Assembly (NCBI GenBank): GCA_963666985.2
Contig: CAXXIA010000002.1
Location: 2,688,001 to 2,752,000, forward strand
Direction: 5' to 3'
Source of the DNA: Spirochaetia bacterium
GTDB lineage: Bacteria > Spirochaetota > Spirochaetia > DSM-2461
DNA: 64,000 nt
Under the pieces are notes generated by a model. It was not told where the DNA came from. It made no database searches and saw nothing but the letters and a program-made list of their open reading frames with translations. Below are positions 1-64,000 of this stretch, in pieces; position 1 is the stretch's first letter, and the number at the start of each line of letters is the position of its first letter. A program made the position numbers and the translations under genes.

Positions 1-770
1 CGGAGAACGCCGAGGACTATGCCGAGTTTGTCGAACAGTACAATAGGCCTCTTAAAGAGGGGCTGTATTCGGATTGGGCTCACCGGGATGATCTTTTGTC
101 GCTGGTCCGCTACAAATCCACCTCCGTGGAAGGCTGGACAAGTCTTAAGGAATACAAAGACAGAATGCCGGAAGATCAGAAGGCCATCTACTACATTGCC
201 GGCGATAATGAGGATTCTTTGAGAAAATCTCCCCTTCTTGCTTCCTATAAAGAGAAGGGATATGAAGTTCTGATTATGGCCGATGAAATCGACGAGATTG
301 TCACGCCGATGATCGGGCCCTTTGAGGAAAAGGAATTCAAGGCCATCAATCGTTCCGGCGCTCTGGATGATTTGAAGACCGAGGATGATAAGAAGAAGGA
401 AAAGGACGCCGAGCCGGTTCTGAAAAAGATTAAAAAAGTCCTGGGAGAGGCCGTTAAGGATGTGGTGGCTTCCGCCCGGCTCGCCGATGCTCCGAGCTGC
501 CTTGTTTCCGACGATGCGGATCCTTCGGCTCAGATGAGGCAGATGCTTAAGGCCATGGGTCAGAAGGACATTCCGGAGGCCACGTTTATCCTTGAGGTGA
601 ATCCCGATCATCCGGTGGTGAAGGGACTGGCCGAGGAGAAAGACAAGGAACTCTTGGAAGATGTCGCGTATCTTCTCTACGAGCAGGCCCTTCTGGTTGA
701 GGGCGTGGAATTGAAGGATCCGGTTGCCTTTGCCGCCCGGCTGAACCGCGTGGCCGCCAAGGCGCTGTAA
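1..770 (+). CDS. htpG: Molecular chaperone HtpG (Hsp90), 5' end outside the window
   Basis: Frame open from window start (ENAEDYAEFVEQYNRPLKEGLYSD...); motifs SLKEYKDRM, IYYIAG, LEVNPDHP, LLYEQALLVEG typical of the HtpG middle/C-terminal domain. Confidence 0.95.
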   Translation, partial: ENAEDYAEFVEQYNRPLKEGLYSDWAHRDDLLSLVRYKSTSVEGWTSLKEYKDRMPEDQKAIYYIAGDNEDSLRKSPLLASYKEKGYEVLIMADEIDEIVTPMIGPFEEKEFKAINRSGALDDLKTEDDKKKEKDAEPVLKKIKKVLGEAVKDVVASARLADAPSCLVSDDADPSAQMRQMLKAMGQKDIPEATFILEVNPDHPVVKGLAEEKDKELLEDVAYLLYEQALLVEGVELKDPVAFAARLNRVAAKAL

Positions 771-841
771 GGGCTGTTCAGCCCTCTGACTTCGGGTAAT
801 CGGCGGCGGCGCTCCGGCGTTGTCCATGAGGAGTTGTTTCC

Positions 842-1339
842 ATGAAAAGAATCATTGCGATCGTTATCGTTTTTGCCGCGGCCGTCGGCATCGTCTCGGC
901 TCAAAGCCTTCGTGAAGACCGGGAAATAAAAACATTGAACGAAGAGGCTCTTGAAGGGCGGGTTAAAGCCGGTGTTCTGCTGGGGATGCCTTCCGGGGCC
1001 ACGATAGGATATCGATTCTCGAATTGGTTTGAGACGAATCTGACGGTCGGATACAGTTTTATCCATAAAAACTCGGCCGTTGTAAGAGCCAACAGCCTTT
1101 TTACGGTTTTGGAGATTCCCATGGGAGACGCGGGAATGATGCCGTTTTCCTTGGGCCCTCAGGTCAGTTTCTTCTTTGGGGATAAGTTTGTTGTTCAGCT
1201 TGTGGGAGATCTTCGTCTGGAGTACACCTTTGAAGAGATTCCCTTAAATCTTTTTGTCGAGGGCGGATTTGGTTTTCAATTCAACGATGACGACTGGATT
1301 GCCTGGAATTCGGGAATCGGGGTTCGGTACGTTTTTTAG
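842..1339 (+). CDS. Putative small outer-membrane beta-barrel protein (DUF3996/BAPKO_0422-like)
   Basis: Signal peptide, amphipathic beta strands, C-terminal GIGVRYVF; SD GAGGAG upstream. Confidence 0.7.
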   Translation: MKRIIAIVIVFAAAVGIVSAQSLREDREIKTLNEEALEGRVKAGVLLGMPSGATIGYRFSNWFETNLTVGYSFIHKNSAVVRANSLFTVLEIPMGDAGMMPFSLGPQVSFFFGDKFVVQLVGDLRLEYTFEEIPLNLFVEGGFGFQFNDDDWIAWNSGIGVRYVF

Positions 1340-1437
1340 GCCGGTATCGGCAGCCCCCCGCGGGGAGCGTTTCGCAGGCGGTTTCCTGCGGAAGCTTCGA
1401 AGCGGCGGCGGTTCGGCGCTTGTCTTTTAGGAAATGA

Positions 1438-1463
1438 AGCGGCTCGGTTGAGCCGCTTTTTTT
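1438..1463 (+). terminator. Rho-independent terminator
   Basis: aagcggctc-ggtt-gagccgctt hairpin followed by a T run. Confidence 0.7.
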
Positions 1464-1577
1464 GTGTCCGTTCGGGATGCACGGAGGGACGCCGGAACGG
1501 GCGGCCGCTGCGATGAACCGCCGCCGGGGTCAGCTGAAAAATGCCGATGCGGTTTCTTCGGAAGTGAGACTTTCTCG

Positions 1578-1608
1578 TTGACCTTGGGACAGTTCCATAG
1601 TTTAGATT
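1578..1608 (+). promoter_or_regulatory. MerR-type promoter/operator 1 (cupin-SDR operon)
   Basis: TTGACC-TTGGGACAGTTCCATAGTT(19 bp)-TAGATT; dyad TGGGAC-A-GTTCCA in the spacer; similar copies at 10242-10272(-) and 16064-16094(+). Confidence 0.75.
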
Positions 1609-1800
1609 GAAAATGCGGATTTATAGAGGTGTTTTTACTTTGGTTTGCATGCCGGTTGGCAAGAGCGAAATGCTTTCGGCCATAGTAAAACGGCAAAGAT
1701 TCACGGTCCGAGTCGGCCTTGGAGCGTGGATATTCCTCTTTGATCTTTCTCGGATCCTTATCGGGAACCGTTATTTTAAGTCAACTTAAGGAGAATGAAA

Positions 1801-2127
1801 ATGAAGGTAGTTAAAGATGCCGCAGGCACACCGTATGAAGCTCCAAAACATTTTGGTGTTTACGGTATTCAAAAATTTGTACAGGAATCCGAAAGAGTGA
1901 AAGTTTCCTATTCTTATTTCCAGCCGGATGGCGGCTGTGAAATGACCGGCACTCCGACGGAGAAGATTTACTACGTTGTAAAGGGCTCCATAACAATCAA
2001 AGGAAAAAATGAAAGTCATGTGCTCAATCAGGGAGACATAATTTTCATTGCCGCGAATGAAGAGCGTGCAATGTCGATTAACGACGGCAAGCCTGCCGAA
2101 GTGCTCGTTTTTGTTATTAAGCCGTAA
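1801..2127 (+). CDS. Cupin domain protein
   Basis: Cupin barrel pattern (EKIYYVVKGSITI...LNQGDIIFIAANEER); SD AAGGAG; alternative start 1795. Confidence 0.8.
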   Translation: MKVVKDAAGTPYEAPKHFGVYGIQKFVQESERVKVSYSYFQPDGGCEMTGTPTEKIYYVVKGSITIKGKNESHVLNQGDIIFIAANEERAMSINDGKPAEVLVFVIKP

Positions 2128-2145
2128 TTTTGCAGGAGATGGAAA

Positions 2146-2910
2146 ATGAAAGATTTGTTCAGACTTGATGATAAAGTCGCCGTCGTTATCGGCGGCGCAG
2201 GCGGAATCGGCCAGTCCTGTTCCCTCGCTCTCAGTCAGCAGGGCGCCAAGGTGGTTATCGCCAGCCGGAATCGTGAGGCCATTGAAAAGGCGGCGGTTGA
2301 GATTAATAAAGAAACAGGGAATGAAACGGCCTTTTTTACGGTTGATACCTCCGACGAGGCAACCATCGGCAATCTGGTTGATCAGACCGTAAGCCGGTTC
2401 GGAAAGGTTGATATTCTGGTAAACGCCCAGGGGATGAATAAGAAAGGTCTTATTCTGGACTTCCCGGCTGAAGAATGGGACAAGCTTTTTGAGGTGAACG
2501 TTAAGGGTGTGATGCTTTGCTGCCGTACCTTCGCAAAGGCTATGAAGGAAAAGGGCGGAAAGATCATCAATATGTCTTCGGTTCGGGGCATCAGGGGAAC
2601 CGGCGGCGGAAATACCCCCTACGGCGCGACCAAGGGCGCCGTCGATATGATTACCCGAATGCTGGCGGCCGAATGGGCCGAGTATAATATCAATGTCAAC
2701 GCCATGGCTCCTTCCCTTGTTCTGACCGATGCCGTTAAAAAGGCCGTTGCTCCGGACCGTTTGAAAATGCTTGCCGCAAGCAGCCTGTTCAAGCGCCTCG
2801 GAACTCCCGAAGAAATGGCCGGCGCCTGTGTGTTTCTCGCCTCGCCCGCGGCCGATTTCATCACGGGACAAATCATTTACATTGACGGCGGTTTGACGGC
2901 CGTCGGTTAA
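2146..2910 (+). CDS. SDR family oxidoreductase, probably NADP(H)-preferring; candidate aromatic-ring (phloroglucinol-type) reductase
   Basis: GGAGGIG, NAQG, catalytic S..YGATK, ASRN after beta-2, IDGG. Confidence 0.9.
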   Translation: MKDLFRLDDKVAVVIGGAGGIGQSCSLALSQQGAKVVIASRNREAIEKAAVEINKETGNETAFFTVDTSDEATIGNLVDQTVSRFGKVDILVNAQGMNKKGLILDFPAEEWDKLFEVNVKGVMLCCRTFAKAMKEKGGKIINMSSVRGIRGTGGGNTPYGATKGAVDMITRMLAAEWAEYNINVNAMAPSLVLTDAVKKAVAPDRLKMLAASSLFKRLGTPEEMAGACVFLASPAADFITGQIIYIDGGLTAVG

Positions 2911-3050
2911 TTTGAAATTTTCATAAGTGACGTTTGGCGACTGGCCAAAAAGGCCGGATGGTGCATGACCCGCCGGCTTTTTTTATTCCCAAACGGGCGA
3001 GAGAAGCGAAGCATTATGGCAAAGCGGAGGGGCTGCGAAGAAGCTCCGCT

Positions 3051-3476
3051 TCAGGACAAGCTCCGGGTATTGAACCCTTTTATTTTTTCATAGATTTCAG
3101 GCAGTTTTTCTTCCAGATTTAAGGACTTCATGTCGGGGCCTGTCCAGATATGAAAGGATGTCGCCGTGCTGAGCGGAGCGGTCTCGCCGGAGCGAAACAG
3201 TTCGTATTCAAGTTCCAGTTTTTTCGGAGCATAGGATTTAACCTTCGTTTTTATCAGCAGGCTGTCGGGGTAATACGCCGGAGCAAGGTACTGAATGTTC
3301 AGGTTGACCATTGCGGGGTTGATGCCCAGCGAATCCATGTCCTGATAGGGAAATCCGATCTTGGCCATGATTTCCATACGGGCGATTTCATACCACAAGG
3401 GGTAAACAGCATGGTGCGCGATGCCCATTTTATCCACATCCGGATACCGTGTTGCAATGGAAGTTTCACAGATCAT
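3051..3476 (-). CDS. Acyl-CoA thioesterase (YbgC/4HBT hot-dog fold)
   Basis: RYPDVDKMGIAHHAVYPLWYEIAR motif; start moved to ATG 3476. Confidence 0.85.
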   Translation of the reverse strand: MICETSIATRYPDVDKMGIAHHAVYPLWYEIARMEIMAKIGFPYQDMDSLGINPAMVNLNIQYLAPAYYPDSLLIKTKVKSYAPKKLELEYELFRSGETAPLSTATSFHIWTGPDMKSLNLEEKLPEIYEKIKGFNTRSLS

Positions 3477-3673
3477 TTTCAGCCGTCCCTTCTTTATAAT
3501 ATAGCCTGAGGCAATTTCATACTCCATGAAATTGCTTCTATCTGATGCCCGAAATCCCCCCGAACGCGCTGAGGGGGGGGGGCAAAAGCCGCTGTTTTTT
3601 GGATTCACCTCACCGTGTAATAAAAACGAAGCGCTTTGAGCCTCGCGGCTTTTGGGAAGAAATCCTATTCCAT

Positions 3674-3708
3674 AAAAAATAGCCGGGAATCCAAGGACTC
3701 CCGGCTAT
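3674..3708 (-). terminator. Rho-independent terminator of the thiolase...bthL-like operon
   Basis: atagccggga/tcccggctat 10-bp stem, T-tract on the minus strand, 18 bp after the stop at 3727. Confidence 0.7.
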
Positions 3709-3726
3709 GGCGTTATCCGTTCTCTT

Positions 3727-4593
3727 TTAGGCTTTGGTCAGATAGGTCATTCCCAGGTAATGATCGGTATCCGTGAGTGCCGTGAGCTTAATCGGCGCAT
3801 ACCCTTCCTTAACGATTTCTATCTCGACGTTTTCTTTTTTAGGCAGCCATTCCACTTCCCAATCGCCGAAGTCGTTGGTGATTGCTTCAAAAACTTCTCC
3901 GCTTTTACGGCAGGTAATTTTGATTTTGGCGCCCACACAGACCTCTTCCATCTCTTCGGGGTAGTAAACGGTACCGGATAAGAAAACCGTGGGTACGTTA
4001 AGGTGAACGACATTCGTTTCCTTGCCTTCAAGCTCGGGCAGCTGCGTAACGCGGTTTTTGGCAATGATTTTAGACACTTCGCTTTCGGGGTTGTCCAAAT
4101 CGCCGAACACCAACGCGCCGTTGGGGCACGCCTCGACACAGCGCGGCTTTTTATACTCGGCACCCAGGTATGAAAGATAATTCGGATCATCCAGCAGCTC
4201 GGCGCACATGTTGCACTTTTGGGGCAGCTGTTTTTCTTCGTTCCAGTAGATCGCTCCCAGGGGACATGCGTCCGCAATCGCTTTTTGTCCCTTGGCTTTT
4301 ACAGGATCGATAATAACGATTCCGTCATCTCTTTTATAAACGGCTCCGTCCTTGGCCGCTTTCATGCAGGCCGGATCGGCGCAGTGTGAGCACGGAGTCG
4401 GAACCGTCGCCACTTTAATATGGCGGGAGTCGTCTCCGCGTTCCCATTCGCGGATGTCCATCCAAAATTGTCCCATCATGGGCTGAGAGGCGGACAGCTT
4501 TGTATCATAACCGCAGTGTTCATCTTTACAAGCGGTGTAGCAACAGTAGCAGGCCATGCAGGCTTTTGAGTCTATAGCAATTCCTAATCTCAT
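3727..4593 (-). CDS. bthL: 4Fe-4S small subunit of molybdoenzyme 1 (pyrogallol transhydroxylase beta/BthL-like)
   Basis: CMACYCCYTACKDEH, CSHCADPAC, ACPLGAIYWN, KCNMCAELLD, PRCVEACP plus the C-terminal beta domain (TNDFGDWE) characteristic of BthL; overlaps the large-subunit stop. Confidence 0.85.
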   Translation of the reverse strand: MRLGIAIDSKACMACYCCYTACKDEHCGYDTKLSASQPMMGQFWMDIREWERGDDSRHIKVATVPTPCSHCADPACMKAAKDGAVYKRDDGIVIIDPVKAKGQKAIADACPLGAIYWNEEKQLPQKCNMCAELLDDPNYLSYLGAEYKKPRCVEACPNGALVFGDLDNPESEVSKIIAKNRVTQLPELEGKETNVVHLNVPTVFLSGTVYYPEEMEEVCVGAKIKITCRKSGEVFEAITNDFGDWEVEWLPKKENVEIEIVKEGYAPIKLTALTDTDHYLGMTYLTKA

Positions 4594-7265
4594 TTTTTTA
4601 CCGCTTCCTTCGCTTTATTTTTGATTTTCTCCTGCATATGGAAGAATCCGTTACCCTCGATGATTTCAACGCATGTTTCGGCATCGGCATCGCCTTCTTT
4701 GGCAACCTTATCCAGCTTATGCTCGAAATACTGACCTTGAGGTATCGGGCCGTCGTACTTGCATACGTCGATGAGTGTTGAATTCGGCGCCATCCCGGGA
4801 ACCATATCGCCTATGAGCCGGCCCGGAGTAAGAACGTTGACGCAGCCGCCGATGTCCATGGAGCATTCACCGGGCTTTACGGGATTGTAAATGCCCGAAG
4901 AGCCGTAGGCGTGGATGGTGTTCTCCTCAACGCGGTAGGTTACCCGCGCGACACAGAGAACGCTTCCCCGCTCGTTGAACAAGAGAATGAGGTCTCCGTC
5001 TTTTATACCCTTTTCTTCCGCCTTTTTCGGGTGGATACGGGCGACAAGATAAGGGTTGCCGTTGATATACACGCGGTTTTCGGGGATTTCCCAGAACCAG
5101 GGCGTCGAGGAGTTGTGCTGTGTATGATAATCGAAGCGCGGGTGCGGGCTGATCAGGTGGAACGGATATTTTTTCGCCTTGAGGGAATGATGTCCTTCCC
5201 AGCTGTATTTATAGGTCGCGATGGGCGTGCGAACCTCGTCCTGAGGGGCCCAGTAGAGGAGCGACTCCGAGACGAACTCGAATTTTCCCGTAAAGGTGCC
5301 GAGCCTGCCTTCTTCCTGAAAGACCTTGTGGTTCGGCGTATCGCAGGGACGGTCTTCCACGAACCATCGGAATCCGGGATGACGTTCCCAATCCTCGGGC
5401 ACACCGGCAATGTAGTAGCCTTTTTTGGTAAAATCTTCCCAGCTGATTTTTTCGCACAGGTCGGATTTTTCCCAGAAACGCTTGCACCAGGCAAGCTCGT
5501 CCCGGCCTTCGGTAAATTCTTCGCCCCAGCCCAGACGCTCCGCGATTTGTGAGAAAATCCAGTAGTCCGAGCGGGATTCCCAAAGAGGTTCAATCGCCTT
5601 GTCCTGGAAAACAACGACCTGCCAGCTGCAGCCCGTTTGCGAGTGCGACTGATATCCGCCGTTTCCCGAGTTACAGAATTCACCGATGTCATAGCGTTCC
5701 AGATTGGTACACGCGGGCAGAATAACGTCGGCGAAACGGGATTCACCGTGAAAGTGAATGTCCTGATTCACGACGAATTCAAGTTCCGGACTTCGGTACA
5801 TTTTGACCCATTTGTTCGTGTCGAGCATACTGCCCATGAACGTGCCGCCGTATCTGTAGAACAGATGAACCTTGTTGGAGCCGGGTTCCGGATAGACGTG
5901 TTCGGTAAATTCCTGGTCGATACCGCCGCCGCAGAAGCCTTCTCCGTACCACTCGTAGTGGCCGTCTAAAATAGCATCCGGAAGGTTCGGACGGTAGAGC
6001 TTCTGCGTGACGCAGTTAACCGCGGTTTTGTCGGCAATCGGCTGATTGGCAATCTGGCTTAAGGGATCGGAATAGCCGCCGAACCAGAAGTTGTAGTCCA
6101 TCGGCGCGCCTGTTGTACCGGACCAGATATTCTGTCCCGGTTTGCCCATGCCCTGCATGGCGAAGAGCTGGACCATGAGTCTGGCGAATTCGGTACCGTT
6201 CGCCGTACGGCAAACTCCGCCGAAGCCGCCGCGCAGACCGGAGCCGCCCATGGTTTTGGTCGTTCCCCAGCGGCGGGCCAGCGCCTTAATATCAGCCGCC
6301 GGAATTCCCGTTTCGTTCTCACACCATTTCGGTGTTTTTGCCAGTCTGTCCGCGCCGTTACCCAGAATGTAGTCGGCCCATTCGTCAAATCTGTGGGCGT
6401 GCTTGGCGATGTATTCCTTATCGTAGAGACCTTCTGTGAGCCAGACATAGGCGATGCCCTCGCAAAGAGCCGCGTCCGTTCCGGGGCGGGGGCCGAACCA
6501 CTTATCCGCCTGCTTAACGGAAGAGAAATTGTTAAACGGATCGATATAGATGAATTGTACGCCCAAATCATCGAGCCAGTGACGCCACATGGTGGATTCG
6601 TTGCCGGCATATCCGCCTCTTGTCGTGTCGGGATCGTGCGACCACATAATCATGGTTTCAACGTTTTTCAGCGCGTCTTCCAAGAGGTCGAAGGCTTCGG
6701 TCCCGCCGAGCCGCCAATGGTAGCCGTAAGTATGCGGACAGCCCCATGTAAAACCTTCCCAGGAATCGGGATTGTCCAGAATTTGCGTGTAGCCGAGCAT
6801 TCTGAAAAAGCGGGCAAACGTGGATAATTTGTAGCCCAGAAGTCCCCAGCTGTGGTGGGAACTTGTAATGGCCGTAACGGACTCCTTGCCGTACGTATCC
6901 TGCACGCGCTTAATTTCGCGGGCGACCAGCGACAAAGCCTCGTCCCAGGTTGCCTTGCGGTAACCCGATTTCCCGCGGTTGTCCGTATTGCGGTTTTGAC
7001 CGTCGGGTGTTTCGACGAAATCCTCACGGATCATCGGGTAACGGATGCGGTCATATGAATAAGCGCGGTTTTTCTCGGTTAAGGCGATAAACGCGGGAGA
7101 CGTTTTTCTATGAGGGGTAAACTCCTTGCCGCGTGCTTTTATCGTCCAGCCCTTAGGATCGGTTTCGTTAAATACAATAGGCCTTACGCGTCTGATAACA
7201 CCATCTTCGGTATGTATCGCGATAGGTCCTCCGACACAGATACTGTGAGTAATTTTCTCGGCCAA
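4590..7265 (-). CDS. athL: Bis-MGD molybdoenzyme large subunit 1, close homologue of pyrogallol:phloroglucinol transhydroxylase AthL
   Basis: GGP N-terminus without an Fe-S Cys motif or Tat signal; TSSHHSWG, NPDSWEG (Ser ligand), WRLG.EAFDLLEDALK, ADVILPACTNLER, SPHPRF.YHT, GGCVNVLTP; TTG start with SD GGAGG. Confidence 0.85.
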   Translation of the reverse strand: MAEKITHSICVGGPIAIHTEDGVIRRVRPIVFNETDPKGWTIKARGKEFTPHRKTSPAFIALTEKNRAYSYDRIRYPMIREDFVETPDGQNRNTDNRGKSGYRKATWDEALSLVAREIKRVQDTYGKESVTAITSSHHSWGLLGYKLSTFARFFRMLGYTQILDNPDSWEGFTWGCPHTYGYHWRLGGTEAFDLLEDALKNVETMIMWSHDPDTTRGGYAGNESTMWRHWLDDLGVQFIYIDPFNNFSSVKQADKWFGPRPGTDAALCEGIAYVWLTEGLYDKEYIAKHAHRFDEWADYILGNGADRLAKTPKWCENETGIPAADIKALARRWGTTKTMGGSGLRGGFGGVCRTANGTEFARLMVQLFAMQGMGKPGQNIWSGTTGAPMDYNFWFGGYSDPLSQIANQPIADKTAVNCVTQKLYRPNLPDAILDGHYEWYGEGFCGGGIDQEFTEHVYPEPGSNKVHLFYRYGGTFMGSMLDTNKWVKMYRSPELEFVVNQDIHFHGESRFADVILPACTNLERYDIGEFCNSGNGGYQSHSQTGCSWQVVVFQDKAIEPLWESRSDYWIFSQIAERLGWGEEFTEGRDELAWCKRFWEKSDLCEKISWEDFTKKGYYIAGVPEDWERHPGFRWFVEDRPCDTPNHKVFQEEGRLGTFTGKFEFVSESLLYWAPQDEVRTPIATYKYSWEGHHSLKAKKYPFHLISPHPRFDYHTQHNSSTPWFWEIPENRVYINGNPYLVARIHPKKAEEKGIKDGDLILLFNERGSVLCVARVTYRVEENTIHAYGSSGIYNPVKPGECSMDIGGCVNVLTPGRLIGDMVPGMAPNSTLIDVCKYDGPIPQGQYFEHKLDKVAKEGDADAETCVEIIEGNGFFHMQEKIKNKAKEAVKK

Positions 7266-7268
7266 TTC

Positions 7269-7721
7269 CTACACCTCCACCAGCGATTGCGCGAGTTCGG
7301 AGGTTGGATCGATTTTAATCATACCGCCGACAAGAGAGCCGTTCACCACCTCAAAACACCGCAGGTTGTACACCTCCGACAAGGCAACCTTATACGTTTT
7401 ACCGTCGGCCGCTTTGTAAACGGAACCTGTTTTGAACATGTGCTGTACCATCATTTTTCCGCTCTTCGGCATTTTGCCTTTGCGCTTAAAGCTCGGCTGA
7501 ACGCCAAATCGCTCATCACGTAATACTCCGACGTTTTCCCAGCCGTCTATGGCCGAAAGCGCGTCTTCCATCGCCTTTGTTTCCTTAAGGGTCGGCACGC
7601 CCGTGCCGTTCAGGCCTTGGTACCAAAGCTGAAGGGGAGAGATTACTTCCCCTTGATAACCGTCAAGGTACTTCTTTACCAAAGCCGTCAGCTCCGAAGG
7701 ATCGTTTGGGATTTTTGCCAT
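7269..7721 (-). CDS. Hypothetical protein (150 aa) in the molybdoenzyme operon
   Basis: Tight packing between neighbours, SD GGAGA, protein-like composition; no family recognised. Confidence 0.75.
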   Translation of the reverse strand: MAKIPNDPSELTALVKKYLDGYQGEVISPLQLWYQGLNGTGVPTLKETKAMEDALSAIDGWENVGVLRDERFGVQPSFKRKGKMPKSGKMMVQHMFKTGSVYKAADGKTYKVALSEVYNLRCFEVVNGSLVGGMIKIDPTSELAQSLVEV

Positions 7722-7725
7722 GATA

Positions 7726-8139
7726 TCAGCTTCTCCCTTTTGTCTTTGTTTTTTGGTTTTCCCTGTTCGGGATGAAAAAATCTATGTCTTCGTTCAAATC
7801 CACATCCGCGCTTGGAAACATGTTTATGATGGCTTCTTCCGCACTGCACATAACGCCGTAAATGTTAAAATCCCTGCCGAATTCCACCGCGAATACGGAT
7901 TCGGCCACATCCAGCAGGTTTTTAACGATCGCGGTACCTTTGTCGTCTTTTCCGAAGCTTTTTCGACCGCCTTCGGAAAATCCCAAGGTATGAGAAAAAA
8001 CCATATATTCGTCCGCCGCATTAAAAATGTACAAAAAGTCATCATGAGAACGCCCCGCGACCATGGTACACGGGGAGAGTTCCTTTAATGCCGCTTCGGG
8101 ATCTTTTCCAAGAACGCTGATGTGAATTTCTTCATTCAT
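7726..8139 (-). CDS. Hypothetical protein (137 aa) in the molybdoenzyme operon
   Basis: ATGA overlap with the upstream BKACE stop; no family recognised. Confidence 0.75.
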   Translation of the reverse strand: MNEEIHISVLGKDPEAALKELSPCTMVAGRSHDDFLYIFNAADEYMVFSHTLGFSEGGRKSFGKDDKGTAIVKNLLDVAESVFAVEFGRDFNIYGVMCSAEEAIINMFPSADVDLNEDIDFFIPNRENQKTKTKGRS

Positions 8140-8984
8140 ACGTGTTTTGTCAGACCAAGAAGATCGCGGGCATCCTGTGCCGTCGCGATTTCCCTGTTGG
8201 TAATCTCGGACAGTTTCACGGCACGTTCGACAAGCTGGGCGTTTGTTGCCAGGACTCCTTTGTCGAAGTAGATGTTGTCTTCAAGACCCACGCGAAGTCC
8301 GTCGCAGCCTTCGGCAAGCCCCAGCAGCATGCAGGGAACGTGGAAACGGCCGATACCCGTGATGCTCCAGGTTGAACCCGGCAGCATTTTCGGCAAGAGG
8401 TAGCCCAGGCTCTCGGCATCACCGTCCATACCGCCGGCCACGCCCAGGACGAACTGATAATGCACGGGTTCTTTTATAAAACCGTGTTTAACATAGTATT
8501 TAATCGCACCCATCATGCCGGCGTCGAAAATCTCGCATTCGGGTTTAATATTAAGCTCTTGTGAAACCATGCCCAGCTTCTCAAGAAACGCCGGGGTATT
8601 CAGGAACACGCTTTTGTAGCCCCAGTTAATTGTACCGGGATCGTAGGAACACATTTCGGGCTTGCACTCGGCAAGCTGGTTCAGGCGGAGTTCGTCCGAG
8701 AACTTTGAACCGGAAGTTGTCAGGTTGAGTACGACATCAAGATTTTCTTTCGCAAGACCTTCACGAGCTTTGTCGCAAACTTCCTTGAACACTTCCGTGT
8801 CCATGCAGTTTACCCCATCCTTGTCCCTGACATGAATGTGGGCGATCGCGGCACCCGCTTTGGCGCAGTTCACAACGTCCTGTGCGATTTCATCGGGTGT
8901 GATCGGTACGTTGGGGTTTTGCGCTTTTGTTGTGCCCGCACCGGTGAGACACGCTTGAATAATGACCTTTTTCGATTTTGCCAA
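8136..8984 (-). CDS. Beta-keto acid cleavage enzyme (Kce/DUF849 family)
   Basis: PNVPITPDEIA, AHIHVRD, LNLTTSG, KPECEIFDAG, RVGLEDN metal-binding motifs. Confidence 0.92.
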   Translation of the reverse strand: MAKSKKVIIQACLTGAGTTKAQNPNVPITPDEIAQDVVNCAKAGAAIAHIHVRDKDGVNCMDTEVFKEVCDKAREGLAKENLDVVLNLTTSGSKFSDELRLNQLAECKPEMCSYDPGTINWGYKSVFLNTPAFLEKLGMVSQELNIKPECEIFDAGMMGAIKYYVKHGFIKEPVHYQFVLGVAGGMDGDAESLGYLLPKMLPGSTWSITGIGRFHVPCMLLGLAEGCDGLRVGLEDNIYFDKGVLATNAQLVERAVKLSEITNREIATAQDARDLLGLTKHV

Positions 8985-9005
8985 TTTATTTATCCCTCCA
9001 AATTT

Positions 9006-10205
9006 TTATACAGCTTCAACGATAACCGCCTGACCCATTCCGCCTGCGATGCAGAGTGAGGCAAGCCCGTATTTTGAACCGCGGCGGCGCATTTCATGTA
9101 AAAGAGTTACGATGATTCTGGCGCCGGAGCTGCCCACAGGGTGCCCCAATGCGATCGCGCCGCCGTTTACGTTTGTAATTTCAGGATTCAAACCGAGTTC
9201 GCGAATACATCCGAGCGACTGCGCCGCAAAGGCTTCGTTCAGTTCGATCAGCTCGATTTGCTCCAGGCTAAGGCCTGTTTGCTCCAATACCTTTTTTATC
9301 GCGGGAACGGGGCCCAAACCCATGATTCTCGGATCAAGGGCGGCCGTCGCATGCCCTTTGATAACGGCCATCGGCTTCATGTTCAGCTCTTCGGCCTTTT
9401 CCTCGGACATCAGGATCAGGGCGGACGCGCCGTCGTTTCTGCCGGAGGCGTTGCCCGCCGTAACGGTTCCCGTACCGTCGGAACGGAATGCCGGTTTGAG
9501 GTTCGCGAGTTTTTCCAAAGAGGTTTCGCGGGGATATTCATCCACCTCGAATATGATCGGATCTTTTTTTCGTCCCTGGGGAACCGATACGGGGACGATT
9601 TCATCTTTAAATTTCCCCGCTTTGATCGCCTCGGCCGCACGCAGCTGAGAGGTGAGCGCGAATTGATCCTGATCTTCACGGCTGATGTTCATTTTTTCGG
9701 CGACGTTTTCCGCCGTGAGGCCCATATTGAACGAACCGTATATTTCTTCGGGCTGAGATTTAAACTGTCCTTCGGTAAGGGAATCGACAAACTGAGTGGT
9801 TCCGGTACCGACGCCGTAGCGGGCGTTTCTGACATAGAAAACGGCGTTCGACATACTTTCCGTACCGCCCGCCAGAACCACGTCGTTTTGCCCGCAGGCA
9901 ATGGACATCGCTCCGTTGACAACCGCCGTCATTCCCGATGCGCATTGACGCATAACCGTATATGCCGGAGTTTCTTCCGGGATTCCGCACCTCAGCGCCG
10001 CAATTCGTGCGATATTCGGATTATCGGAGCTTTGACGGCAGTGCCCCATGATGACTTCGTCGATTTCCTTAGGCGCGATTTTGCTGCGTTCCAAGGCGCC
10101 GCCGATGACGGCACATGCAAGCGCATCCGCGTCGAGGGGACGCAGGGAGCCGCCCATGCTTCCTACGGCGGTTCTGCATGCTTCGACTATAACGACTCTT
10201 TTCAA
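9006..10205 (-). CDS. Acetyl-CoA C-acetyltransferase (thiolase)
   Basis: [25 protein letters not shown] motifs. Confidence 0.95.
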
Positions 10206-10241
10206 GAGTAAAACCTCCTTATTTTTCGTATCCTGCGAAAA

Positions 10242-10272
10242 AGTCTAAACTCTGTAATCGTTCAGGGGTCAA
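10242..10272 (-). promoter_or_regulatory. MerR-type promoter/operator 2 (thiolase-BKACE-athL-bthL operon)
   Basis: Minus strand TTGACC-CCTGAACGATTACAGAGTT(19 bp)-TAGACT; the -35 overlaps the LysR stop codon. Confidence 0.75.
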
Positions 10273-11162
10273 GCGTTGTTTGGAAAAAGTTCTTTTAATA
10301 CGTTCCTGAAAAGTTCTACCGCCGGGTTCGTATTGGCTTTATGCCATGCGACAACGTAAGTTCGCAGAGTATCTTCGCCCGGAATAGGAATGAAAACGAC
10401 ATTTTCAGCGTAGAATACTTTCCTTAACGCTTCGGGGACTATGGAAATACCCAACCCCGCGCCTACCGAAAGCAGTACGGCTTCGGCTCTGTCGTATCGG
10501 CAGCTGATTTTCGGTTTGTATCCTCTTGCTGAGCAAATGTCCGCGATCTGGTTGAAGAGCGCCGGACCGTCGGATTCGGAAACGGCAATAAAGCGTTCAT
10601 CGGCGAGTTTGGAGAAATCCAGCGGCCGCCTTGCCAGGGGATGGTCTTTATGAAAGGCCGCGCAGAGTTGATCCGTGTGGGTTTCTATAAAATCGAAAGT
10701 CTGCCCGGCCGGAATCATTTCCCGAACGGCGAAATGAAAATCGTATTTGTTTTCGTTCATGGCCAGAACCTGGCTGCGTCCCGATGTAAAGTTTATATCT
10801 ATTGTGATATCCGGATACCTGCCCGAATAAACCGAAAGACACCGCGATAAAATCGCGCTGGAGGTGGTTAGAGCCGCAATGGAAAGGCTTCCCTTGTAGC
10901 CTTTTTTCATTTGGCTGATTTGGAAAGCCGCCTTTTCCGAAAGTTCGATCATCTCCAAGGCATACGGCAAAAATCCGCGCCCCGATTCCGTTAAGGCGAC
11001 ACTGCGCCTGTCGCGGGTAAAGAGCTTGCTGCCGAGCTGTGCTTCGAGTTCGTTTATGTGATGACTGATGGCGGGCTGTGTTAGGCCGTGGCGGCGCGCC
11101 GCTTCGGTAAAGTTCAGGGTTTGTGAAACGGAAACAAAATATTTCAGCTGATTTATGTCCAT
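10269..11162 (-). CDS. LysR family transcriptional regulator
   Basis: MDINQLKYF...NFTEAARRHGLTQPAISHHINELE.LG..LF.R HTH plus substrate-binding domain; start moved to 11162. Confidence 0.95.
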   Translation of the reverse strand: MDINQLKYFVSVSQTLNFTEAARRHGLTQPAISHHINELEAQLGSKLFTRDRRSVALTESGRGFLPYALEMIELSEKAAFQISQMKKGYKGSLSIAALTTSSAILSRCLSVYSGRYPDITIDINFTSGRSQVLAMNENKYDFHFAVREMIPAGQTFDFIETHTDQLCAAFHKDHPLARRPLDFSKLADERFIAVSESDGPALFNQIADICSARGYKPKISCRYDRAEAVLLSVGAGLGISIVPEALRKVFYAENVVFIPIPGEDTLRTYVVAWHKANTNPAVELFRNVLKELFPNNA

Positions 11163-11219
11163 GCCGACCGCCTTTTTCGCACGGGTGACGAATGGAATCC
11201 CCGCCGCCGTCCGAACTCT

Positions 11220-11288
11220 ATTGTGAAAAAAAATATTTATCACGTCAATAAGGATATTTATTGACAGCCCCTTTTTTCTCATGATAAT
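11220..11288. promoter_or_regulatory. Back-to-back sigma70 promoters for lysR and molybdoenzyme 2
   Basis: Plus TTGACA-N16-GATAAT (11261-11288); minus TTGACG-N17-CACAAT (11248-11220); palindrome gtcaataa-N6-ttattgac. Confidence 0.55.
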
Positions 11289-11324
11289 TAGTTATAAAGA
11301 TGACTTTCGCAGGGAGGTTTTCCC

Positions 11325-14057
11325 GTGAGTAAGAAATTTCCGCCTGATAAACAAAATATCATCAGCTTCAGTCTTATGGGCCCTGAAAGCGGCGGTCCTT
11401 GTCTTGTGGACTCGAACGACGGAGAAATTACACGAATCAGACCCTACTTTTATGACGAAGAGGTTCGGGAAACCTGTAATCCCTGGGAAATAAACGCGCG
11501 CGGAAAAACTTTTCGCGCTCCGAACCGCGTAACCATTACGCCCTTCGGACTCGGGTATAAATCAAGGGTGTATTCACCGAACAGAGTTAAGTACCCCTTG
11601 AAGCGTGTTGACTGGGATCCGAAAGGTGAGCGCAATCCTCAAAACAGAGGCAAGTCCAAATATGTGCGCATTTCCTGGGACGAGGCGGCGCAAATCGTGG
11701 CCGACGAGCTTGTCCGCATTAAAGAAACCTACGGCCCCGAGGCCGTATTGTGTCAGGCGGACATGCACGGTGAAGGGAAGAATGTGTCTCCCAGTCACGG
11801 CTGTCCCAACCGGCTTTTGTCCCTGATGGGCGGCTATACCCTGCAAATGCGAAACATGGACAGCTGGGAAGGCTGGTTTTGGGGGGCAAAGCATGTTTGG
11901 GGCTGTGAACCCGTCGGGGAAATGGCGCCGCAGGCCAACCTTTTTCCCGATATCGCCAAGCATGCGGATCTGCTGCTGTTTTGGGGCTGCGACCCCGAAA
12001 CGACACCGCTGGGAGTTGTGAGTCATCTGCCCAGCCGTCTTTGCTACTGGCTTTCCGAAATCGGGCTCAAAAGCGTGTATGTCTGTCCGGATTTGAATTA
12101 CGGCGCGGCGGTACACGCCGATAAATGGATCCCCATTTTGCCGAACACCGATGTGGCGCTGCAGCTGGCAATCGCCTACATCTGGATAACCGAAGACTCC
12201 TACGACAAAGAATACATCGCTTCTCACGCTTACGGCTTTGAGAAGTTTAAGGATTACGTTTTGGGAGTTGAAGACGGTGTGCCGAAAAGCCCCGAATGGG
12301 CAAGCGAAAAGTGCGGAGTCGCCGAGTGGACGATAAAAGCGCTTGCTCGTGACTGGGCCAAGAAAACCGCAAGCATCCTGCACGGCAACGGCGGTCCCTA
12401 CATCAGAGGTCCGTATTCCACCGAGCCGGCCAGACTGGAAATTATGCTCCTGGGCATGCGCGGTTTGGGAAAACCGGGTGTTCATCAGGCGAAGATGATT
12501 GAATGGAATTTGTGGAACAAGGATTATCCCGTTCCGTTTCAAGGGGAGTTCGTTCCCAAAATGCCCCATATCTGCGATGCGCTTCGCCCTGTTGACGGTG
12601 ATGTTGATCCCGGTATCAACATGAAGCGTTTCGTTCTGTCGCCCGACCAGGAAAAACGTGCTCCCGAGCTGAAAGAACTGTTCCGCCAGCATCCCGCACC
12701 CCAGCAGTTTATTCCGAGAACCCTGATTCATAAGGCGATTCTGGAGGGTCATGCCGAATGGTACGGTCTGCAGTGCTTCAGTTCGAGTCAGCAGCCCGAC
12801 AAGAATAATTACCGAAAGCCCACCTCGGAGTATCAGTTCGAAAAAATCGTGTATCCCCGGGAGGGTTTATCCAAACTGCATATGATGTGGACCGATGCTC
12901 CCTGTCAGGTTACCTGCTGGAATCACGGCAATCTTATGATGGAGGCCATGCAGCATCCCGATATTGAGTGCATCGTCGCACAGCATCCCTGGCTTGAAAA
13001 CGACTGCTACTTCGCCGATATCATTTTTCCGGTCGCGACCAAGCATGAGCTGAACGACCTGGGCAACGATATGAGCAGCGGCGCCTTTACCTCCATATAC
13101 CTTGAAGAGCCTTGCTGCGAACCGGTCGGTGAGTCCGTATCCGATTTCGATGTGTGCGCACGGGTCGCCGAGAAGCTGGGCAGGGAGTACTACGATGCGT
13201 ATACGGGAAACCTTACCGAGGAGGAGCGGGTACGATTCTTTTACGCCGCCACGGGCTGTGAGGATTATATGTCCTGGGAGGAATTCCGGAAAAAGAAAAT
13301 CTATGTAATCCCCTGCAAAACCAATACGGAAGAACTCCCGGCGGGGCTTCTGGGTTTTTATAAGGACCCTGAGAACAACCCGCTCCAAACGCCGACGGGG
13401 CTCTTGGAATTTACCTCCACCGCGATTGAAAAGCATATGCCCGACGATCCCGAGCGCGGCCCCATACCCAAATGGATTGAAGCGGGGGAAAGCCATGATG
13501 AGCGGCTTTCCAGTAAACGGGCAGAAAAATATCCGCTGCTGTGCATGTCGAATCACGGACGCTGGAGAATGCACGCGCAATGCGACGACATTGTTTGGAA
13601 CCGCGAAGTGGAGACCATGAAAATCCGTGCGAAGGACGGCTATCAATACGAACCTGTCTGGCTGCATACAAGCGAGGCCGCTAAACGCGGTATTTCCCAT
13701 GGCGATATTGTAAAAGTGTTCAATGAGCGGGGCATTGTTCTCTGCGGGGCGTATGTTACCGAGCGCCTCGTGCCCCATACCTGCTATGTGGACCACGGCG
13801 CGCGTCTTGATCCGATTATTACCGGCAAGCTTGACAGGGGAGGGTGCATTAACAGCATCACGCCCACCTCGCAAACCTCAAAAAAGGCTTCGGGGATGGC
13901 CGTCAGCGGATTTTTGGTTGAAATCGAACGGGTAACGGACGAAGAAATGGACGGCTGGAAGCGTGATTATCCGGAAGCCTTCGCCCGGAAGATCGATGAA
14001 GCGGCGGGTGTGTGTCTCGCGGGCTGGCTTATGGGTGAAGACGAAGAGGTGATGTAA
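11325..14057 (+). CDS. Bis-MGD molybdoenzyme large subunit 2, more distant AthL (transhydroxylase)-family member
   Basis: YSPNRVKYPLKRVDWDPKGERNPQNRG, RISWDEA, RNMDSWEGWFWG (Ser ligand), SNHGRWRMHAQCDD, DRGGCINSITP; no Tat signal or N-terminal Fe-S motif. Confidence 0.9.
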   Translation: MSKKFPPDKQNIISFSLMGPESGGPCLVDSNDGEITRIRPYFYDEEVRETCNPWEINARGKTFRAPNRVTITPFGLGYKSRVYSPNRVKYPLKRVDWDPKGERNPQNRGKSKYVRISWDEAAQIVADELVRIKETYGPEAVLCQADMHGEGKNVSPSHGCPNRLLSLMGGYTLQMRNMDSWEGWFWGAKHVWGCEPVGEMAPQANLFPDIAKHADLLLFWGCDPETTPLGVVSHLPSRLCYWLSEIGLKSVYVCPDLNYGAAVHADKWIPILPNTDVALQLAIAYIWITEDSYDKEYIASHAYGFEKFKDYVLGVEDGVPKSPEWASEKCGVAEWTIKALARDWAKKTASILHGNGGPYIRGPYSTEPARLEIMLLGMRGLGKPGVHQAKMIEWNLWNKDYPVPFQGEFVPKMPHICDALRPVDGDVDPGINMKRFVLSPDQEKRAPELKELFRQHPAPQQFIPRTLIHKAILEGHAEWYGLQCFSSSQQPDKNNYRKPTSEYQFEKIVYPREGLSKLHMMWTDAPCQVTCWNHGNLMMEAMQHPDIECIVAQHPWLENDCYFADIIFPVATKHELNDLGNDMSSGAFTSIYLEEPCCEPVGESVSDFDVCARVAEKLGREYYDAYTGNLTEEERVRFFYAATGCEDYMSWEEFRKKKIYVIPCKTNTEELPAGLLGFYKDPENNPLQTPTGLLEFTSTAIEKHMPDDPERGPIPKWIEAGESHDERLSSKRAEKYPLLCMSNHGRWRMHAQCDDIVWNREVETMKIRAKDGYQYEPVWLHTSEAAKRGISHGDIVKVFNERGIVLCGAYVTERLVPHTCYVDHGARLDPIITGKLDRGGCINSITPTSQTSKKASGMAVSGFLVEIERVTDEEMDGWKRDYPEAFARKIDEAAGVCLAGWLMGEDEEVM

Positions 14058-14060
14058 ACA

Positions 14061-14876
14061 ATGGCTAAAGCATTTGTTATCGATGTCGCGCGCTGCAGCG
14101 GCTGTTTTAATTGTCAGCTTGCCTGCAAGGACGAGCACGCCGGGAACGATTGGGCGCCGTACGCGGCCGCACAGCCGGAAATCGGCCAGTTTTGGCTGAA
14201 ACTTCAGGAGAATGTTCAAGGCACCATCCCTAAGGTGAAAATCCACTATATCGCGAAGCTTTGTAACCACTGTGAGAAAGCCTCCTGCATCGGCGCCTGT
14301 CCGAATGACGCGATCTACCGGAGGAAGGACGGTCTTATTATCATCAATCCCGACAAATGCACCGGCTGCAGGGCCTGCATTTCCGCCTGTCCTTATAATG
14401 CGATTTACTTTAATGAGCAAAAACAGCTGGCTCAAAAGTGCACCGGCTGCGCCCACCTTCTGGATAACGGCTACAGTACGCCCCGCTGTGTCGAGGCCTG
14501 TCCTACCGACGCCATGGTTTTCGGAGAGGAAGAGGATCTGGCGGATTTAATCGAAGGCGCCGCCGTCATGTCTCCGGAAACGGGTCTGCACCCCAGGGTC
14601 TATTACCGCAACATTCCGCTGAAATTTATTGCGGGCACGGTATACGACCCCGTTGAAAAAGAGGTTGTTATCGGCGCTTCGTGCAGATTGAATTCGGGAG
14701 GGAAGCGCTGGCATACCGTTACCGATGAATACGGCGACTTTTGGTTTGAGGATTTGCCGGTGGGGCTTTACGACCTTGTTATTTCCCATGACGGTTTTGA
14801 ACCGGCCGTTTTTAACAGCCTGAAAACCGGAGCGGCGATAAATCTCGGAGATATACCTCTTCGGAAAAAAGAGTAA
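14061..14876 (+). CDS. 4Fe-4S small subunit of molybdoenzyme 2 (BthL-like)
   Basis: CSGCFNCQLACKDEH, CNHCEKASC, CTGCRACISACP, KCTGCAHLLD, PRCVEACP, C-terminal TDEYGDFWF domain. Confidence 0.9.
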   Translation: MAKAFVIDVARCSGCFNCQLACKDEHAGNDWAPYAAAQPEIGQFWLKLQENVQGTIPKVKIHYIAKLCNHCEKASCIGACPNDAIYRRKDGLIIINPDKCTGCRACISACPYNAIYFNEQKQLAQKCTGCAHLLDNGYSTPRCVEACPTDAMVFGEEEDLADLIEGAAVMSPETGLHPRVYYRNIPLKFIAGTVYDPVEKEVVIGASCRLNSGGKRWHTVTDEYGDFWFEDLPVGLYDLVISHDGFEPAVFNSLKTGAAINLGDIPLRKKE

Positions 14877-14926
14877 GATCCTTTTCTCGGCGGAGTGTCT
14901 TCCTGAAAAACGATAATAAAAGCCTT

Positions 14927-15733
14927 CTATTTAATGGGAATCCAAACTTCGAAGAAGCCTGTTAATTCACCATCCTCGACAACGCTGCAAATAAGGCATC
15001 CCCGGGCGTTGCCGCAAATTTCCAGGTTGTTCTTTTTCGCATAATCAATCATGTAATCAATAAGAGTAGGGGAAAAATTTGCCTTCCCTGAGCTTGTAAA
15101 TACCGAATGCAGGCTCTTTTCCGCCGGGAGATGGACTACCGGCGGTTTTATTTCCACATTGAATTCTTTCACGTACTTCATGTCCAGGGAAAAACCCCAA
15201 TGATAGTCCCGTTTTCCTCCATCGGAACCATCGGGTACATCAATCTCAAAGGATCGGTGGGTAAAAGGAATGTATTCAAGCCAGCGGTGTCCCAGTTTAT
15301 GCATCGCTTCACTGTTAACGTATTCATCGTTATGACGATTTAAATACCGAACTGTTTCATGACTGTTTTGAATATCACATTTCAACAGGAATTCTTTTGC
15401 TTGCAGTATTTCCTTTTTATATTTCCTGGCCCGTTCCAGCAAAAGTTCATTATTACGAATGGCCGCTTTTAATTCTTCTTCTTTATCTTCAATGTGGCGC
15501 AGGATATCTTGGGATGTGTATTCTCTGACCATGCCCGCAATCTGTCCGATTGAAAAACCGAAGTTTTTGAACCAAATACAGTCAAGCAGGAAGTTGATAT
15601 CCCAGGCATCGTAGTAACGATAATCGGTATATTTATCCTTTTCGGGTGTAACAACCCCTTTTTTCTCGTAATACCTGAGCAGATCGGGGGAAAGATCGAG
15701 AATTTTGCCTACATCACCGATTTTGTATTTCAT
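14927..15733 (-). CDS. MerR family transcriptional regulator with C-terminal effector-binding (GyrI/BmrR-like) domain
   Basis: MKYKIGDVGKILDLSPDLLRYYEKKG...YRYY...GFSIGQI; start moved to 15733. Confidence 0.92.
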   Translation of the reverse strand: MKYKIGDVGKILDLSPDLLRYYEKKGVVTPEKDKYTDYRYYDAWDINFLLDCIWFKNFGFSIGQIAGMVREYTSQDILRHIEDKEEELKAAIRNNELLLERARKYKKEILQAKEFLLKCDIQNSHETVRYLNRHNDEYVNSEAMHKLGHRWLEYIPFTHRSFEIDVPDGSDGGKRDYHWGFSLDMKYVKEFNVEIKPPVVHLPAEKSLHSVFTSSGKANFSPTLIDYMIDYAKKNNLEICGNARGCLICSVVEDGELTGFFEVWIPIK

Positions 15734-16063
15734 AACAATAATTATTACCGTCCGGGCAGGATAATTATATAAAAAAATATATAAAAGGAAGAATAAAAAG
15801 TCCACGCATTGCCTCACGGGGGTAGGTTCGCCGGGAGGGAGAGTCGGCAGAATCGGCCTGCCCGGGTGGCGTGCTCCCCGATAACGGCCGGAACGATGTG
15901 CTCTCCTTCCGCCCAGGCTCTCAATCCGCTGCCATGAATATTTTCTTTAAGAGAACAGGTTCCCAAAAGGACCGATAAGGCCGCCTTATAGCCGCCATCC
16001 GATGTTTCCCGCCATGGATTGAGAACCCGGAAGATCGTCTGAAAAAACGCCGATATTAATTCC

Positions 16064-16094
16064 TTGACCTTAGAACAATCCCAGAGTTTACCAT
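16064..16094 (+). promoter_or_regulatory. MerR-type promoter/operator 3 (cyclase...TRAP operon)
   Basis: TTGACC-TTAGAACAATCCCAGAGTT(19 bp)-TACCAT; 22 of the first 27 nt match the copy at 1578. Confidence 0.78.
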
Positions 16095-16127
16095 GATTTT
16101 AAATCAGATATTTGGAGGTATCTTCCT

Positions 16128-17015
16128 ATGGCCTATATGCCGCTTGATAAAAGCAAAATGTATCTTGATCGCAGCAAAATGACCAGGATTTACGATTTGA
16201 GTCAGCCTTGGGGCGTGGACACCCCCCTCTGGCCTTTCCCCGGCCCTCGTCAGGATTTACAGTTTCCACGAGGTCAGTACCTCGGACGTTTTCACAAACG
16301 GACATTCACTTACACGGGTACGCTTCATGCCGGTACCCATATGGACGCTCCCAACCATGTTCTCCATGAGGAAGAGTGCGACCGTGAGCGGAACGGATAC
16401 ACCCTGGCCGAGATTCCTCTGGAGTATGCCATCGGAACAGGTGTTATTCTCGACATGCGCCACTTGCAGAAAGAGTTTGAAGAAACATGGGTTACGGGTT
16501 TTGAAAAGGGCCTTTGGCGTATCATCACTCCTGAAGATGTTGAGAAGGCGTGTGCTAAGGACGGCCTTGAAATCCGTGAAAACGACTGGGTGGTTATCAA
16601 CACGGGCTTCCATAAATATTGGAGAACGAACAACGACAAGTATTACAACTACTATCCGGGTATGGGCCCTGAATTGGCGAAATATCTTGTCCATGAGAAG
16701 AAAATAAAAGGCATTACCGGTACATGGGGCGCAACCGACGCACCTTTATGGCACTGTCCGCTTTCGGAGCAGATGCCCTGGCTTGATAAAGCGTATCGAA
16801 AAGCTTACGGCACGGATCCGGCGCTTGAGTATCCGGATTATGAACCTTGTCACCGCATTTACATGCAGGCGGGCGTGTGCACGGTGGAGAATGCCGGCGG
16901 TGAAATCGATACGGTTACCGGTAAGCGTATGATTATCGCGGCGTTTCCTTTCCGCTGTGAAATAGCCGACGGCGGGTTTGTTCGTCTTGCCGCTTGGGAT
17001 GAGGGGTCTTTTTAA
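16128..17015 (+). CDS. Cyclase-family (kynurenine formamidase-like) metal hydrolase
   Basis: HAGTHMDAPNH matches HxGTHxDxPxH; C-terminal VEN and DGGFVR. Confidence 0.9.
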   Translation: MAYMPLDKSKMYLDRSKMTRIYDLSQPWGVDTPLWPFPGPRQDLQFPRGQYLGRFHKRTFTYTGTLHAGTHMDAPNHVLHEEECDRERNGYTLAEIPLEYAIGTGVILDMRHLQKEFEETWVTGFEKGLWRIITPEDVEKACAKDGLEIRENDWVVINTGFHKYWRTNNDKYYNYYPGMGPELAKYLVHEKKIKGITGTWGATDAPLWHCPLSEQMPWLDKAYRKAYGTDPALEYPDYEPCHRIYMQAGVCTVENAGGEIDTVTGKRMIIAAFPFRCEIADGGFVRLAAWDEGSF

Positions 17016-17977
17016 TGAACTCTCTTAGCGATATCCAAAAAATCGCTGTTCTCGGGGCCGGTACCATGGGCCCCGGAATCGCACAGATTTTTGCCATCGG
17101 CGGTTATCCGGTCACAATGTGGACAAGAAGTGAAGCCACAAGAGAAAAGGCGAAAGAAACACTCTATAAGAGTCTTAAAACTTTTGCCGAAGAGGATTTA
17201 ATCCCCGCCGATAAGGTTGAGGAAGTTTTTGCCCGAGTCGATTTTGCACTTACCGTGGAAGAGGCCGTTAAAGGTGCCGATTTCATTATGGAAACAATCG
17301 TTGAGAACAAAGACGCCAAATCCCAGCTTTTCGCTCAGCTTGATCAATGCATCGGCGACGATTGCATCATCGCATCGAACACATCGGGGCTGAACATCTT
17401 CGAAATCGTTCCCGAAAACCGCCTGAAGCAAATGATGATCGCCCATTGGTACGCTCCCGCTCAGCTCATCCCTCTGGTCGAGGTTGTGAAGAGCGAACAG
17501 GCACCCGAGGCTTATGCATCCATTACCGTGGACTTGCTTGAAAAATGCGGTAAAACCGCGGTGCTTATGAAAAAGTTCATTCGCGGCTATATCGCGAACA
17601 GAATGCAGATGTGTCTGAATCAGGAACTCTTTTATCTTCTTGACAACGGCTACTGCTCCGCGGAGGACGTTGATAAAGCGGTCAAAGCAAGCTTTATTCC
17701 CCGTGCCGTTGTTCTGGGATTGTGCAAGCGTGCCGATTTCGGCGGACTTGATATGACCGCCAACAACTATAAAAACAAGAGCTACACCATGCCTCCGGAA
17801 GTGGATATGCCCAAAACCTTGGCGGATCATATCGAGAAAGGTGAATTGGGACTTAAAACGGGCAAAGGATTCTACGACTACGGCAATGTTGATAAACAGG
17901 CTCTCTTGGCAAAGCGGGACAAGCAGCTTTTTGAGATTTTCAAGGTTGCTAAGAAATTCATGGACGACCCGGTGTAA
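17015..17977 (+). CDS. 3-hydroxyacyl-CoA dehydrogenase family protein
   Basis: GAGTMG, ETIVEN, ASNTSGL, AHWYAPAQLIPLVEV, GYIANRMQ, KTGKGFYDY; TAATG coupling to the cyclase gene. Confidence 0.92.
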   Translation: MNSLSDIQKIAVLGAGTMGPGIAQIFAIGGYPVTMWTRSEATREKAKETLYKSLKTFAEEDLIPADKVEEVFARVDFALTVEEAVKGADFIMETIVENKDAKSQLFAQLDQCIGDDCIIASNTSGLNIFEIVPENRLKQMMIAHWYAPAQLIPLVEVVKSEQAPEAYASITVDLLEKCGKTAVLMKKFIRGYIANRMQMCLNQELFYLLDNGYCSAEDVDKAVKASFIPRAVVLGLCKRADFGGLDMTANNYKNKSYTMPPEVDMPKTLADHIEKGELGLKTGKGFYDYGNVDKQALLAKRDKQLFEIFKVAKKFMDDPV

Positions 17978-17995
17978 TTCAAAGGAGAAAAGGCA

Positions 17996-18652
17996 ATGTC
18001 AATGAACAAAGAAGCGGCACTTCAGGAGGTGCTGGCCCGATTTAAAGACGGACAAACCATTATGTGTGCCGGTTTTACCAACGTCGGTTCCGCCAACAAA
18101 TTGATCAAAGCCGTCTCGGATGCCGGTTTTAAAGATTTGAATATCATCGCAAACGATGCCGGTAACGACAAGCAAGACGGTATCGGCACATTCATCTGCC
18201 GAAAACAGGCTCAATCGCTCACGGCAAGCCATGTCGGTCTTAATCCTAAGGTCGCGGAACAAATGAACGAAGGAACTTTGAAAGTAACCTTGGTTCCTCA
18301 AGGAACTCTCGCCGAGCGTATTCGCTGCGGCGGATACGGTCTGGGGGGTGTTTTGACGCCCACGGGCGTCGGTACCGTTGTGGAAGAAGGCAAGCAAGTG
18401 ATTGAACGTGACGGGAAGAAATATCTGCTTGAAACGCCTCTGCGCGCCGAAATCGCACTGATTAAGGCATGGAAGGCCGACAGAAACGGCAACCTCGTTT
18501 ATCGGCGGGCGGCACGGAATTTCAATCCGGTTATGGCGACGGCGGCCGATTTCGTTATTGCCGAGGTGGAAGAAATTGTCGAAACCGGTGAGATCGATCC
18601 CGATGCGGTCATGACTCCGGGAATCTGTGTCGACATGATCGTCAAGCTCTAA
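17996..18652 (+). CDS. atoD: Acetoacetate/3-oxoacid CoA-transferase subunit A
   Basis: SHVGLN, PQGTLAERIRCGG.GLGGVLTPTGVGT, ARNFNPVMA. Confidence 0.9.
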   Translation: MSMNKEAALQEVLARFKDGQTIMCAGFTNVGSANKLIKAVSDAGFKDLNIIANDAGNDKQDGIGTFICRKQAQSLTASHVGLNPKVAEQMNEGTLKVTLVPQGTLAERIRCGGYGLGGVLTPTGVGTVVEEGKQVIERDGKKYLLETPLRAEIALIKAWKADRNGNLVYRRAARNFNPVMATAADFVIAEVEEIVETGEIDPDAVMTPGICVDMIVKL

Positions 18653-18665
18653 GGAGGAGCGTCGA

Positions 18666-19304
18666 ATGACAGGCAGAGAATATATTGTTTCGCGGGCGGC
18701 GAAGTTTTTCAAAGACGGCGACGTCGTCAACCTGGGCATCGGTATGCCCACGCAGGTCGCAAATTATCTCCCCGAGAATGTGCACATTATCCTTCAGTCG
18801 GAAAACGGCTTTATCGGAATCGGCGCCACTCCTTCCGAAGACGAATGGGATCATGATGTTGTAAACGCGGGCGGACAGCCGTCATCAATCGTGGCCGGCG
18901 GCTGCACGTTCGACAGCGCGACAAGCTTCGGCCTTATTCGCGGCGGACACGTGGATGCTACGGTTTTGGGCGCGCTGGAGGTTGATCAGGAGGGTAATCT
19001 GGCAAACTGGATTATCCCGGGCGTCAGAGTTCCCGGTATGGGCGGCGGCATGGATCTGGTCGTCGGCTCAAACCTTGTCATCATAACCATGGAACACTGC
19101 ACCAAGAAGGGTGAGTCCAAGATTCTCAAGAAGTGCACGCTTCCTTTAACGGCCGCGGGCCAAGTCGACTATATCGTTACGGATATGGGCGTTTTTCACT
19201 GTACGGATAAGGGCCTTGTTCTTGAAGAGCTCGCTCCCGGTGTAACGGTAGATGATGTTAAGGCGAAAACAGAAGCCGATTTGATTCTATCGGACAGTCT
19301 TTAA
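18666..19304 (+). CDS. atoA: Acetoacetate/3-oxoacid CoA-transferase subunit B
   Basis: VNLGIGMPT, LQSENG (catalytic Glu), GMGGGMDL, CTLPLT. Confidence 0.9.
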   Translation: MTGREYIVSRAAKFFKDGDVVNLGIGMPTQVANYLPENVHIILQSENGFIGIGATPSEDEWDHDVVNAGGQPSSIVAGGCTFDSATSFGLIRGGHVDATVLGALEVDQEGNLANWIIPGVRVPGMGGGMDLVVGSNLVIITMEHCTKKGESKILKKCTLPLTAAGQVDYIVTDMGVFHCTDKGLVLEELAPGVTVDDVKAKTEADLILSDSL

Positions 19305-19319
19305 GAAGAGGTTAGGAAC

Positions 19320-20720
19320 TTGACGATCCAGTTAATTATTATTGTGGCTTATTTTGCCCTTACCGTCGCCATCGGCATGATTGCTCAAAAGAAATCAAAA
19401 TCCGCTACGGCATTTCACGGTGCGGGACTGGGTGTGCTTATGTGCGTTTGTGCCGGCACCGGCGAATGGCTGGGGGGCACATCAACGACCGGAGTATCCG
19501 AGTACGGTTATACGTATGGTCTCTCCGGCTCCTGGTACACGCTCGCAAACGGTATCGGCGTTATCTTCCTGGCTTTACTGTTCGCAAAGCTTTACAGAAG
19601 TCTTGAAACGGTTACCGTTCCGGGAATTTTGGAGAAATTCATCGGCGTACACGCCCGTGTCGTTTCAAGCATCATGCTGACCTTCGTTATGCTCGCCGTC
19701 GGCATTTCCCAGATGATTGCCGCAGGCACATTGGGTGTTACGCTGCTGGGGTTGGACTTCAACGTAGCCGTAATCGCTTTCGCGATTGTCTTCATTATCT
19801 ATACTCTGGCGGGCGGTATGAACGCGGTCGCCAGTACCAATATTCTGCATCTGTTCGCAATGTACGGCGGTATCGTGATTGCCCTTTTATTCGCGCTGAA
19901 AGCCGTCGGCGGCATGGGCGTTGTTTCGGAAACTCTTCCCGAATCATATTTTTCCATGACCGCCATCGGTATGCCGAAGGTTTCGTCCTGGATTATCGCT
20001 TCCCTGCTCGGCGCCTGTACCGCTCAGGCCGGTATTCAGCCGATCCTGGCCGCCAAGGATACGAATGTCGCTAAAAAGGCCGCGATTATTACGGCCGTCA
20101 TTGTTGCTCCCTTCGGTCTGCTGACCGCTCTTCTCGGTATGATCGCCAAGGTTCAGTTCCCCAACCTCGAGAACGCCAAGCTTGCTCTGCCGACGTTAAT
20201 GCTCAGCCTGCCTCCCGTAGCCGGAGGTATCGTCCTTGCATCCATTCTCGCGGCGATCCTTTCAACGGTTTCGCCTATCATCCTGGCATCGGGAACGATG
20301 ATTACAAAGGATGTTTACCATAGAATCCTGAAAACCGACGCCAGCGACGAACAGGTTCTCAGAATGTCCAGAATTACCACCGCGATAGCGGGGGTGATCT
20401 GTACAATCGGCGCACTTCTCATGTACGGTTCCACGCGAATCCTGGACATTGTCTACTTCGCGTACTCAATTCGGGGCGCTCTGTTTGTCGTTCTTCTGTT
20501 TGGTATTTATTGGAAAAAGCTTTCCGAAAAGGGTGCCGTTTACAGCATGATTTTAACCGCCGCCGTAGGCTGTTTCTGGGTTGTGTTTAAAGCAATCACC
20601 GGCAGCAATCCGATCCACGCCGCGTTTACGGAAACCTATGCGGCGGTGATTACCGCGACAATTGCCTCGGTGATCTTTACGAAGATATTCCCTAAAGATA
20701 TGTCTGCAAAGAAATTATAA
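19320..20720 (+). CDS. Sodium:solute symporter (SSS) family transporter
   Basis: About 13 hydrophobic segments; YTLAGGMNAVASTN and LAAILST motifs. Confidence 0.9.
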   Translation: MTIQLIIIVAYFALTVAIGMIAQKKSKSATAFHGAGLGVLMCVCAGTGEWLGGTSTTGVSEYGYTYGLSGSWYTLANGIGVIFLALLFAKLYRSLETVTVPGILEKFIGVHARVVSSIMLTFVMLAVGISQMIAAGTLGVTLLGLDFNVAVIAFAIVFIIYTLAGGMNAVASTNILHLFAMYGGIVIALLFALKAVGGMGVVSETLPESYFSMTAIGMPKVSSWIIASLLGACTAQAGIQPILAAKDTNVAKKAAIITAVIVAPFGLLTALLGMIAKVQFPNLENAKLALPTLMLSLPPVAGGIVLASILAAILSTVSPIILASGTMITKDVYHRILKTDASDEQVLRMSRITTAIAGVICTIGALLMYGSTRILDIVYFAYSIRGALFVVLLFGIYWKKLSEKGAVYSMILTAAVGCFWVVFKAITGSNPIHAAFTETYAAVITATIASVIFTKIFPKDMSAKKL

Positions 20721-20746
20721 TAAAATAACCGCGTTATTGGAGGAAT

Positions 20747-22054
20747 ATGATGGAACCGATTTCCATTGCAGTCCTAGGCATTATTCTGCTGATCATTCTG
20801 CTCGCAATGGGCATGAATATCGGTATTACTATGTTTGCCGTAGGCTTTCTCGGCTGCCTGATGATCCGCGATTGGAATGCCGCGATAGGCGTTCTGAAAA
20901 CCGTACCGTTTAACCAGAGTATGACCTATTCCTATACGGTTATACCGCTTTTCGTTCTGATGGGACAATTCGCCTTTCACTCGGGGATGTCCGCCGATCT
21001 CTTCGACTGTGCCAACAAGTGGCTTGGGGGGTTGAAGGGCGGACTTTCCATGGCGACCATCATGGCCTGTGCCGGCTTCGCGGCCATTTGCGGCTCCACC
21101 GCCGCCACCGCGGCGACCATGGGCGTCGTCGCTCTTCCGGAAATGCGTAAAGCGGGCTATAACGACGGTCTTTCGACCGGCTCCATTGCCGCCGGCGGGA
21201 CACTCGGCATTCTCATCCCCCCCAGTACGGGCTTCATTATTTACGGCATCGTCGCCGAGCAGTCCATCGGGAAACTGTTTATGGCGGGAATTATCCCCGG
21301 AATCGTTTTGGCGGTGTGCTATATGATTTCCGTTTCCGTACAGGTTAAGATCCGTCCCGAGCTGGCCCCGCCCACAAATAAGTTCGGTTTTAAAGAAAAA
21401 TTAATCGCCCTGAAGGGCGGCGCCGCGATGATCGCTCTTTTCCTTATCGTTATCGGCGGTATGTTCATCAATCTCTTTACGGCAAATGAGGCGGCGGCCG
21501 TCGGCGCGTCTCTGGCCCTGATTTATCTTATCGCCCGCCGCCGTTTTTCACTGAAGGTTCTTATAGCCTGTCTGCGCGATACCGTGAAAACTTCCGCCAT
21601 GGTGTTTCTCATCATGATCGGCGCCTACGTGTTCGGATCTTTCCTGGCCATCGCACGGCTTCCCATGACTCTTGCGGCCTTCGTTGAGGGACTTGCCGTA
21701 AGCCGATATGTGATTCTGGCCGTAATCGTCCTGCTTTATGCCGTTATGGGCTGTCTTATGGATTCCCTGGCAATGGTTATGCTGACCGTGCCCATTTTCC
21801 TTCCGATAATCATGGGTCTCGGATTCGATCCCATCTGGTACGGCGTTTTGATGATCATGGTTATGGAAATGGGCCTGATTACGCCGCCGGTTGGAATGAA
21901 TGTCTATATCGTCGCGGGCGTCGCGAAGGATGTTCCCTTAACAAGAATCTTCAGAGGCGTAACGCCGATGGTTTTTGCGATGCTGGTGGCGATTGTGATT
22001 GTTATCGCCTTGCCTCAGCTTTCACTCTGGCTCCCCAGCTTCATGGCCGGTTAG
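20747..22054 (+). CDS. dctM: TRAP transporter large permease
   Basis: IPLFVLMG, GTLGILIPPS, LITPPVGMN. Confidence 0.95.
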   Translation: MMEPISIAVLGIILLIILLAMGMNIGITMFAVGFLGCLMIRDWNAAIGVLKTVPFNQSMTYSYTVIPLFVLMGQFAFHSGMSADLFDCANKWLGGLKGGLSMATIMACAGFAAICGSTAATAATMGVVALPEMRKAGYNDGLSTGSIAAGGTLGILIPPSTGFIIYGIVAEQSIGKLFMAGIIPGIVLAVCYMISVSVQVKIRPELAPPTNKFGFKEKLIALKGGAAMIALFLIVIGGMFINLFTANEAAAVGASLALIYLIARRRFSLKVLIACLRDTVKTSAMVFLIMIGAYVFGSFLAIARLPMTLAAFVEGLAVSRYVILAVIVLLYAVMGCLMDSLAMVMLTVPIFLPIIMGLGFDPIWYGVLMIMVMEMGLITPPVGMNVYIVAGVAKDVPLTRIFRGVTPMVFAMLVAIVIVIALPQLSLWLPSFMAG

Positions 22055-22108
22055 TTCCTATCCGGAACATGCATGCTGTTATTTATATATAATTTTTGGA
22101 GGTTGTTA

Positions 22109-23239
22109 ATGAAAAGGACTTTTGCATCGTTTATTGTCATTCTTTTGACGATCGGACTGGTGGCCTTTACCGGCTGCGGTAAGTCAAAAGCGGAAGCTGG
22201 CGCCGACGGATCGGCCGCTAAGGATTCCGGAAAAGTGTACGAACTGATCGTACAAAACCACGATCCCGCCACCAGCATCTGCGGGCAGTACGTTGAAGCC
22301 TGGGGCTCGGAAGTCGAGAAAGCTTCAAACGGACGCATCAAGTTCGCTTACTACCACGGCGGCTCTCTTGTCGGCGCGGGCGACTCGGTTAATGCCGTAG
22401 TCAACAGTACTGCGGATGTCTGCTGGAGTGCCGCGACCATTTATTCCGGTCAGTTCCCCATCTCGGAATTCATCCAGCTCCCTCTTTCCGGCATCAATTG
22501 CGCCCGGATGGGATGCGAAGTCATGCTGGATATGTACAAAGAGATTCCGGCCTTCCAGAAGGAGTATTCCGAATTCAAGCCCATTATGCTCGGCAGCTGT
22601 ACTTACGCGCCCGTGAGTACAACCGTGAAAAAGCTTCAGACGGTTAACGACATCCAAGGCCTGCGTATCCGCGCCCCCGGTTCCACCTGCGCGCTGTGGT
22701 GTACCGCCGTCGGTTTCAGTCCGATGACCGTCGCCACGCCCGAAACGTATGAATCACTCGAAAAGGGCGTTATTGAAGGCTGCTTGAACGACTGGCACAA
22801 TATTTCCGCATTCAAGCTGTATGAAAACCTTGACTATATCATGGACTATCCGACTCCCGGTTCACCCATTTTCCTTCTGATGAATAAAGGAAAATATGAT
22901 TCCATGCCGGCTGATCTTCAGGCGATCATTGATAAGTACTCCGATGAATACGCCTCTCAAATGGCGGGGATCTACTGGGATTCCACACGAGCTTGGATTT
23001 ATGACAACGCCGAAGAATTCGGTGTGGAGATTTACCAGCCGTCCGATGAACTGTACGCTCACTTCACGGCCGACACTGTCAAGGATCAGGTACACGCCAA
23101 GTACATCGAGTACCTTAACGGTTTCAATCTTGATGGACAGGCGATATACGATCAGTGTATGGAAATCGTTTCTCGTTATACCGACAAATACGCCGATCCC
23201 TGGGCGGAACCCGTCGATATCGAGGATTTTAAAGGCTGA
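22109..23239 (+). CDS. dctP: TRAP transporter substrate-binding lipoprotein
   Basis: Lipobox FTGC; VEKASNGRIK, GLRIRAPG, ETYESLEKGVIEG; start moved to 22109 (SD GGAGG). Confidence 0.9.
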   Translation: MKRTFASFIVILLTIGLVAFTGCGKSKAEAGADGSAAKDSGKVYELIVQNHDPATSICGQYVEAWGSEVEKASNGRIKFAYYHGGSLVGAGDSVNAVVNSTADVCWSAATIYSGQFPISEFIQLPLSGINCARMGCEVMLDMYKEIPAFQKEYSEFKPIMLGSCTYAPVSTTVKKLQTVNDIQGLRIRAPGSTCALWCTAVGFSPMTVATPETYESLEKGVIEGCLNDWHNISAFKLYENLDYIMDYPTPGSPIFLLMNKGKYDSMPADLQAIIDKYSDEYASQMAGIYWDSTRAWIYDNAEEFGVEIYQPSDELYAHFTADTVKDQVHAKYIEYLNGFNLDGQAIYDQCMEIVSRYTDKYADPWAEPVDIEDFKG

Positions 23240-23246
23240 AGCCGCG

Positions 23247-23378
23247 CCGGACTGTTGAAAAATGATTCGCGGAATCGCTGTGCGGTTCCGCTGTTTGGGG
23301 AGATTCGATTCGCAGATTACGAGCAAATCCCGCTGCCGCCGAACACCGCTTACGCGTAAAAGTTTTTCAACGGCCCGG
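23247..23378. mobile_element. Putative MITE (132 bp) between dctP and dctQ
   Basis: Terminal inverted repeats ccggactgttgaaaaa / tttttcaacggcccgg (14/16), resembling IS ends of the CTGTTGAAAAA type; no ORF inside. Confidence 0.5.
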
Positions 23379-23406
23379 TTGAGTCTGCGTTATACGGAAA
23401 GGATTG

Positions 23407-23934
23407 ATGCAAATGAAAAAATTTACTGAGATAACCAATAAACTTACAGTGTACGTCAGCTATCTGAGCATGGTGTCGGTGATATTCATCATGCTGTATA
23501 TGACGCTCGATGTCATCTTGAGACATGTTTTTAACTCGCCGATCAAAGGCGGCTATGAAATGACCACTCTTGCCATGGTTGTTCTTATTTTCACATCCTG
23601 GTCGTATACGCAGACGGTTAACGGACATATCCACGTGACAATGCTGATTAGGGCTTTGCCGAGAAAACCGAGGTTTATCATATTCGCGATTACATCGATG
23701 TTTTCCGCCGCGGTGATTGTTATTGCTACGTATGCCGCTTTTCTGCAGATGCTCTACACGTACGAGAAATGTAATTGTACGGGTATGCTCCTTATTCCGC
23801 ATTGGCCGTTCATTCTTGTGGAATGTATCGCTTTGGGCTACTTCGCTTTAATACTGCTGCGCGATGCCATACGGGCGATAATGGCGATCTTCAACGAAGA
23901 GCTCGCGCAGGAGATTGAATCTCACTGGGCCTGA
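23407..23934 (+). CDS. dctQ: TRAP transporter small permease
   Basis: DVILRHVFNSPIKGGYE and HIHVT motifs, four TM segments. Confidence 0.9.
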   Translation: MQMKKFTEITNKLTVYVSYLSMVSVIFIMLYMTLDVILRHVFNSPIKGGYEMTTLAMVVLIFTSWSYTQTVNGHIHVTMLIRALPRKPRFIIFAITSMFSAAVIVIATYAAFLQMLYTYEKCNCTGMLLIPHWPFILVECIALGYFALILLRDAIRAIMAIFNEELAQEIESHWA

Positions 23935-24216
23935 TAAGAAGTTACATTTTAAAAGAATAACAGGGGAAATCGGGCCGGCCGTCATCATGGTCGGCCTTTT
24001 TCAATTCACTGATGTATATGGAAACCGCATGGAAAAAGTATGACGGTGTGTAAAGCCTTCCGCGCAGGTGATTTTTAGGTTTTTTAAATCCGTTATGCTC
24101 CGAATTCTCCGATATCCGAACCGGGAAATCAGAGGCGCCCGACGGCGTTCGGGAAGGTGATTTATGATGAGGATGAGGCTTCTTGTTAATTTCCATATAT
24201 CGTTGTAATATATCCT

Positions 24217-24666
24217 ATGCGTGTTACTACAAAGGGTCGTTATGCACTTCGGGCCATGATTTATCTTACTCGGAACGAAGACGACAAGCCTTTATCTATC
24301 AAGAAGATAGCTGAAACCGAAGATCTTTCTCCCATATTCATGGAACAGATATTTACGAAGCTTAAAAAATTCGGACTTATTAAGTCCGTACGCGGCGCCG
24401 GAGGCGGATTTCTGCTTGCCAAGGATCCTTCGGAGATTAATGTAAAAGACATCCTTGAAGCCGTTGAAGAAGGGATTCGCCTTACACCCTGCTGTTCCAG
24501 TGAAAGCGTCGGCGCGGATGACTGCATTCGCTCGGAAGAATGCCGAGCCCTGGATTTTTGGAATACCGCCAACGAACATATGATGCAGTTTTTCGCAAGC
24601 TATTCTCTGGAGAAGGTTATCGCCGAATTTAAGGATGCGAGCATCGGAATCCCCGTATCCGTATAG
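24217..24666 (+). CDS. Rrf2 family regulator (IscR/CymR-like, Cys-containing)
   Basis: MRVTTKGRYALRA, EQIFTKLKK.GLIKSVRGAGGGF, C-terminal Cys cluster. Confidence 0.92.
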   Translation: MRVTTKGRYALRAMIYLTRNEDDKPLSIKKIAETEDLSPIFMEQIFTKLKKFGLIKSVRGAGGGFLLAKDPSEINVKDILEAVEEGIRLTPCCSSESVGADDCIRSEECRALDFWNTANEHMMQFFASYSLEKVIAEFKDASIGIPVSV

Positions 24667-24785
24667 CATTCCGCAGGCGCATCTTTCTCCATCGGCAACA
24701 TTGTTACCGGCGCTCCAAGAGATAACGGTTAAGATATTTTAAGCCTATGAGATGTTGTTTTACATCGGGAAAAAACGCCGTACAA

Positions 24786-27059
24786 TTATACCGGTAAGGC
24801 GATTTTTTTGAGAAATTCTTTTATTTCCTTTGAAGTGCCGAGTTTTGAGAGGATTTCGGCGTCTTTGACGGCATTATCCATATTCATTTTGGCGACGGCC
24901 GACTGCATTTCCGGGATTCTTCCGGGCTCCAGAGAGAATTCTTTTACACCGAGTCCCATAAGGTAATAAACCGTTACCGGATCTTTGGCCATGATGCCGC
25001 AGACCGACAGTGGGCAGTCCGCGGCTTTTGCCGTGTCCACAACCCTTTTAACGGCCCGAAGAACGGCCGGATGGCGCGTATCGAACAAGCCCGCGACCCG
25101 TTCGTTTGTTCTGTCCACGCCGAGCATGTACTGAACCAAATCGTTGGTGCCGAGTGAAAGGAAATCGGCTTCTCTGGCCAGTTCGGGAGCCATCTCAACG
25201 GCGGAGGGAAGTTCTATCATGGCGCCGAGTTTCGGCATCGGGAATGTTCCCAAGCCGTCCCGTTTGAGGAAATCCAGGCTTTTGAGAACAATTCTTCTGG
25301 CATTGAAAAAGTCGTCCAGTGAGGACACCAGGGGAAAAAGAATCCGGATGGGTTTTTTTCCTCCGGCACGAATCATCGCTTTGAGCTGGCCGACAAAGAC
25401 TTTTTTATTTTCCAATAGGAACCGGATGGCTCTGAGTCCGAGGAAGGGATTCGCTTCATGCGATTCGGGAAGGTAACTGAGAATCTTATCGCCTCCGACA
25501 TCCAATGTCCGCAGAGTCACAAGGGGAGATTCCAATCCGTTCACCACTTGAGAGTAAATCCGAAACTGTTCTTCCTCTGATGGGAAATCGCTTCGGATGA
25601 GAAAAGGGAATTCACTTCGATACAAACCGATGCCTTCGGCCTTTATCCTGCCGGCAACTTTTAAATCGGAAAGAAGGTTTACGGTCGCCCGAAGGTAGAT
25701 CCGCGTTCCATCGGCCGTTCGGGTTTCTTCCCGGGCCATGGATTCGAGTTCTTCGAGTCTGTCCGATCCTTCTTTGAGCTGGGTTATCCTTTTTTGGGCC
25801 GCTTCATCCGGATTAACGATCAGCAGCGCCTGATGAGCATCCAGAGCCAGCGGCGTGTTCTCTGGAATGCGGAAGATCGAATCGTCTTCGGTGTAGATGA
25901 GCGGGACTTGAAGAGAACGCGCCAGAACCGTAACGTGCGCGGTGGTGCCGCCGCCGTAAAGCACAATGCCTTCCGCGTTCTGGGCCGAGAGTTTTAAAAG
26001 TTCCGAGGGAAGCAGCTCCGAGGTAATGATGATTTGATCCGTATAATCGCCGCGGTCGTTGGAGTCCGCAATCAGGTTTTTCAGGATACGGTGTCCGAGA
26101 TCTTTAATATCCTGGATTTTTTCACGCATGCGGTGGTTGTCGCTGTCCGCGAAGATGGCGATATAGCGGTTCGCCACCTGTTCAACCGCTTCGCAAGGCC
26201 GTATACCGTTTTTGATCAGTTCTTCCATGGCGCCGGAAAAGCCTTCGTCCCGGAGCATGAGAAGGTGGGCGCTGAAGATTAAAGACGCCACATCGGCGAG
26301 TTCCTCTTCCAGCCGCTTCTGTAAATCTTCGAGCTGCTGTTCGGTATCGTCGATCGCTTTGCGGAAATCATCGAGAGAATTGCGGTAGTCTCTGTTTTGA
26401 GCTTTTATAAGACCATCGAATTTGCCCGGTCCTTCCAGATGATAGGCGCTTCCCAGAGCAACGCCGTCCACTACCTGGGTACCTCGGATGAGCCTGCCCG
26501 CCGCGTCTTCCCGCTTCTTTTTGGTGTCTTCGGTACCGGGAAGAACCATTAACAGCTGGGCGTTCTCCAGGGTAACGGCCAATTGAGTGGCGATGGCCTT
26601 CAGAGCCATGGCGTCCGATTTGCTGAATCGGGAGGCTTTTTCGTCCTGAAGAACAAGAACTCCGACGCGGCGGATTCCTCTGATGATGGGAACCGCCAGA
26701 AAGGACTGGAAGCGTTCTTCTCCGCTTTCGGGAATAGGTTTGAAATACGGGTTGTCCGCTCCCCGGCCTTCCCGGATGGGCCGAAGTTCCTTAAGCGCCA
26801 AACCCGTCAGGCCTTCTCCGGTGGCCAGTGTAAGCTTGCCGACCATTTCCTGATTCAATCCCGCGGTGGCCTGGAGAACCAGCACGTCCCGTGCTTCGTC
26901 GAAGATGTAAACCGAGCAGACGTCGGTCTGCATATGACTGCTGACGATGCGGACAACTTGAGCAAGAAATCCCTTGATATCCTGGCCCTGATGGAAGAGA
27001 TTCGCCAGCTCGCTGACGGAGCAAATCATTTCGACATTGGTTTCGTCGGGTATCTTCAC
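24786..27059 (-). CDS. ptsP: GAF-domain PEP-protein phosphotransferase (Enzyme I-Ntr-like)
   Basis: N-terminal GAF (DVCSVY...GEGLTG...FLAVPI), GGTTAH phospho-His, GIGLYRSEF, NPFLGLRAIR, GTNDLVQY; GTG start overlapping the proC stop. Confidence 0.92.
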   Translation of the reverse strand: MKIPDETNVEMICSVSELANLFHQGQDIKGFLAQVVRIVSSHMQTDVCSVYIFDEARDVLVLQATAGLNQEMVGKLTLATGEGLTGLALKELRPIREGRGADNPYFKPIPESGEERFQSFLAVPIIRGIRRVGVLVLQDEKASRFSKSDAMALKAIATQLAVTLENAQLLMVLPGTEDTKKKREDAAGRLIRGTQVVDGVALGSAYHLEGPGKFDGLIKAQNRDYRNSLDDFRKAIDDTEQQLEDLQKRLEEELADVASLIFSAHLLMLRDEGFSGAMEELIKNGIRPCEAVEQVANRYIAIFADSDNHRMREKIQDIKDLGHRILKNLIADSNDRGDYTDQIIITSELLPSELLKLSAQNAEGIVLYGGGTTAHVTVLARSLQVPLIYTEDDSIFRIPENTPLALDAHQALLIVNPDEAAQKRITQLKEGSDRLEELESMAREETRTADGTRIYLRATVNLLSDLKVAGRIKAEGIGLYRSEFPFLIRSDFPSEEEQFRIYSQVVNGLESPLVTLRTLDVGGDKILSYLPESHEANPFLGLRAIRFLLENKKVFVGQLKAMIRAGGKKPIRILFPLVSSLDDFFNARRIVLKSLDFLKRDGLGTFPMPKLGAMIELPSAVEMAPELAREADFLSLGTNDLVQYMLGVDRTNERVAGLFDTRHPAVLRAVKRVVDTAKAADCPLSVCGIMAKDPVTVYYLMGLGVKEFSLEPGRIPEMQSAVAKMNMDNAVKDAEILSKLGTSKEIKEFLKKIALPV

Positions 27060-27871
27060 TTTCCGCCCAATTCCCTTGATTTGGCCGTACAATCGGCGAC
27101 GGCCCGGATGATTGCCGAACGGAATCCCGCTTCTTCCAGTGTCGCCACGGCTTCGATGGTGGTGCCGCCGGGGGAACAGACCCTGTCTTTTAGGATTCCG
27201 GGATGAAGAGCCGATTCCGCGGCGAGTTTCGCGGAACCCAATACGGCCTGAGCGGCAACGGCGTACGCCGTATCTCTGGGAATCCCTTCGCGTACCGCGC
27301 CGTCGGCCAGAGCTTCCAGGAACATAAAAACCCAGGCGGGACTGGAGCCGGCCAGGGATGTGTAGGCGTCCATCAGCTTCTCGGGAAGCACGACTGTTTT
27401 GCCGACGGCGTCGAAGATGGTCTTTACCGATGTCAGTTCGTCTTCGGTAACTTCGGGTGAAGGACAAAGGGCCGTCATCCCTGCCAATACCAAAGCCGGA
27501 GTATTGGGCATGGCGCGGACGATCTTATTCTTTCCCTTGAACCATCCGGTAACGGCTTCAAGAGCAATCCCCGCCGCGATGCTCACAACGATCGTCTCAT
27601 CGGGAACCGCGTTGCGGATGCCGGTTATCACGGTTTTATAAACCTGCGGTTTTACCGCCAGAATCAGAATGGAGGCTTTTGCGGCTTCGCGGTTGTCGGA
27701 GGAGGTGCGTATTCCGGGGAATTCTTTCCGCAGGTCTTCCAAAGCTTCGGTTCTCGGATCGGCGACGATAATGTGTTCAGCTTTCCCGGCACCGCCGGAA
27801 AGCAGTCCTCTGATGACGGCACCGCCCATGTTGCCCGCGCCGATAAAGCCGATCGTCGTTGTTCCTGCCAT
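27056..27871 (-). CDS. proC: Pyrroline-5-carboxylate reductase
   Basis: FIGAGNMG, AVKPQ, RAMPNTP, GSSPA, VCSPGGTT. Confidence 0.97.
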   Translation of the reverse strand: MAGTTTIGFIGAGNMGGAVIRGLLSGGAGKAEHIIVADPRTEALEDLRKEFPGIRTSSDNREAAKASILILAVKPQVYKTVITGIRNAVPDETIVVSIAAGIALEAVTGWFKGKNKIVRAMPNTPALVLAGMTALCPSPEVTEDELTSVKTIFDAVGKTVVLPEKLMDAYTSLAGSSPAWVFMFLEALADGAVREGIPRDTAYAVAAQAVLGSAKLAAESALHPGILKDRVCSPGGTTIEAVATLEEAGFRSAIIRAVADCTAKSRELGGK

Positions 27872-27955
27872 CTTATCCTCTCCGTCCGCTCTTCGGCCGC
27901 CGATGTTCGGCGGACCGTTATTTGAGTCTGTTTCTTCGCTTGGGACTCAACGGTG

Positions 27956-28231
27956 TTATTCTACCCGAATCTCCTGTTCCTTACCGTACCATATTTCCAG
28001 GCCGAATAGGCTGTCTTCCGATAAATAATCGGGTGCCGAACCTTCCAAAGGCCCCAGAATGCGCCGATAGTCTTCTACTCTGTTCCAATAAACCTGCGGC
28101 ATGATGACTTTTTGCGGCGAAAGCCCCGAGTCGAGACCTTCCCGGAGCTGTCTGTAAACTTCAACGATGATTTCCTCCGCCCTTGGAGCGTCGGCTTTGT
28201 TCGGTTCCTCTTCCCGCCGTTTCGGGCTCAT
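27956..28231 (-). CDS. Hypothetical protein (91 aa)
   Basis: Start coupled to the TPR gene stop; protein-like C-terminus (DYLSEDSLFGLEIWY). Confidence 0.65.
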   Translation of the reverse strand: MSPKRREEEPNKADAPRAEEIIVEVYRQLREGLDSGLSPQKVIMPQVYWNRVEDYRRILGPLEGSAPDYLSEDSLFGLEIWYGKEQEIRVE

Positions 28232-28752
28232 CAAGAGTTCAGCTCCTCGAAATGCCGCCGGGCCTCGGCCGCCGCATCGGTATCGCCGCATTCGTCCAGT
28301 GCGTCGGCGAGATTGTACCAGGCGTCGGCCAGAGAGGGAGAGCTTTCCGCGGCCGCCCGGAATCTGCGGACCGCATCGGCATACCGGCCTTTCAGAAAAT
28401 CGACGACGCCCCGGTTGTTCAGGGCCCCTGAGTGTTCGGGATTCCTTTGAAGGGCTTCCTCCAGGAATCCGGCCGCCGAAGAGAGGCGGTTTTCGGCGAT
28501 TTCTATTCGGCCGCATTCGTTCAGTGCGTCCGCGTCTTTCGGATCAAGCTCGGCGGCTTTTTTCAGCTCGGCAAGGGCCTCGCCGTTTCGGCCGGCGGCC
28601 GAGAGCTCCAGGCCCAGATTGTACCGAAGAGCGGCCGAATGCGGCTGGAGAGAAAGAGCGTCGCGGTAATGCCGGATCGCTTCTTCATGCCGGCCGTTTT
28701 CGGCGGCAAGGAGGGCGAGCCGGGCATGGCGGGAGGCTTGGCCGATATCCAT
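28231..28752 (-). CDS. Tetratricopeptide repeat protein
   Basis: Repeated TPR motifs (ALRYNLG, ALNECG, ALNNRG, AWYNLA); start 28752 follows TGcTATAAT. Confidence 0.85.
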   Translation of the reverse strand: MDIGQASRHARLALLAAENGRHEEAIRHYRDALSLQPHSAALRYNLGLELSAAGRNGEALAELKKAAELDPKDADALNECGRIEIAENRLSSAAGFLEEALQRNPEHSGALNNRGVVDFLKGRYADAVRRFRAAAESSPSLADAWYNLADALDECGDTDAAAEARRHFEELNS

Positions 28753-28832
28753 GCCCTTATTATAGCAAGCCTCGCTCAAAAAAGCTGTCGGCTGAAATCG
28801 CACGGCGATTTCTAGCGTTCGGTGGCGTAGGC

Positions 28833-28859
28833 CCGCTGTTTCGCGAAGCGAAACAGCGG
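28833..28859. terminator. Perfect hairpin after the MFS gene (terminator or stabiliser)
   Basis: ccgctgtttcgc-gaa-gcgaaacagcgg, 12-bp stem. Confidence 0.55.
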
Positions 28860-28875
28860 TGCACAAAAAGTAAAA

Positions 28876-30186
28876 TCAGGTTTTCTTGCGGGCAGGCTTT
28901 CCCGAAGCGATCATGAAAATCCAGCCGATAAGGAACAGAACAAAAAGAGCTCCGACGCCGAAACTGTAGGCGATTCTTTCATCGGCGATTCCCAGGATAA
29001 CCGCCAGCCGGGGGAAGGCGCCCATGAGAAAGGGACCGAGAATGGCGGCGAATTTGCCCATCATGTTGAAAAAACCGAAGAATTCGCCCGATGAATTTTC
29101 ATTCGGAAGCAGTGAGGCGAAATAGGATCGGCTGAGTGCTTGAATCCCGCCCTGACTGGAAGCCACAAGCAGGGAAACCGAGAGGAAAATGGGGATAACA
29201 AAGCGTGTTGGAACCAGCGGCATGATTGTTCCCAGGGCCGTAATGACGGTATAGACGATTATGCCCGCGAAGATCATTCGGCGCGCGCCGAATTTCTGGG
29301 CCAGCCTGCCGTAAAGGATGGCGAAGGGAAAGGCGAGAATCTGGATTCCCAGAAGCGCGCCGAGAACCACCATGAATCCCATCCCGATGCTGTCGGCGAA
29401 GTTCGTCGCCATTTTAATGATGGTGTTAACTCCATCAATGTAAAAGAAATAGGCCAGAAGAAAGAGGAAAATCCTTTTATGCTTTTTGATTTCTATAAAA
29501 GTTTTTCCGAGCCGTTTAAAGCTTTCCAGGACCGGTGAAGGAACCGGATCGACGCCATGCTTCTGTTCCACGTTTTTCAGGAAAGGAAATGTGAAAACAA
29601 GCCACCAGAGGGCGGTCAGCGCAAAGCTGATTTTTACTCCGAGAGTCGGCAGCCCGCCGCTAAGATCCATACCGGTAAGAGCGGCGATAACGCCGAGGCT
29701 GATGATGAACGGAATGGTACTGCCGCCGATATATCCGTAGCCGTAACCCATGGACGAAATCATGTCCATCTTTTCCGGCGATGTAACATCCGGCAGGGAG
29801 GCGTCGTAGAAAATATTGGCTCCGGCAAAACCGATGAAGGTGAGAATGTAAAGAATCAGGGCGAAAGCCCATGCGCCGTCGCCGACAAACAGCAGGCATG
29901 CCGTTGCCGCCACGCCGAGGAGCCAGAAGATGGAGAACAATGTTTTTCGAAAGCCTTTGTAGTCCGAAAGAGTTCCCAGCACCGCGGCGAAGAGCGCGAT
30001 GATAACGGCATAAATCATGTTGCCCGTTCCGAGCCAGAACGTGGCCTGCGTGTCGGATAATCCGCCGCTTCGCGCCACTTGTCCGAACCAGAGTGGGAAT
30101 ATCGCCGTTGAAATAACCGTGGAATGGACCGAGTTGGCCCAATCGTAGAGAACCCAGGAACGTTCCGGTTTCGTCAATTTTTTCAT
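28876..30186 (-). CDS. MFS transporter (UMF1/BtlA-YxiO-like)
   Basis: SWVLYDWANS, ANIFYDASLP, GYGYGYIGG, DGVNTII, QGGIQALSRS, EFFGFFN..GKFAAILGP. Confidence 0.9.
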   Translation of the reverse strand: MKKLTKPERSWVLYDWANSVHSTVISTAIFPLWFGQVARSGGLSDTQATFWLGTGNMIYAVIIALFAAVLGTLSDYKGFRKTLFSIFWLLGVAATACLLFVGDGAWAFALILYILTFIGFAGANIFYDASLPDVTSPEKMDMISSMGYGYGYIGGSTIPFIISLGVIAALTGMDLSGGLPTLGVKISFALTALWWLVFTFPFLKNVEQKHGVDPVPSPVLESFKRLGKTFIEIKKHKRIFLFLLAYFFYIDGVNTIIKMATNFADSIGMGFMVVLGALLGIQILAFPFAILYGRLAQKFGARRMIFAGIIVYTVITALGTIMPLVPTRFVIPIFLSVSLLVASSQGGIQALSRSYFASLLPNENSSGEFFGFFNMMGKFAAILGPFLMGAFPRLAVILGIADERIAYSFGVGALFVLFLIGWIFMIASGKPARKKT

Positions 30187-30338
30187 GAACCTACACTGCT
30201 CTTGTTCTGTTAATGAAATATTAGCATATGAATTTAAAAGAGAAAGAAAAAACTTGACCAAAAGCGGAAAGGGTACGGAAAATGAGAAACTCATGTTTTC
30301 CTTGTATCGTTCCCGGTTTTATCGAGTTTGATGAATAA

Positions 30339-32492
30339 ATGAATATCGGCATCCTTATCAGAGAATCCGGTCGCTTCTATTCCGATCCTCTTCTTTCCGG
30401 CATGCACGATTATTGTTCGGAAAAAGCTCTTGGAATAACCGTGTTTTCCGTCGGCAAGTCCATACCGATGGGCGAACGTTCTCGCTGGCGTGATTTTTTC
30501 CTGAAGCATATGGCGGATTCCCCGATTGACGCCCTCATATGCGTCAGTTCCACATTATCTTTGGATTCCGGAGAACTGCCGCCCGAAGATGTTTTCGCAG
30601 CTTTCGGAGATATACCGAAAGTGAGTATCGGCGTGCCGATGAAATCGGCGGCGCTGGTGTCTTCCGATCCCCAAAAAGGGATTTCGGAACTTGTTGATCA
30701 TATGGCCGATCGGCACGGTTATCGCCGTTTCGGCTTTATCGGCGGTCCCGATTATCATTTGGAAGGGCGCAGGCGCTTCGAACTTTTCCGAAACAAGCTT
30801 CAAGAGCATGGAATTGAGTTCGACGAGAATTGTCTTTTCTCCGGTGATTTCGAACATGATTCCGGCCGGAGGGGAATCGACGCTTTTTTTGAGAGAGGAT
30901 GCCTCGATTCGATGGACGCAATTCTTTGCGCCAACGATCATATGGCTCTGGGCGCATGGAAAAGGCTGCAGCTTCTCGGATATGAAGTTCCCGGCCGAAT
31001 TGCCTTGGCGGGCTTTGACAATGCGGACTTGGAACTGAATACGGAAAATCCCCTGACGACCGTGCATCAGGGCATCCGCAGTTTGGGATATGAGTCGGCG
31101 CGCACCTGCCACGAAGCCTTTCTTGAAAACCGGCCCGCCGCGGATACCGTTATTCCTTCGCATCTGGTCGTGCGGGGTTCCTGCGGATGCCTGCCGAACG
31201 GCCTTCCGGATGATCATTTCTCCGCCGGGCCGGATGGAGAGGCTTCATCCCTTATTGAACAAGCCGTTGAAAAAGTTAAGCGCCGCTTTCGAAACGGGGA
31301 ATTCGAATTCGATGGATTTCGCAGCGATTGGTCGCTTCTGGTAAACCGCTTCCTTCGGAATCCCCTGAAAATCGGTGACATTCTCAAAATCGCATGGAGA
31401 ATCGGAGACGAAGCGGCCGTTTCCGAAGAACGCCGCAGAATCATTGTTTCCACCGCGATACGTATCGCCGTGGAAATTATAAGTCGGGATCGATTTATCG
31501 AGATTTCCGCTTCCAATGAAATTACCGACAGGCTCGATCAGTTCGGGTATAGGGTTTTCGGCCTTGATCGGCATGAAGATTTCGGCGGAATCCTCGAAGA
31601 AGAACTCTTTTCTCTCGGTTTCTCGTTTTGCATGATCGGCGTGTTCGAATCTCGAGACGGATTGTTCGACAGGATACGCCCCATCGCCTGCAGCCGGCAG
31701 AACGGCTGTCCGGAAACTTTTAAGCTTGATGCCGACGGGACGTATTCCACTTCGTCTCTTCTGCCCGACGGAATGATTGGGAAGAACGAAGAGACATTGA
31801 TGGTTTTGCCGCTTGGCCGGGGCGAAGATGCCAGAGGGCTCGCGATTCTTGATTTCAATCCCAAAATGCTTCATCTCTATTCGGGTATCGCCTCGCGTCT
31901 TTCCATGTCGATGCGGATATGGTCCAATATCGAGAGTTTGGAGAATGAGGTTCATCGTCGGCGGCTTTCCGAGGCCGTGCTTTCGGAAACGGTTCTTCGC
32001 GATGAATTGACCGGTTTGTATAACCGCCGCGGTTTTATGGTCCGCGCCCGGGAGCGTTTGAATGCCGTTCAATCGGCCGGCGGATTGTATGCCGTTGTGT
32101 ATTCGGATTTGGACGGATTAAAAATTATTAACGACCGATGGGGACATGATGCCGGAGATGAGGCCTTAAAAAGCGCGGGGGCCGCCTTAAAAAAATCGGT
32201 CCGTGATGAGGACGTCGTCGCCAGAATCGGAGGCGACGAATACGCGCTTTTCGTTCATCTCGGCAAAGGACTTGAGGGTGAAACGCTGAAAAAGCGTCTT
32301 TGCGATTCCATCGACGAAGCCGACGCTTATGGGAAAGAGCGCGGCAGGCGGTGGAAGCTGTCCATGAGCTTCGGCGTTGTGGAATCCGACGATCCGGAAG
32401 AACGTCTTGATGAACTGATGACTCAAGCCGACGCCATACAGTATCGTGAGAAAGAGAGAAAAAGAGCCGAAAGGCGGAGGAGTCCGGAATGA
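30339..32492 (+). CDS. Diguanylate cyclase with N-terminal LacI-type sugar-binding domain
   Basis: DAILCANDHMALG, GFDN, LTTVHQ, LVVRGSCGC; DELTGLYNRRGF, DLDGLK.INDRWGH, RDED I-site, RIGGDEY. Confidence 0.92.
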   Translation: MNIGILIRESGRFYSDPLLSGMHDYCSEKALGITVFSVGKSIPMGERSRWRDFFLKHMADSPIDALICVSSTLSLDSGELPPEDVFAAFGDIPKVSIGVPMKSAALVSSDPQKGISELVDHMADRHGYRRFGFIGGPDYHLEGRRRFELFRNKLQEHGIEFDENCLFSGDFEHDSGRRGIDAFFERGCLDSMDAILCANDHMALGAWKRLQLLGYEVPGRIALAGFDNADLELNTENPLTTVHQGIRSLGYESARTCHEAFLENRPAADTVIPSHLVVRGSCGCLPNGLPDDHFSAGPDGEASSLIEQAVEKVKRRFRNGEFEFDGFRSDWSLLVNRFLRNPLKIGDILKIAWRIGDEAAVSEERRRIIVSTAIRIAVEIISRDRFIEISASNEITDRLDQFGYRVFGLDRHEDFGGILEEELFSLGFSFCMIGVFESRDGLFDRIRPIACSRQNGCPETFKLDADGTYSTSSLLPDGMIGKNEETLMVLPLGRGEDARGLAILDFNPKMLHLYSGIASRLSMSMRIWSNIESLENEVHRRRLSEAVLSETVLRDELTGLYNRRGFMVRARERLNAVQSAGGLYAVVYSDLDGLKIINDRWGHDAGDEALKSAGAALKKSVRDEDVVARIGGDEYALFVHLGKGLEGETLKKRLCDSIDEADAYGKERGRRWKLSMSFGVVESDDPEERLDELMTQADAIQYREKERKRAERRRSPE

Positions 32493-33166
32493 AAGCGCTA
32501 CTTGTTGAAGACGACGCCGATATCGCATCGTTCGTTTCCAAGGGATTGAGGGAAGCGGGTTACGGCGTCGATGTCGCTTTGGACGGTGATTTCGGTCTGG
32601 AGCGGGCCCTCTCCGGTTTGTACGACATTATCATTCTTGATTTGATGCTGCCCGGAAAGGACGGACTTTCGGTTCTTTCGGAACTCAGGAACGCCGATAT
32701 CCAAACCCCGGTGCTGATTTTGAGCGCCAAGAGGAGTGTCGACGACAGGGTGAAGGGATTGAAGGCCGGAGGCGACGATTACCTGGTAAAGCCGTTTGTT
32801 TTTGCCGAACTTCTCGTGCGCGTCGAAGCTCTGATTCGCCGAGGCGGGCGGGCAGCCGCCGCGCAGGAGCTTCATGTGGCCGATCTGACTCTGGATCCTC
32901 TTACCAGAAGAGTCGCTCGGGGAGGGGATCTCATCGAACTGCAGCCCCGGGAATACGCGCTCTTGGAATTCCTTATCAGAAATACCGGCACGGTTGTAAC
33001 GAAAACTCTCATCCTCGAAAAGGTGTGGGGGTATGATTTCGATCCGCAGACCAACGTTGTGGACGTTCTGGTTTCCAGGCTGCGCAGCCGTATCGACAAA
33101 GATTACCCCCTTAAGCTGATCCGCACCGTCCGCGGCGTGGGATATGTTCTTGAGGATCCCCGGTAG
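32489..33166 (+). CDS. OmpR/CusR-family response regulator
   Basis: REC (DLMLP, ILSAK, KPF) plus winged helix (TNVVDV...IRTVRGVGY). Confidence 0.95.
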   Translation: MKALLVEDDADIASFVSKGLREAGYGVDVALDGDFGLERALSGLYDIIILDLMLPGKDGLSVLSELRNADIQTPVLILSAKRSVDDRVKGLKAGGDDYLVKPFVFAELLVRVEALIRRGGRAAAAQELHVADLTLDPLTRRVARGGDLIELQPREYALLEFLIRNTGTVVTKTLILEKVWGYDFDPQTNVVDVLVSRLRSRIDKDYPLKLIRTVRGVGYVLEDPR

Positions 33167-33190
33167 GTTCTTCGGAACCGCCGGAAAGGC

Positions 33191-34591
33191 GTGATTGTGC
33201 GGCTTCGGATTTTCAGGCGGCTGGACGTTCGTCTTGCGCTCATCGTAACACTGGCGGCCGCCGTCGCATCGTTTATCATCTCCGGTTTTCTCATGCTTTC
33301 CATGGCGATCGGTTTTCGGGACCAAGACCGGACGGAATTGGACTCAAGGCTTCTTTCCTACTGGGCCGCGTGGCAGTACGGCGGTAACGACGCGGTGCTC
33401 GAGAGGGCGGCCCAGGATGTGAAAATTCACGGCGGCCGTCCTTTTCTGCTGAAGCTCTACGGCCCGGAAGGGGAGATGCTCGGTACGCTTATCCCCGGCG
33501 GCTGGGAGGTTTTCAATCTTGAAGATCCGGGATTGGCGATGCTGTATCCGGGAACCTATATGACGCTTCGGGACGAAAAAACCCCCTATGCGCTGCTGGT
33601 AACCGGTGTTCGCCTCGACGACGGCTCCCGCCTTCTGGTGGGATTGAGTACCGAGAACCGCCAGTTCCTTCTGCGGGTTTACCGAACGAACTATCCGCTG
33701 GCTCTGGCGGCCATTGTGCTGGCGGGGGTTGTCGTCGGCCTGATCTCTTCCCGGCGGCTTTTGGAACCCATCGAGAAACTGAACGCCGAAATCGACCGGA
33801 TTATCATCACGGCCGATTTAAGCAGACGCCTTGAGGAGCACGGGACCGGGGATCAGCTGGACGGTCTTATCGGACGCTACAACAGACTTCTGGATAGAGT
33901 GGAATCGCTTATCGGCGGTATGCGGGATACGCTCGATGCCGTGGCGCACGATTTGAGAACGCCGCTGACACGCCTGCGGGGGCATGCCGAACTGGCTCTG
34001 AGCCGCGCCGATACCGATGCCTATGAAGACGCCCTGGCTCTTGTGGTTGAACAGACCGATCAGGCGGGCGCTCTTCTGGAAGCTTTGATGGACATCGCCG
34101 AAGCCGAACAGGGAATGCTCTCTCTCAACCGCGAATCATGTGATTTAACCCTCATAGCGTCTCAGGTTTGCGACATGTATGCTTTTATCGCCGAAGAGAA
34201 GAAGCAGGTTCTGACTCTTCATGCGGACGGCCCCGTTCCGCTCGCGGGCGACCCCGTCCGTCTGCGGCGGATTTTTGGGAATCTTTTGGACAATGCCGTG
34301 AAATACGGGCCCGAGGGCGGACATGTCGATGTGTACTGCTCTCTTGCCGATAAGATGGCCGTTCTCGAAGTCGTGGACGACGGGCCCGGAGTGCCGGAGG
34401 CCGAGGCCGCCCGCATTTTCGATCGCTTGTATCGCGGCGACAAAAGCCGGAATTCGCGGGGACTCGGTTTGGGCCTCAGCATGGTAAAGGCCCTGGTGGA
34501 AGCTCACGGCGGCTCAATTTCCGTTGAAAACGATCCGGAGAGGGGCGCCCGGTTCCGGGTGGTGCTGCCGGCGGCCGGGGAGGTGGGCTGA
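33191..34591 (+). CDS. HAMP-domain sensor histidine kinase
   Basis: AHDLRTPL, NLLDNAVKY, DDGPG, GLGLGLS. Confidence 0.95.
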   Translation: MIVRLRIFRRLDVRLALIVTLAAAVASFIISGFLMLSMAIGFRDQDRTELDSRLLSYWAAWQYGGNDAVLERAAQDVKIHGGRPFLLKLYGPEGEMLGTLIPGGWEVFNLEDPGLAMLYPGTYMTLRDEKTPYALLVTGVRLDDGSRLLVGLSTENRQFLLRVYRTNYPLALAAIVLAGVVVGLISSRRLLEPIEKLNAEIDRIIITADLSRRLEEHGTGDQLDGLIGRYNRLLDRVESLIGGMRDTLDAVAHDLRTPLTRLRGHAELALSRADTDAYEDALALVVEQTDQAGALLEALMDIAEAEQGMLSLNRESCDLTLIASQVCDMYAFIAEEKKQVLTLHADGPVPLAGDPVRLRRIFGNLLDNAVKYGPEGGHVDVYCSLADKMAVLEVVDDGPGVPEAEAARIFDRLYRGDKSRNSRGLGLGLSMVKALVEAHGGSISVENDPERGARFRVVLPAAGEVG

Positions 34592-34768
34592 TGAAGGCGG
34601 CGGTCGAGATTCTTTTTTACAGCGGTCGTCGCCGAAGCAAAAACAGCGACTCTTTCAAAACCGTAAGATACCGGCAATGTTATTGAAAGGTTGCCGAAGT
34701 ATTATGCACATCAGATGATGGATCGGGGAGGTGCTCCCCGGTAATCCATTTTTGAGGAGTTGCATCAA

Positions 34769-36184
34769 ATGATACAGTCGAACAGCATCCGCGCAGCGCG
34801 GAAAATCGCGGTTTCGGTTCTGTTCATCGCCGCGGCGTACCTCGTCGCGATACAGCCGGTTTCGGCTCAAACAGGTAATACGGCACGAGATCTCCAAAAT
34901 ACCTTCCGCGCCGTCTCGGCGGAAGTTCTGCCTGTCGTGGTACAGGTGAATACGGTCGATATTGTGGAACGCAGAACGGTAAATCCGTTCGAGTTCTTTT
35001 TCCGTTTTCCCAATTCACCCGAGGATAACGAACCTTTCGATATGCAGCCTTTCAGGCAGAAGGGAATCGGATCCGGTGTTATCGTGGAACGCCGCGGAAA
35101 CGAGGTCTATGTTCTGACGAACAACCATGTGATTGAAGGGGCGGACGAGATTGAAGTGAATCTGAACGACGGCCGGAAATTTACGGGAACGATCGTCGGC
35201 GGAGACCCTTTGCGGGATTTGGCCCTGGTTTCTTTCGAAACACGTGAAGAGATTCCCGTGGCCGAACTCGGCGATTCGGACGATGTCTGGGTGGGCGACT
35301 GGGTTCTGGCCGTCGGAAATCCTTTGGGGTTTGAATCCACGGTGACCGCGGGCATTATCAGCGCCAAAGGGCGTTCCGCTCAGGGACAGAATTTCACCGA
35401 CTATCTGCAGACCGACGCGTCGATAAACCACGGGAATTCCGGCGGAGCTTTGGTGAATCTTGACGGCGAGGTTATCGGGATCAACACATTCATCGCCTCC
35501 AGCAACGGCGGCAGTATCGGTCTCGGATTCGCCATTCCCATTAATAATGCGCGCAGGGCCATCGATGAGTTCATCAACAAGGGCAGTGTCGATTACGCCT
35601 GGCTCGGTGTGAACATGGGCAACATTACCGATACTCTTTCCAGCGAACTCAATCTGGATGATAAAAGCGGAGCGTTTATCTACAACGTGTACGGAGATTC
35701 TCCCGCCATGCAGGGCGGCATCCGGCCCGGTGATTTGATTACGCGCCTTGACGGGCGGAATATCGGGAATTCCGACGACCTTTCACGAACGGTCGCTTCT
35801 TTGGAGCCCGGTGAAACCGTTCCGGTTGTTCTCATTCGTGACGGGGAATCCGTCAGAATGAACATCACCCTTTCGGTGCGGACCATCGAACGGGACGGGC
35901 TGAAGGTTAATGTCTGGCCCGGTTTCTCGGCCGTACCGGTTACATCGGAATTGAGGGATCAGATGAAGATTCCCCGGAATGCCGGAAATGTCCTTATCGG
36001 CGGAGTCGTCGAGGACAGTCCCGCTTCGGCGCTCGGATTGCGGAGCGGTGATGTTATCCGCTCCATCAACAGGAGCAATGTGCGCAATCTTAAGCATTTC
36101 TATGAGATGGTGAATTCCGAGGACCGGATGGAGCTCAAGATTATCCGTCAGGGACATGAATTGGAATTTGTCCTGAATAAATAG
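34769..36184 (+). CDS. degP: DegP/HtrA (Do family) serine endoprotease with two PDZ domains
   Basis: LTNNHVI, DLAL, GNPLG, QTDASINHGNSGG; signal peptide; SD GAGGAG. Confidence 0.93.
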   Translation: MIQSNSIRAARKIAVSVLFIAAAYLVAIQPVSAQTGNTARDLQNTFRAVSAEVLPVVVQVNTVDIVERRTVNPFEFFFRFPNSPEDNEPFDMQPFRQKGIGSGVIVERRGNEVYVLTNNHVIEGADEIEVNLNDGRKFTGTIVGGDPLRDLALVSFETREEIPVAELGDSDDVWVGDWVLAVGNPLGFESTVTAGIISAKGRSAQGQNFTDYLQTDASINHGNSGGALVNLDGEVIGINTFIASSNGGSIGLGFAIPINNARRAIDEFINKGSVDYAWLGVNMGNITDTLSSELNLDDKSGAFIYNVYGDSPAMQGGIRPGDLITRLDGRNIGNSDDLSRTVASLEPGETVPVVLIRDGESVRMNITLSVRTIERDGLKVNVWPGFSAVPVTSELRDQMKIPRNAGNVLIGGVVEDSPASALGLRSGDVIRSINRSNVRNLKHFYEMVNSEDRMELKIIRQGHELEFVLNK

Positions 36185-36301
36185 TCATTTATTCGATATT
36201 TGCCGCAAAGCGGATATCGGAGTGTGTTGTTTTACAGTTTCTTCCTTGTGTTTCGGGGCGGGTACGTTGTGCTCGCCCCGACCTTTTTTCATAATGGTTA
36301 T

Positions 36302-37537
36302 GTGTCAAAGCCCGTGCGCGTGAAACTCTCCACAGTCGAAATTCTTTTTTCCCTCATTCTGGGAGGCGCTCCCGTTTTTGTTCTGTTTCTTGTTTTTCGC
36401 TTTCTGACTCTGTCGCAATGCGGTGTTCTTCTGTTGGGAAATCAGGATTTCAGAATTCTCGTTATTACCGTTACCGCGACAATCGGCATTCTGGTGTCTC
36501 TGCTTATCATCGGAATCAGGCGATTGATTCTTTTGCCGATTAAGAAACTCACCGCGGGAGAAACGAAATTTTCCTCCGGCGATCCTCCCCTGGTGCGGGA
36601 GAGCTATTGTGTCTCCGAAATTCACGAACTGGCCCATTCCATCAACGACATGATTGAAGAGGTGATGAGCCGGGAGGAAATCCTTCGGGATTTGAACGAA
36701 TCTCTGGAAGAAAAAATCCTTGAGCGGACCCGGGCTCATGAAGAAACAATCGAAACACTCAGGTCCACCAGGGACCGTCTTTTGGTCTCGGAAAAAATGT
36801 CCGCTTTGGGCGCCCTTGTTTCCGGGGTGGCCATCGAGATTATAACTCCTTTGAGCATCGGCATTACCGCGGCGTCTTTCCTTAATGAAAGAACCAGGAT
36901 GCTTAAGAAGCGTTTTGACGATCAGTCCCTTACCCAGGAAGATTTGGAGCGTTTTTTTACGGATTCCGAGGAATCTTCCGGTATTATTCAGAATAATCTG
37001 GACCGGACGATGAGGATTATCACCAGCTTGAAGCAGGTGGCTTCGGACCAGCAGTCGGATCAGCGCAGAAAGTTTGAACTCGGATCATATCTGAACGATG
37101 TCGAGATGAGTATGAAACATTTGCTCAAACCCGGAAAACACGAACTTATCGTGGAACCGGATGGGCTGATTTTGATGAATACATATCCGGGAACCGTTTC
37201 CAGAATTGTAAACGATCTGGTTCAGAATTCGATTACACACGGATTTCACAATATCGAAGGCGGTAAAATCCGCATCGGATGCCGGGAAGAGGGAGAGGAT
37301 GCGATTATTGAGTACAGGGACAACGGCCGCGGTCTGACCGAAGAGGAGTATCGAAGACTCAGCGGAATGGAACCGGCCGGAGTCGATATCGGCGTTACCG
37401 GCTGCGGGCTGGGAATGAGTATCGTTCGGAAACTCGTTAAACGGCTTGGAGGAAGCTTCGCTATTGATCCTTCGGCCGATAAGGGTGTTCATTACATCCT
37501 GAAAGTACCTAAAAAGCCGGGAGAGGAAGAAACATGA
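36302..37537 (+). CDS. Membrane sensor histidine kinase-like protein lacking the phospho-acceptor His
   Basis: TM-HAMP-coiled coil, SEKMSALGALVSGVAIEIITPL (His replaced by Ile), DNGRG, GCGLGM; start uncertain (36200-36302). Confidence 0.85.
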   Translation: MSKPVRVKLSTVEILFSLILGGAPVFVLFLVFRFLTLSQCGVLLLGNQDFRILVITVTATIGILVSLLIIGIRRLILLPIKKLTAGETKFSSGDPPLVRESYCVSEIHELAHSINDMIEEVMSREEILRDLNESLEEKILERTRAHEETIETLRSTRDRLLVSEKMSALGALVSGVAIEIITPLSIGITAASFLNERTRMLKKRFDDQSLTQEDLERFFTDSEESSGIIQNNLDRTMRIITSLKQVASDQQSDQRRKFELGSYLNDVEMSMKHLLKPGKHELIVEPDGLILMNTYPGTVSRIVNDLVQNSITHGFHNIEGGKIRIGCREEGEDAIIEYRDNGRGLTEEEYRRLSGMEPAGVDIGVTGCGLGMSIVRKLVKRLGGSFAIDPSADKGVHYILKVPKKPGEEET

Positions 37538-38601
37538 GCTCAAACAGGAAAAAAATCGGGATTCTTACCGCCGGAGGCGACTGTCCGGGATTGAACGCGG
37601 CCATTCGGGGCGTCGGCAAAACCATGCTGCTCAAGTACGGCTATGAGGTGATCGGATTCTCTTCGGGCTATCTGGGACTGATCCATAATGAGTATCAGAT
37701 TCTGGACGAACTGGCCCTCTCCGGCATTCTCACCGTAGGAGGAACCATTCTTCGCAGTTCCCGGGAGAAACCGTTCAAGCATTCCGAATACGACGACTAT
37801 ATTACGAGCAAGCCGGACCGCATCGTCGAGAACTACAAAGCCCTCGGACTTGACTGCCTGGTCTGCATCGGCGGGAACGGAACCCAGAAAACCGCGTGGA
37901 AGCTTTCGCAGCTCGGTCTGAACATTGTGGGGATTCCGAAAACCATCGACAATGATGTCTGGGGCACCGATTTAACCTTCGGTTTCGATTCCGCCGTGGC
38001 CATCGCCGCCGAGGCCATCGACCGCCTTCATACAACGGCCAACTCCCATAAACGCATCATGGTCGTGGAAGTGATGGGCCATAACGCGGGCTGGCTCACG
38101 CTTCATTCGGGCGTGGCCGCGGGAGGCGATGTCATCCTGATTCCGGAAATTCCCTACAAACTCGACGTTATCGGCGATTACGTGAAACATCGGTCCGATA
38201 TGGGCAAGCCGTATTCCATCGTGGTGGTTGCCGAAGGCATCTATCTGCCGTACAAGAAAGACGGCAACATCCGGGATGTCCCGGCGGGCGCGTTTATCGC
38301 GAACCAGATCGAAAAGATCACCGGATTGGAAACACGCGAAACCATTCTCGGCTATATTCAGCGGGGCGGCAGTCCGACGGCCCGCGACCGCGTCGTGGCC
38401 ACCGAGCTCGGAGCCTATGCGGCCGAAATGATCGCCCGCGGTGAGTTCGGTCATATGGCCGCGTACAAGGGATATGATTTAATCAGCGTACCGCTGGAAA
38501 CGGTGGCCGGTCAGGTAAAAACCGTTCCGACCGATTATCCGCTTATCAATCATGCCCGGTCTTTGGATACCTGTTTCGGAGATGTGCTTTCATTCGCATG
38601 A
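37534..38601 (+). CDS. pfkA: 6-phosphofructokinase (PfkA family)
   Basis: GGDCPGLN, GGNGT, PKTIDND, EVMGH, LGYIQRGG. Confidence 0.95.
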   Translation: MSSNRKKIGILTAGGDCPGLNAAIRGVGKTMLLKYGYEVIGFSSGYLGLIHNEYQILDELALSGILTVGGTILRSSREKPFKHSEYDDYITSKPDRIVENYKALGLDCLVCIGGNGTQKTAWKLSQLGLNIVGIPKTIDNDVWGTDLTFGFDSAVAIAAEAIDRLHTTANSHKRIMVVEVMGHNAGWLTLHSGVAAGGDVILIPEIPYKLDVIGDYVKHRSDMGKPYSIVVVAEGIYLPYKKDGNIRDVPAGAFIANQIEKITGLETRETILGYIQRGGSPTARDRVVATELGAYAAEMIARGEFGHMAAYKGYDLISVPLETVAGQVKTVPTDYPLINHARSLDTCFGDVLSFA

Positions 38602-38624
38602 CTCGCCGGCTCTTGCCGGGTTTC

Positions 38625-39506
38625 TTACGACGGCGAACCGCTTTTAAGTTTTTCGGCCAGTTCCTGCCGATAGAGCGCCGCCAAATCCGGCACGGTGTGT
38701 AAAGCTTCATTCCCGCAAGAGTGGAGACGGTACACTCCTCGGCGGACACGTTCAAACCAGCCGTAAAGGTTTTTATTCAGGATGACCCCGGCATCCGCCG
38801 GGGCCCCGAAGCTTACCAGAGCCGCCGGGGAGGCTTCGCCGAGTTCCTTCAGCCATGCCGCCAGCCGAAGGGCCCTCTGCCGGTAGGCTGTTATCCGCAG
38901 GCCGCCGCCGGGAAGTCCTCCGAGGGTTAAATCCATGTCCCGTCCGGCGATTTCCCGAAGCAGAACGGCTTTCTTTTTCGGACGGCGGCGCGGAGGGAGA
39001 GCGGCGGGAGAAACACCCTCTTCCTCTGTGACCATGTTCGTACCGCCTGAGTGTGTGTCCGCGCCGGTGCTCTTTCGGCCGCCGGAATCGGCGGTTCGGG
39101 CGGCGGTGCTCTTTAGGCGGGTTTCCGCTTGTTCTCCCGCGGCGCTTCTCGGGTGCATCAGGATTTCAACCTTGGTTTTTGTTTTCAGGAAGGTAACCAG
39201 AATGAGTCCGATTCCGAGCCGTCCGAGAAGCCGCCGGAAATCCCGGGAAGCCGAAGGCCCGCGCCGATCACCGGCGGCCGGCAGCGCCACATACACCGCG
39301 TCCGCGTATTCCTGCCGTTCGGCGGCCTGAGCCAGCAGGGCCAGCGACGGGCGGGTTTTAAGCTCCACGGCAATCAATTCATCGTTTTTAGAAGCCGCCA
39401 GGTCGCAGCGGCCCACCTCTCCGCGAACGGTGTATCCCTGCTTTTCAAGCCAGGATTTCAAGGGACGGTAAAGGTCGGTTTCCTTCAGGGAGCGGACGGC
39501 GTTCAT
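38625..39506 (-). CDS. DUF2161 family putative PD-(D/E)XK protein with an internal low-complexity insertion
   Basis: KETDLY.PLK..LE.QGY.VRGEV..CD, VELK, TAYRQ.AL, N.YGWFERV.RGVY.L. Confidence 0.85.
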   Translation of the reverse strand: MNAVRSLKETDLYRPLKSWLEKQGYTVRGEVGRCDLAASKNDELIAVELKTRPSLALLAQAAERQEYADAVYVALPAAGDRRGPSASRDFRRLLGRLGIGLILVTFLKTKTKVEILMHPRSAAGEQAETRLKSTAARTADSGGRKSTGADTHSGGTNMVTEEEGVSPAALPPRRRPKKKAVLLREIAGRDMDLTLGGLPGGGLRITAYRQRALRLAAWLKELGEASPAALVSFGAPADAGVILNKNLYGWFERVRRGVYRLHSCGNEALHTVPDLAALYRQELAEKLKSGSPS

Positions 39507-39687
39507 AGGGCTCATTATAGATGCCGCGGAACAAACGGCGCATCCGTCTGAGAAGAATCTGTTTCGCGCCGCTTTTCAGGCGGCCGCGGGTTTTGGACGG
39601 TGCCGCTTCATATCGAAAGCGGCGAAGCGGATTCTCATTTGACCGCTCCGTACCGGTTTGAGTATGTTTACCGCCGGTGGAGGCGCT

Positions 39688-40404
39688 ATGAATAAAAGTT
39701 TGGCGACGAACCTGATCGCCCTTGTCCTCATCGTCGCGGGATATTTTTCACCGTGGTATTCCCGCCAGATTATGTCGGCCGGTATTTTCGCTTTTTCCGG
39801 AGCGCTGACCAACTGGCTGGCGGTGCACATGCTGTTCGAAAAAGTTCCGGGCATCTACGGCTCGGGTGTGATTCCCATGTATTTCGAGGATCTGAAGAGG
39901 GGCATTAAAGAACTGATAATGGAACAGTTCTTTCGCGAGGAGAACATCGCCCGGTTCCTGGACCAGAACGTCGACGCCCTTACCGAAGGATCCCGCATTA
40001 CCGGACTTCTGGACATGGTGGACTATAACCGTGCTTATGATTCACTGAAAGAGATGGTTTTCTCATCCGGTTTCGGCGGCATGATTCGCATGTTCGGCGG
40101 CGGCGACGCTCTGGAAAAATACCGGCCGACATTTAAAGAAACCGTTCAGCAGGTGGTGGCCGAACAAATTGCGCGGCCCGAATTTCAGAACGGCCTGAGG
40201 GAGAAGCTCAACGACTCGTCGGTGCGTTCGGAAGTGATTTTAAGGCTTGAAGGACTCATTGAAGACCGCCTTCGGGAACTGACTCCCGAGATGGTGAAAG
40301 ATATGATGCAGAAGATGATTCGCCGGCATCTCGGATGGCTTGTGGTTTGGGGCGGCGTTTTCGGCGGTCTTATCGGAGTGGGAATGAGTTTCGTATCGAT
40401 TTAA
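39688..40404 (+). CDS. DUF445 family membrane protein
   Basis: GALTNWLAVHMLFEKVPGIYGSGVIP, HLGWLVVWGGVFGGLIG. Confidence 0.9.
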   Translation: MNKSLATNLIALVLIVAGYFSPWYSRQIMSAGIFAFSGALTNWLAVHMLFEKVPGIYGSGVIPMYFEDLKRGIKELIMEQFFREENIARFLDQNVDALTEGSRITGLLDMVDYNRAYDSLKEMVFSSGFGGMIRMFGGGDALEKYRPTFKETVQQVVAEQIARPEFQNGLREKLNDSSVRSEVILRLEGLIEDRLRELTPEMVKDMMQKMIRRHLGWLVVWGGVFGGLIGVGMSFVSI

Positions 40405-40463
40405 CAGGGCGGTATTTGCTGAAAATACTTCGGATTTGTTTTTCGTTCTGATATAGTTCATTT

Positions 40464-40975
40464 ATGAAAAAATACCTGCTTTTATCAGCTGCTTTAGTCC
40501 TTGGTTTGTTTCTGGCCTCCTGCAGTCAGCCTTCTTTGGCTACCGATCCCAGCGAGACAGAAACATCCTTATTCCAATATGCGGTCGTACGGATTTCCAA
40601 CGATGGCATTATTGCTAATGTTGTAAAGGGTTCCGACCCGACAACTTATGTAATTTCCTATTCGATGGCGGCATCGCAATATCGGGAACCGAACAAACCG
40701 GTCTGCCTTCCAGCACGTATACCTTTACGGTGACTTATACAGACTATGTCGTTAATGAGGATGTCACCAATTCCATATCTCTCAACGGTTCCTATTCCGC
40801 TGTTTATTGCGGTGATTCTTTAACGATGGACGGGACGCTGACTCTTTCGGGTGGAATGGCCGATACGGTGGAGTTCGATATCGAGGTGGACATGTCCTCT
40901 TCTCCATATTCTTTCTCCGGAGTGGTTACCATCGGCGGGAAGGCTTTCGACGCCTCGGCGTTTCTAATTAAATAG
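40464..40975 (+). pseudogene. Lipoprotein split by one frameshift near 40662 (probably an assembly error)
   Basis: Lipobox LASC; adding one base at tattcgatggc gives SYSDGGIAISGTEQTG...TFTVTYTDY, continuous into ORF 40730-40975. Confidence 0.65.
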
Positions 40976-41045
40976 CCGGTTCTATTTTGTCGTCCCGGCG
41001 GTTTTTCGTTCCGGGGCGTTTCTGATAACGAGAATCTCACTCAAG

Positions 41046-41072
41046 AAAAACCCCGGCCTTTCGGGCCGGGGT
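41046..41072 (-). terminator. Terminator of the hydrogenase operon
   Basis: accccggcc-tttcg-ggccggggt stem with T-tract on the minus strand. Confidence 0.75.
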
Positions 41073-41099
41073 CGATAAAAAGCCTTCAAGTCTTCCCCG

Positions 41100-42879
41100 T
41101 TAGATTTTTACCTTATTCCGTTTGTGATAATGCGTGTGCAGAAGCTCATGGCTCTTGTGGCCCAGGGGTTCCTTCAGGAATTCGGAATAGATCTGCTGTA
41201 CCGCCGGATTTTCGTGGGATTTCCGGAGTTTCTTTCCTTCATCCTCGGCGAAAATGGCCTTCATACGGGCCTTGCGAACCTCGTCGTTGGTAAAGCGGGG
41301 CTGTCCTCCTCCTCCGATGCATCCTCCGGGACAGGCCATGACTTCCACGAAGTGGAGCGTTTCCTCGCCTTTGTCGATTTTTTCCAGAAGTTTGGAAGCG
41401 CATCCCAGGGAATGGGCCACCGCGAAGCGGGCGGTTACGCCTTCCAGGAAGTTCCATTCTTTTTTACAGCCGGTGATGGTGACTTCCGCGATTTTCACTC
41501 CTTCCAGAGTTGTCAGCGGCTTCACGTGAAGGTTCTCCATGGGAAGAGGGGAGCCGGTAACGATTTCCCAGACCGTCCGCAGGGGCCGCTTCCATAACGC
41601 CGCCGGTGTTGGCGAAGATGTCGGCCGCGCCGGTGGACATCCCCATGGGCGCATCCATTTCGCTTTCCTGAAGCTCGGGAAGATTCAGTCCGGCGCGCTT
41701 GATGAGGCGGGCCAGCTCCCGGGTTGTCAGGACGTAATCCACGTCCTGATAGCCGCTGGAGTTCATTTCCTCCCGGGCGCATTCGAATTTCTTGGCCGTG
41801 CAGGGCATCACCGATACGACAACCATGTCTTTCGGGTCCACATTCGCTTTCGAGGCATAGTACGTTTTCGCCAGGGCCCCGAACATCTGCTGCGGGCTCT
41901 TGCAGGTGGAAAGGTTCTCCAGATACTGAGGCCAGTAATACTCGGCGTACTGAATCCATCCCGGCGAGCAGCTGGTGAACATGGGAAGAGCGGCTTTCCC
42001 GCCGTCTTTGAGAACGGTCATGAGCCGCATCAGCAGTTCCGTGCCTTCTTCCATGATGGTGAGGTCGGCGGTGAAGTTCGTGTCGAAAACGGCGTCGAAT
42101 CCGAGTCTGCGGAGAGCCGTGGTCATTTTTCCGGTAACAAGAGTTCCCGGCGGCAGATCGAACTCTTCGCCCAGGGCGGCCCGGATGGCGGGCGCCGTTT
42201 GAACCACGACGTGTTTGGAAGGATCGTCCAGGGCCGCTTCGACAAATTCGATGTGCGAGACTTCGGTGATGGCTCCGGTGGGACAGACCGCGGCGCATTG
42301 GCCGCATTGCACGCAGGAGACGCCTTCCAGGTTCGTCATGAAGGCAGGTCCGATGATGGTATCGTATCCCCGCCCCTGCGGCGCCAGCACTCCGACCGCC
42401 TGGATGGCGGTGCAGGCCGTGATGCAGCGGCGGCATTTGATGCATTTGGACGAATCCCGAACAAGAGCCAGGGTGCTTTCGTCTTTAGCTCCGTGGGAAG
42501 GTTCGCCGTCGTAGCGAATTCCCAGAACACCGAGGTTGCGGGCCAAATCCTGCAGTTCACAGTCTCCGCTGCGTTCACAGGTTTGGCAGTCGCCGTCGTG
42601 TTCCGAAAGGAGAAGCTCCACCACGGTTCGGCGTGCGTTGCGGACTCTTTTCGAGTTGGTGAGGATTTCCATGCCTTCTTTTACCGGCATGGAACAGGAC
42701 GCGGCCAGGGTGGGCGCTCCTGCGACTTCCACGGTACAGACGCGGCAGGCTCCCAGGGGATCTTTGCCTTCGAGATGGCACATGGTCGGAATGTGAATCC
42801 CGGCGGCTTTCGCGGCGGTCAGAATGGTATCGTCTTGTTTCGCCTCGACGGCGATTCCGTCAATGGTGATGTTAGGCAT
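41100..42879 (-). CDS. hydA: [FeFe]-hydrogenase catalytic subunit (group A), one apparent frameshift at about 41583
   Basis: 2Fe-2S, His-ligated and 2x4Fe-4S domains; H-cluster motifs [32 protein letters not shown]; removing one C restores GGVMEAALRTV. Confidence 0.9.
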
Positions 42880-45800
42880 GGGATTCCTCCTTCATCCGGA
42901 CTTTCTTTCCGTAATCGCAGCGGAGGCAGCGGTGGGCCTGCCGCCTGGCCACCGATTCGGACCAGGGCTGTTCCACTTCGTCGAAGTTGTGTTTACGCCG
43001 GTCGTGCGGAAGCACCCGCATTTTTTCCCTGGGGTAGGGGGCCGGATCGGCGTCCGGATCGTAGTCCGTATCGTTTTCCTGCTCCCAGCGCCAAAACGCC
43101 CTGTTCTCCCCGCCGTTGAGTTTCATGTCGATGGCAACGGCCGCCCGCTCGCCCGCGGCAATGGCTTCCACCACCGAAGAGGGACCGCTTACGGCATCCC
43201 CTCCGGCCCAAACGCCTTCGATGCTCGTTTCACCGGAGGCAGGATCGGCTTTGATGAATTTGCGGGAATTCAGTTCCGGCGGATTATGATCGAAGATGCC
43301 TTGGGCATCCAATTTTTGTCCGATGGCCAGAATAATCTGATCCGCGGGAAGCTCCAGCGGCTTATCCCTGTCGTCCGCCGTGGGAGCGCGGCGTCCGGAA
43401 CGGTCGAATTCTCCCAGATGCATGGGCAGGCAGGAGAGCGACTGCAGGTTTCCGTCCTTGTCGGCTTTAATCTCTATCGGCTGCAGGAGGGCGCGGAGTA
43501 TAACGCCTTCGTGGAGAGCTTCGTCCACTTCTTCCGCGTAGGCCGGCATTTCTTCCCGGCTGCGCCGGTAGACCACGGTAACCGATTCGGCTCCGAGCCG
43601 CAGTGCGGTTCGGGCGGCATCGATCGCGGCGTTGCCGCCGCCTATAATTACCACGTTTTTCCCCACTTCCACCGATCCGCGCAGGTTATAGGTGCTCAAG
43701 AAAGGAACCGCCTGGACAACGCCGGGGACCTCTTCTCCCGGCAAACCCATTGAAACTCCGCCCGGCGCGCCGATTCCGATGAACACGGCATCGCTGGATT
43801 CACGCAGCTCGTCCATGGTGAAATCGCGTCCGAGAGACTGATCGCAGAGAATCTCCACGCCCATGTTCTCAATCATGCGAATTTCACGGGCCAGGGTTTC
43901 ACGAGGGAGCCTGTAGGCCGGGATGGTCTGAACCAGCATGCCGCCCGGACGCTGCGCGGCCTCATAAACTTTGGGTTTGTATCCCAGCCGGGCCAGGAAA
44001 TAGGCGCAGGAGAGTCCCGCGGGGCCGGCGCCGACGATGGCCACCTTGCGTTTCGCCGATTCCTTGTCTTCCCGTGTTTCGGGCAGCTGAACCGTGACTT
44101 CCTGGTCCACCATGAACCGCTTGATGCTTCTGATGGCGACCGATTCGTCGAGGGAAGCTCTGCGGCATTTGTCCTCGCAGGTATGGAAGCAGACCCGGGC
44201 GCAGACGGATGCGAAAGGATTGCGTTCCCTGTGGAGTTTCAAGGCTTCGGCATAACGACCCTCTCCGACGAGGGAGACGAATCCCGGCACATCCACCGAG
44301 GCGGGACAAGCGCTCTGACAAGGCGCCCTGACAAGTCCCGCGCAGACGCCCGCCGCGCAGTGTTTGTCGCGGATATGCTCCTCGAATTCATCGCGGAAAT
44401 GCCGGATGGCGGAAAGAACCGGATTCGGAGCCGTTTGTCCCAGTCCGCAGAGGGCCGTATCCTTAATGCTGTTGCCGAGTTCGATAAGGGCTTCGATATC
44501 GCCTTCTTTGCCTTGCCGGACCCGATGCGTTCCAGGATTTCCAGCATTCTTTTGGTACCGACGCGGCAGGGAACGCATTTCCCGCAGCTTTCTTCCTGAA
44601 CGAATTCCAGGAAGAATCGGGCCACGTCCACCATGCAGGAATCGTCATCCATAATGATGAGACCGCCGGATCCCATGATGGCGCCCCATTCTTTAAGGGA
44701 TTCATAGTCCATGGGAACCGACAGGCCGGATTTCGGAACGCATCCGCCCGACGGGCCGCCGACTTGAGCCGCTTTGAAATTCTTCCCGTGTTTCAGTCCG
44801 CCGCCGATGTCGTAGATAAGCTCTCCGAGTTTCGTGCCCACGGGTACTTCCACGAGTCCGGAGTCTTCAATGGCCCCGGCCAGGGCGAAGACTTTGGTTC
44901 CCTTCGAGTCCTGAGTTCCCCGGCGGGAGAAAACTTCGCCGCCTTCTTCAATCGCGGGGGCCACATTGGCATATGTTTCCACGTTGTTCAGCAGTGTGGG
45001 CTTGCCCCAAAGTCCGCTCACGGCCGGGAACGGCGGTCTTGGTCTGGGTTCGCCGCGCTTTCCTTCCACCGAAGCAATCAGCGCCGTCTCTTCGCCGCAG
45101 ACGAAAGCCCCCGAACCCATGCGGATGTCCAGGTCGAAATTGAATCCCGTTCCCAGGATGTCCTTACCCAAGAGTCCGTATTCGCGAGCGGCTTCCAGGG
45201 CTTTACTCAGCCGGGCCACGGCCAGCGGATATTCGGCGCGAACATAGACGAAACCGTTGGAAGCGCCGACGGTGAATGCCGCGATGGCCATGCCCTCGAT
45301 AAGGGAATGAGGATCGCCTTCCAGAACGCTGCGGTCCATAAACGCGCCCGGATCGCCTTCGTCGGCGTTGCATAAAACGTACTTATCGCCGCCGGGGGCG
45401 TCTTTGGTGAATTTCCACTTCATCCACGTGGGAAAACCGGCGCCGCCGCGTCCGCGGATACCCGAACGCTTCATTTCTTCGATAACGCCCGTCGGGTCCC
45501 ATTTCCAGGGCTTTTACGAAAGAGGAATATCCGCCTCGGGCGATGGAATCCAAAATATCCAAAGGATCCACGATGCCGCAGCGGCGAAGAACGACTTTTT
45601 CCTGAAGACGAAAGAAATCCGATTTGTCTTCGGTGGGCGCCGGTTTTGCCGTCGCGGCGGTTTTTATGCAGAAGATCCGTAACGGGTTTCCCTTCAACCA
45701 GATGTTCTTTCACGATCCGTTCGGCATCGCTTGGAGTGAGTCCTTCGTAGATGATTCCTTCGGGATCCACGATCATAACCGGTCCGCGGGAACAGGGGGC

Positions 45801-46008
45801 CCAGGCAGCCGGTTTCCTTTATGGCCACTTGTCCCGAAATTCCCGCATCGGCAAGAGCCCTTTTCAGGGCGGTTTTCAGCTCCGGTTCACCGGAAGCCAG
45901 ACAGCCGCCGCCGGCGCAGAGCCGGATTTTTCGGCCGTTGATGATGTAGTCGCTCTCCAGGCTTTTTCTTAATTTGGCCAAATCGTCGGTACTTTTAATT
46001 CGGTTCAT
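42872..46008 (-). CDS. hydB: HydB/NuoF-like flavoprotein subunit fused to a GltD/NfnB-like oxidoreductase; four apparent frameshifts
   Basis: Thioredoxin-like 2Fe-2S (CAGGGC, TGCLGPC), [45 protein letters not shown], then [28 protein letters not shown]; indels near 44511, 45489, 45640, 45797. Confidence 0.85.
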
Positions 46009-46532
46009 GCCGTGCCTCCTGTTTCTTTAGCGTCATCGGAAGCGTAGGCTGAAAGCAGTTCCTTGATTTTCGAGGGTTTGACCCTCTGGTGGGTATCCTC
46101 ATCGATCATCACGACCGGAGCGAGACCGCAGGCGCCGAAACAGCGTCCGACTTCCAGAGAAAATTGGCGGTCTTCGGTTGTTTCGCCCACATCGATTCCC
46201 AGCGCGTTTTTCATGGCTGAAAGGACTTCCTGGCCGCCGCGGACGTAGCAGGCGGTACCGAGGCACACGCGGACGAGATGCTTCCCCCGAGGAACGGTGG
46301 AAAACCAGGAGTAAAAAGAGACGACTCCGGTTACCTGGCTTAAGGGAATGTTCAGCTTTTCGGAAATATGGACCATGATTTCCTTCGGGAGATAGCCCAG
46401 CAGGTTTTGGGCCGATTGAAGGACGGGAATGAGGGCCCCCTCTTTTCCGGACCAATCGTCGATGATGCCGTCGAGTATTTCGATGGCCTGTTCAACGGAC
46501 AATTCTTCATGAGTTTCCGTTTGCACACTCAT
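46005..46532 (-). CDS. hydC: HydC/NuoE-like 2Fe-2S subunit
   Basis: LIPVLQ.AQ...GYLP, GVVSFY, CLGTACYVRG, RCFGACGLAPV. Confidence 0.92.
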   Translation of the reverse strand: MSVQTETHEELSVEQAIEILDGIIDDWSGKEGALIPVLQSAQNLLGYLPKEIMVHISEKLNIPLSQVTGVVSFYSWFSTVPRGKHLVRVCLGTACYVRGGQEVLSAMKNALGIDVGETTEDRQFSLEVGRCFGACGLAPVVMIDEDTHQRVKPSKIKELLSAYASDDAKETGGTA

Positions 46533-46800
46533 TTTTTCCCCCCCTCCGGACGCACCTTTCCCGTTTCTTTCGTTCCGCCGTTTTTCTAAAAAAGAGGAAG
46601 AAAGAGCAGGTCGAGGGCCGTCTCTGATCTTGATATCATCACCATAAAGCGTGCGGGTCCAATCGTCCATTGTTAATCGATTACAAATTATCAATTTAAG
46701 GAGTTTTTTTAGATTAACAGTGGTAAAGTGGCTAAGCCAAATAGAGATTCATAATGAAAAACATCTTGAAAACGCCATCTTAATTGACTATAGTAAAAAA

Positions 46801-47607
46801 GTGGACAGGCCACTGGATCAACAGAAAACGATCAAATCCGAATCACCGGGGCTCTCCGAACAATTGTATCGGCGTCTTTTGGATTCTTTGAAAGATGCGT
46901 ATCGCCCCGGAGATAAATTCCCCTCGGAACGGGAAGTGGCCCGCCGGTTCGGTGTGAGCCGGCCCACCGCGTCCCGCTCCTTGGCCCGTCTTATGGATGA
47001 GGGACTCATTGAATCTCGCAGGGGAGCCGGGCGGTTCGTTAAGCGGCCTCCTCTGGATTACAGTTTAAGCTCCCTGGTGAGTTTTTCATCGCGCTGCAGA
47101 GCCGAAGGCGTTGTTCCCACAACCGAAGTTCTTGAGTATAAGCCTCCCGGAATGGGAGACTTGCCCGATGAGGTGATTCGCGAGCTGCAGCTGCTTCCCG
47201 GGGAAGGGGCGTATGCGTTTACCCGCCGCCGTTTCGCCGACGGACGTCCGGTAATCGTGGAACGCCGCTGGCTGACGGCCCGATTCTGTCCGGGCCTGAC
47301 AAAGGCCGATCTTGCAGGTTCTCTCTATGACCTGCTCGATGAACGTTACGGTCTTTCACCCGCCGGTGCCCGGCAGATTGTTCGAGTTATAATATTGGGA
47401 CGAAAGGACAGAACTCTGTTCTGGATCGATGAGGAAGGGGCCGCTTTCGAGGTAACTTCAACCGGATACCTTGAAGGCGGCGTGCCCCTCTGGTTCGAGC
47501 GTTCGCTTTACTTGGGCAACGCTTACGAATTTCACAACAGGCTCGGACCTTTGTCCACCGCCAGACCGGCGGTGAGCGTTATCCGCGCCGCGAAGGAGGC
47601 CGAATAA
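46801..47607 (+). CDS. GntR (HutC/UTRA) family regulator
   Basis: PSEREVARRFGVSRPT HTH, RRGAGRFV, UTRA domain (GSLYDLL); GTG start after TTGAAA-N17-TATAGT. Confidence 0.9.
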   Translation: MDRPLDQQKTIKSESPGLSEQLYRRLLDSLKDAYRPGDKFPSEREVARRFGVSRPTASRSLARLMDEGLIESRRGAGRFVKRPPLDYSLSSLVSFSSRCRAEGVVPTTEVLEYKPPGMGDLPDEVIRELQLLPGEGAYAFTRRRFADGRPVIVERRWLTARFCPGLTKADLAGSLYDLLDERYGLSPAGARQIVRVIILGRKDRTLFWIDEEGAAFEVTSTGYLEGGVPLWFERSLYLGNAYEFHNRLGPLSTARPAVSVIRAAKEAE

Positions 47608-48308
47608 TGAGTTTTACGTATGAAGATGTGGCGAAGATGATCGATCATTCGCTTCTTAATCCCACGCTCACGCCGGAAGATTTGGAAAACGGATGCCGAT
47701 TGGCGGCCCTGTTCGACGTGGCGTCGGTCTGCATCGTGCCCTTCGCCGTTTCCGGAGCCGCGGCCGTTCTCTCGGGAACGAATGTGGCCGTCGGCACCAC
47801 CGTGGGATTCCCGCACGGCGTTCATGCCGCCACCACGAAAATCGTTGAGGCCGAACAGGCCATGAAAGACGGCGCCGTTGAATTGGACATGGTTATCAAT
47901 ATTTCATTGGCCCTTGCGGGACGGTATGATGAGGTGGGCAGGGAAGTCGAAGCACTGGCAACGATTGTCCATGGCGGCGGAGCCAAATTGAAAGTTATTT
48001 TTGAGAACTGCTATTTGACCGATCAGGCCATCGCCGCGCTTTCCGGCGTCTGTGGACAGGCCGGAGCGGATTGGATAAAAACTTCGACCGGCTACGGCGA
48101 CGGCGGCGCCGAAGATCAGGATATCAAACTGATGCGGGAGTATGCGCCTGAGAATGTCCAGATAAAAGCGGCCGGAGGCGTACGGACTCTTGATCGGCTT
48201 CTGGAAGTGAGGGCCCTCGGCTGTTCCCGGGCCGGAGCCACCCGGACGGCTTCCATTTTGAACGATGCCCGCAGAAGGCTGGGAATGGAACCTATCGGGA
48301 AAGTCTGA
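47607..48308 (+). CDS. deoC: Deoxyribose-phosphate aldolase
   Basis: IDHSLL, VGFPHG, ELDMVIN, KVIFE, IKTSTG, KAAGGVR. Confidence 0.93.
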   Translation: MSFTYEDVAKMIDHSLLNPTLTPEDLENGCRLAALFDVASVCIVPFAVSGAAAVLSGTNVAVGTTVGFPHGVHAATTKIVEAEQAMKDGAVELDMVINISLALAGRYDEVGREVEALATIVHGGGAKLKVIFENCYLTDQAIAALSGVCGQAGADWIKTSTGYGDGGAEDQDIKLMREYAPENVQIKAAGGVRTLDRLLEVRALGCSRAGATRTASILNDARRRLGMEPIGKV

Positions 48309-48359
48309 TTTTCCTTTATGAGCACCCCGGGCTTTGAGAGCGTTCCATGAAATGATTCC

Positions 48360-49769
48360 TCACCGATTGCCGGCCGGATATAAGTCGTCGTTTCTTTGAT
48401 CTTTCGTTCTTCGCAGATCGTTAATCCATTTCCCCGATCGAAAGCGAATGGCGGTCATTACAAACTTCAGTATCTCTTCAACGCCGGCGATCAGATACAC
48501 CGCCGGAAGGTTCCATTTCAGCACGATGCCCGACAGGATTACCGCGGGAACCCCCATAACCCAGACGCCCAAAAATTCCGTGAGGAAGGAAAATCGTGTA
48601 TCTCCGCCGCTTCGAAGAACGCCGACGATCATATGGAGGTTGAATGATTTGACGGACATAAGAACGCTCAGCGCGATAAGCGAACGGCGGACCAGGCGGA
48701 CCGTGCCGGGTTCCATCTTTAAAAGGAGAACCGCGATAGGAGCACAGGCCGCCATAAGAATCCCCATTCCGAGTCCCAAAAGGAGGGCCTGAACCAGGAA
48801 GTTCCGAGCGTACTCTCGGCTCGATTCCGCATCTCCTTCGCCGATTTTCTTGCCGATTAAAACCGCGGCCGTATTCCCAGAACCCATGAGAATGACGAAG
48901 AAAAGACCTTGTATGGCTTCGGTGACATTCGCGGCGGCTATAACGGCGGTACCCATTCTCGCAAAGACGATTTTATACACCACCATTCCCAAAGACCAGG
49001 CAATTTCGTTGCCCAGAACCGGTCCGGCGGTTTTAAGAAATTGCGCCGCCATTCGGCGGTCGAATCCGAGATATTCCTTGAGTGAGCCGGCTACGGGGCT
49101 CTTTCTTCCGTAAACAAGCAGGAGCATCAGGACGAATTCGACTCCCCGGCTGATCATGGTTGCGACGGCGGCTCCCCGTACGCCCATTTCCGGAAAGAAT
49201 AAAAGACCGAAAATCAGCAGGAAATTCAGAATCGTATTGAGTATCAGGCTGACGGCTGTTACCAGCAAAGGAATACGGGGGTTCTCGATGGATCTGAGGG
49301 CCATCGCGTAAGCGGTGGAGATTCCCGACATCATGTAGCTGGGCGCGACGATTTTCAGGTATTGAGACCCGATGAACACAACATTTTCATCGGGTGTAAA
49401 AATTCGCATCAGAACTTCGGGCGCGGCGAAAGAGACGATGGCAAACGGAATGGAGAAAATCAGAGTTCCCATCAGGGAAAGCCCGACGACGTGGTGAATC
49501 CCCGCCGTATCCCGATCTCCCCAGAATTGCGCCACGAAGATTCCCGTACCGCTGGTGATTCCGAAGAAGATAAGAAAGGCCAGGAAGAACATTTGATTCG
49601 CCAAGCCGACCGCGGCGACTTCCGCTTCGCCGAGCCGCCCGATCATCATGGTATCCACCAGAGAAAGGCCGTTGGACAAAAGCATTTGGAGAACGATGGG
49701 GACGGCAATGCCGATCATCGTTATTCTAAAACTTTTATTTGAATAGTAGCTGCGGAATGCATTGTTCAT
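48360..49769 (-). CDS. MATE family efflux transporter
   Basis: DTMMIGRLG, AQFWG, LNFLLIFG...MGVRGAAVAT, LRSGGD. Confidence 0.93.
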   Translation of the reverse strand: MNNAFRSYYSNKSFRITMIGIAVPIVLQMLLSNGLSLVDTMMIGRLGEAEVAAVGLANQMFFLAFLIFFGITSGTGIFVAQFWGDRDTAGIHHVVGLSLMGTLIFSIPFAIVSFAAPEVLMRIFTPDENVVFIGSQYLKIVAPSYMMSGISTAYAMALRSIENPRIPLLVTAVSLILNTILNFLLIFGLLFFPEMGVRGAAVATMISRGVEFVLMLLLVYGRKSPVAGSLKEYLGFDRRMAAQFLKTAGPVLGNEIAWSLGMVVYKIVFARMGTAVIAAANVTEAIQGLFFVILMGSGNTAAVLIGKKIGEGDAESSREYARNFLVQALLLGLGMGILMAACAPIAVLLLKMEPGTVRLVRRSLIALSVLMSVKSFNLHMIVGVLRSGGDTRFSFLTEFLGVWVMGVPAVILSGIVLKWNLPAVYLIAGVEEILKFVMTAIRFRSGKWINDLRRTKDQRNDDLYPAGNR

Positions 49770-49821
49770 CGGTTGGTCATCATATAGTTACAAGACGGAG
49801 AATGAACAGTTCTTCTCTTGG

Positions 49822-50409
49822 TTAATCGGCGGATTCTTTCTCAATGGAAAAATCGGAGAAAACGGCGCGGAATCCGCCTGTTTTCGGGCTGCAGGCATAG
49901 ATTCCGATGTTCAGCGGCCGCTGTCTGCAGTGCAGATGGGTAATGCGCATCTGAGACCATGTTTCTCCGTTAAGGGAATTTTCCAGAATAAAGTCGTTTT
50001 CCCGGCAGATGATTCGATACCACATTTCCGTTCTGCTTCCGTTAATATCCACGGTAGCCCAGTCCGAATAGCCCAGATTGGTGACGACGGAGCCCAGCCG
50101 AATCATTTCATCGTTTTCCCGCTCCGCCGAAACCTTAATCCAGTTCAATCCGTCAACGCGCGCCAGAAGGCCGCACTGGTCGAATTGCGACCGATAATCA
50201 AAACCCGTTCTGACGGTTATCGTGAAATCTTCTGTTGTGGAAGTCAGCAAGGCATGGCCGTTGTCCCGTGAAAAACCGTAGTGGGTTCGCTGCCAGAAAT
50301 CGGTTTTACTCGATGTAAAAATGGAAAGATGATTATTTTCAAGTTCAAATTGAGGTTTGTTAATCCAGAAAAAATCGGTTGGAAGCGATTCTTTAAAAGA
50401 AATGGTCAT
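49822..50409 (-). CDS. DUF1349 domain protein
   Basis: TDFWQRTHYGF, DQCGL, LGSVVTNLGYSDWAT, GIYACSP. Confidence 0.88.
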   Translation of the reverse strand: MTISFKESLPTDFFWINKPQFELENNHLSIFTSSKTDFWQRTHYGFSRDNGHALLTSTTEDFTITVRTGFDYRSQFDQCGLLARVDGLNWIKVSAERENDEMIRLGSVVTNLGYSDWATVDINGSRTEMWYRIICRENDFILENSLNGETWSQMRITHLHCRQRPLNIGIYACSPKTGGFRAVFSDFSIEKESAD

Positions 50410-50455
50410 AAGTTAAGTATAATTCAGGTTTAAGAATACTTCCCGCGGAAGATTT

Positions 50456-53400
50456 TTAATGCGGTTTTGTGCCGTGAACCGAAAATCGCCAGTTGTCCAC
50501 TTCGCTGAGGGCGGCATCATAATCCCATTTTTCCAATGCGGCGATTATTCTCTGCGCCCTCTTTTTCTCCTCCTCGGAAGAAAATCTGGGGATTTGTTTT
50601 TCAAGGTACACGGAGGTTCCCGGATTGCTGCTGCGGATGAGATCTTCAAGCCGGTCGAGAATATGTACGGTATCGAACATCGGCATTGCCGCCGTAATAT
50701 GTTCCGAAAGTGTCGTTACGGCCCTGCTCAACCGTGCAATCTCATCCTCCTCCGCCTTTCCGCCGGATCGAATCGTCTCTTCAAGTCTTCCGGCCTCATC
50801 TTTGACGGCAAACGCACCGATGTGGCCCGCCGCTCCTCTGAGGGTGTGCAGAAGAGATACGGCCTCATCGCCGCCGCCCGAATGAATGGCGTGATCAAGG
50901 CGTTCGGGAAAGTGCCGATTTTCGTCGGCGAAAAGTCCGAGGATGCTCCGGAGACGGTCTCTGTTTCCCAGAACCTGCCGCAACGCCGACATGATATCGA
51001 GGCCCGGAATTTCAAGGAACTTCGCATCGTTTTGCGTCCGCATTCCGACGGCGCCGATGGGCGAAACGGGAACGGCCAGAATATCGCCGACGACACGGTA
51101 GAGTTCAATCGGATCAATGGGTTTTGCCAAGTAGCTTGTAAAACTTGTTTTGCTGAATGAATCCTTAATCTCATGAAGAGCGCTCGCGGACAATGCGATA
51201 ACGGGAATGTCGGGATATTTTCTTCGAATCAGTGATACGGCCTCATAACCGTTCATTACGGGCATCTGCAGATCCATCAGAATGATATCGTATGAATTGT
51301 GCAGACACGCTTCCACGGCTTCTTTGCCGTTTACGGCCGTTTCAACGGTAAGCCCCACGCGTTCGAGCAGTTCATACCCTACTTGTCTGTTGATTTCATC
51401 GTCGTCGGCCAGAAGCACGCGTCCGAAAACCACGGCCGATCCGATTCCGCTTTCACCTGTTCGTGCGTGACCGGCGGACCGGTCCGTATTCTTCAGAATT
51501 GACGCAAGGCTGTTTCTCGCATAGGGAATCGAGAGAAAACCGCATTGAATTCCTTGGGGAGCAAACGCAGCGATTGTCGCGGCATTCATGCTTCCGCTTA
51601 AGATGAGTCTTAATTCTTCGCCGGAACCGTCGCACAGAGCAACGGCGGCGGCCGCGGGATCGTGACCCAGGGAATCGATGTCGATGAAAAGAATATCCGG
51701 CATCGACGGATTAAGAAGGGCGTCTTTAACCGCATGGTAGGTAACGACTTCGGCTCCCAGCGCCGAGAGCGCGTCTTCATGGAATTTCGCGGAGATCGGA
51801 TCGGCGGCGATAACCCATGCCGTTTGGTCCGCGGCGGCATCCTTTTCGTTATCCGCCATTTGGGACTGATTCAATTTAACGGTGAATGAAAAGCGGCTTC
51901 CTTCGTTCGGATGGCTTTCTACGGAAAAATCCCCTCCCATCAGCTCAACGATTTGTTTGCTGATCGTCAGACCGAGACCCGAGCCTCCGTATTCCCGCGC
52001 CGTGGATGCGGCCGCTTGGCTGAAAGGCCGGAAAAGCCGGGCAATCTGCTGTTCGCTCATTCCAATCCCGGTATCTTCCACGGTGAAGCGTACGAAATCC
52101 GGCGCGATATGGTCCGCGAGGATTGCCGCGTGTCCCGAATCGGTGAATTTTACGGCATTTCCAATGAGATTCAGAAGCACTTGTCCCAAACGGTAACGGT
52201 CTCCAACCCATCTATCGGGCAAATCCGGAGAGCGGCGGCAATACATTTTCAGGCCTTTTTCCCAGGCCTTGTCCGTAACCATGTCGAATGTCTCTTTCAT
52301 CATTTCATCCAGGGAAAACTCGAAAGCATCCAGTTCCAGTTTCCCGGATTCGATTTTTGAAAGATCAAGGATGTTGTTGATTAAACCCATAAGGCCCTTT
52401 GCTGCGGCATTGATTTTATCCAGGTAGTTTTCCTGCCTGGTATCAAGGCGCGTCTGCAGAACCAGATAGGTGAGTCCTATAATGGCGTTCATTGGGGTGC
52501 GGATTTCATGGCTCATATTCGCCAGATAGTGACTTTTCGCCCGATTGGCCGTTTCGGCTTCCTTTCTGGCCTTTATCAGCTGTTCTTCCAATCCTTTCCT
52601 AACGGAGATATCGGTGATGGTGTTGACGACATAGTTGATTCCGTCCGAACCGAGTTCAATGGGATGAAAGGATTCGATCGTGTATCGAAAGTCTTTTCCC
52701 GGAGCTTTAACGCGCAATTCCCCGTTCCAAGCCTGGCCTTTCCCGGCCAGAGGGAGAATGAAGTTTTTAACCTTTTCGGCGTAGGAATCATCATAGTTTT
52801 CCCAAGCCATCCGATGTCCCGTTAATTCGTCTCCGGTCATTTTTCTGTAGGAATGATTCCCGTAGACGACTCGGCCGCTGTTGTCGATGATCGCGATTCC
52901 CTGTCCCGCGGCGTCCACCGATTGGCGAAAAAGCTGCATATCTCTCTGCGCCTCGACATTGGAGAGCATGCCGGTCAGAGTTGAGGCGAGCATCCGTAAG
53001 AAAACCATGTCCAGCGCCGTTTTGGAGGGTTTCGGTCCTTGGAAAACAAAACCCGTATATCCGATGGTTTTGTCGTCACGATCGGAAATCCTGATGACTA
53101 CAAGGGATGCGGTTCCGACTCGTTTCGCCGCTTTTCTGTAAACCTCGGGAACGGACGGATTATTCGCGAGATCTTCTATGACCGTTATGAACGGATCATA
53201 CTTCAATGATAATAATTCGTTGAATCGAACACCCACCCAATCTTCGGAATATTCTTCCAGTTCCGGATTGTTCCATAAGGTGCTCCATGTAGTGATTCCG
53301 TCATGATCGATTTGAAGAAAATACGCTCTTCGGGCTCCGAGATAGCCGCTGCTGATTTTCAGCATTTCGGGGATGGTGTTGCGAATCGAGTCGGATAAGA

Positions 53401-53929
53401 TGGCCAGAAGCGAGAGACGAACGATGATATCTTCGGCGCTTTTTCGTTCACGTACGGTTTCCCGCATTCTTTTTTCGATTGAGATATCCTTTCCGATGCA
53501 GTAAATCCTCATTTTTCGATTTCTCACGATCGGAAAGACTTTCAGCTCGAACGTGCCTCTTCGACCGTTCGGTCCGGTATTTTCATACGTGAGAACGATG
53601 GTCCTCCCTTCCATGGCCAAACGGAGGGCGCGGAGCAGTTCTCTCTGATAGTGAACGGTATCGGGCCAGAGCGGTGTGGCATTAATGTGTTTGCCGATGC
53701 AGGATTCCAAATCGATGCGAAAGGTTTTCGTAATGGCTTTGCTGAATTCTCTGACGAGGAGATCTTCATCCAAGATAACCAGGAGATGAGACGTTTTTTC
53801 CAGAAAACGGTTTTGTTCGCTTATTTCCCGGTTCCATCTTTTTACCAGAATAAACAGTCCGACAAATGAGGCCGCGATTATACAGAGAAGAATGACGATT
53901 TCAATTCCCATGGCTCTGAACGCGATCAT
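50456..53929 (-). CDS. Hybrid sensor histidine kinase (PAS/GAF-HisKA-HATPase-REC-HPt)
   Basis: SHEIRTPMN, NLIGNAVKFT, DTGIGM, GGSGLGL, LMDLQMP, HTLRGAAG; start uncertain (53986-53911). Confidence 0.92.
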   Translation of the reverse strand: MIAFRAMGIEIVILLCIIAASFVGLFILVKRWNREISEQNRFLEKTSHLLVILDEDLLVREFSKAITKTFRIDLESCIGKHINATPLWPDTVHYQRELLRALRLAMEGRTIVLTYENTGPNGRRGTFELKVFPIVRNRKMRIYCIGKDISIEKRMRETVRERKSAEDIIVRLSLLAILSDSIRNTIPEMLKISSGYLGARRAYFLQIDHDGITTWSTLWNNPELEEYSEDWVGVRFNELLSLKYDPFITVIEDLANNPSVPEVYRKAAKRVGTASLVVIRISDRDDKTIGYTGFVFQGPKPSKTALDMVFLRMLASTLTGMLSNVEAQRDMQLFRQSVDAAGQGIAIIDNSGRVVYGNHSYRKMTGDELTGHRMAWENYDDSYAEKVKNFILPLAGKGQAWNGELRVKAPGKDFRYTIESFHPIELGSDGINYVVNTITDISVRKGLEEQLIKARKEAETANRAKSHYLANMSHEIRTPMNAIIGLTYLVLQTRLDTRQENYLDKINAAAKGLMGLINNILDLSKIESGKLELDAFEFSLDEMMKETFDMVTDKAWEKGLKMYCRRSPDLPDRWVGDRYRLGQVLLNLIGNAVKFTDSGHAAILADHIAPDFVRFTVEDTGIGMSEQQIARLFRPFSQAAASTAREYGGSGLGLTISKQIVELMGGDFSVESHPNEGSRFSFTVKLNQSQMADNEKDAAADQTAWVIAADPISAKFHEDALSALGAEVVTYHAVKDALLNPSMPDILFIDIDSLGHDPAAAAVALCDGSGEELRLILSGSMNAATIAAFAPQGIQCGFLSIPYARNSLASILKNTDRSAGHARTGESGIGSAVVFGRVLLADDDEINRQVGYELLERVGLTVETAVNGKEAVEACLHNSYDIILMDLQMPVMNGYEAVSLIRRKYPDIPVIALSASALHEIKDSFSKTSFTSYLAKPIDPIELYRVVGDILAVPVSPIGAVGMRTQNDAKFLEIPGLDIMSALRQVLGNRDRLRSILGLFADENRHFPERLDHAIHSGGGDEAVSLLHTLRGAAGHIGAFAVKDEAGRLEETIRSGGKAEEDEIARLSRAVTTLSEHITAAMPMFDTVHILDRLEDLIRSSNPGTSVYLEKQIPRFSSEEEKKRAQRIIAALEKWDYDAALSEVDNWRFSVHGTKPH

Positions 53930-54044
53930 TGATATCATTATACGCCGAGCTTCGGTCTCTGCGGGCGGTTTCGAGTGTTTGTGCACGGCAAATTATGAGG
54001 TGTAATCGCTGCGGGCCGTATATAATGGGAACGGAGGTGCATCT

Positions 54045-54689
54045 ATGATTGTCGGCAACCGTATGACGAAAAATCCGTTTACCGTTAAAAAGTCGGAATC
54101 CGTTTCCGATGCCCGGGAGATCTTGAAGAAAGAGAAGATTCATCATCTGCCGGTTATTAACGATAAAGGGGGGCTTATAGGCATTATCACCGAAAAAGAC
54201 ATTCTTTCGGCTTCGCCTTCGACGGCCACGACGCTGGATGTCTGGGAGATGTATTCTCTCCTGGCCAAGCTGACCGTGGGCGATGTAATGAATAAAAAAC
54301 CCATTTTCTGCGGATCGGATGTCGCCGTGGAGGAAGCCGCCCGCCTTATGTCGGACAACGATGTGGGAGGACTTCCCGTTGTTGATAACGGCGTTTTGGT
54401 GGGAATCATTACCGAATCGGATCTTTTCGAGATTTTCATAGAACTGTTCGCCAGCCGGGATAAAGGACTCCGTCTGACGGCTTTGGTTCCGGACGTGCAC
54501 GGTGAGCTGGCGAACCTGGCGGGCGCCATCCGTGATGCCGACGGGGACATTCTGGCCTTCGGATTCGTGCGGGGCGAGAATCCTACGAATCGTTTGTGTA
54601 TCGTAAAAGTTTCCGGGATGAGCCGTGATGTTCTTTTGAAGGCCGTGGAGCCGTTTGTTCTGGAAGTCAAGGACGTCCGGGAGATGTAG
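54045..54689 (+). CDS. CBS-pair plus ACT domain protein (AcuB-like)
   Basis: IHHLPV, GGLPVV..GIITESD, C-terminal ACT (PDVHGELA). Confidence 0.88.
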   Translation: MIVGNRMTKNPFTVKKSESVSDAREILKKEKIHHLPVINDKGGLIGIITEKDILSASPSTATTLDVWEMYSLLAKLTVGDVMNKKPIFCGSDVAVEEAARLMSDNDVGGLPVVDNGVLVGIITESDLFEIFIELFASRDKGLRLTALVPDVHGELANLAGAIRDADGDILAFGFVRGENPTNRLCIVKVSGMSRDVLLKAVEPFVLEVKDVREM

Positions 54690-54881
54690 GTTTTCGGCAT
54701 CTTCGTCCTGTTTCGCCATGCCGCGCCGTTATGCCTCGCCGCGCGATGTTCTGCGCTTTTCGCCTTCGTCTTTGCGGCCGAAGAAGAGGCTCCGGCGTTT
54801 CTTTGGCCGGGTGTGGGGGAGATCCCCCGAGGCCTCCTGTCCGGGGAGAGGCGGGCATGGATTCGGGTGATTGGCAGGCCG

Positions 54882-55205
54882 CTAGAGGGGGATCTGCAGT
54901 AAACCCCAGGTAACCGCCACCGCCGAGGCCACGGGAATGATGAGATTCTTCGCGAAGTGGGCCGAGAGAGCGGCGGCGGCCAGACCGCCCAGAGCCGCCC
55001 AGGGGCGCCCGGTATCGACGAGCGAGGTGATGGAGGCCGGGAAGATTAATGCGCCCAGGGCTGCCGTGGGCATGATGGTGAGAAACCGCCGTACCGCCAG
55101 CGGGATTGTGTCCCATCGGGTCATGAACCAGGGCACCACGCGGATAAGGTAATTCACCGCGGCGCTGACGATGATGACGAGCATAAGGTTCAGATCGGGA
55201 TTCAT
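54882..55205 (-). CDS. azlD: AzlD-family branched-chain amino acid exporter subunit
   Basis: NYLIRVVP, MPTAALGALIFP; coupled to azlC. Confidence 0.85.
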   Translation of the reverse strand: MNPDLNLMLVIIVSAAVNYLIRVVPWFMTRWDTIPLAVRRFLTIMPTAALGALIFPASITSLVDTGRPWAALGGLAAAALSAHFAKNLIIPVASAVAVTWGLLQIPL

Positions 55206-55984
55206 ACGCCTGCCTCCGGGGTTGCCGTGGGGGGATGAAAGGTGTCGCTGTCGGCTTTGTTGGCGCCGCTATCGCCGCTTCCGCCATCCGAGGATTCAGG
55301 CGGGATAACGAACATTCCGACGATGGTTGCCGCGATCATCGCGATAACGAAACTCCAGCCGGAGCCGAGATTCGTTCCCAAATCAAGAACCGTATTCAGC
55401 GCCGCCGCCGAGGCCGCGGTGATAATCCAGGGCCATCCCTTTTTCAGATCCGGCAGCAGAAGAGCCATGAAGAGCGCGTAGAGACTGGAAACCATGGCCG
55501 CGCTCAGGCTTTCGGGAAGAACACTGCCGAAAAGCCAGCCGCTGAGGGTTCCGAGGTTCCAGGCGGCCCAGGGAGCGAGTTCCACCGCGGCCTGGTAGGA
55601 AGGGGAAACCTGTCCTTCCTGGCTCGTTGTTACCGCGAAGTTTTCATCGGTAACGCCGAAGGCCAAAAGCGGCCGCTGGAAGGTTTTCCGGGTTTCCACT
55701 TTCTTGGCCACGGCGGCGCTCATGAGCGTGTAGCGCAGGTTGATGAGAAAATAGGAAAGAATGATTTGTCCTTCGGCGGCTCCGGCGGCGATGAGGTTCA
55801 GCGCCATGAACTGCGCGGCGCCGGTGAAGGTGAAGAGGCTGAAGGCTTGAGTTTCCCAGATGCCGATGCCGCCGTTTCGCGCCAGAAGGCCGAAGGCGAT
55901 GGATGCCGAATAATAGCCGAGGACGATGGGAAGGGCATCTTTCAGTCCCCGGCCGAAGGTGGAGGCTTTGCCGATTCGGTTCAT
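55202..55984 (-). CDS. azlC: AzlC-family branched-chain amino acid exporter subunit
   Basis: PIVLGY..IAFG, FTGAAQF, INLRY, TDENFA. Confidence 0.9.
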   Translation of the reverse strand: MNRIGKASTFGRGLKDALPIVLGYYSASIAFGLLARNGGIGIWETQAFSLFTFTGAAQFMALNLIAAGAAEGQIILSYFLINLRYTLMSAAVAKKVETRKTFQRPLLAFGVTDENFAVTTSQEGQVSPSYQAAVELAPWAAWNLGTLSGWLFGSVLPESLSAAMVSSLYALFMALLLPDLKKGWPWIITAASAAALNTVLDLGTNLGSGWSFVIAMIAATIVGMFVIPPESSDGGSGDSGANKADSDTFHPPTATPEAGV

Positions 55985-57294
55985 TCGGCGCTGTGTTCAT
56001 GCATGACGCGGCGAACTTCGTCGGCAATGATAAAGGCCGCTTTGCGGAACTCATCCGGATTCAGGGCGTAGGAAAGACGGAGACATTGGTCGGCGTGGAC
56101 TCTGAAATCCGATGGCGGATCGGCAGCATCCGCTTGGCTTCGAGGATCGGGGTCATCAAAACCATAGAAAAAATAATGGCCGCTCACCACGAGCACTCCG
56201 CGGTCTTTGAGCCGTTCATACAATCGGGCGGAGCCGATGGGCAGTTCGGGAAGCCAGAGCCAGAGGAAGATGGATCCTTCGGATTCGTGGATGCGGAAGG
56301 CGATGTCGCCGGCGAAGGCTTCTTCGAGGGCTTGGGTGGCGAGTTCTGAATGGTCCCGGTAGAAGGGGCGGATGATGCTGTGCGAGAGTTTCAGGATTTC
56401 TCCGGAGTCGATAAGCGGGCCGACCAGGACTTGACCGAGGCTGCCGTTGGCCAGACTGATAACGGCGTTTCCGGCCGAAAGCGCGCCGATGATGTCTTCG
56501 TTCGCCACGACGATTCCGGTGCGGATGGCCGGAAGGCCGAGTTTGGAGAGGCTCATGCTCAGGATGACGTTTTCGTCCCAATAGGGGTGGACGTCTTTAA
56601 AGAGGATGTGCGGGAAGGGGGCTCCGTAGGCGTTGTCGACGATAAGGGAAATGTCCTTTTTTCGGGCGATGTCGGCAAGGCGGGTGATTTCTTCGTCGGT
56701 CAGGACGTTTCCGGTGGGATTGGTGGGGCGGGAAACGCAGAGAGCGGCGATGTCGTCTTCAATGTTCAGGTTGTCGAAATTGACGCGGTATTTGAAGTAG
56801 TGCTCCCGCGTGAGTTCGATTTTTCCGGGGTGGGTAATCAGGGCTCCGTCTTCAATGGCCTGATCGGCGTATCCGATGTATTCGGGGCAGAGGGGGAAGA
56901 GGATTCGGTTGAAGCGGCCGTCGGTGCCGGTGCCTGAGAACATGTTCAAGAGAAGGAATGAGGCGATTTGGCTTCCGTTGGTTACGCCGATGTTCTTGGG
57001 GCCGATGTTCCAGCCGTATTCCCGGTTCATCAGGTTTGCCAGGGATTCCAGGAAAGCATGTTTGCCCTGGGGCGTGTCGTAGTTGGCCAGGGTGTCTTCC
57101 AGTTCCGTGCCGTTTTTCAGGATTTCTTCGATTCGTCGGCGCCAGATTCGGTTGACTTCCGGAATGTGGGCGGGATTTCCTCCGCCGAGCATGTACATGT
57201 CGGTTCGGCCCTGCATGGCCCGGCCCATATCGTCCATCAGTTCGCCGATTCCTGTCTTTTTCGTGAATCGTTCGGCGAATCGCGTGCTTCTCAT
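55981..57294 (-). CDS. avtA: Valine--pyruvate aminotransferase
   Basis: LGGGNPAHIP, NYDTPQG, TNGSQ, PEYIGYAD, SRPTNPTGN, DNAYG, SLSKLGLP; start 57294 with SD AAGGAG. Confidence 0.92.
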   Translation of the reverse strand: MRSTRFAERFTKKTGIGELMDDMGRAMQGRTDMYMLGGGNPAHIPEVNRIWRRRIEEILKNGTELEDTLANYDTPQGKHAFLESLANLMNREYGWNIGPKNIGVTNGSQIASFLLLNMFSGTGTDGRFNRILFPLCPEYIGYADQAIEDGALITHPGKIELTREHYFKYRVNFDNLNIEDDIAALCVSRPTNPTGNVLTDEEITRLADIARKKDISLIVDNAYGAPFPHILFKDVHPYWDENVILSMSLSKLGLPAIRTGIVVANEDIIGALSAGNAVISLANGSLGQVLVGPLIDSGEILKLSHSIIRPFYRDHSELATQALEEAFAGDIAFRIHESEGSIFLWLWLPELPIGSARLYERLKDRGVLVVSGHYFFYGFDDPDPRSQADAADPPSDFRVHADQCLRLSYALNPDEFRKAAFIIADEVRRVMHEHSAE

Positions 57295-57512
57295 GGAGAT
57301 GTTCTCCTTAATCCTTAGCATCCTCATTCGACAAGAATGTCGAATTCTAAAGAAGCCTACCGTTAAGTGATGGTTGCGAAAAGAGGCAGTTTCAAGGATT
57401 TGGACGGGTACAGTTTTGCCGGTTTTCGCTGTGCCGGGTTTTGAGGTATCGGATTGACGTACTTGGCGGGCCTCGGTAGGATGGGCTTCGATCCGCATTT
57501 TATTGCGGTTTA

Positions 57513-57582
<70 letters not shown>

Positions 57583-57586
<4 letters not shown>

Positions 57587-57624
57587 ACAAGAAAAGCACC
57601 CCGGCGGGTGCTTTTCTTGTTGGG
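57583..57624 (+). terminator. Perfect 19-bp inverted repeat immediately after the tRNA
   Basis: cccaacaagaaaagcaccc-cggc-gggtgcttttcttgttggg. Confidence 0.75.
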
Positions 57625-57748
57625 AGGGCCCCGCTGTGACTTGAAGCGAAGGAGCGGCGCGACCGAAGAGGGAGCGAAAACCGACAGGATGTCGGTTAGC
57701 CCCGGAGACGGCCTGGAGTGAAGCGACACGAAGTCGGTTCCTGGAAGG

Positions 57749-57766
57749 CAAGTCCTAGTGGGCCCA
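57749..57766 (+). repeat. Direct repeat of the tRNA 3' end (att core or tRNA-linked repeat)
   Basis: caagtcctagtgggccca is identical to 57569-57586, 180 bp upstream. Confidence 0.9.
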
Positions 57767-57909
57767 TAATTTTTGTTGCCGAAATATTCTTGTAAGATTA
57801 TATTTGGCAACAAATTACAGAGAAGTTACCAGGAAACTGGCGCTTTATCTTCCGGGACTGTAGGGAAACTGTCGGAAAGATCCCTCCGGTACTGGTATGT
57901 GAGGGATAT

Positions 57910-58670
57910 ATGCGTCACGGTAGTGAATCAAAGCCTTTTTACCTTTATCTCCGTAAATCAAGCGGTGTCTATTACGCTGAAATCAAAGATCCTGTTTCGG
58001 GTGCATTGCTTCCTGCCAAGAGCACGGGAGAACGGACATATCGGGATGCGGAGCGTGTTGCTTGGGAATGGACCATCAACGGGCTCCCTGTAGGGCCATC
58101 CGGAGAAAGCCGGAAGAAGCCCGGAGAGGCTGCTTCCTTTGAACTGGCGTTCCAGCAGCTAAATGATGTTCCTATAGGCCAGGCGGAAGCTCAGCGCATT
58201 CTCGACCTGCTCAAGCGACGAGGATGATTCAATCCACATCAACCATTTCGCAAGCAGGACCCATTCTGTGCGACTGGCTCGAATCGTTTTGGGATTTCAA
58301 TACAAGTTTTTACATTCTGGAACGTCTGTCCCACGGTCATTCGATTACCAAGGCCCATGCTGCAAACATGGCCGGCAAGATCAGAAATTACTGGCGGCCT
58401 TTCTTTGGTGAATTTCATAGAGGCGAACTCACCCGAGGAAAAGCCCGTGAGTTTGCTGTTCACATTGCAGAAATCACCAGAACCGTAAAAAAGAATGGAC
58501 TCAGTAGTCAGGTTCCTCTTTCGGGCTCAACGATCAAAGACGTTATGCAGGCCGGGACAGTCGCATATACCTGGGCCCTGAGCGAAGGGCAGATTACAGA
58601 GAACCCTTTTGATGGTCTCATGGGATTCTCTCGGCCAGGGCATGATTCTCCTAGGCTATTAACAGTTTAG
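57910..58670 (+). pseudogene. Truncated tyrosine integrase (N-terminal arm/core-binding part only), frameshifted near 58224
   Basis: PFYLYLRK.SGVYYAE...AKSTG N-terminus and WL..FWD...Y...R..GHSI...ENPF core-binding region typical of spirochaete integrases; no catalytic R-H-R-Y domain; adjacent to the tRNA. Confidence 0.7.
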
Positions 58671-59413
58671 ACTGTAGCTAAGAGAAATTGGTATGTGGTC
58701 CGAAATGTGTTGAAGGGAAACAGTCCCCTCCTCATCATATCCACCTTCCAGGACAATGGGCCTGGTCGCAAGCTAAGCTTGCTGCTCGGCCCTGCATCCT
58801 GCATGGAAGTGCGGATTCCACCGGAGCATTGTTGGGATCGTTCCTCGGCTGCGCCTGCGGTACGACCCTGGGTATCACCAAACGTCTGATGAGCGATTAC
58901 CATTCCGGAAAGAAGACTCCTACCTGCGGCTTCGTTGTAGAATTCACCGATCAGGTTGTTGATCAACCGGGAAACGTCAGCGAAAAGACTACGGTCATGC
59001 CTGAAGAACGGCCGGAGTGCCTTGGGTACTGTGAATACGAACTGCCGATGTGGGAGATCAAGTAGAACCTCTTCAGTCAGGTGTTCGGCGAATAGTAATG
59101 TCCGCTTGCGGCTGCAGGAAGGGCACAGATAGAATCCTTTACAGGAAAACGGGCGGAAATAGTTGTGGCCGCATTCAGGATTGGTGCATCTGATTCGAGC
59201 AATCCCTTTAAGATAGTCTCCACATGTTGCGAAACGCTCACCGAGTCGCTGAATTTTCTCCAGGCGAAACATCCCGTAGGTCTCCGCATACCTCTTGTCA
59301 TAGAGGTTACAGAAATCTACAAAATGGCGTTCAAATATCCTGTGAAGCTCGTTGCGGCCGCGAGAGACATACTTTTTCGCCGCCGGTGCCGTAGCGGCTA
59401 CAGCTGAGGTCAT
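58659..59413 (-). mobile_element. IS91-like (Y2/HUH) transposase remnant with a zinc-binding domain; interrupted and truncated
   Basis: CGD...RCTNPECGH...FSCKGFYLCPSC, HRQFVFTVP, HQTFGD; WNPHFH is recovered after removing two inserts. Confidence 0.85.
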
Positions 59414-59721
59414 ATTGATTATTACGGGGAAAGAGACGGGATTGATTGAGATGAGCGGACATGCAGTTTTTTCTACACGACGTCAGGCCGCGAAAGGGAC
59501 GACCAAGGAAGTCGAGAGCAGTGACCAAACGGAGTCTGGGCATTGCCGAGACGACGCAGGGCGACCGCGAAAGCGGATGGTAGGGGCCGAAGGCGTCTCC
59601 GGTACAGCCGGAGACCGAAGCCCCGGACAGCCCGACCCGGCACCTATCCGCGTGTGTTAAAATACTCGGCTTTACCCAAATCGCGGTTGAATAGGATGCT
59701 TTTCCTTTGCCAGAATGATCC

Positions 59722-60861
59722 ATGCCGATTATAGAAGCTGCCTGGGGCGTCACCTTCTGCGGTGGCGTCGGTTGTCTGGTCATCGCAGCCGCCCAGTTCG
59801 CATCTCCTTCCAGAACTCGATACGCCCTCATGCTGGCGGGAGCCTACTTCTGCGTCGGCATCCATTTGATGATACTCGGACTCCCGGCCTTCTATCCCGA
59901 AAGAATCACCCTGGCTTCCTTCTTTTGCCCGATGGCCATCTGCATCCTCTGCGGCCACCTGTTCATTCCCCTCATATACCTCTGTTTCAAAACCGTTGTG
60001 GATGAAACCTTCGAGCCGGGTTGGCGTCTGTTGCTGTTCTTCATGCCCGGCGCGATTTTCAGCATCGGCCTCATTTTCTACGGGGCGGCCCTTCCGGATA
60101 TGACGGGAACCGTCGAGGAGCTTGAGAACTACTTGGGGACGCGGCATTCCTTCTACCTGATCGTGCCAAACATCTCCATCCTCGCCTCCCTGTTGTTCTG
60201 CGCCGATGTCATCCTCACCTTCCGGCGGCGCTGGAAGGCCCAAGGAGTCCGTCGGTCGGAAGGTCGGGCGACTGCTATCGCCTGCGGTTTCATCTTCGCC
60301 GCCAATGCCTCATGGTTCGTTACCTATCTCCTCGCTTTTGAAGCTGAAAGCACGGCGGTTATCCAGGCCGTGCAGGCCGTCTTCTTCGTCGTCCTCTACG
60401 TCGTCAGCGCCCGCGGAACCAAGCTGTTCCACTTCCAGCCCATCCTCGACGATAGGCGCAGGCGCACCAAGCGCAACGGGTTCGATGTCGCGGCGAGCTT
60501 GGCGAGGCTGGATGCCGCAATGGCCGAGCACAAGATGTATCTCAATCCCGACCTGACGATTAAGGGATTGGCCTCGTCCGTCGGCATCACTCCCCACCAG
60601 CTCTCGGAGCTTATCAACAGGAACATGGGCTGCAATTACGTCCAGTACGTCAACCGATGCCGCATCGAGGACGCGAGGAGGCGCCTACTGGAAGAAGACG
60701 CCGATACGCTTCTCGCCATCGCCTTGGACTGCGGATTCAACTCTTCCTCGGCGTTCTACAGGACCTTCAAGCAGCATACCGGTTCGACGCCCAAGGACTT
60801 CGTGAGAGAAAACAAAGCCGAAACGCCCAGCAGGTTGCCTAAATCAAACCCGTTTGATTGA
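59722..60861 (+). CDS. Membrane-anchored AraC family regulator (copy 1)
   Basis: Multi-TM N-terminus; YLNPDLT...HQLSELIN...YVNRCRIE...GFNSSSAFYRTFKQHTG. Confidence 0.9.
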   Translation: MPIIEAAWGVTFCGGVGCLVIAAAQFASPSRTRYALMLAGAYFCVGIHLMILGLPAFYPERITLASFFCPMAICILCGHLFIPLIYLCFKTVVDETFEPGWRLLLFFMPGAIFSIGLIFYGAALPDMTGTVEELENYLGTRHSFYLIVPNISILASLLFCADVILTFRRRWKAQGVRRSEGRATAIACGFIFAANASWFVTYLLAFEAESTAVIQAVQAVFFVVLYVVSARGTKLFHFQPILDDRRRRTKRNGFDVAASLARLDAAMAEHKMYLNPDLTIKGLASSVGITPHQLSELINRNMGCNYVQYVNRCRIEDARRRLLEEDADTLLAIALDCGFNSSSAFYRTFKQHTGSTPKDFVRENKAETPSRLPKSNPFD

Positions 60862-60874
60862 ATGGAATCCGCCG

Positions 60875-61969
60875 ATGATTCACATTCTTCAGATCATCAC
60901 TCTCAGCGGAGGCATCATCGAATTGATGTTCGCGGGAGCGCAGTTGGCCGTTCCTTCCAGATCGTCCTATAACCTGCTCTTGGCGGGGATGTGCCTCTTC
61001 CTGGGCGGCTACCTGATTCCCTGCGGCCTGCCGGCATTCCACGATGGGCCGATCGCCCTTTCGTCCTTCCGCATCTCTTTCACCATCTGCATGCTCTCGG
61101 GGCATCTGGTGGCACCCTTCGCCTATCTCTGCTACAAGACCATCGTCGACGAGTCCTTCGAGGCCACCGGCCGGCTGGTGCTCTTCTTCCTGCCGAGTTT
61201 CTTCGCGGGATTCCTTTTGTTCATCTATGGAACGTCTCTGCCGGAGATGCGGGGAACCGCCATCGAACTGGAAGATTACTTGTACTCGAACCATTGGCCG
61301 TACCTCATCCTCCCGGTGACGAGCATCGCTTCCTCGATTCTCTTTGCCTTCGAAATCATGATGACCATCCGAAGACAGAGGAAAAAGAACGGGATGAGGA
61401 ACCAAACCATCAGGATGATGAATATCTTCCTCGGCATTTTCATTCCCATTATGGTGATTTGGGGGTTGGTGTTCTTCATGGATTCGCCGGCACGGGGCAA
61501 AGCCTTCGTCCATGCGCTCATCGCCCTCTACTTCGTCGGCATCTACATAGTAAGCGAGCGCTACAGTCTTCTTTTCCATCCCGCCGTTCGCAGCACGAAA
61601 GCCAACAGAAGCGGCTTGAGTGCCTTCGAAATGGAGCAGGGTCTTCGGAATCTGGCCAAGGCGATGGAAGAGAACAAACGGTACCTGGAACCCGAGCTCA
61701 CGGTGAAGGACTTGGCCTCTTCCGTCGGCGTCACTCCCCATCAGCTTTCGGAACTCATCAACCGGAGCATGGGCTGCAATTTCGCCCAGTACGTGAATCG
61801 ATGCCGTATCGAAGAATCCAAGAAAAGGCTCCTGGCAGAAGATCCGGATTCGGTTCTCACCATCGCCTTGGAGTCGGGGTTCAACTCCTCCTCGGCGTTC
61901 TACAGGACCTTCAAGCAGCACACCGGCTCCACGCCCAAGGACTATGTGAAAGAAAGAAGAGGCCGCTAG
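60875..61969 (+). CDS. Membrane-anchored AraC family regulator (copy 2, tandem paralogue)
   Basis: Same architecture; HTH nearly identical to copy 1 at protein and DNA level. Confidence 0.9.
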   Translation: MIHILQIITLSGGIIELMFAGAQLAVPSRSSYNLLLAGMCLFLGGYLIPCGLPAFHDGPIALSSFRISFTICMLSGHLVAPFAYLCYKTIVDESFEATGRLVLFFLPSFFAGFLLFIYGTSLPEMRGTAIELEDYLYSNHWPYLILPVTSIASSILFAFEIMMTIRRQRKKNGMRNQTIRMMNIFLGIFIPIMVIWGLVFFMDSPARGKAFVHALIALYFVGIYIVSERYSLLFHPAVRSTKANRSGLSAFEMEQGLRNLAKAMEENKRYLEPELTVKDLASSVGVTPHQLSELINRSMGCNFAQYVNRCRIEESKKRLLAEDPDSVLTIALESGFNSSSAFYRTFKQHTGSTPKDYVKERRGR

Positions 61970-62032
61970 GCGCGGCCTCCCGCCAAGAACGCCCGGGGCG
62001 CCCCGAAGGCCCCCGGGACATGGGACATGGGA

Positions 62033-62300
62033 TCAGAACCGGCGGATGGCCCAGACATAACGACCGCTGTTTTTATCGGTCCAGCTACTTGCACTTCCAG
62101 TTACCACATTGAACACATAGAATTTGTTCTCATTTCTCTGGGTGGAAGTCAGATAGCCCAAAGGGGGGGCGCTCGTCTTGTCCAAAACAGTAATACAACA
62201 CTTCGTTGTAATACTGCAGGGATTCCTCAGTTGAAAGGAGATACCAACCGAAATCGCTTCCTTCATTCAATTTGACGCAAACTCCCGCGCCATACTGTCG
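62033..62300 (-). pseudogene. Remnant of a DUF1566/CLec-like C-terminal domain
   Basis: Two frames joined near the G7 run at 62163-62169 give CVKLNEGSDFGWYLLSTEE...YLTSTQ...VVTGS...KNSGRYVWAIRRF; no upstream part of the gene. Confidence 0.55.
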
Positions 62301-62600
62301 GGAGGATGCCGCCGGAAAACCGAACCAACGGGTCGGAAAGAGTCCACAGGATGTGGACGAGAGGAGGCCAACTTGAGGGCGAATCCCACCATCAAGAGAT
62401 AAAAGCCTTCCGATAGATCGGCTTTTCTTGTTATATCTATTCCGCTTCAACTTGATAAATAACAATGAGATAAAGGCTTCGTAGTATTTTCGTACCAGAA
62501 AGATTTTCTATCCCATTTTATAAAACAGGAGGACCTCCGTACGGTTTGGCTTCATAGTCGCGTAATCTACCCAGGCCAAAAGCCGTATCGGAGGCATTCT

Positions 62601-63770
62601 GTGAATAAACGAATTACGATTTTCGGTGCAGTATCAGCTCTTGCAGTTCTTCTGGCAGGATGCGGGAATTTGCCGGGCACAAGTCCCGTCACACTGAAGT
62701 CCATCGAGATTACGACTCAACCGACGACGACCGTGTACTCCATCGGAGATTCGCTCGACACCACCGGAATGGTGGTAACGGCGACGTATACCGACGGCAG
62801 TACCAAGGAAGTCACCGGCTATTCGACGTCCGGATTCGACTCCAGCGCTGAGGCGGCGTCGCAGACCGTCACCGTGAGCTACGCGGAAGGCGGCATAACG
62901 ATGACCGCCTCGTTTACGATCAGCATCGTCCCCGACCCTGTGTTGGCGTCGATTGCAGTCACCACTCCGCCGACGACCACCGAGTACACCATCGGAGACT
63001 CACTCGACACCGCCGGCATGGTGGTAACGGCGACCTACAGCGACGGCAGTACCGAGGAAGTCACCGGCTATGCGATTTCCGGATTCGACTCCAGCGTCTT
63101 GGCGGCATCGCAGGCTGTTACCGTGACATACGAGGAAGACGGCATAACGAAGACCGCTTCGTTCTCGGTGAGCATCAAAGCTGTAATCGGCCAAATCTAT
63201 TACGCCGACGGCTCGGTCTCCACGTCTTATGATTCTTCCAAGACAGCCGCGGGCATTGTATTGGCCGTGAACACAGACGGAAGCGTGTCGAAGATTATGG
63301 CCCTTGAACAGAATACGGGCCTGAAATGGGCGGAAGCTTCGACGACCGGCTTTGAGACAATATTCAACACCGACATGGACGACGGCAGCGGCAACTGGGC
63401 CGTGATACAAGATGCCGATCCGACCGGCAGTGCCGATGCCGCGACGAATTATCCGGCATTCAATTATTGCAACACGTACGGTGCAGACTCAGGTCTGACC
63501 GGTTTCGATTGGTATCTGCCCGCTCGCAATGAACTCTCGGTCATCTACAGCAATGTATCGGCCCTCAACACAGCCCTTTGGACACTTGAGAAAGCTGGAT
63601 TAGTCGTTACCTATATTGAGACGCTCCCGGTTGCCACCACGAGGTATTGGAGTTCCTCGCAGGCGGACACTCAGTATGAGGCGGATTATATATTCATGGC
63701 TACTGGAAGCATTACCGGTGTCCAAAAAGATTCCGGTTACACCGTCCGTCCCATCGCGTCGGTGGACTGA
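62601..63770 (+). CDS. Surface lipoprotein with two bacterial Ig-like (Big_3) repeats and a C-terminal DUF1566/CLec-like domain
   Basis: Lipobox LAGC; two copies of (SIEIT..PT...Y.IGD.LD.TGMVVTATY.DG...SGFDSS); WYLPARNEL, YWSSSQ, VRPIA. Confidence 0.88.
   Translation: MNKRITIFGAVSALAVLLAGCGNLPGTSPVTLKSIEITTQPTTTVYSIGDSLDTTGMVVTATYTDGSTKEVTGYSTSGFDSSAEAASQTVTVSYAEGGITMTASFTISIVPDPVLASIAVTTPPTTTEYTIGDSLDTAGMVVTATYSDGSTEEVTGYAISGFDSSVLAASQAVTVTYEEDGITKTASFSVSIKAVIGQIYYADGSVSTSYDSSKTAAGIVLAVNTDGSVSKIMALEQNTGLKWAEASTTGFETIFNTDMDDGSGNWAVIQDADPTGSADAATNYPAFNYCNTYGADSGLTGFDWYLPARNELSVIYSNVSALNTALWTLEKAGLVVTYIETLPVATTRYWSSSQADTQYEADYIFMATGSITGVQKDSGYTVRPIASVD
62721..63180 (+). repeat. Intragenic tandem repeat, 249-bp period (Big_3 domains)
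   Basis: ccgacgac...ggattcgactccagcg begins at both 62721 and 62970. Confidence 0.85.
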
Positions 63771-63790
63771 GATTTGAGATAAGCCGAAAT

Positions 63791-63833
63791 GCGAGTCCGG
63801 TTTCCACGGGGGAAGTCGGACTCGCTTGGTTTT
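63791..63833 (+). terminator. Rho-independent terminator after the lipoprotein gene
   Basis: gcgagtccg...cggactcgc stem followed by ttggtttt. Confidence 0.6.
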
Positions 63834-64000
63834 CAGCCGGCGGCGATGAACCCGTGTGGACAGAATTCGGTCTCGATCCGGCTCGGTTCGCTTCTGTGGG
63901 GGAATCCGCCGGAGGACATCTCGCGGCGATGTTGGCGGTTACTTACGGCGCGGAAGGCATGGAGGATTTCTCCCAAGGAAATCCGGAACAATCTTCCGCC

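Follow-up and report, generated by a model that had tools for sequence, protein, structure and literature searches.

A genomic island in a spirochaete carries a candidate cassette of sister-lineage enzymes for anaerobic fermentation of a polyhydroxybenzene

Does a gene cluster that resembles the phloroglucinol pathway family by family encode that pathway, and is it native to the bacterium that carries it? The question is raised by a 64,000-nucleotide stretch of a Spirochaetia genome (assembly GCA_963666985.2, contig CAXXIA010000002.1, positions 2,688,001 to 2,752,000; here, the window), for which an initial annotation proposed a phloroglucinol-type catabolic island with two transhydroxylase-family molybdoenzymes. 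Its assignment of families to steps (SDR, cyclase, dehydrogenase, BKACE, CoA-transferase, and thiolase) is the exact design shown biochemically for anaerobic phloroglucinol degradation in Clostridium scatologenes, with PGR, DPGC, TfD, TAL, thiolase, and CtfAB (Zhou et al. 2023, PMC10470551). Here, we report that phloroglucinol-type chemistry is likely, and we give about an even chance to the reading that the island is an inserted cassette of sister-lineage enzymes that would ferment, by the same chemistry, some plant polyhydroxybenzene distinct from phloroglucinol itself.

DNA similarity to same-genus genomes ends at about position 1338 and restarts at about 24177. The island between them (1340..24176; ~22.8 kb, between htpG-omp and rrf2) is an insertion, the same position being empty and the site contiguous in five same-genus genomes. 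The first island open reading frame (ORF) starts at 1795; coordinate 1578 is no gene start. All 21 island genes are genuine, intact ORFs (ORF listing of the window), and every gene named in the initial annotation is present, matching its stated Pfam family above the curated cut-off. A short-read contig over positions 1103 to 20400 and a second across the left junction (500 to 9456) each had 0 differences to the window. The runs behind these contigs possibly derive from the source sample, and of the two junctions the left is the one covered. The host genome had three FlaA matches versus none in 14 control genomes; FlaA is a marker of spirochaetes, which agrees with the proposed identity of the host.

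Two molybdoenzymes were encoded, A (large subunit, 4590..7265, minus strand; Fe-S small subunit, 3727..4593, minus) and B (large subunit, 11325..14057, plus; small subunit, 14061..14876, plus). PF21423 (AthL domain 1) was above cut-off in both large subunits, and AthL (4v4c_A) was the top PDB match of each (765 bits for A, 472 bits for B), with DMSO reductases at ≤247 bits; the A small subunit matched 4v4c_B (E value, 2.6e-39). By these profiles, both large subunits are members of the AthL/RhL (PgtL) branch of the DMSO-reductase family, as had been proposed. Neither scored as an orthologue of Pelobacter AthL, compared with 1756 bits for a true orthologue (locus L152), and identity to characterised AthL was 45% (A) and 35% (B). 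In a quick IQ-TREE tree of large subunits, with Pelobacter and RehL sequences left out, the A and B clades lie apart from canonical AthL, B forming its own clade (support, 100).

Aligned with AthL/BthL of Pelobacter acidigallici (PDB 4V4C/D/E), both A and B have D174-S175-W176 and H144, and D-S-W is kept in 20/20 A-type and 74/74 B-type rows. A also keeps S143, Y152, Y404, F468, and Y560, with a BthL-like small subunit lacking a fourth Fe-S motif, and differs from AthL at R153K, W354F, and C557S (the last beside a 2-residue insertion). In B, only H144, D174, S175, and W176 of the AthL residues are retained, the pocket is rebuilt, and the small subunit carries a fourth [4Fe-4S] Cys motif. Among partner subunits, this motif occurred in 44/49 for B, 0/19 for A, and 0/5 for canonical or other enzymes. 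We take the transhydroxylase active-site set to be H144, D174, Y404, and Y560 plus R153, W354, and C557; of the first four, which are catalytic or gate residues, A retains all and B only H144 and D174, and the last three, pocket residues, are changed in A. Judged by alignment, A keeps the transhydroxylase catalytic residues but not these pocket residues, whereas the rebuilt pocket and fourth cluster motif suggest B as a net hydroxylase or dehydroxylase. A second redox-neutral transhydroxylase, in addition to a transhydroxylase-like A, is therefore an improbable role for B.

Ser ligation is described for the AthL/RhL (PgtL) family in PMC10100899, as is a functional model for B, RhL (RehLS) of Aromatoleum anaerobium, a Ser-ligated RhL/PgtL net hydroxylase with a phenol as electron donor. 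The likeness is one of described function, and the setting of RhL differs, its host respiring nitrate and using an oxidative lower pathway. Two AthL/BthL complexes per genome are in print for sediment Chloroflexi RBG-2 and RBG-1351 (PMC3971608), as annotation only; the accessible text links them to no lower pathway and does not separate A from B types. Many B genes had no lower pathway in view (cyclase at 12 of 80 loci, many of the loci being short), so B may act independently; it offers a way to study how ring hydroxyls are put on or taken off by fermenters using external electrons.

The residues retained in A (H144, D174, S175, Y404, and Y560) and its BthL-like small subunit would also suit a set of isoenzymes for the ordinary route, with A converting pyrogallol to phloroglucinol, B supplying or recycling 1,2,3,5-tetrahydroxybenzene, and the lower enzymes taking phloroglucinol to acetyl-CoA. 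We regard this as possible, leaning against it. The lower enzymes share six protein families with the C. scatologenes pathway and retain its catalytic and metal-binding residues, but identity to a canonical cluster is 28 to 50%.

The SDR (2146..2910, plus; PF13561), a predicted NADPH-dependent ring reductase, has Arg at the NADPH 2'-phosphate loop and the catalytic Ser, Tyr, and Lys. It is 33% identical to the PGR of a canonical cluster (L151), itself a true orthologue of 5G4K/5G4L (E value, 2e-104), and 43% to the SDR of the Sporobacter termitidis cassette; 5G4K was absent among the 40 PDB matches listed for the island SDR (E ≤ 1e-35), which argues against orthology with PGR. Directly upstream sits a cupin (1795..2127, plus; PF07883; 39% to the L151 cupin), as in the canonical cupin-PGR pair, an order that favours isoenzymes. 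The cyclase-family metal hydrolase (16128..17015, plus; PF04199), the predicted ring opener, has an invariant metal-binding motif (H49, T52, H53, D55, P57, and H59) and keeps DPGC W20, but DPGC Tyr22 is Phe, as in 117 of 120 homologues. With 28% identity to canonical DPGC, compared with 83% to its S. termitidis counterpart, and a position in a separate clade (support, 100), it is placed as a sister of DPGC, not an orthologue. The 3-hydroxyacid dehydrogenase (3HCDH; 17015..17977, plus) keeps TfD S122, H143, and N194 and, unlike C. scatologenes TfD, has a W-T-R cofactor loop, predicted to be NADP type; it is likewise placed as a sister, with 34% identity to canonical TfD versus 55% for Flavonifractor orthologues of CsTfD (Flavonifractor orthologues of the C. 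scatologenes enzymes overall, 55 to 75%).

The BKACE (DUF849) β-keto acid cleavage enzyme (8136..8984, minus; PF05853, 302 bits) has the invariant Zn-binding His/His/Glu and catalytic Arg (H48, H50, E229, and R225) and is 50% identical to canonical TAL and 51% to the S. termitidis cassette copy. It has Gly at the diagnostic TAL Trp16 (the KCE Glu14 position). Across 27 BKACE rows, this position was Gly in 21, Ala in 1, Trp in 3, and unparsed in 2, with Trp confined to clusters without A/B-type enzymes. The thiolase (9006..10205, minus) is cassette specific, being 75% identical to its counterpart in the S. termitidis cassette and 50% to the one in the canonical cluster, and 3-oxoacid CoA-transferase subunits A and B (AtoD/AtoA type; 17996..19304, plus) matched TIGR02429 and TIGR02428 above cut-off.

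By these comparisons, all four ring-fission enzymes are sister lineages, not orthologues, with pocket residues altered consistently across the cassette. The roles of SDR and BKACE are less secure, because identity to the corresponding proteins of the S. termitidis cassette reaches only 43% and 51%, respectively. Replacement of all lower enzymes and the thiolase by sister lineages, with loss of Trp16, counts against isoenzymes of the ordinary route. The claimed phloroglucinol pathway therefore survives as a family resemblance and not as membership, with no orthologue of PGR, DPGC, TfD, TAL, or AthL on the island, and the initial caveat, that the real substrate is a different one, is the more likely reading.

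The core genes are 70 to 88% identical to Oscillospiraceae copies. Among 301 genomes sampled from the family of Sporobacter, the cassette cyclase was present in 79, an AthL-family gene in 78 of those 79 versus 18 of the 222 without the cyclase, and the cyclase in 63 of 64 carriers of A-type enzymes, the 301 genomes being kin and not independent. Co-occurrence in other genomes, which had been anticipated, is thus borne out, but not as a spirochaete trait: PF21423 was rare in that phylum, with 2 carriers among 400 other genomes. Clostridia are the main carriers of the cassette, and the spirochaete likely acquired the island; together with the mapped empty site in relatives, this copy is a clear example of probable transfer between phyla. 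Many carriers came from rumen, gut, and digester samples. Family-level annotation would label this separate lineage "phloroglucinol pathway," and should its substrate be another one, what commonly happens to plant phenols in guts and sediments is being assigned to the wrong route. An AroY/gallate-type decarboxylase was found in only 19 of the 79 cassette genomes and not seen in 60 (hand count), so gallate to pyrogallol is not a general feed, a further point against isoenzymes.

Three genomes (G440, G441, and G442) each hold canonical PGR (57 to 58%), DPGC (84 to 85%), and canonical-type AthL together with the cassette cyclase. Retention of both sets hints at another substrate and speaks against isoenzymes, but it is not proof of separate substrates, because G440 keeps two canonical DPGC copies. 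In the type strain, S. termitidis DSM 10068, the cassette is complete, and neither the canonical set nor a benzoyl-CoA reductase above cut-off was found in its genome; an AroY-type decarboxylase (666 bits to 5o3n) is encoded as well. This cultured anaerobe, the best-studied carrier, is reported to cleave the rings of syringate and vanillate and to grow on methoxylated aromatics only (PMC4585845). With ring cleavage, a gallate/protocatechuate-type decarboxylase, and the cassette only, plain pyrogallol to phloroglucinol fits S. termitidis equally well. The species was not found in the DPGC list (supplement 4) of PMC10470551 or among the rows available from its cblaster table. The strain makes the cassette directly testable, and the four enzymes could be expressed as by Zhou et al.

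For a substituted substrate, we propose that import would occur through TRAP and SSS transporters; B, linked to an outside electron partner via its fourth Fe-S cluster, would add or remove one ring hydroxyl, and A would shift a hydroxyl as AthL does. Their product would be a 1,3,5-trihydroxy ring with one extra group, either OH (as 1,2,3,5-tetrahydroxybenzene) or a carbon side chain. The SDR would reduce the ring with NADPH, the cyclase would yield a 3-hydroxy-5-oxo acid by retro-Claisen hydrolysis, and the dehydrogenase would oxidise this acid, regenerating NADPH. BKACE with acetyl-CoA would then give acetoacetate and a substituted acetoacetyl-CoA; the CoA-transferase would recycle acetoacetate, the cassette thiolase would yield acetyl-CoA, and the thioesterase would free the leftover acyl group. 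As a precedent in chemistry, not in genes, for several hydroxyl-transfer steps feeding phloroglucinol-type ring fission, Pelobacter massiliensis reportedly converts hydroxyhydroquinone to phloroglucinol via sequential transhydroxylations (work by Brune, Schnell and Schink, 1992).

A bolder reading, which we hold as less likely than not, is that the cassette encodes a second anaerobic pathway for opening the ring of a substituted polyhydroxybenzene, one that is carried by about a quarter of the genomes sampled from a dominant gut family and has been exported to spirochaetes. B would then be the first net hydroxylase/dehydroxylase of the transhydroxylase family in a fermentative setting, forming or removing the tetrahydroxybenzene on which transhydroxylases depend, and the cassette would supply the ring-cleavage route that has been missing for S. 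termitidis.

A hydroxylated N- or O-heterocycle, with the cyclase opening an amide or lactone, is an unlikely substrate. Among relatives of the cyclase, structures are solved only for isatin hydrolases, the second-best NCBIfam match of the dehydrogenase (far below cut-off) is a pyridine-catabolism enzyme, and most AthL residues are gone from the B pocket; yet A retains the vicinal-diol catalytic set, the chain of dehydrogenase, BKACE, and CoA-transferase requires a 3-hydroxy and then a 3-oxo acid, as from phloroglucinol-type rings, and the reported growth of S. termitidis is confined to methoxylated aromatics.

The island is laid out as four blocks in differing orientations with two regulators, and its SDR, cupin, and BKACE are from other subfamilies than those of the nearest cassettes, as expected of a mosaic of unrelated modules with no single pathway. 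We consider this very improbable, since S. termitidis, G714, L003, and others carry these genes as one contiguous set, and genome-level co-occurrence is 78/79.

Unlike the C. scatologenes pathway, the island cassette is coupled to two Mo enzymes, a thioesterase, and TRAP and SSS transporters. The sodium:solute symporter (19320..20720, plus; PF00474) has a homologue (72%) within the G442 version, where homologues of TRAP DctM, DctP, and DctQ (20747..23934, plus; Pfam; 76, 63, and 49%) adjoin the cassette cyclase. A homologue of the 4HBT-type acyl-CoA thioesterase (3051..3608, minus; PF03061/PF13279) was present at only 10 of 80 related loci. Additional to the initial gene list are a LysR regulator divergent from enzyme B (10269..11282, minus; PF00126/PF03466; homologue at ≥50% identity in 9 of 80 B loci), a MerR regulator divergent from the cyclase operon (14927..15817, minus; PF13411; in 13 of 80 loci), and two unfamiliar ORFs (7269 to 8139, minus), neither with a Pfam or NCBIfam match. 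The latter, hyp1 (7269..7721) and hyp2 (7726..8139), travel with A-type genes: hyp1 was in 16 of 80 loci, with A in view at 12 of those 16, and hyp2 in 19 of 80, with A in view at 15 of those 19.

The island (positions ~1340 to 24176 of the window) holds 21 intact open reading frames (ORFs) arranged as four blocks, and each gene family named for it in the initial annotation matched above its Pfam cut-off. The two molybdoenzyme large subunits assigned there to the AthL family, A (4590 to 7265, minus strand) and B (11325 to 14057, plus strand), both have the N-terminal domain of AthL, and their scores against Pelobacter AthL, 4v4c_A (765 and 472 bits; 1756 for the true AthL orthologue at locus L152), far exceed those against any DMSO reductase. 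They share only 31 to 33% identity, and the genome has no PF21423 gene besides them; in a quick tree, L152 falls in a different clade from both. Because MoaA plus MoeA-, MobA-, and ModAB-like genes are present, the molybdenum cofactor can probably be made by the host, which we read as a spirochaete, taking its three FlaA matches as a marker.

Five same-genus genomes (G404, G406, G407, G410, and G411) have an uninterrupted htpG-omp-rrf2 stretch, with one to three omp genes, and similarity between the window and these genomes ends near 1338 and restarts near 24177; the cassette is an inserted island whose site is empty in all five. The site may be a hotspot, since ~34 kb of unrelated genes lies between rrf2 and htpG in G412 (G412:C1:1049526-1083272); the two markers are far apart in G405 and G409. 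No att sites, boundary repeat, integrase, or GC shift was seen at the island. One short-read contig is identical to the window over 1103 to 20400 and a second crosses the left junction, which disfavors an assembly chimera there; the short-read runs may derive from the source sample itself. A base at 18343, in the CoA-transferase A gene, is missing from the short-read contig of run X2 and is present in run X1 and the window, so its loss is probably an assembly error. Just outside the island, 842 to 1339 (plus strand) encodes a small secreted or outer-membrane-like protein without a family match; same-genus genomes carry from one to three tandem copies there.

Of 400 other genomes from the phylum, 2 had PF21423, and a search of 40 relatives did not find the cassette cyclase (best matches, 29 to 41%). 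A search with B returned 233 confirmed stretches, the best 80 of which were 76 to 87% identical; 75 of these 80 were titled Clostridia (Oscillospiraceae, Clostridiales, Sporobacter, and Papillibacter) and 3 bore other names. Many of the 80 were short, with an A or A-like gene in view in 27 and the cyclase in 12. A single stretch of Sporobacter termitidis DSM 10068 carries CoA-transferase, BKACE, dehydrogenase, cyclase, MerR, SDR, thiolase, the A pair, hyp2, the B pair, and cupin (identity to the window: A, 87%; B, 83%; cyclase, 83%; thiolase, 75%; dehydrogenase, 70%). A quick tree covering 39 large subunits (SH-aLRT support only) nested both A and B among Bacillota sequences. Such nesting, together with the unoccupied site in the five same-genus genomes and rarity across the phylum, makes transfer of the cassette from Clostridia likely, and the clostridial distribution and that rarity rule out a spirochaete-specific trait. 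Another phylum member, G183 (L098 to L101), has A at 87% and the cassette cyclase at 82%; it also carries four AthL-family genes, eight corrinoid cap domains, and an SDR closer to that of the window (55%).

Cyclase and AthL-family genes are tightly linked at genome level. Among the matches listed for 301 genomes of Sporobacter's family, which are kin and were scored on at most three candidates each, an AthL-family gene occurred in 78 of 79 cyclase-positive and 18 of 222 cyclase-negative genomes, and 63 of 64 A-type genomes had the cyclase; two genomes with cyclase matches of 35 to 40% at best were scored as lacking it. Whole genomes also showed PF21423 expansions (16 in G442, 9 in G440, and 8 in G441), and tandem B-like paralogues adjoin B at loci L067 and L073. 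No published description of this sister cassette was found in our literature search, outside which most subscription papers lay; two AthL-type pairs within one genome have already been published for Chloroflexi (PMC3971608).

The two molybdoenzymes may do different work. At residues numbered on 4v4c_A, whose active-site roles we take as given, all 20 A-type rows kept S143, H144, Y152, D174, S175, W176, Y404, F468, and Y560 and shared R153K, W354F, and C557S; all 74 B-type rows kept H144, D174, S175, and W176 alone. Like Pelobacter BthL, the small subunit of A lacks the third ferredoxin motif, and that of B has all four motif cysteines; across the partner subunits, 44 of 49 for B have the motif, and it is missing from all 19 for A, all 8 for A-like enzymes, and all 5 for canonical or other enzymes. 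From these sequence patterns, we infer that A would shuttle hydroxyls in a redox-neutral way and B would exchange electrons with the cell. The products of hyp1 and hyp2 (7269 to 8139, minus strand), which accompany A-type genes, are absent from the L004-L006/L038 subgroup of loci, and match no family, are candidate accessory or maturation factors. Neither had a usable Atlas match, and the predicted model of hyp2 (pLDDT, 81) did not clearly match any fold (best Z, 5.5). Neighbor clustering of 627 unassigned ORFs turned up an MFS along with genes for molybdenum uptake or its cofactor; nothing in it pointed to a substrate.

For the lower pathway, the family-to-step assignment first proposed from sequence coincides with the published design, in which PGR is an SDR, DPGC a cyclase, TfD a 3HCDH family member, and TAL a BKACE, plus thiolase and CoA-transferase (Zhou et al. 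2023; PMC10470551). The initial annotation stands as observation, and its interpretation stands in part: the cassette would work like the pyrogallol/phloroglucinol pathway but is not orthologous to it. The four enzymes of L151, a canonical cluster, have the Clostridium scatologenes protein lengths (262, 312, 311, and 281 amino acids), and its SDR matches PGR 5G4K/5G4L at an E value of 2e-104. The window enzymes are 28 to 50% identical to those of L151 (SDR, 33%; cyclase, 28%; dehydrogenase, 34%; BKACE, 50%), as against 55 to 75% between C. scatologenes enzymes and Flavonifractor orthologues. Cassette cyclases form their own clade (support, 100), which few full-length relatives link to the remainder of the family. 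The four cassette enzymes keep the catalytic residues of their canonical counterparts, whereas their pockets differ: BKACE has Gly for Trp16 of TAL, and Tyr22 of DPGC is Phe in 117 of 120 homologues. Identity, tree, and residues rule out membership of the canonical pathway, and with the queries used no canonical PGR or DPGC was found elsewhere in the spirochaete genome (best matches, 31 to 33% and 35% over part). Among 47 rows, with overlapping loci counted separately, 45 read W-T-R at the dehydrogenase cofactor loop, which suggests use of NADP; the dehydrogenase would then make good the NADPH that the SDR consumes, a balance discussed for P. acidigallici in PMC10470551. Elsewhere, L135:7660-15410 and L161:6422-11777 show a third lower-pathway variant with two tandem cyclases of other clades, adjoining an A-like molybdoenzyme (49 to 51%), and L133:5545-11624 combines TRAP genes and a BKACE of the Trp type with a duplicated 272-amino-acid cyclase, resembling the ~39% DPGC-like group in Zhou's table (PMC10470551).

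Whether the substrate differs from plain phloroglucinol, i.e., is substituted, is an evenly balanced judgment. A different substrate is favored by the coexistence of canonical PGR, DPGC, and canonical-type AthL with the cassette cyclase in G440, G441, and G442; by the cassette's own thiolase lineage, often with a thioesterase; and by an AroY-type decarboxylase (counted by hand at E<1e-100) in only 19 of 79 cassette genomes (18 of 222 others), a count that also rejects gallate decarboxylase as a general feed. These same points weigh against isoenzymes that handle plain phloroglucinol, a possible but rather doubtful reading. It draws on S. termitidis, which reportedly O-demethylates and ring-cleaves syringate and vanillate (PMC4585845), has an AroY-type decarboxylase, and lacks canonical PGR, DPGC, and AthL orthologues in its draft genome, and on the two canonical DPGC copies kept in G440. 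S. termitidis was not found in the DPGC list of PMC10470551 or among the matches listed from its cblaster table; the organism's benzoyl-CoA reductase matches were double-cubane reductases or below BCR cut-offs. The spirochaete genome (93% complete) had no PF06050 match for benzoyl-CoA reductase, no match to PF02607 (corrinoid cap domain; O-demethylation), and one unassigned UbiD. Without the canonical set or the cap domain, and with that single UbiD, the spirochaete would probably rely on others to supply free phenols.

Beyond the island, 41100 to 46694 (minus strand) encodes an [FeFe]-hydrogenase cluster (group A6 HydA, GltD-like flavoprotein, and NuoF- and HoxE-like subunits), a possible H2-to-NAD(P)H source. 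Its HydA ORF spans only profile positions 2 to 427 of 571 and NuoF begins at position 42, which may reflect frameshifts or split ORFs. A PtsP-like phosphoenolpyruvate-protein phosphotransferase lies at 24786 to 27467 (minus strand); its listed start overlaps proC, and the true start lies downstream, since the family match begins at residue 152.
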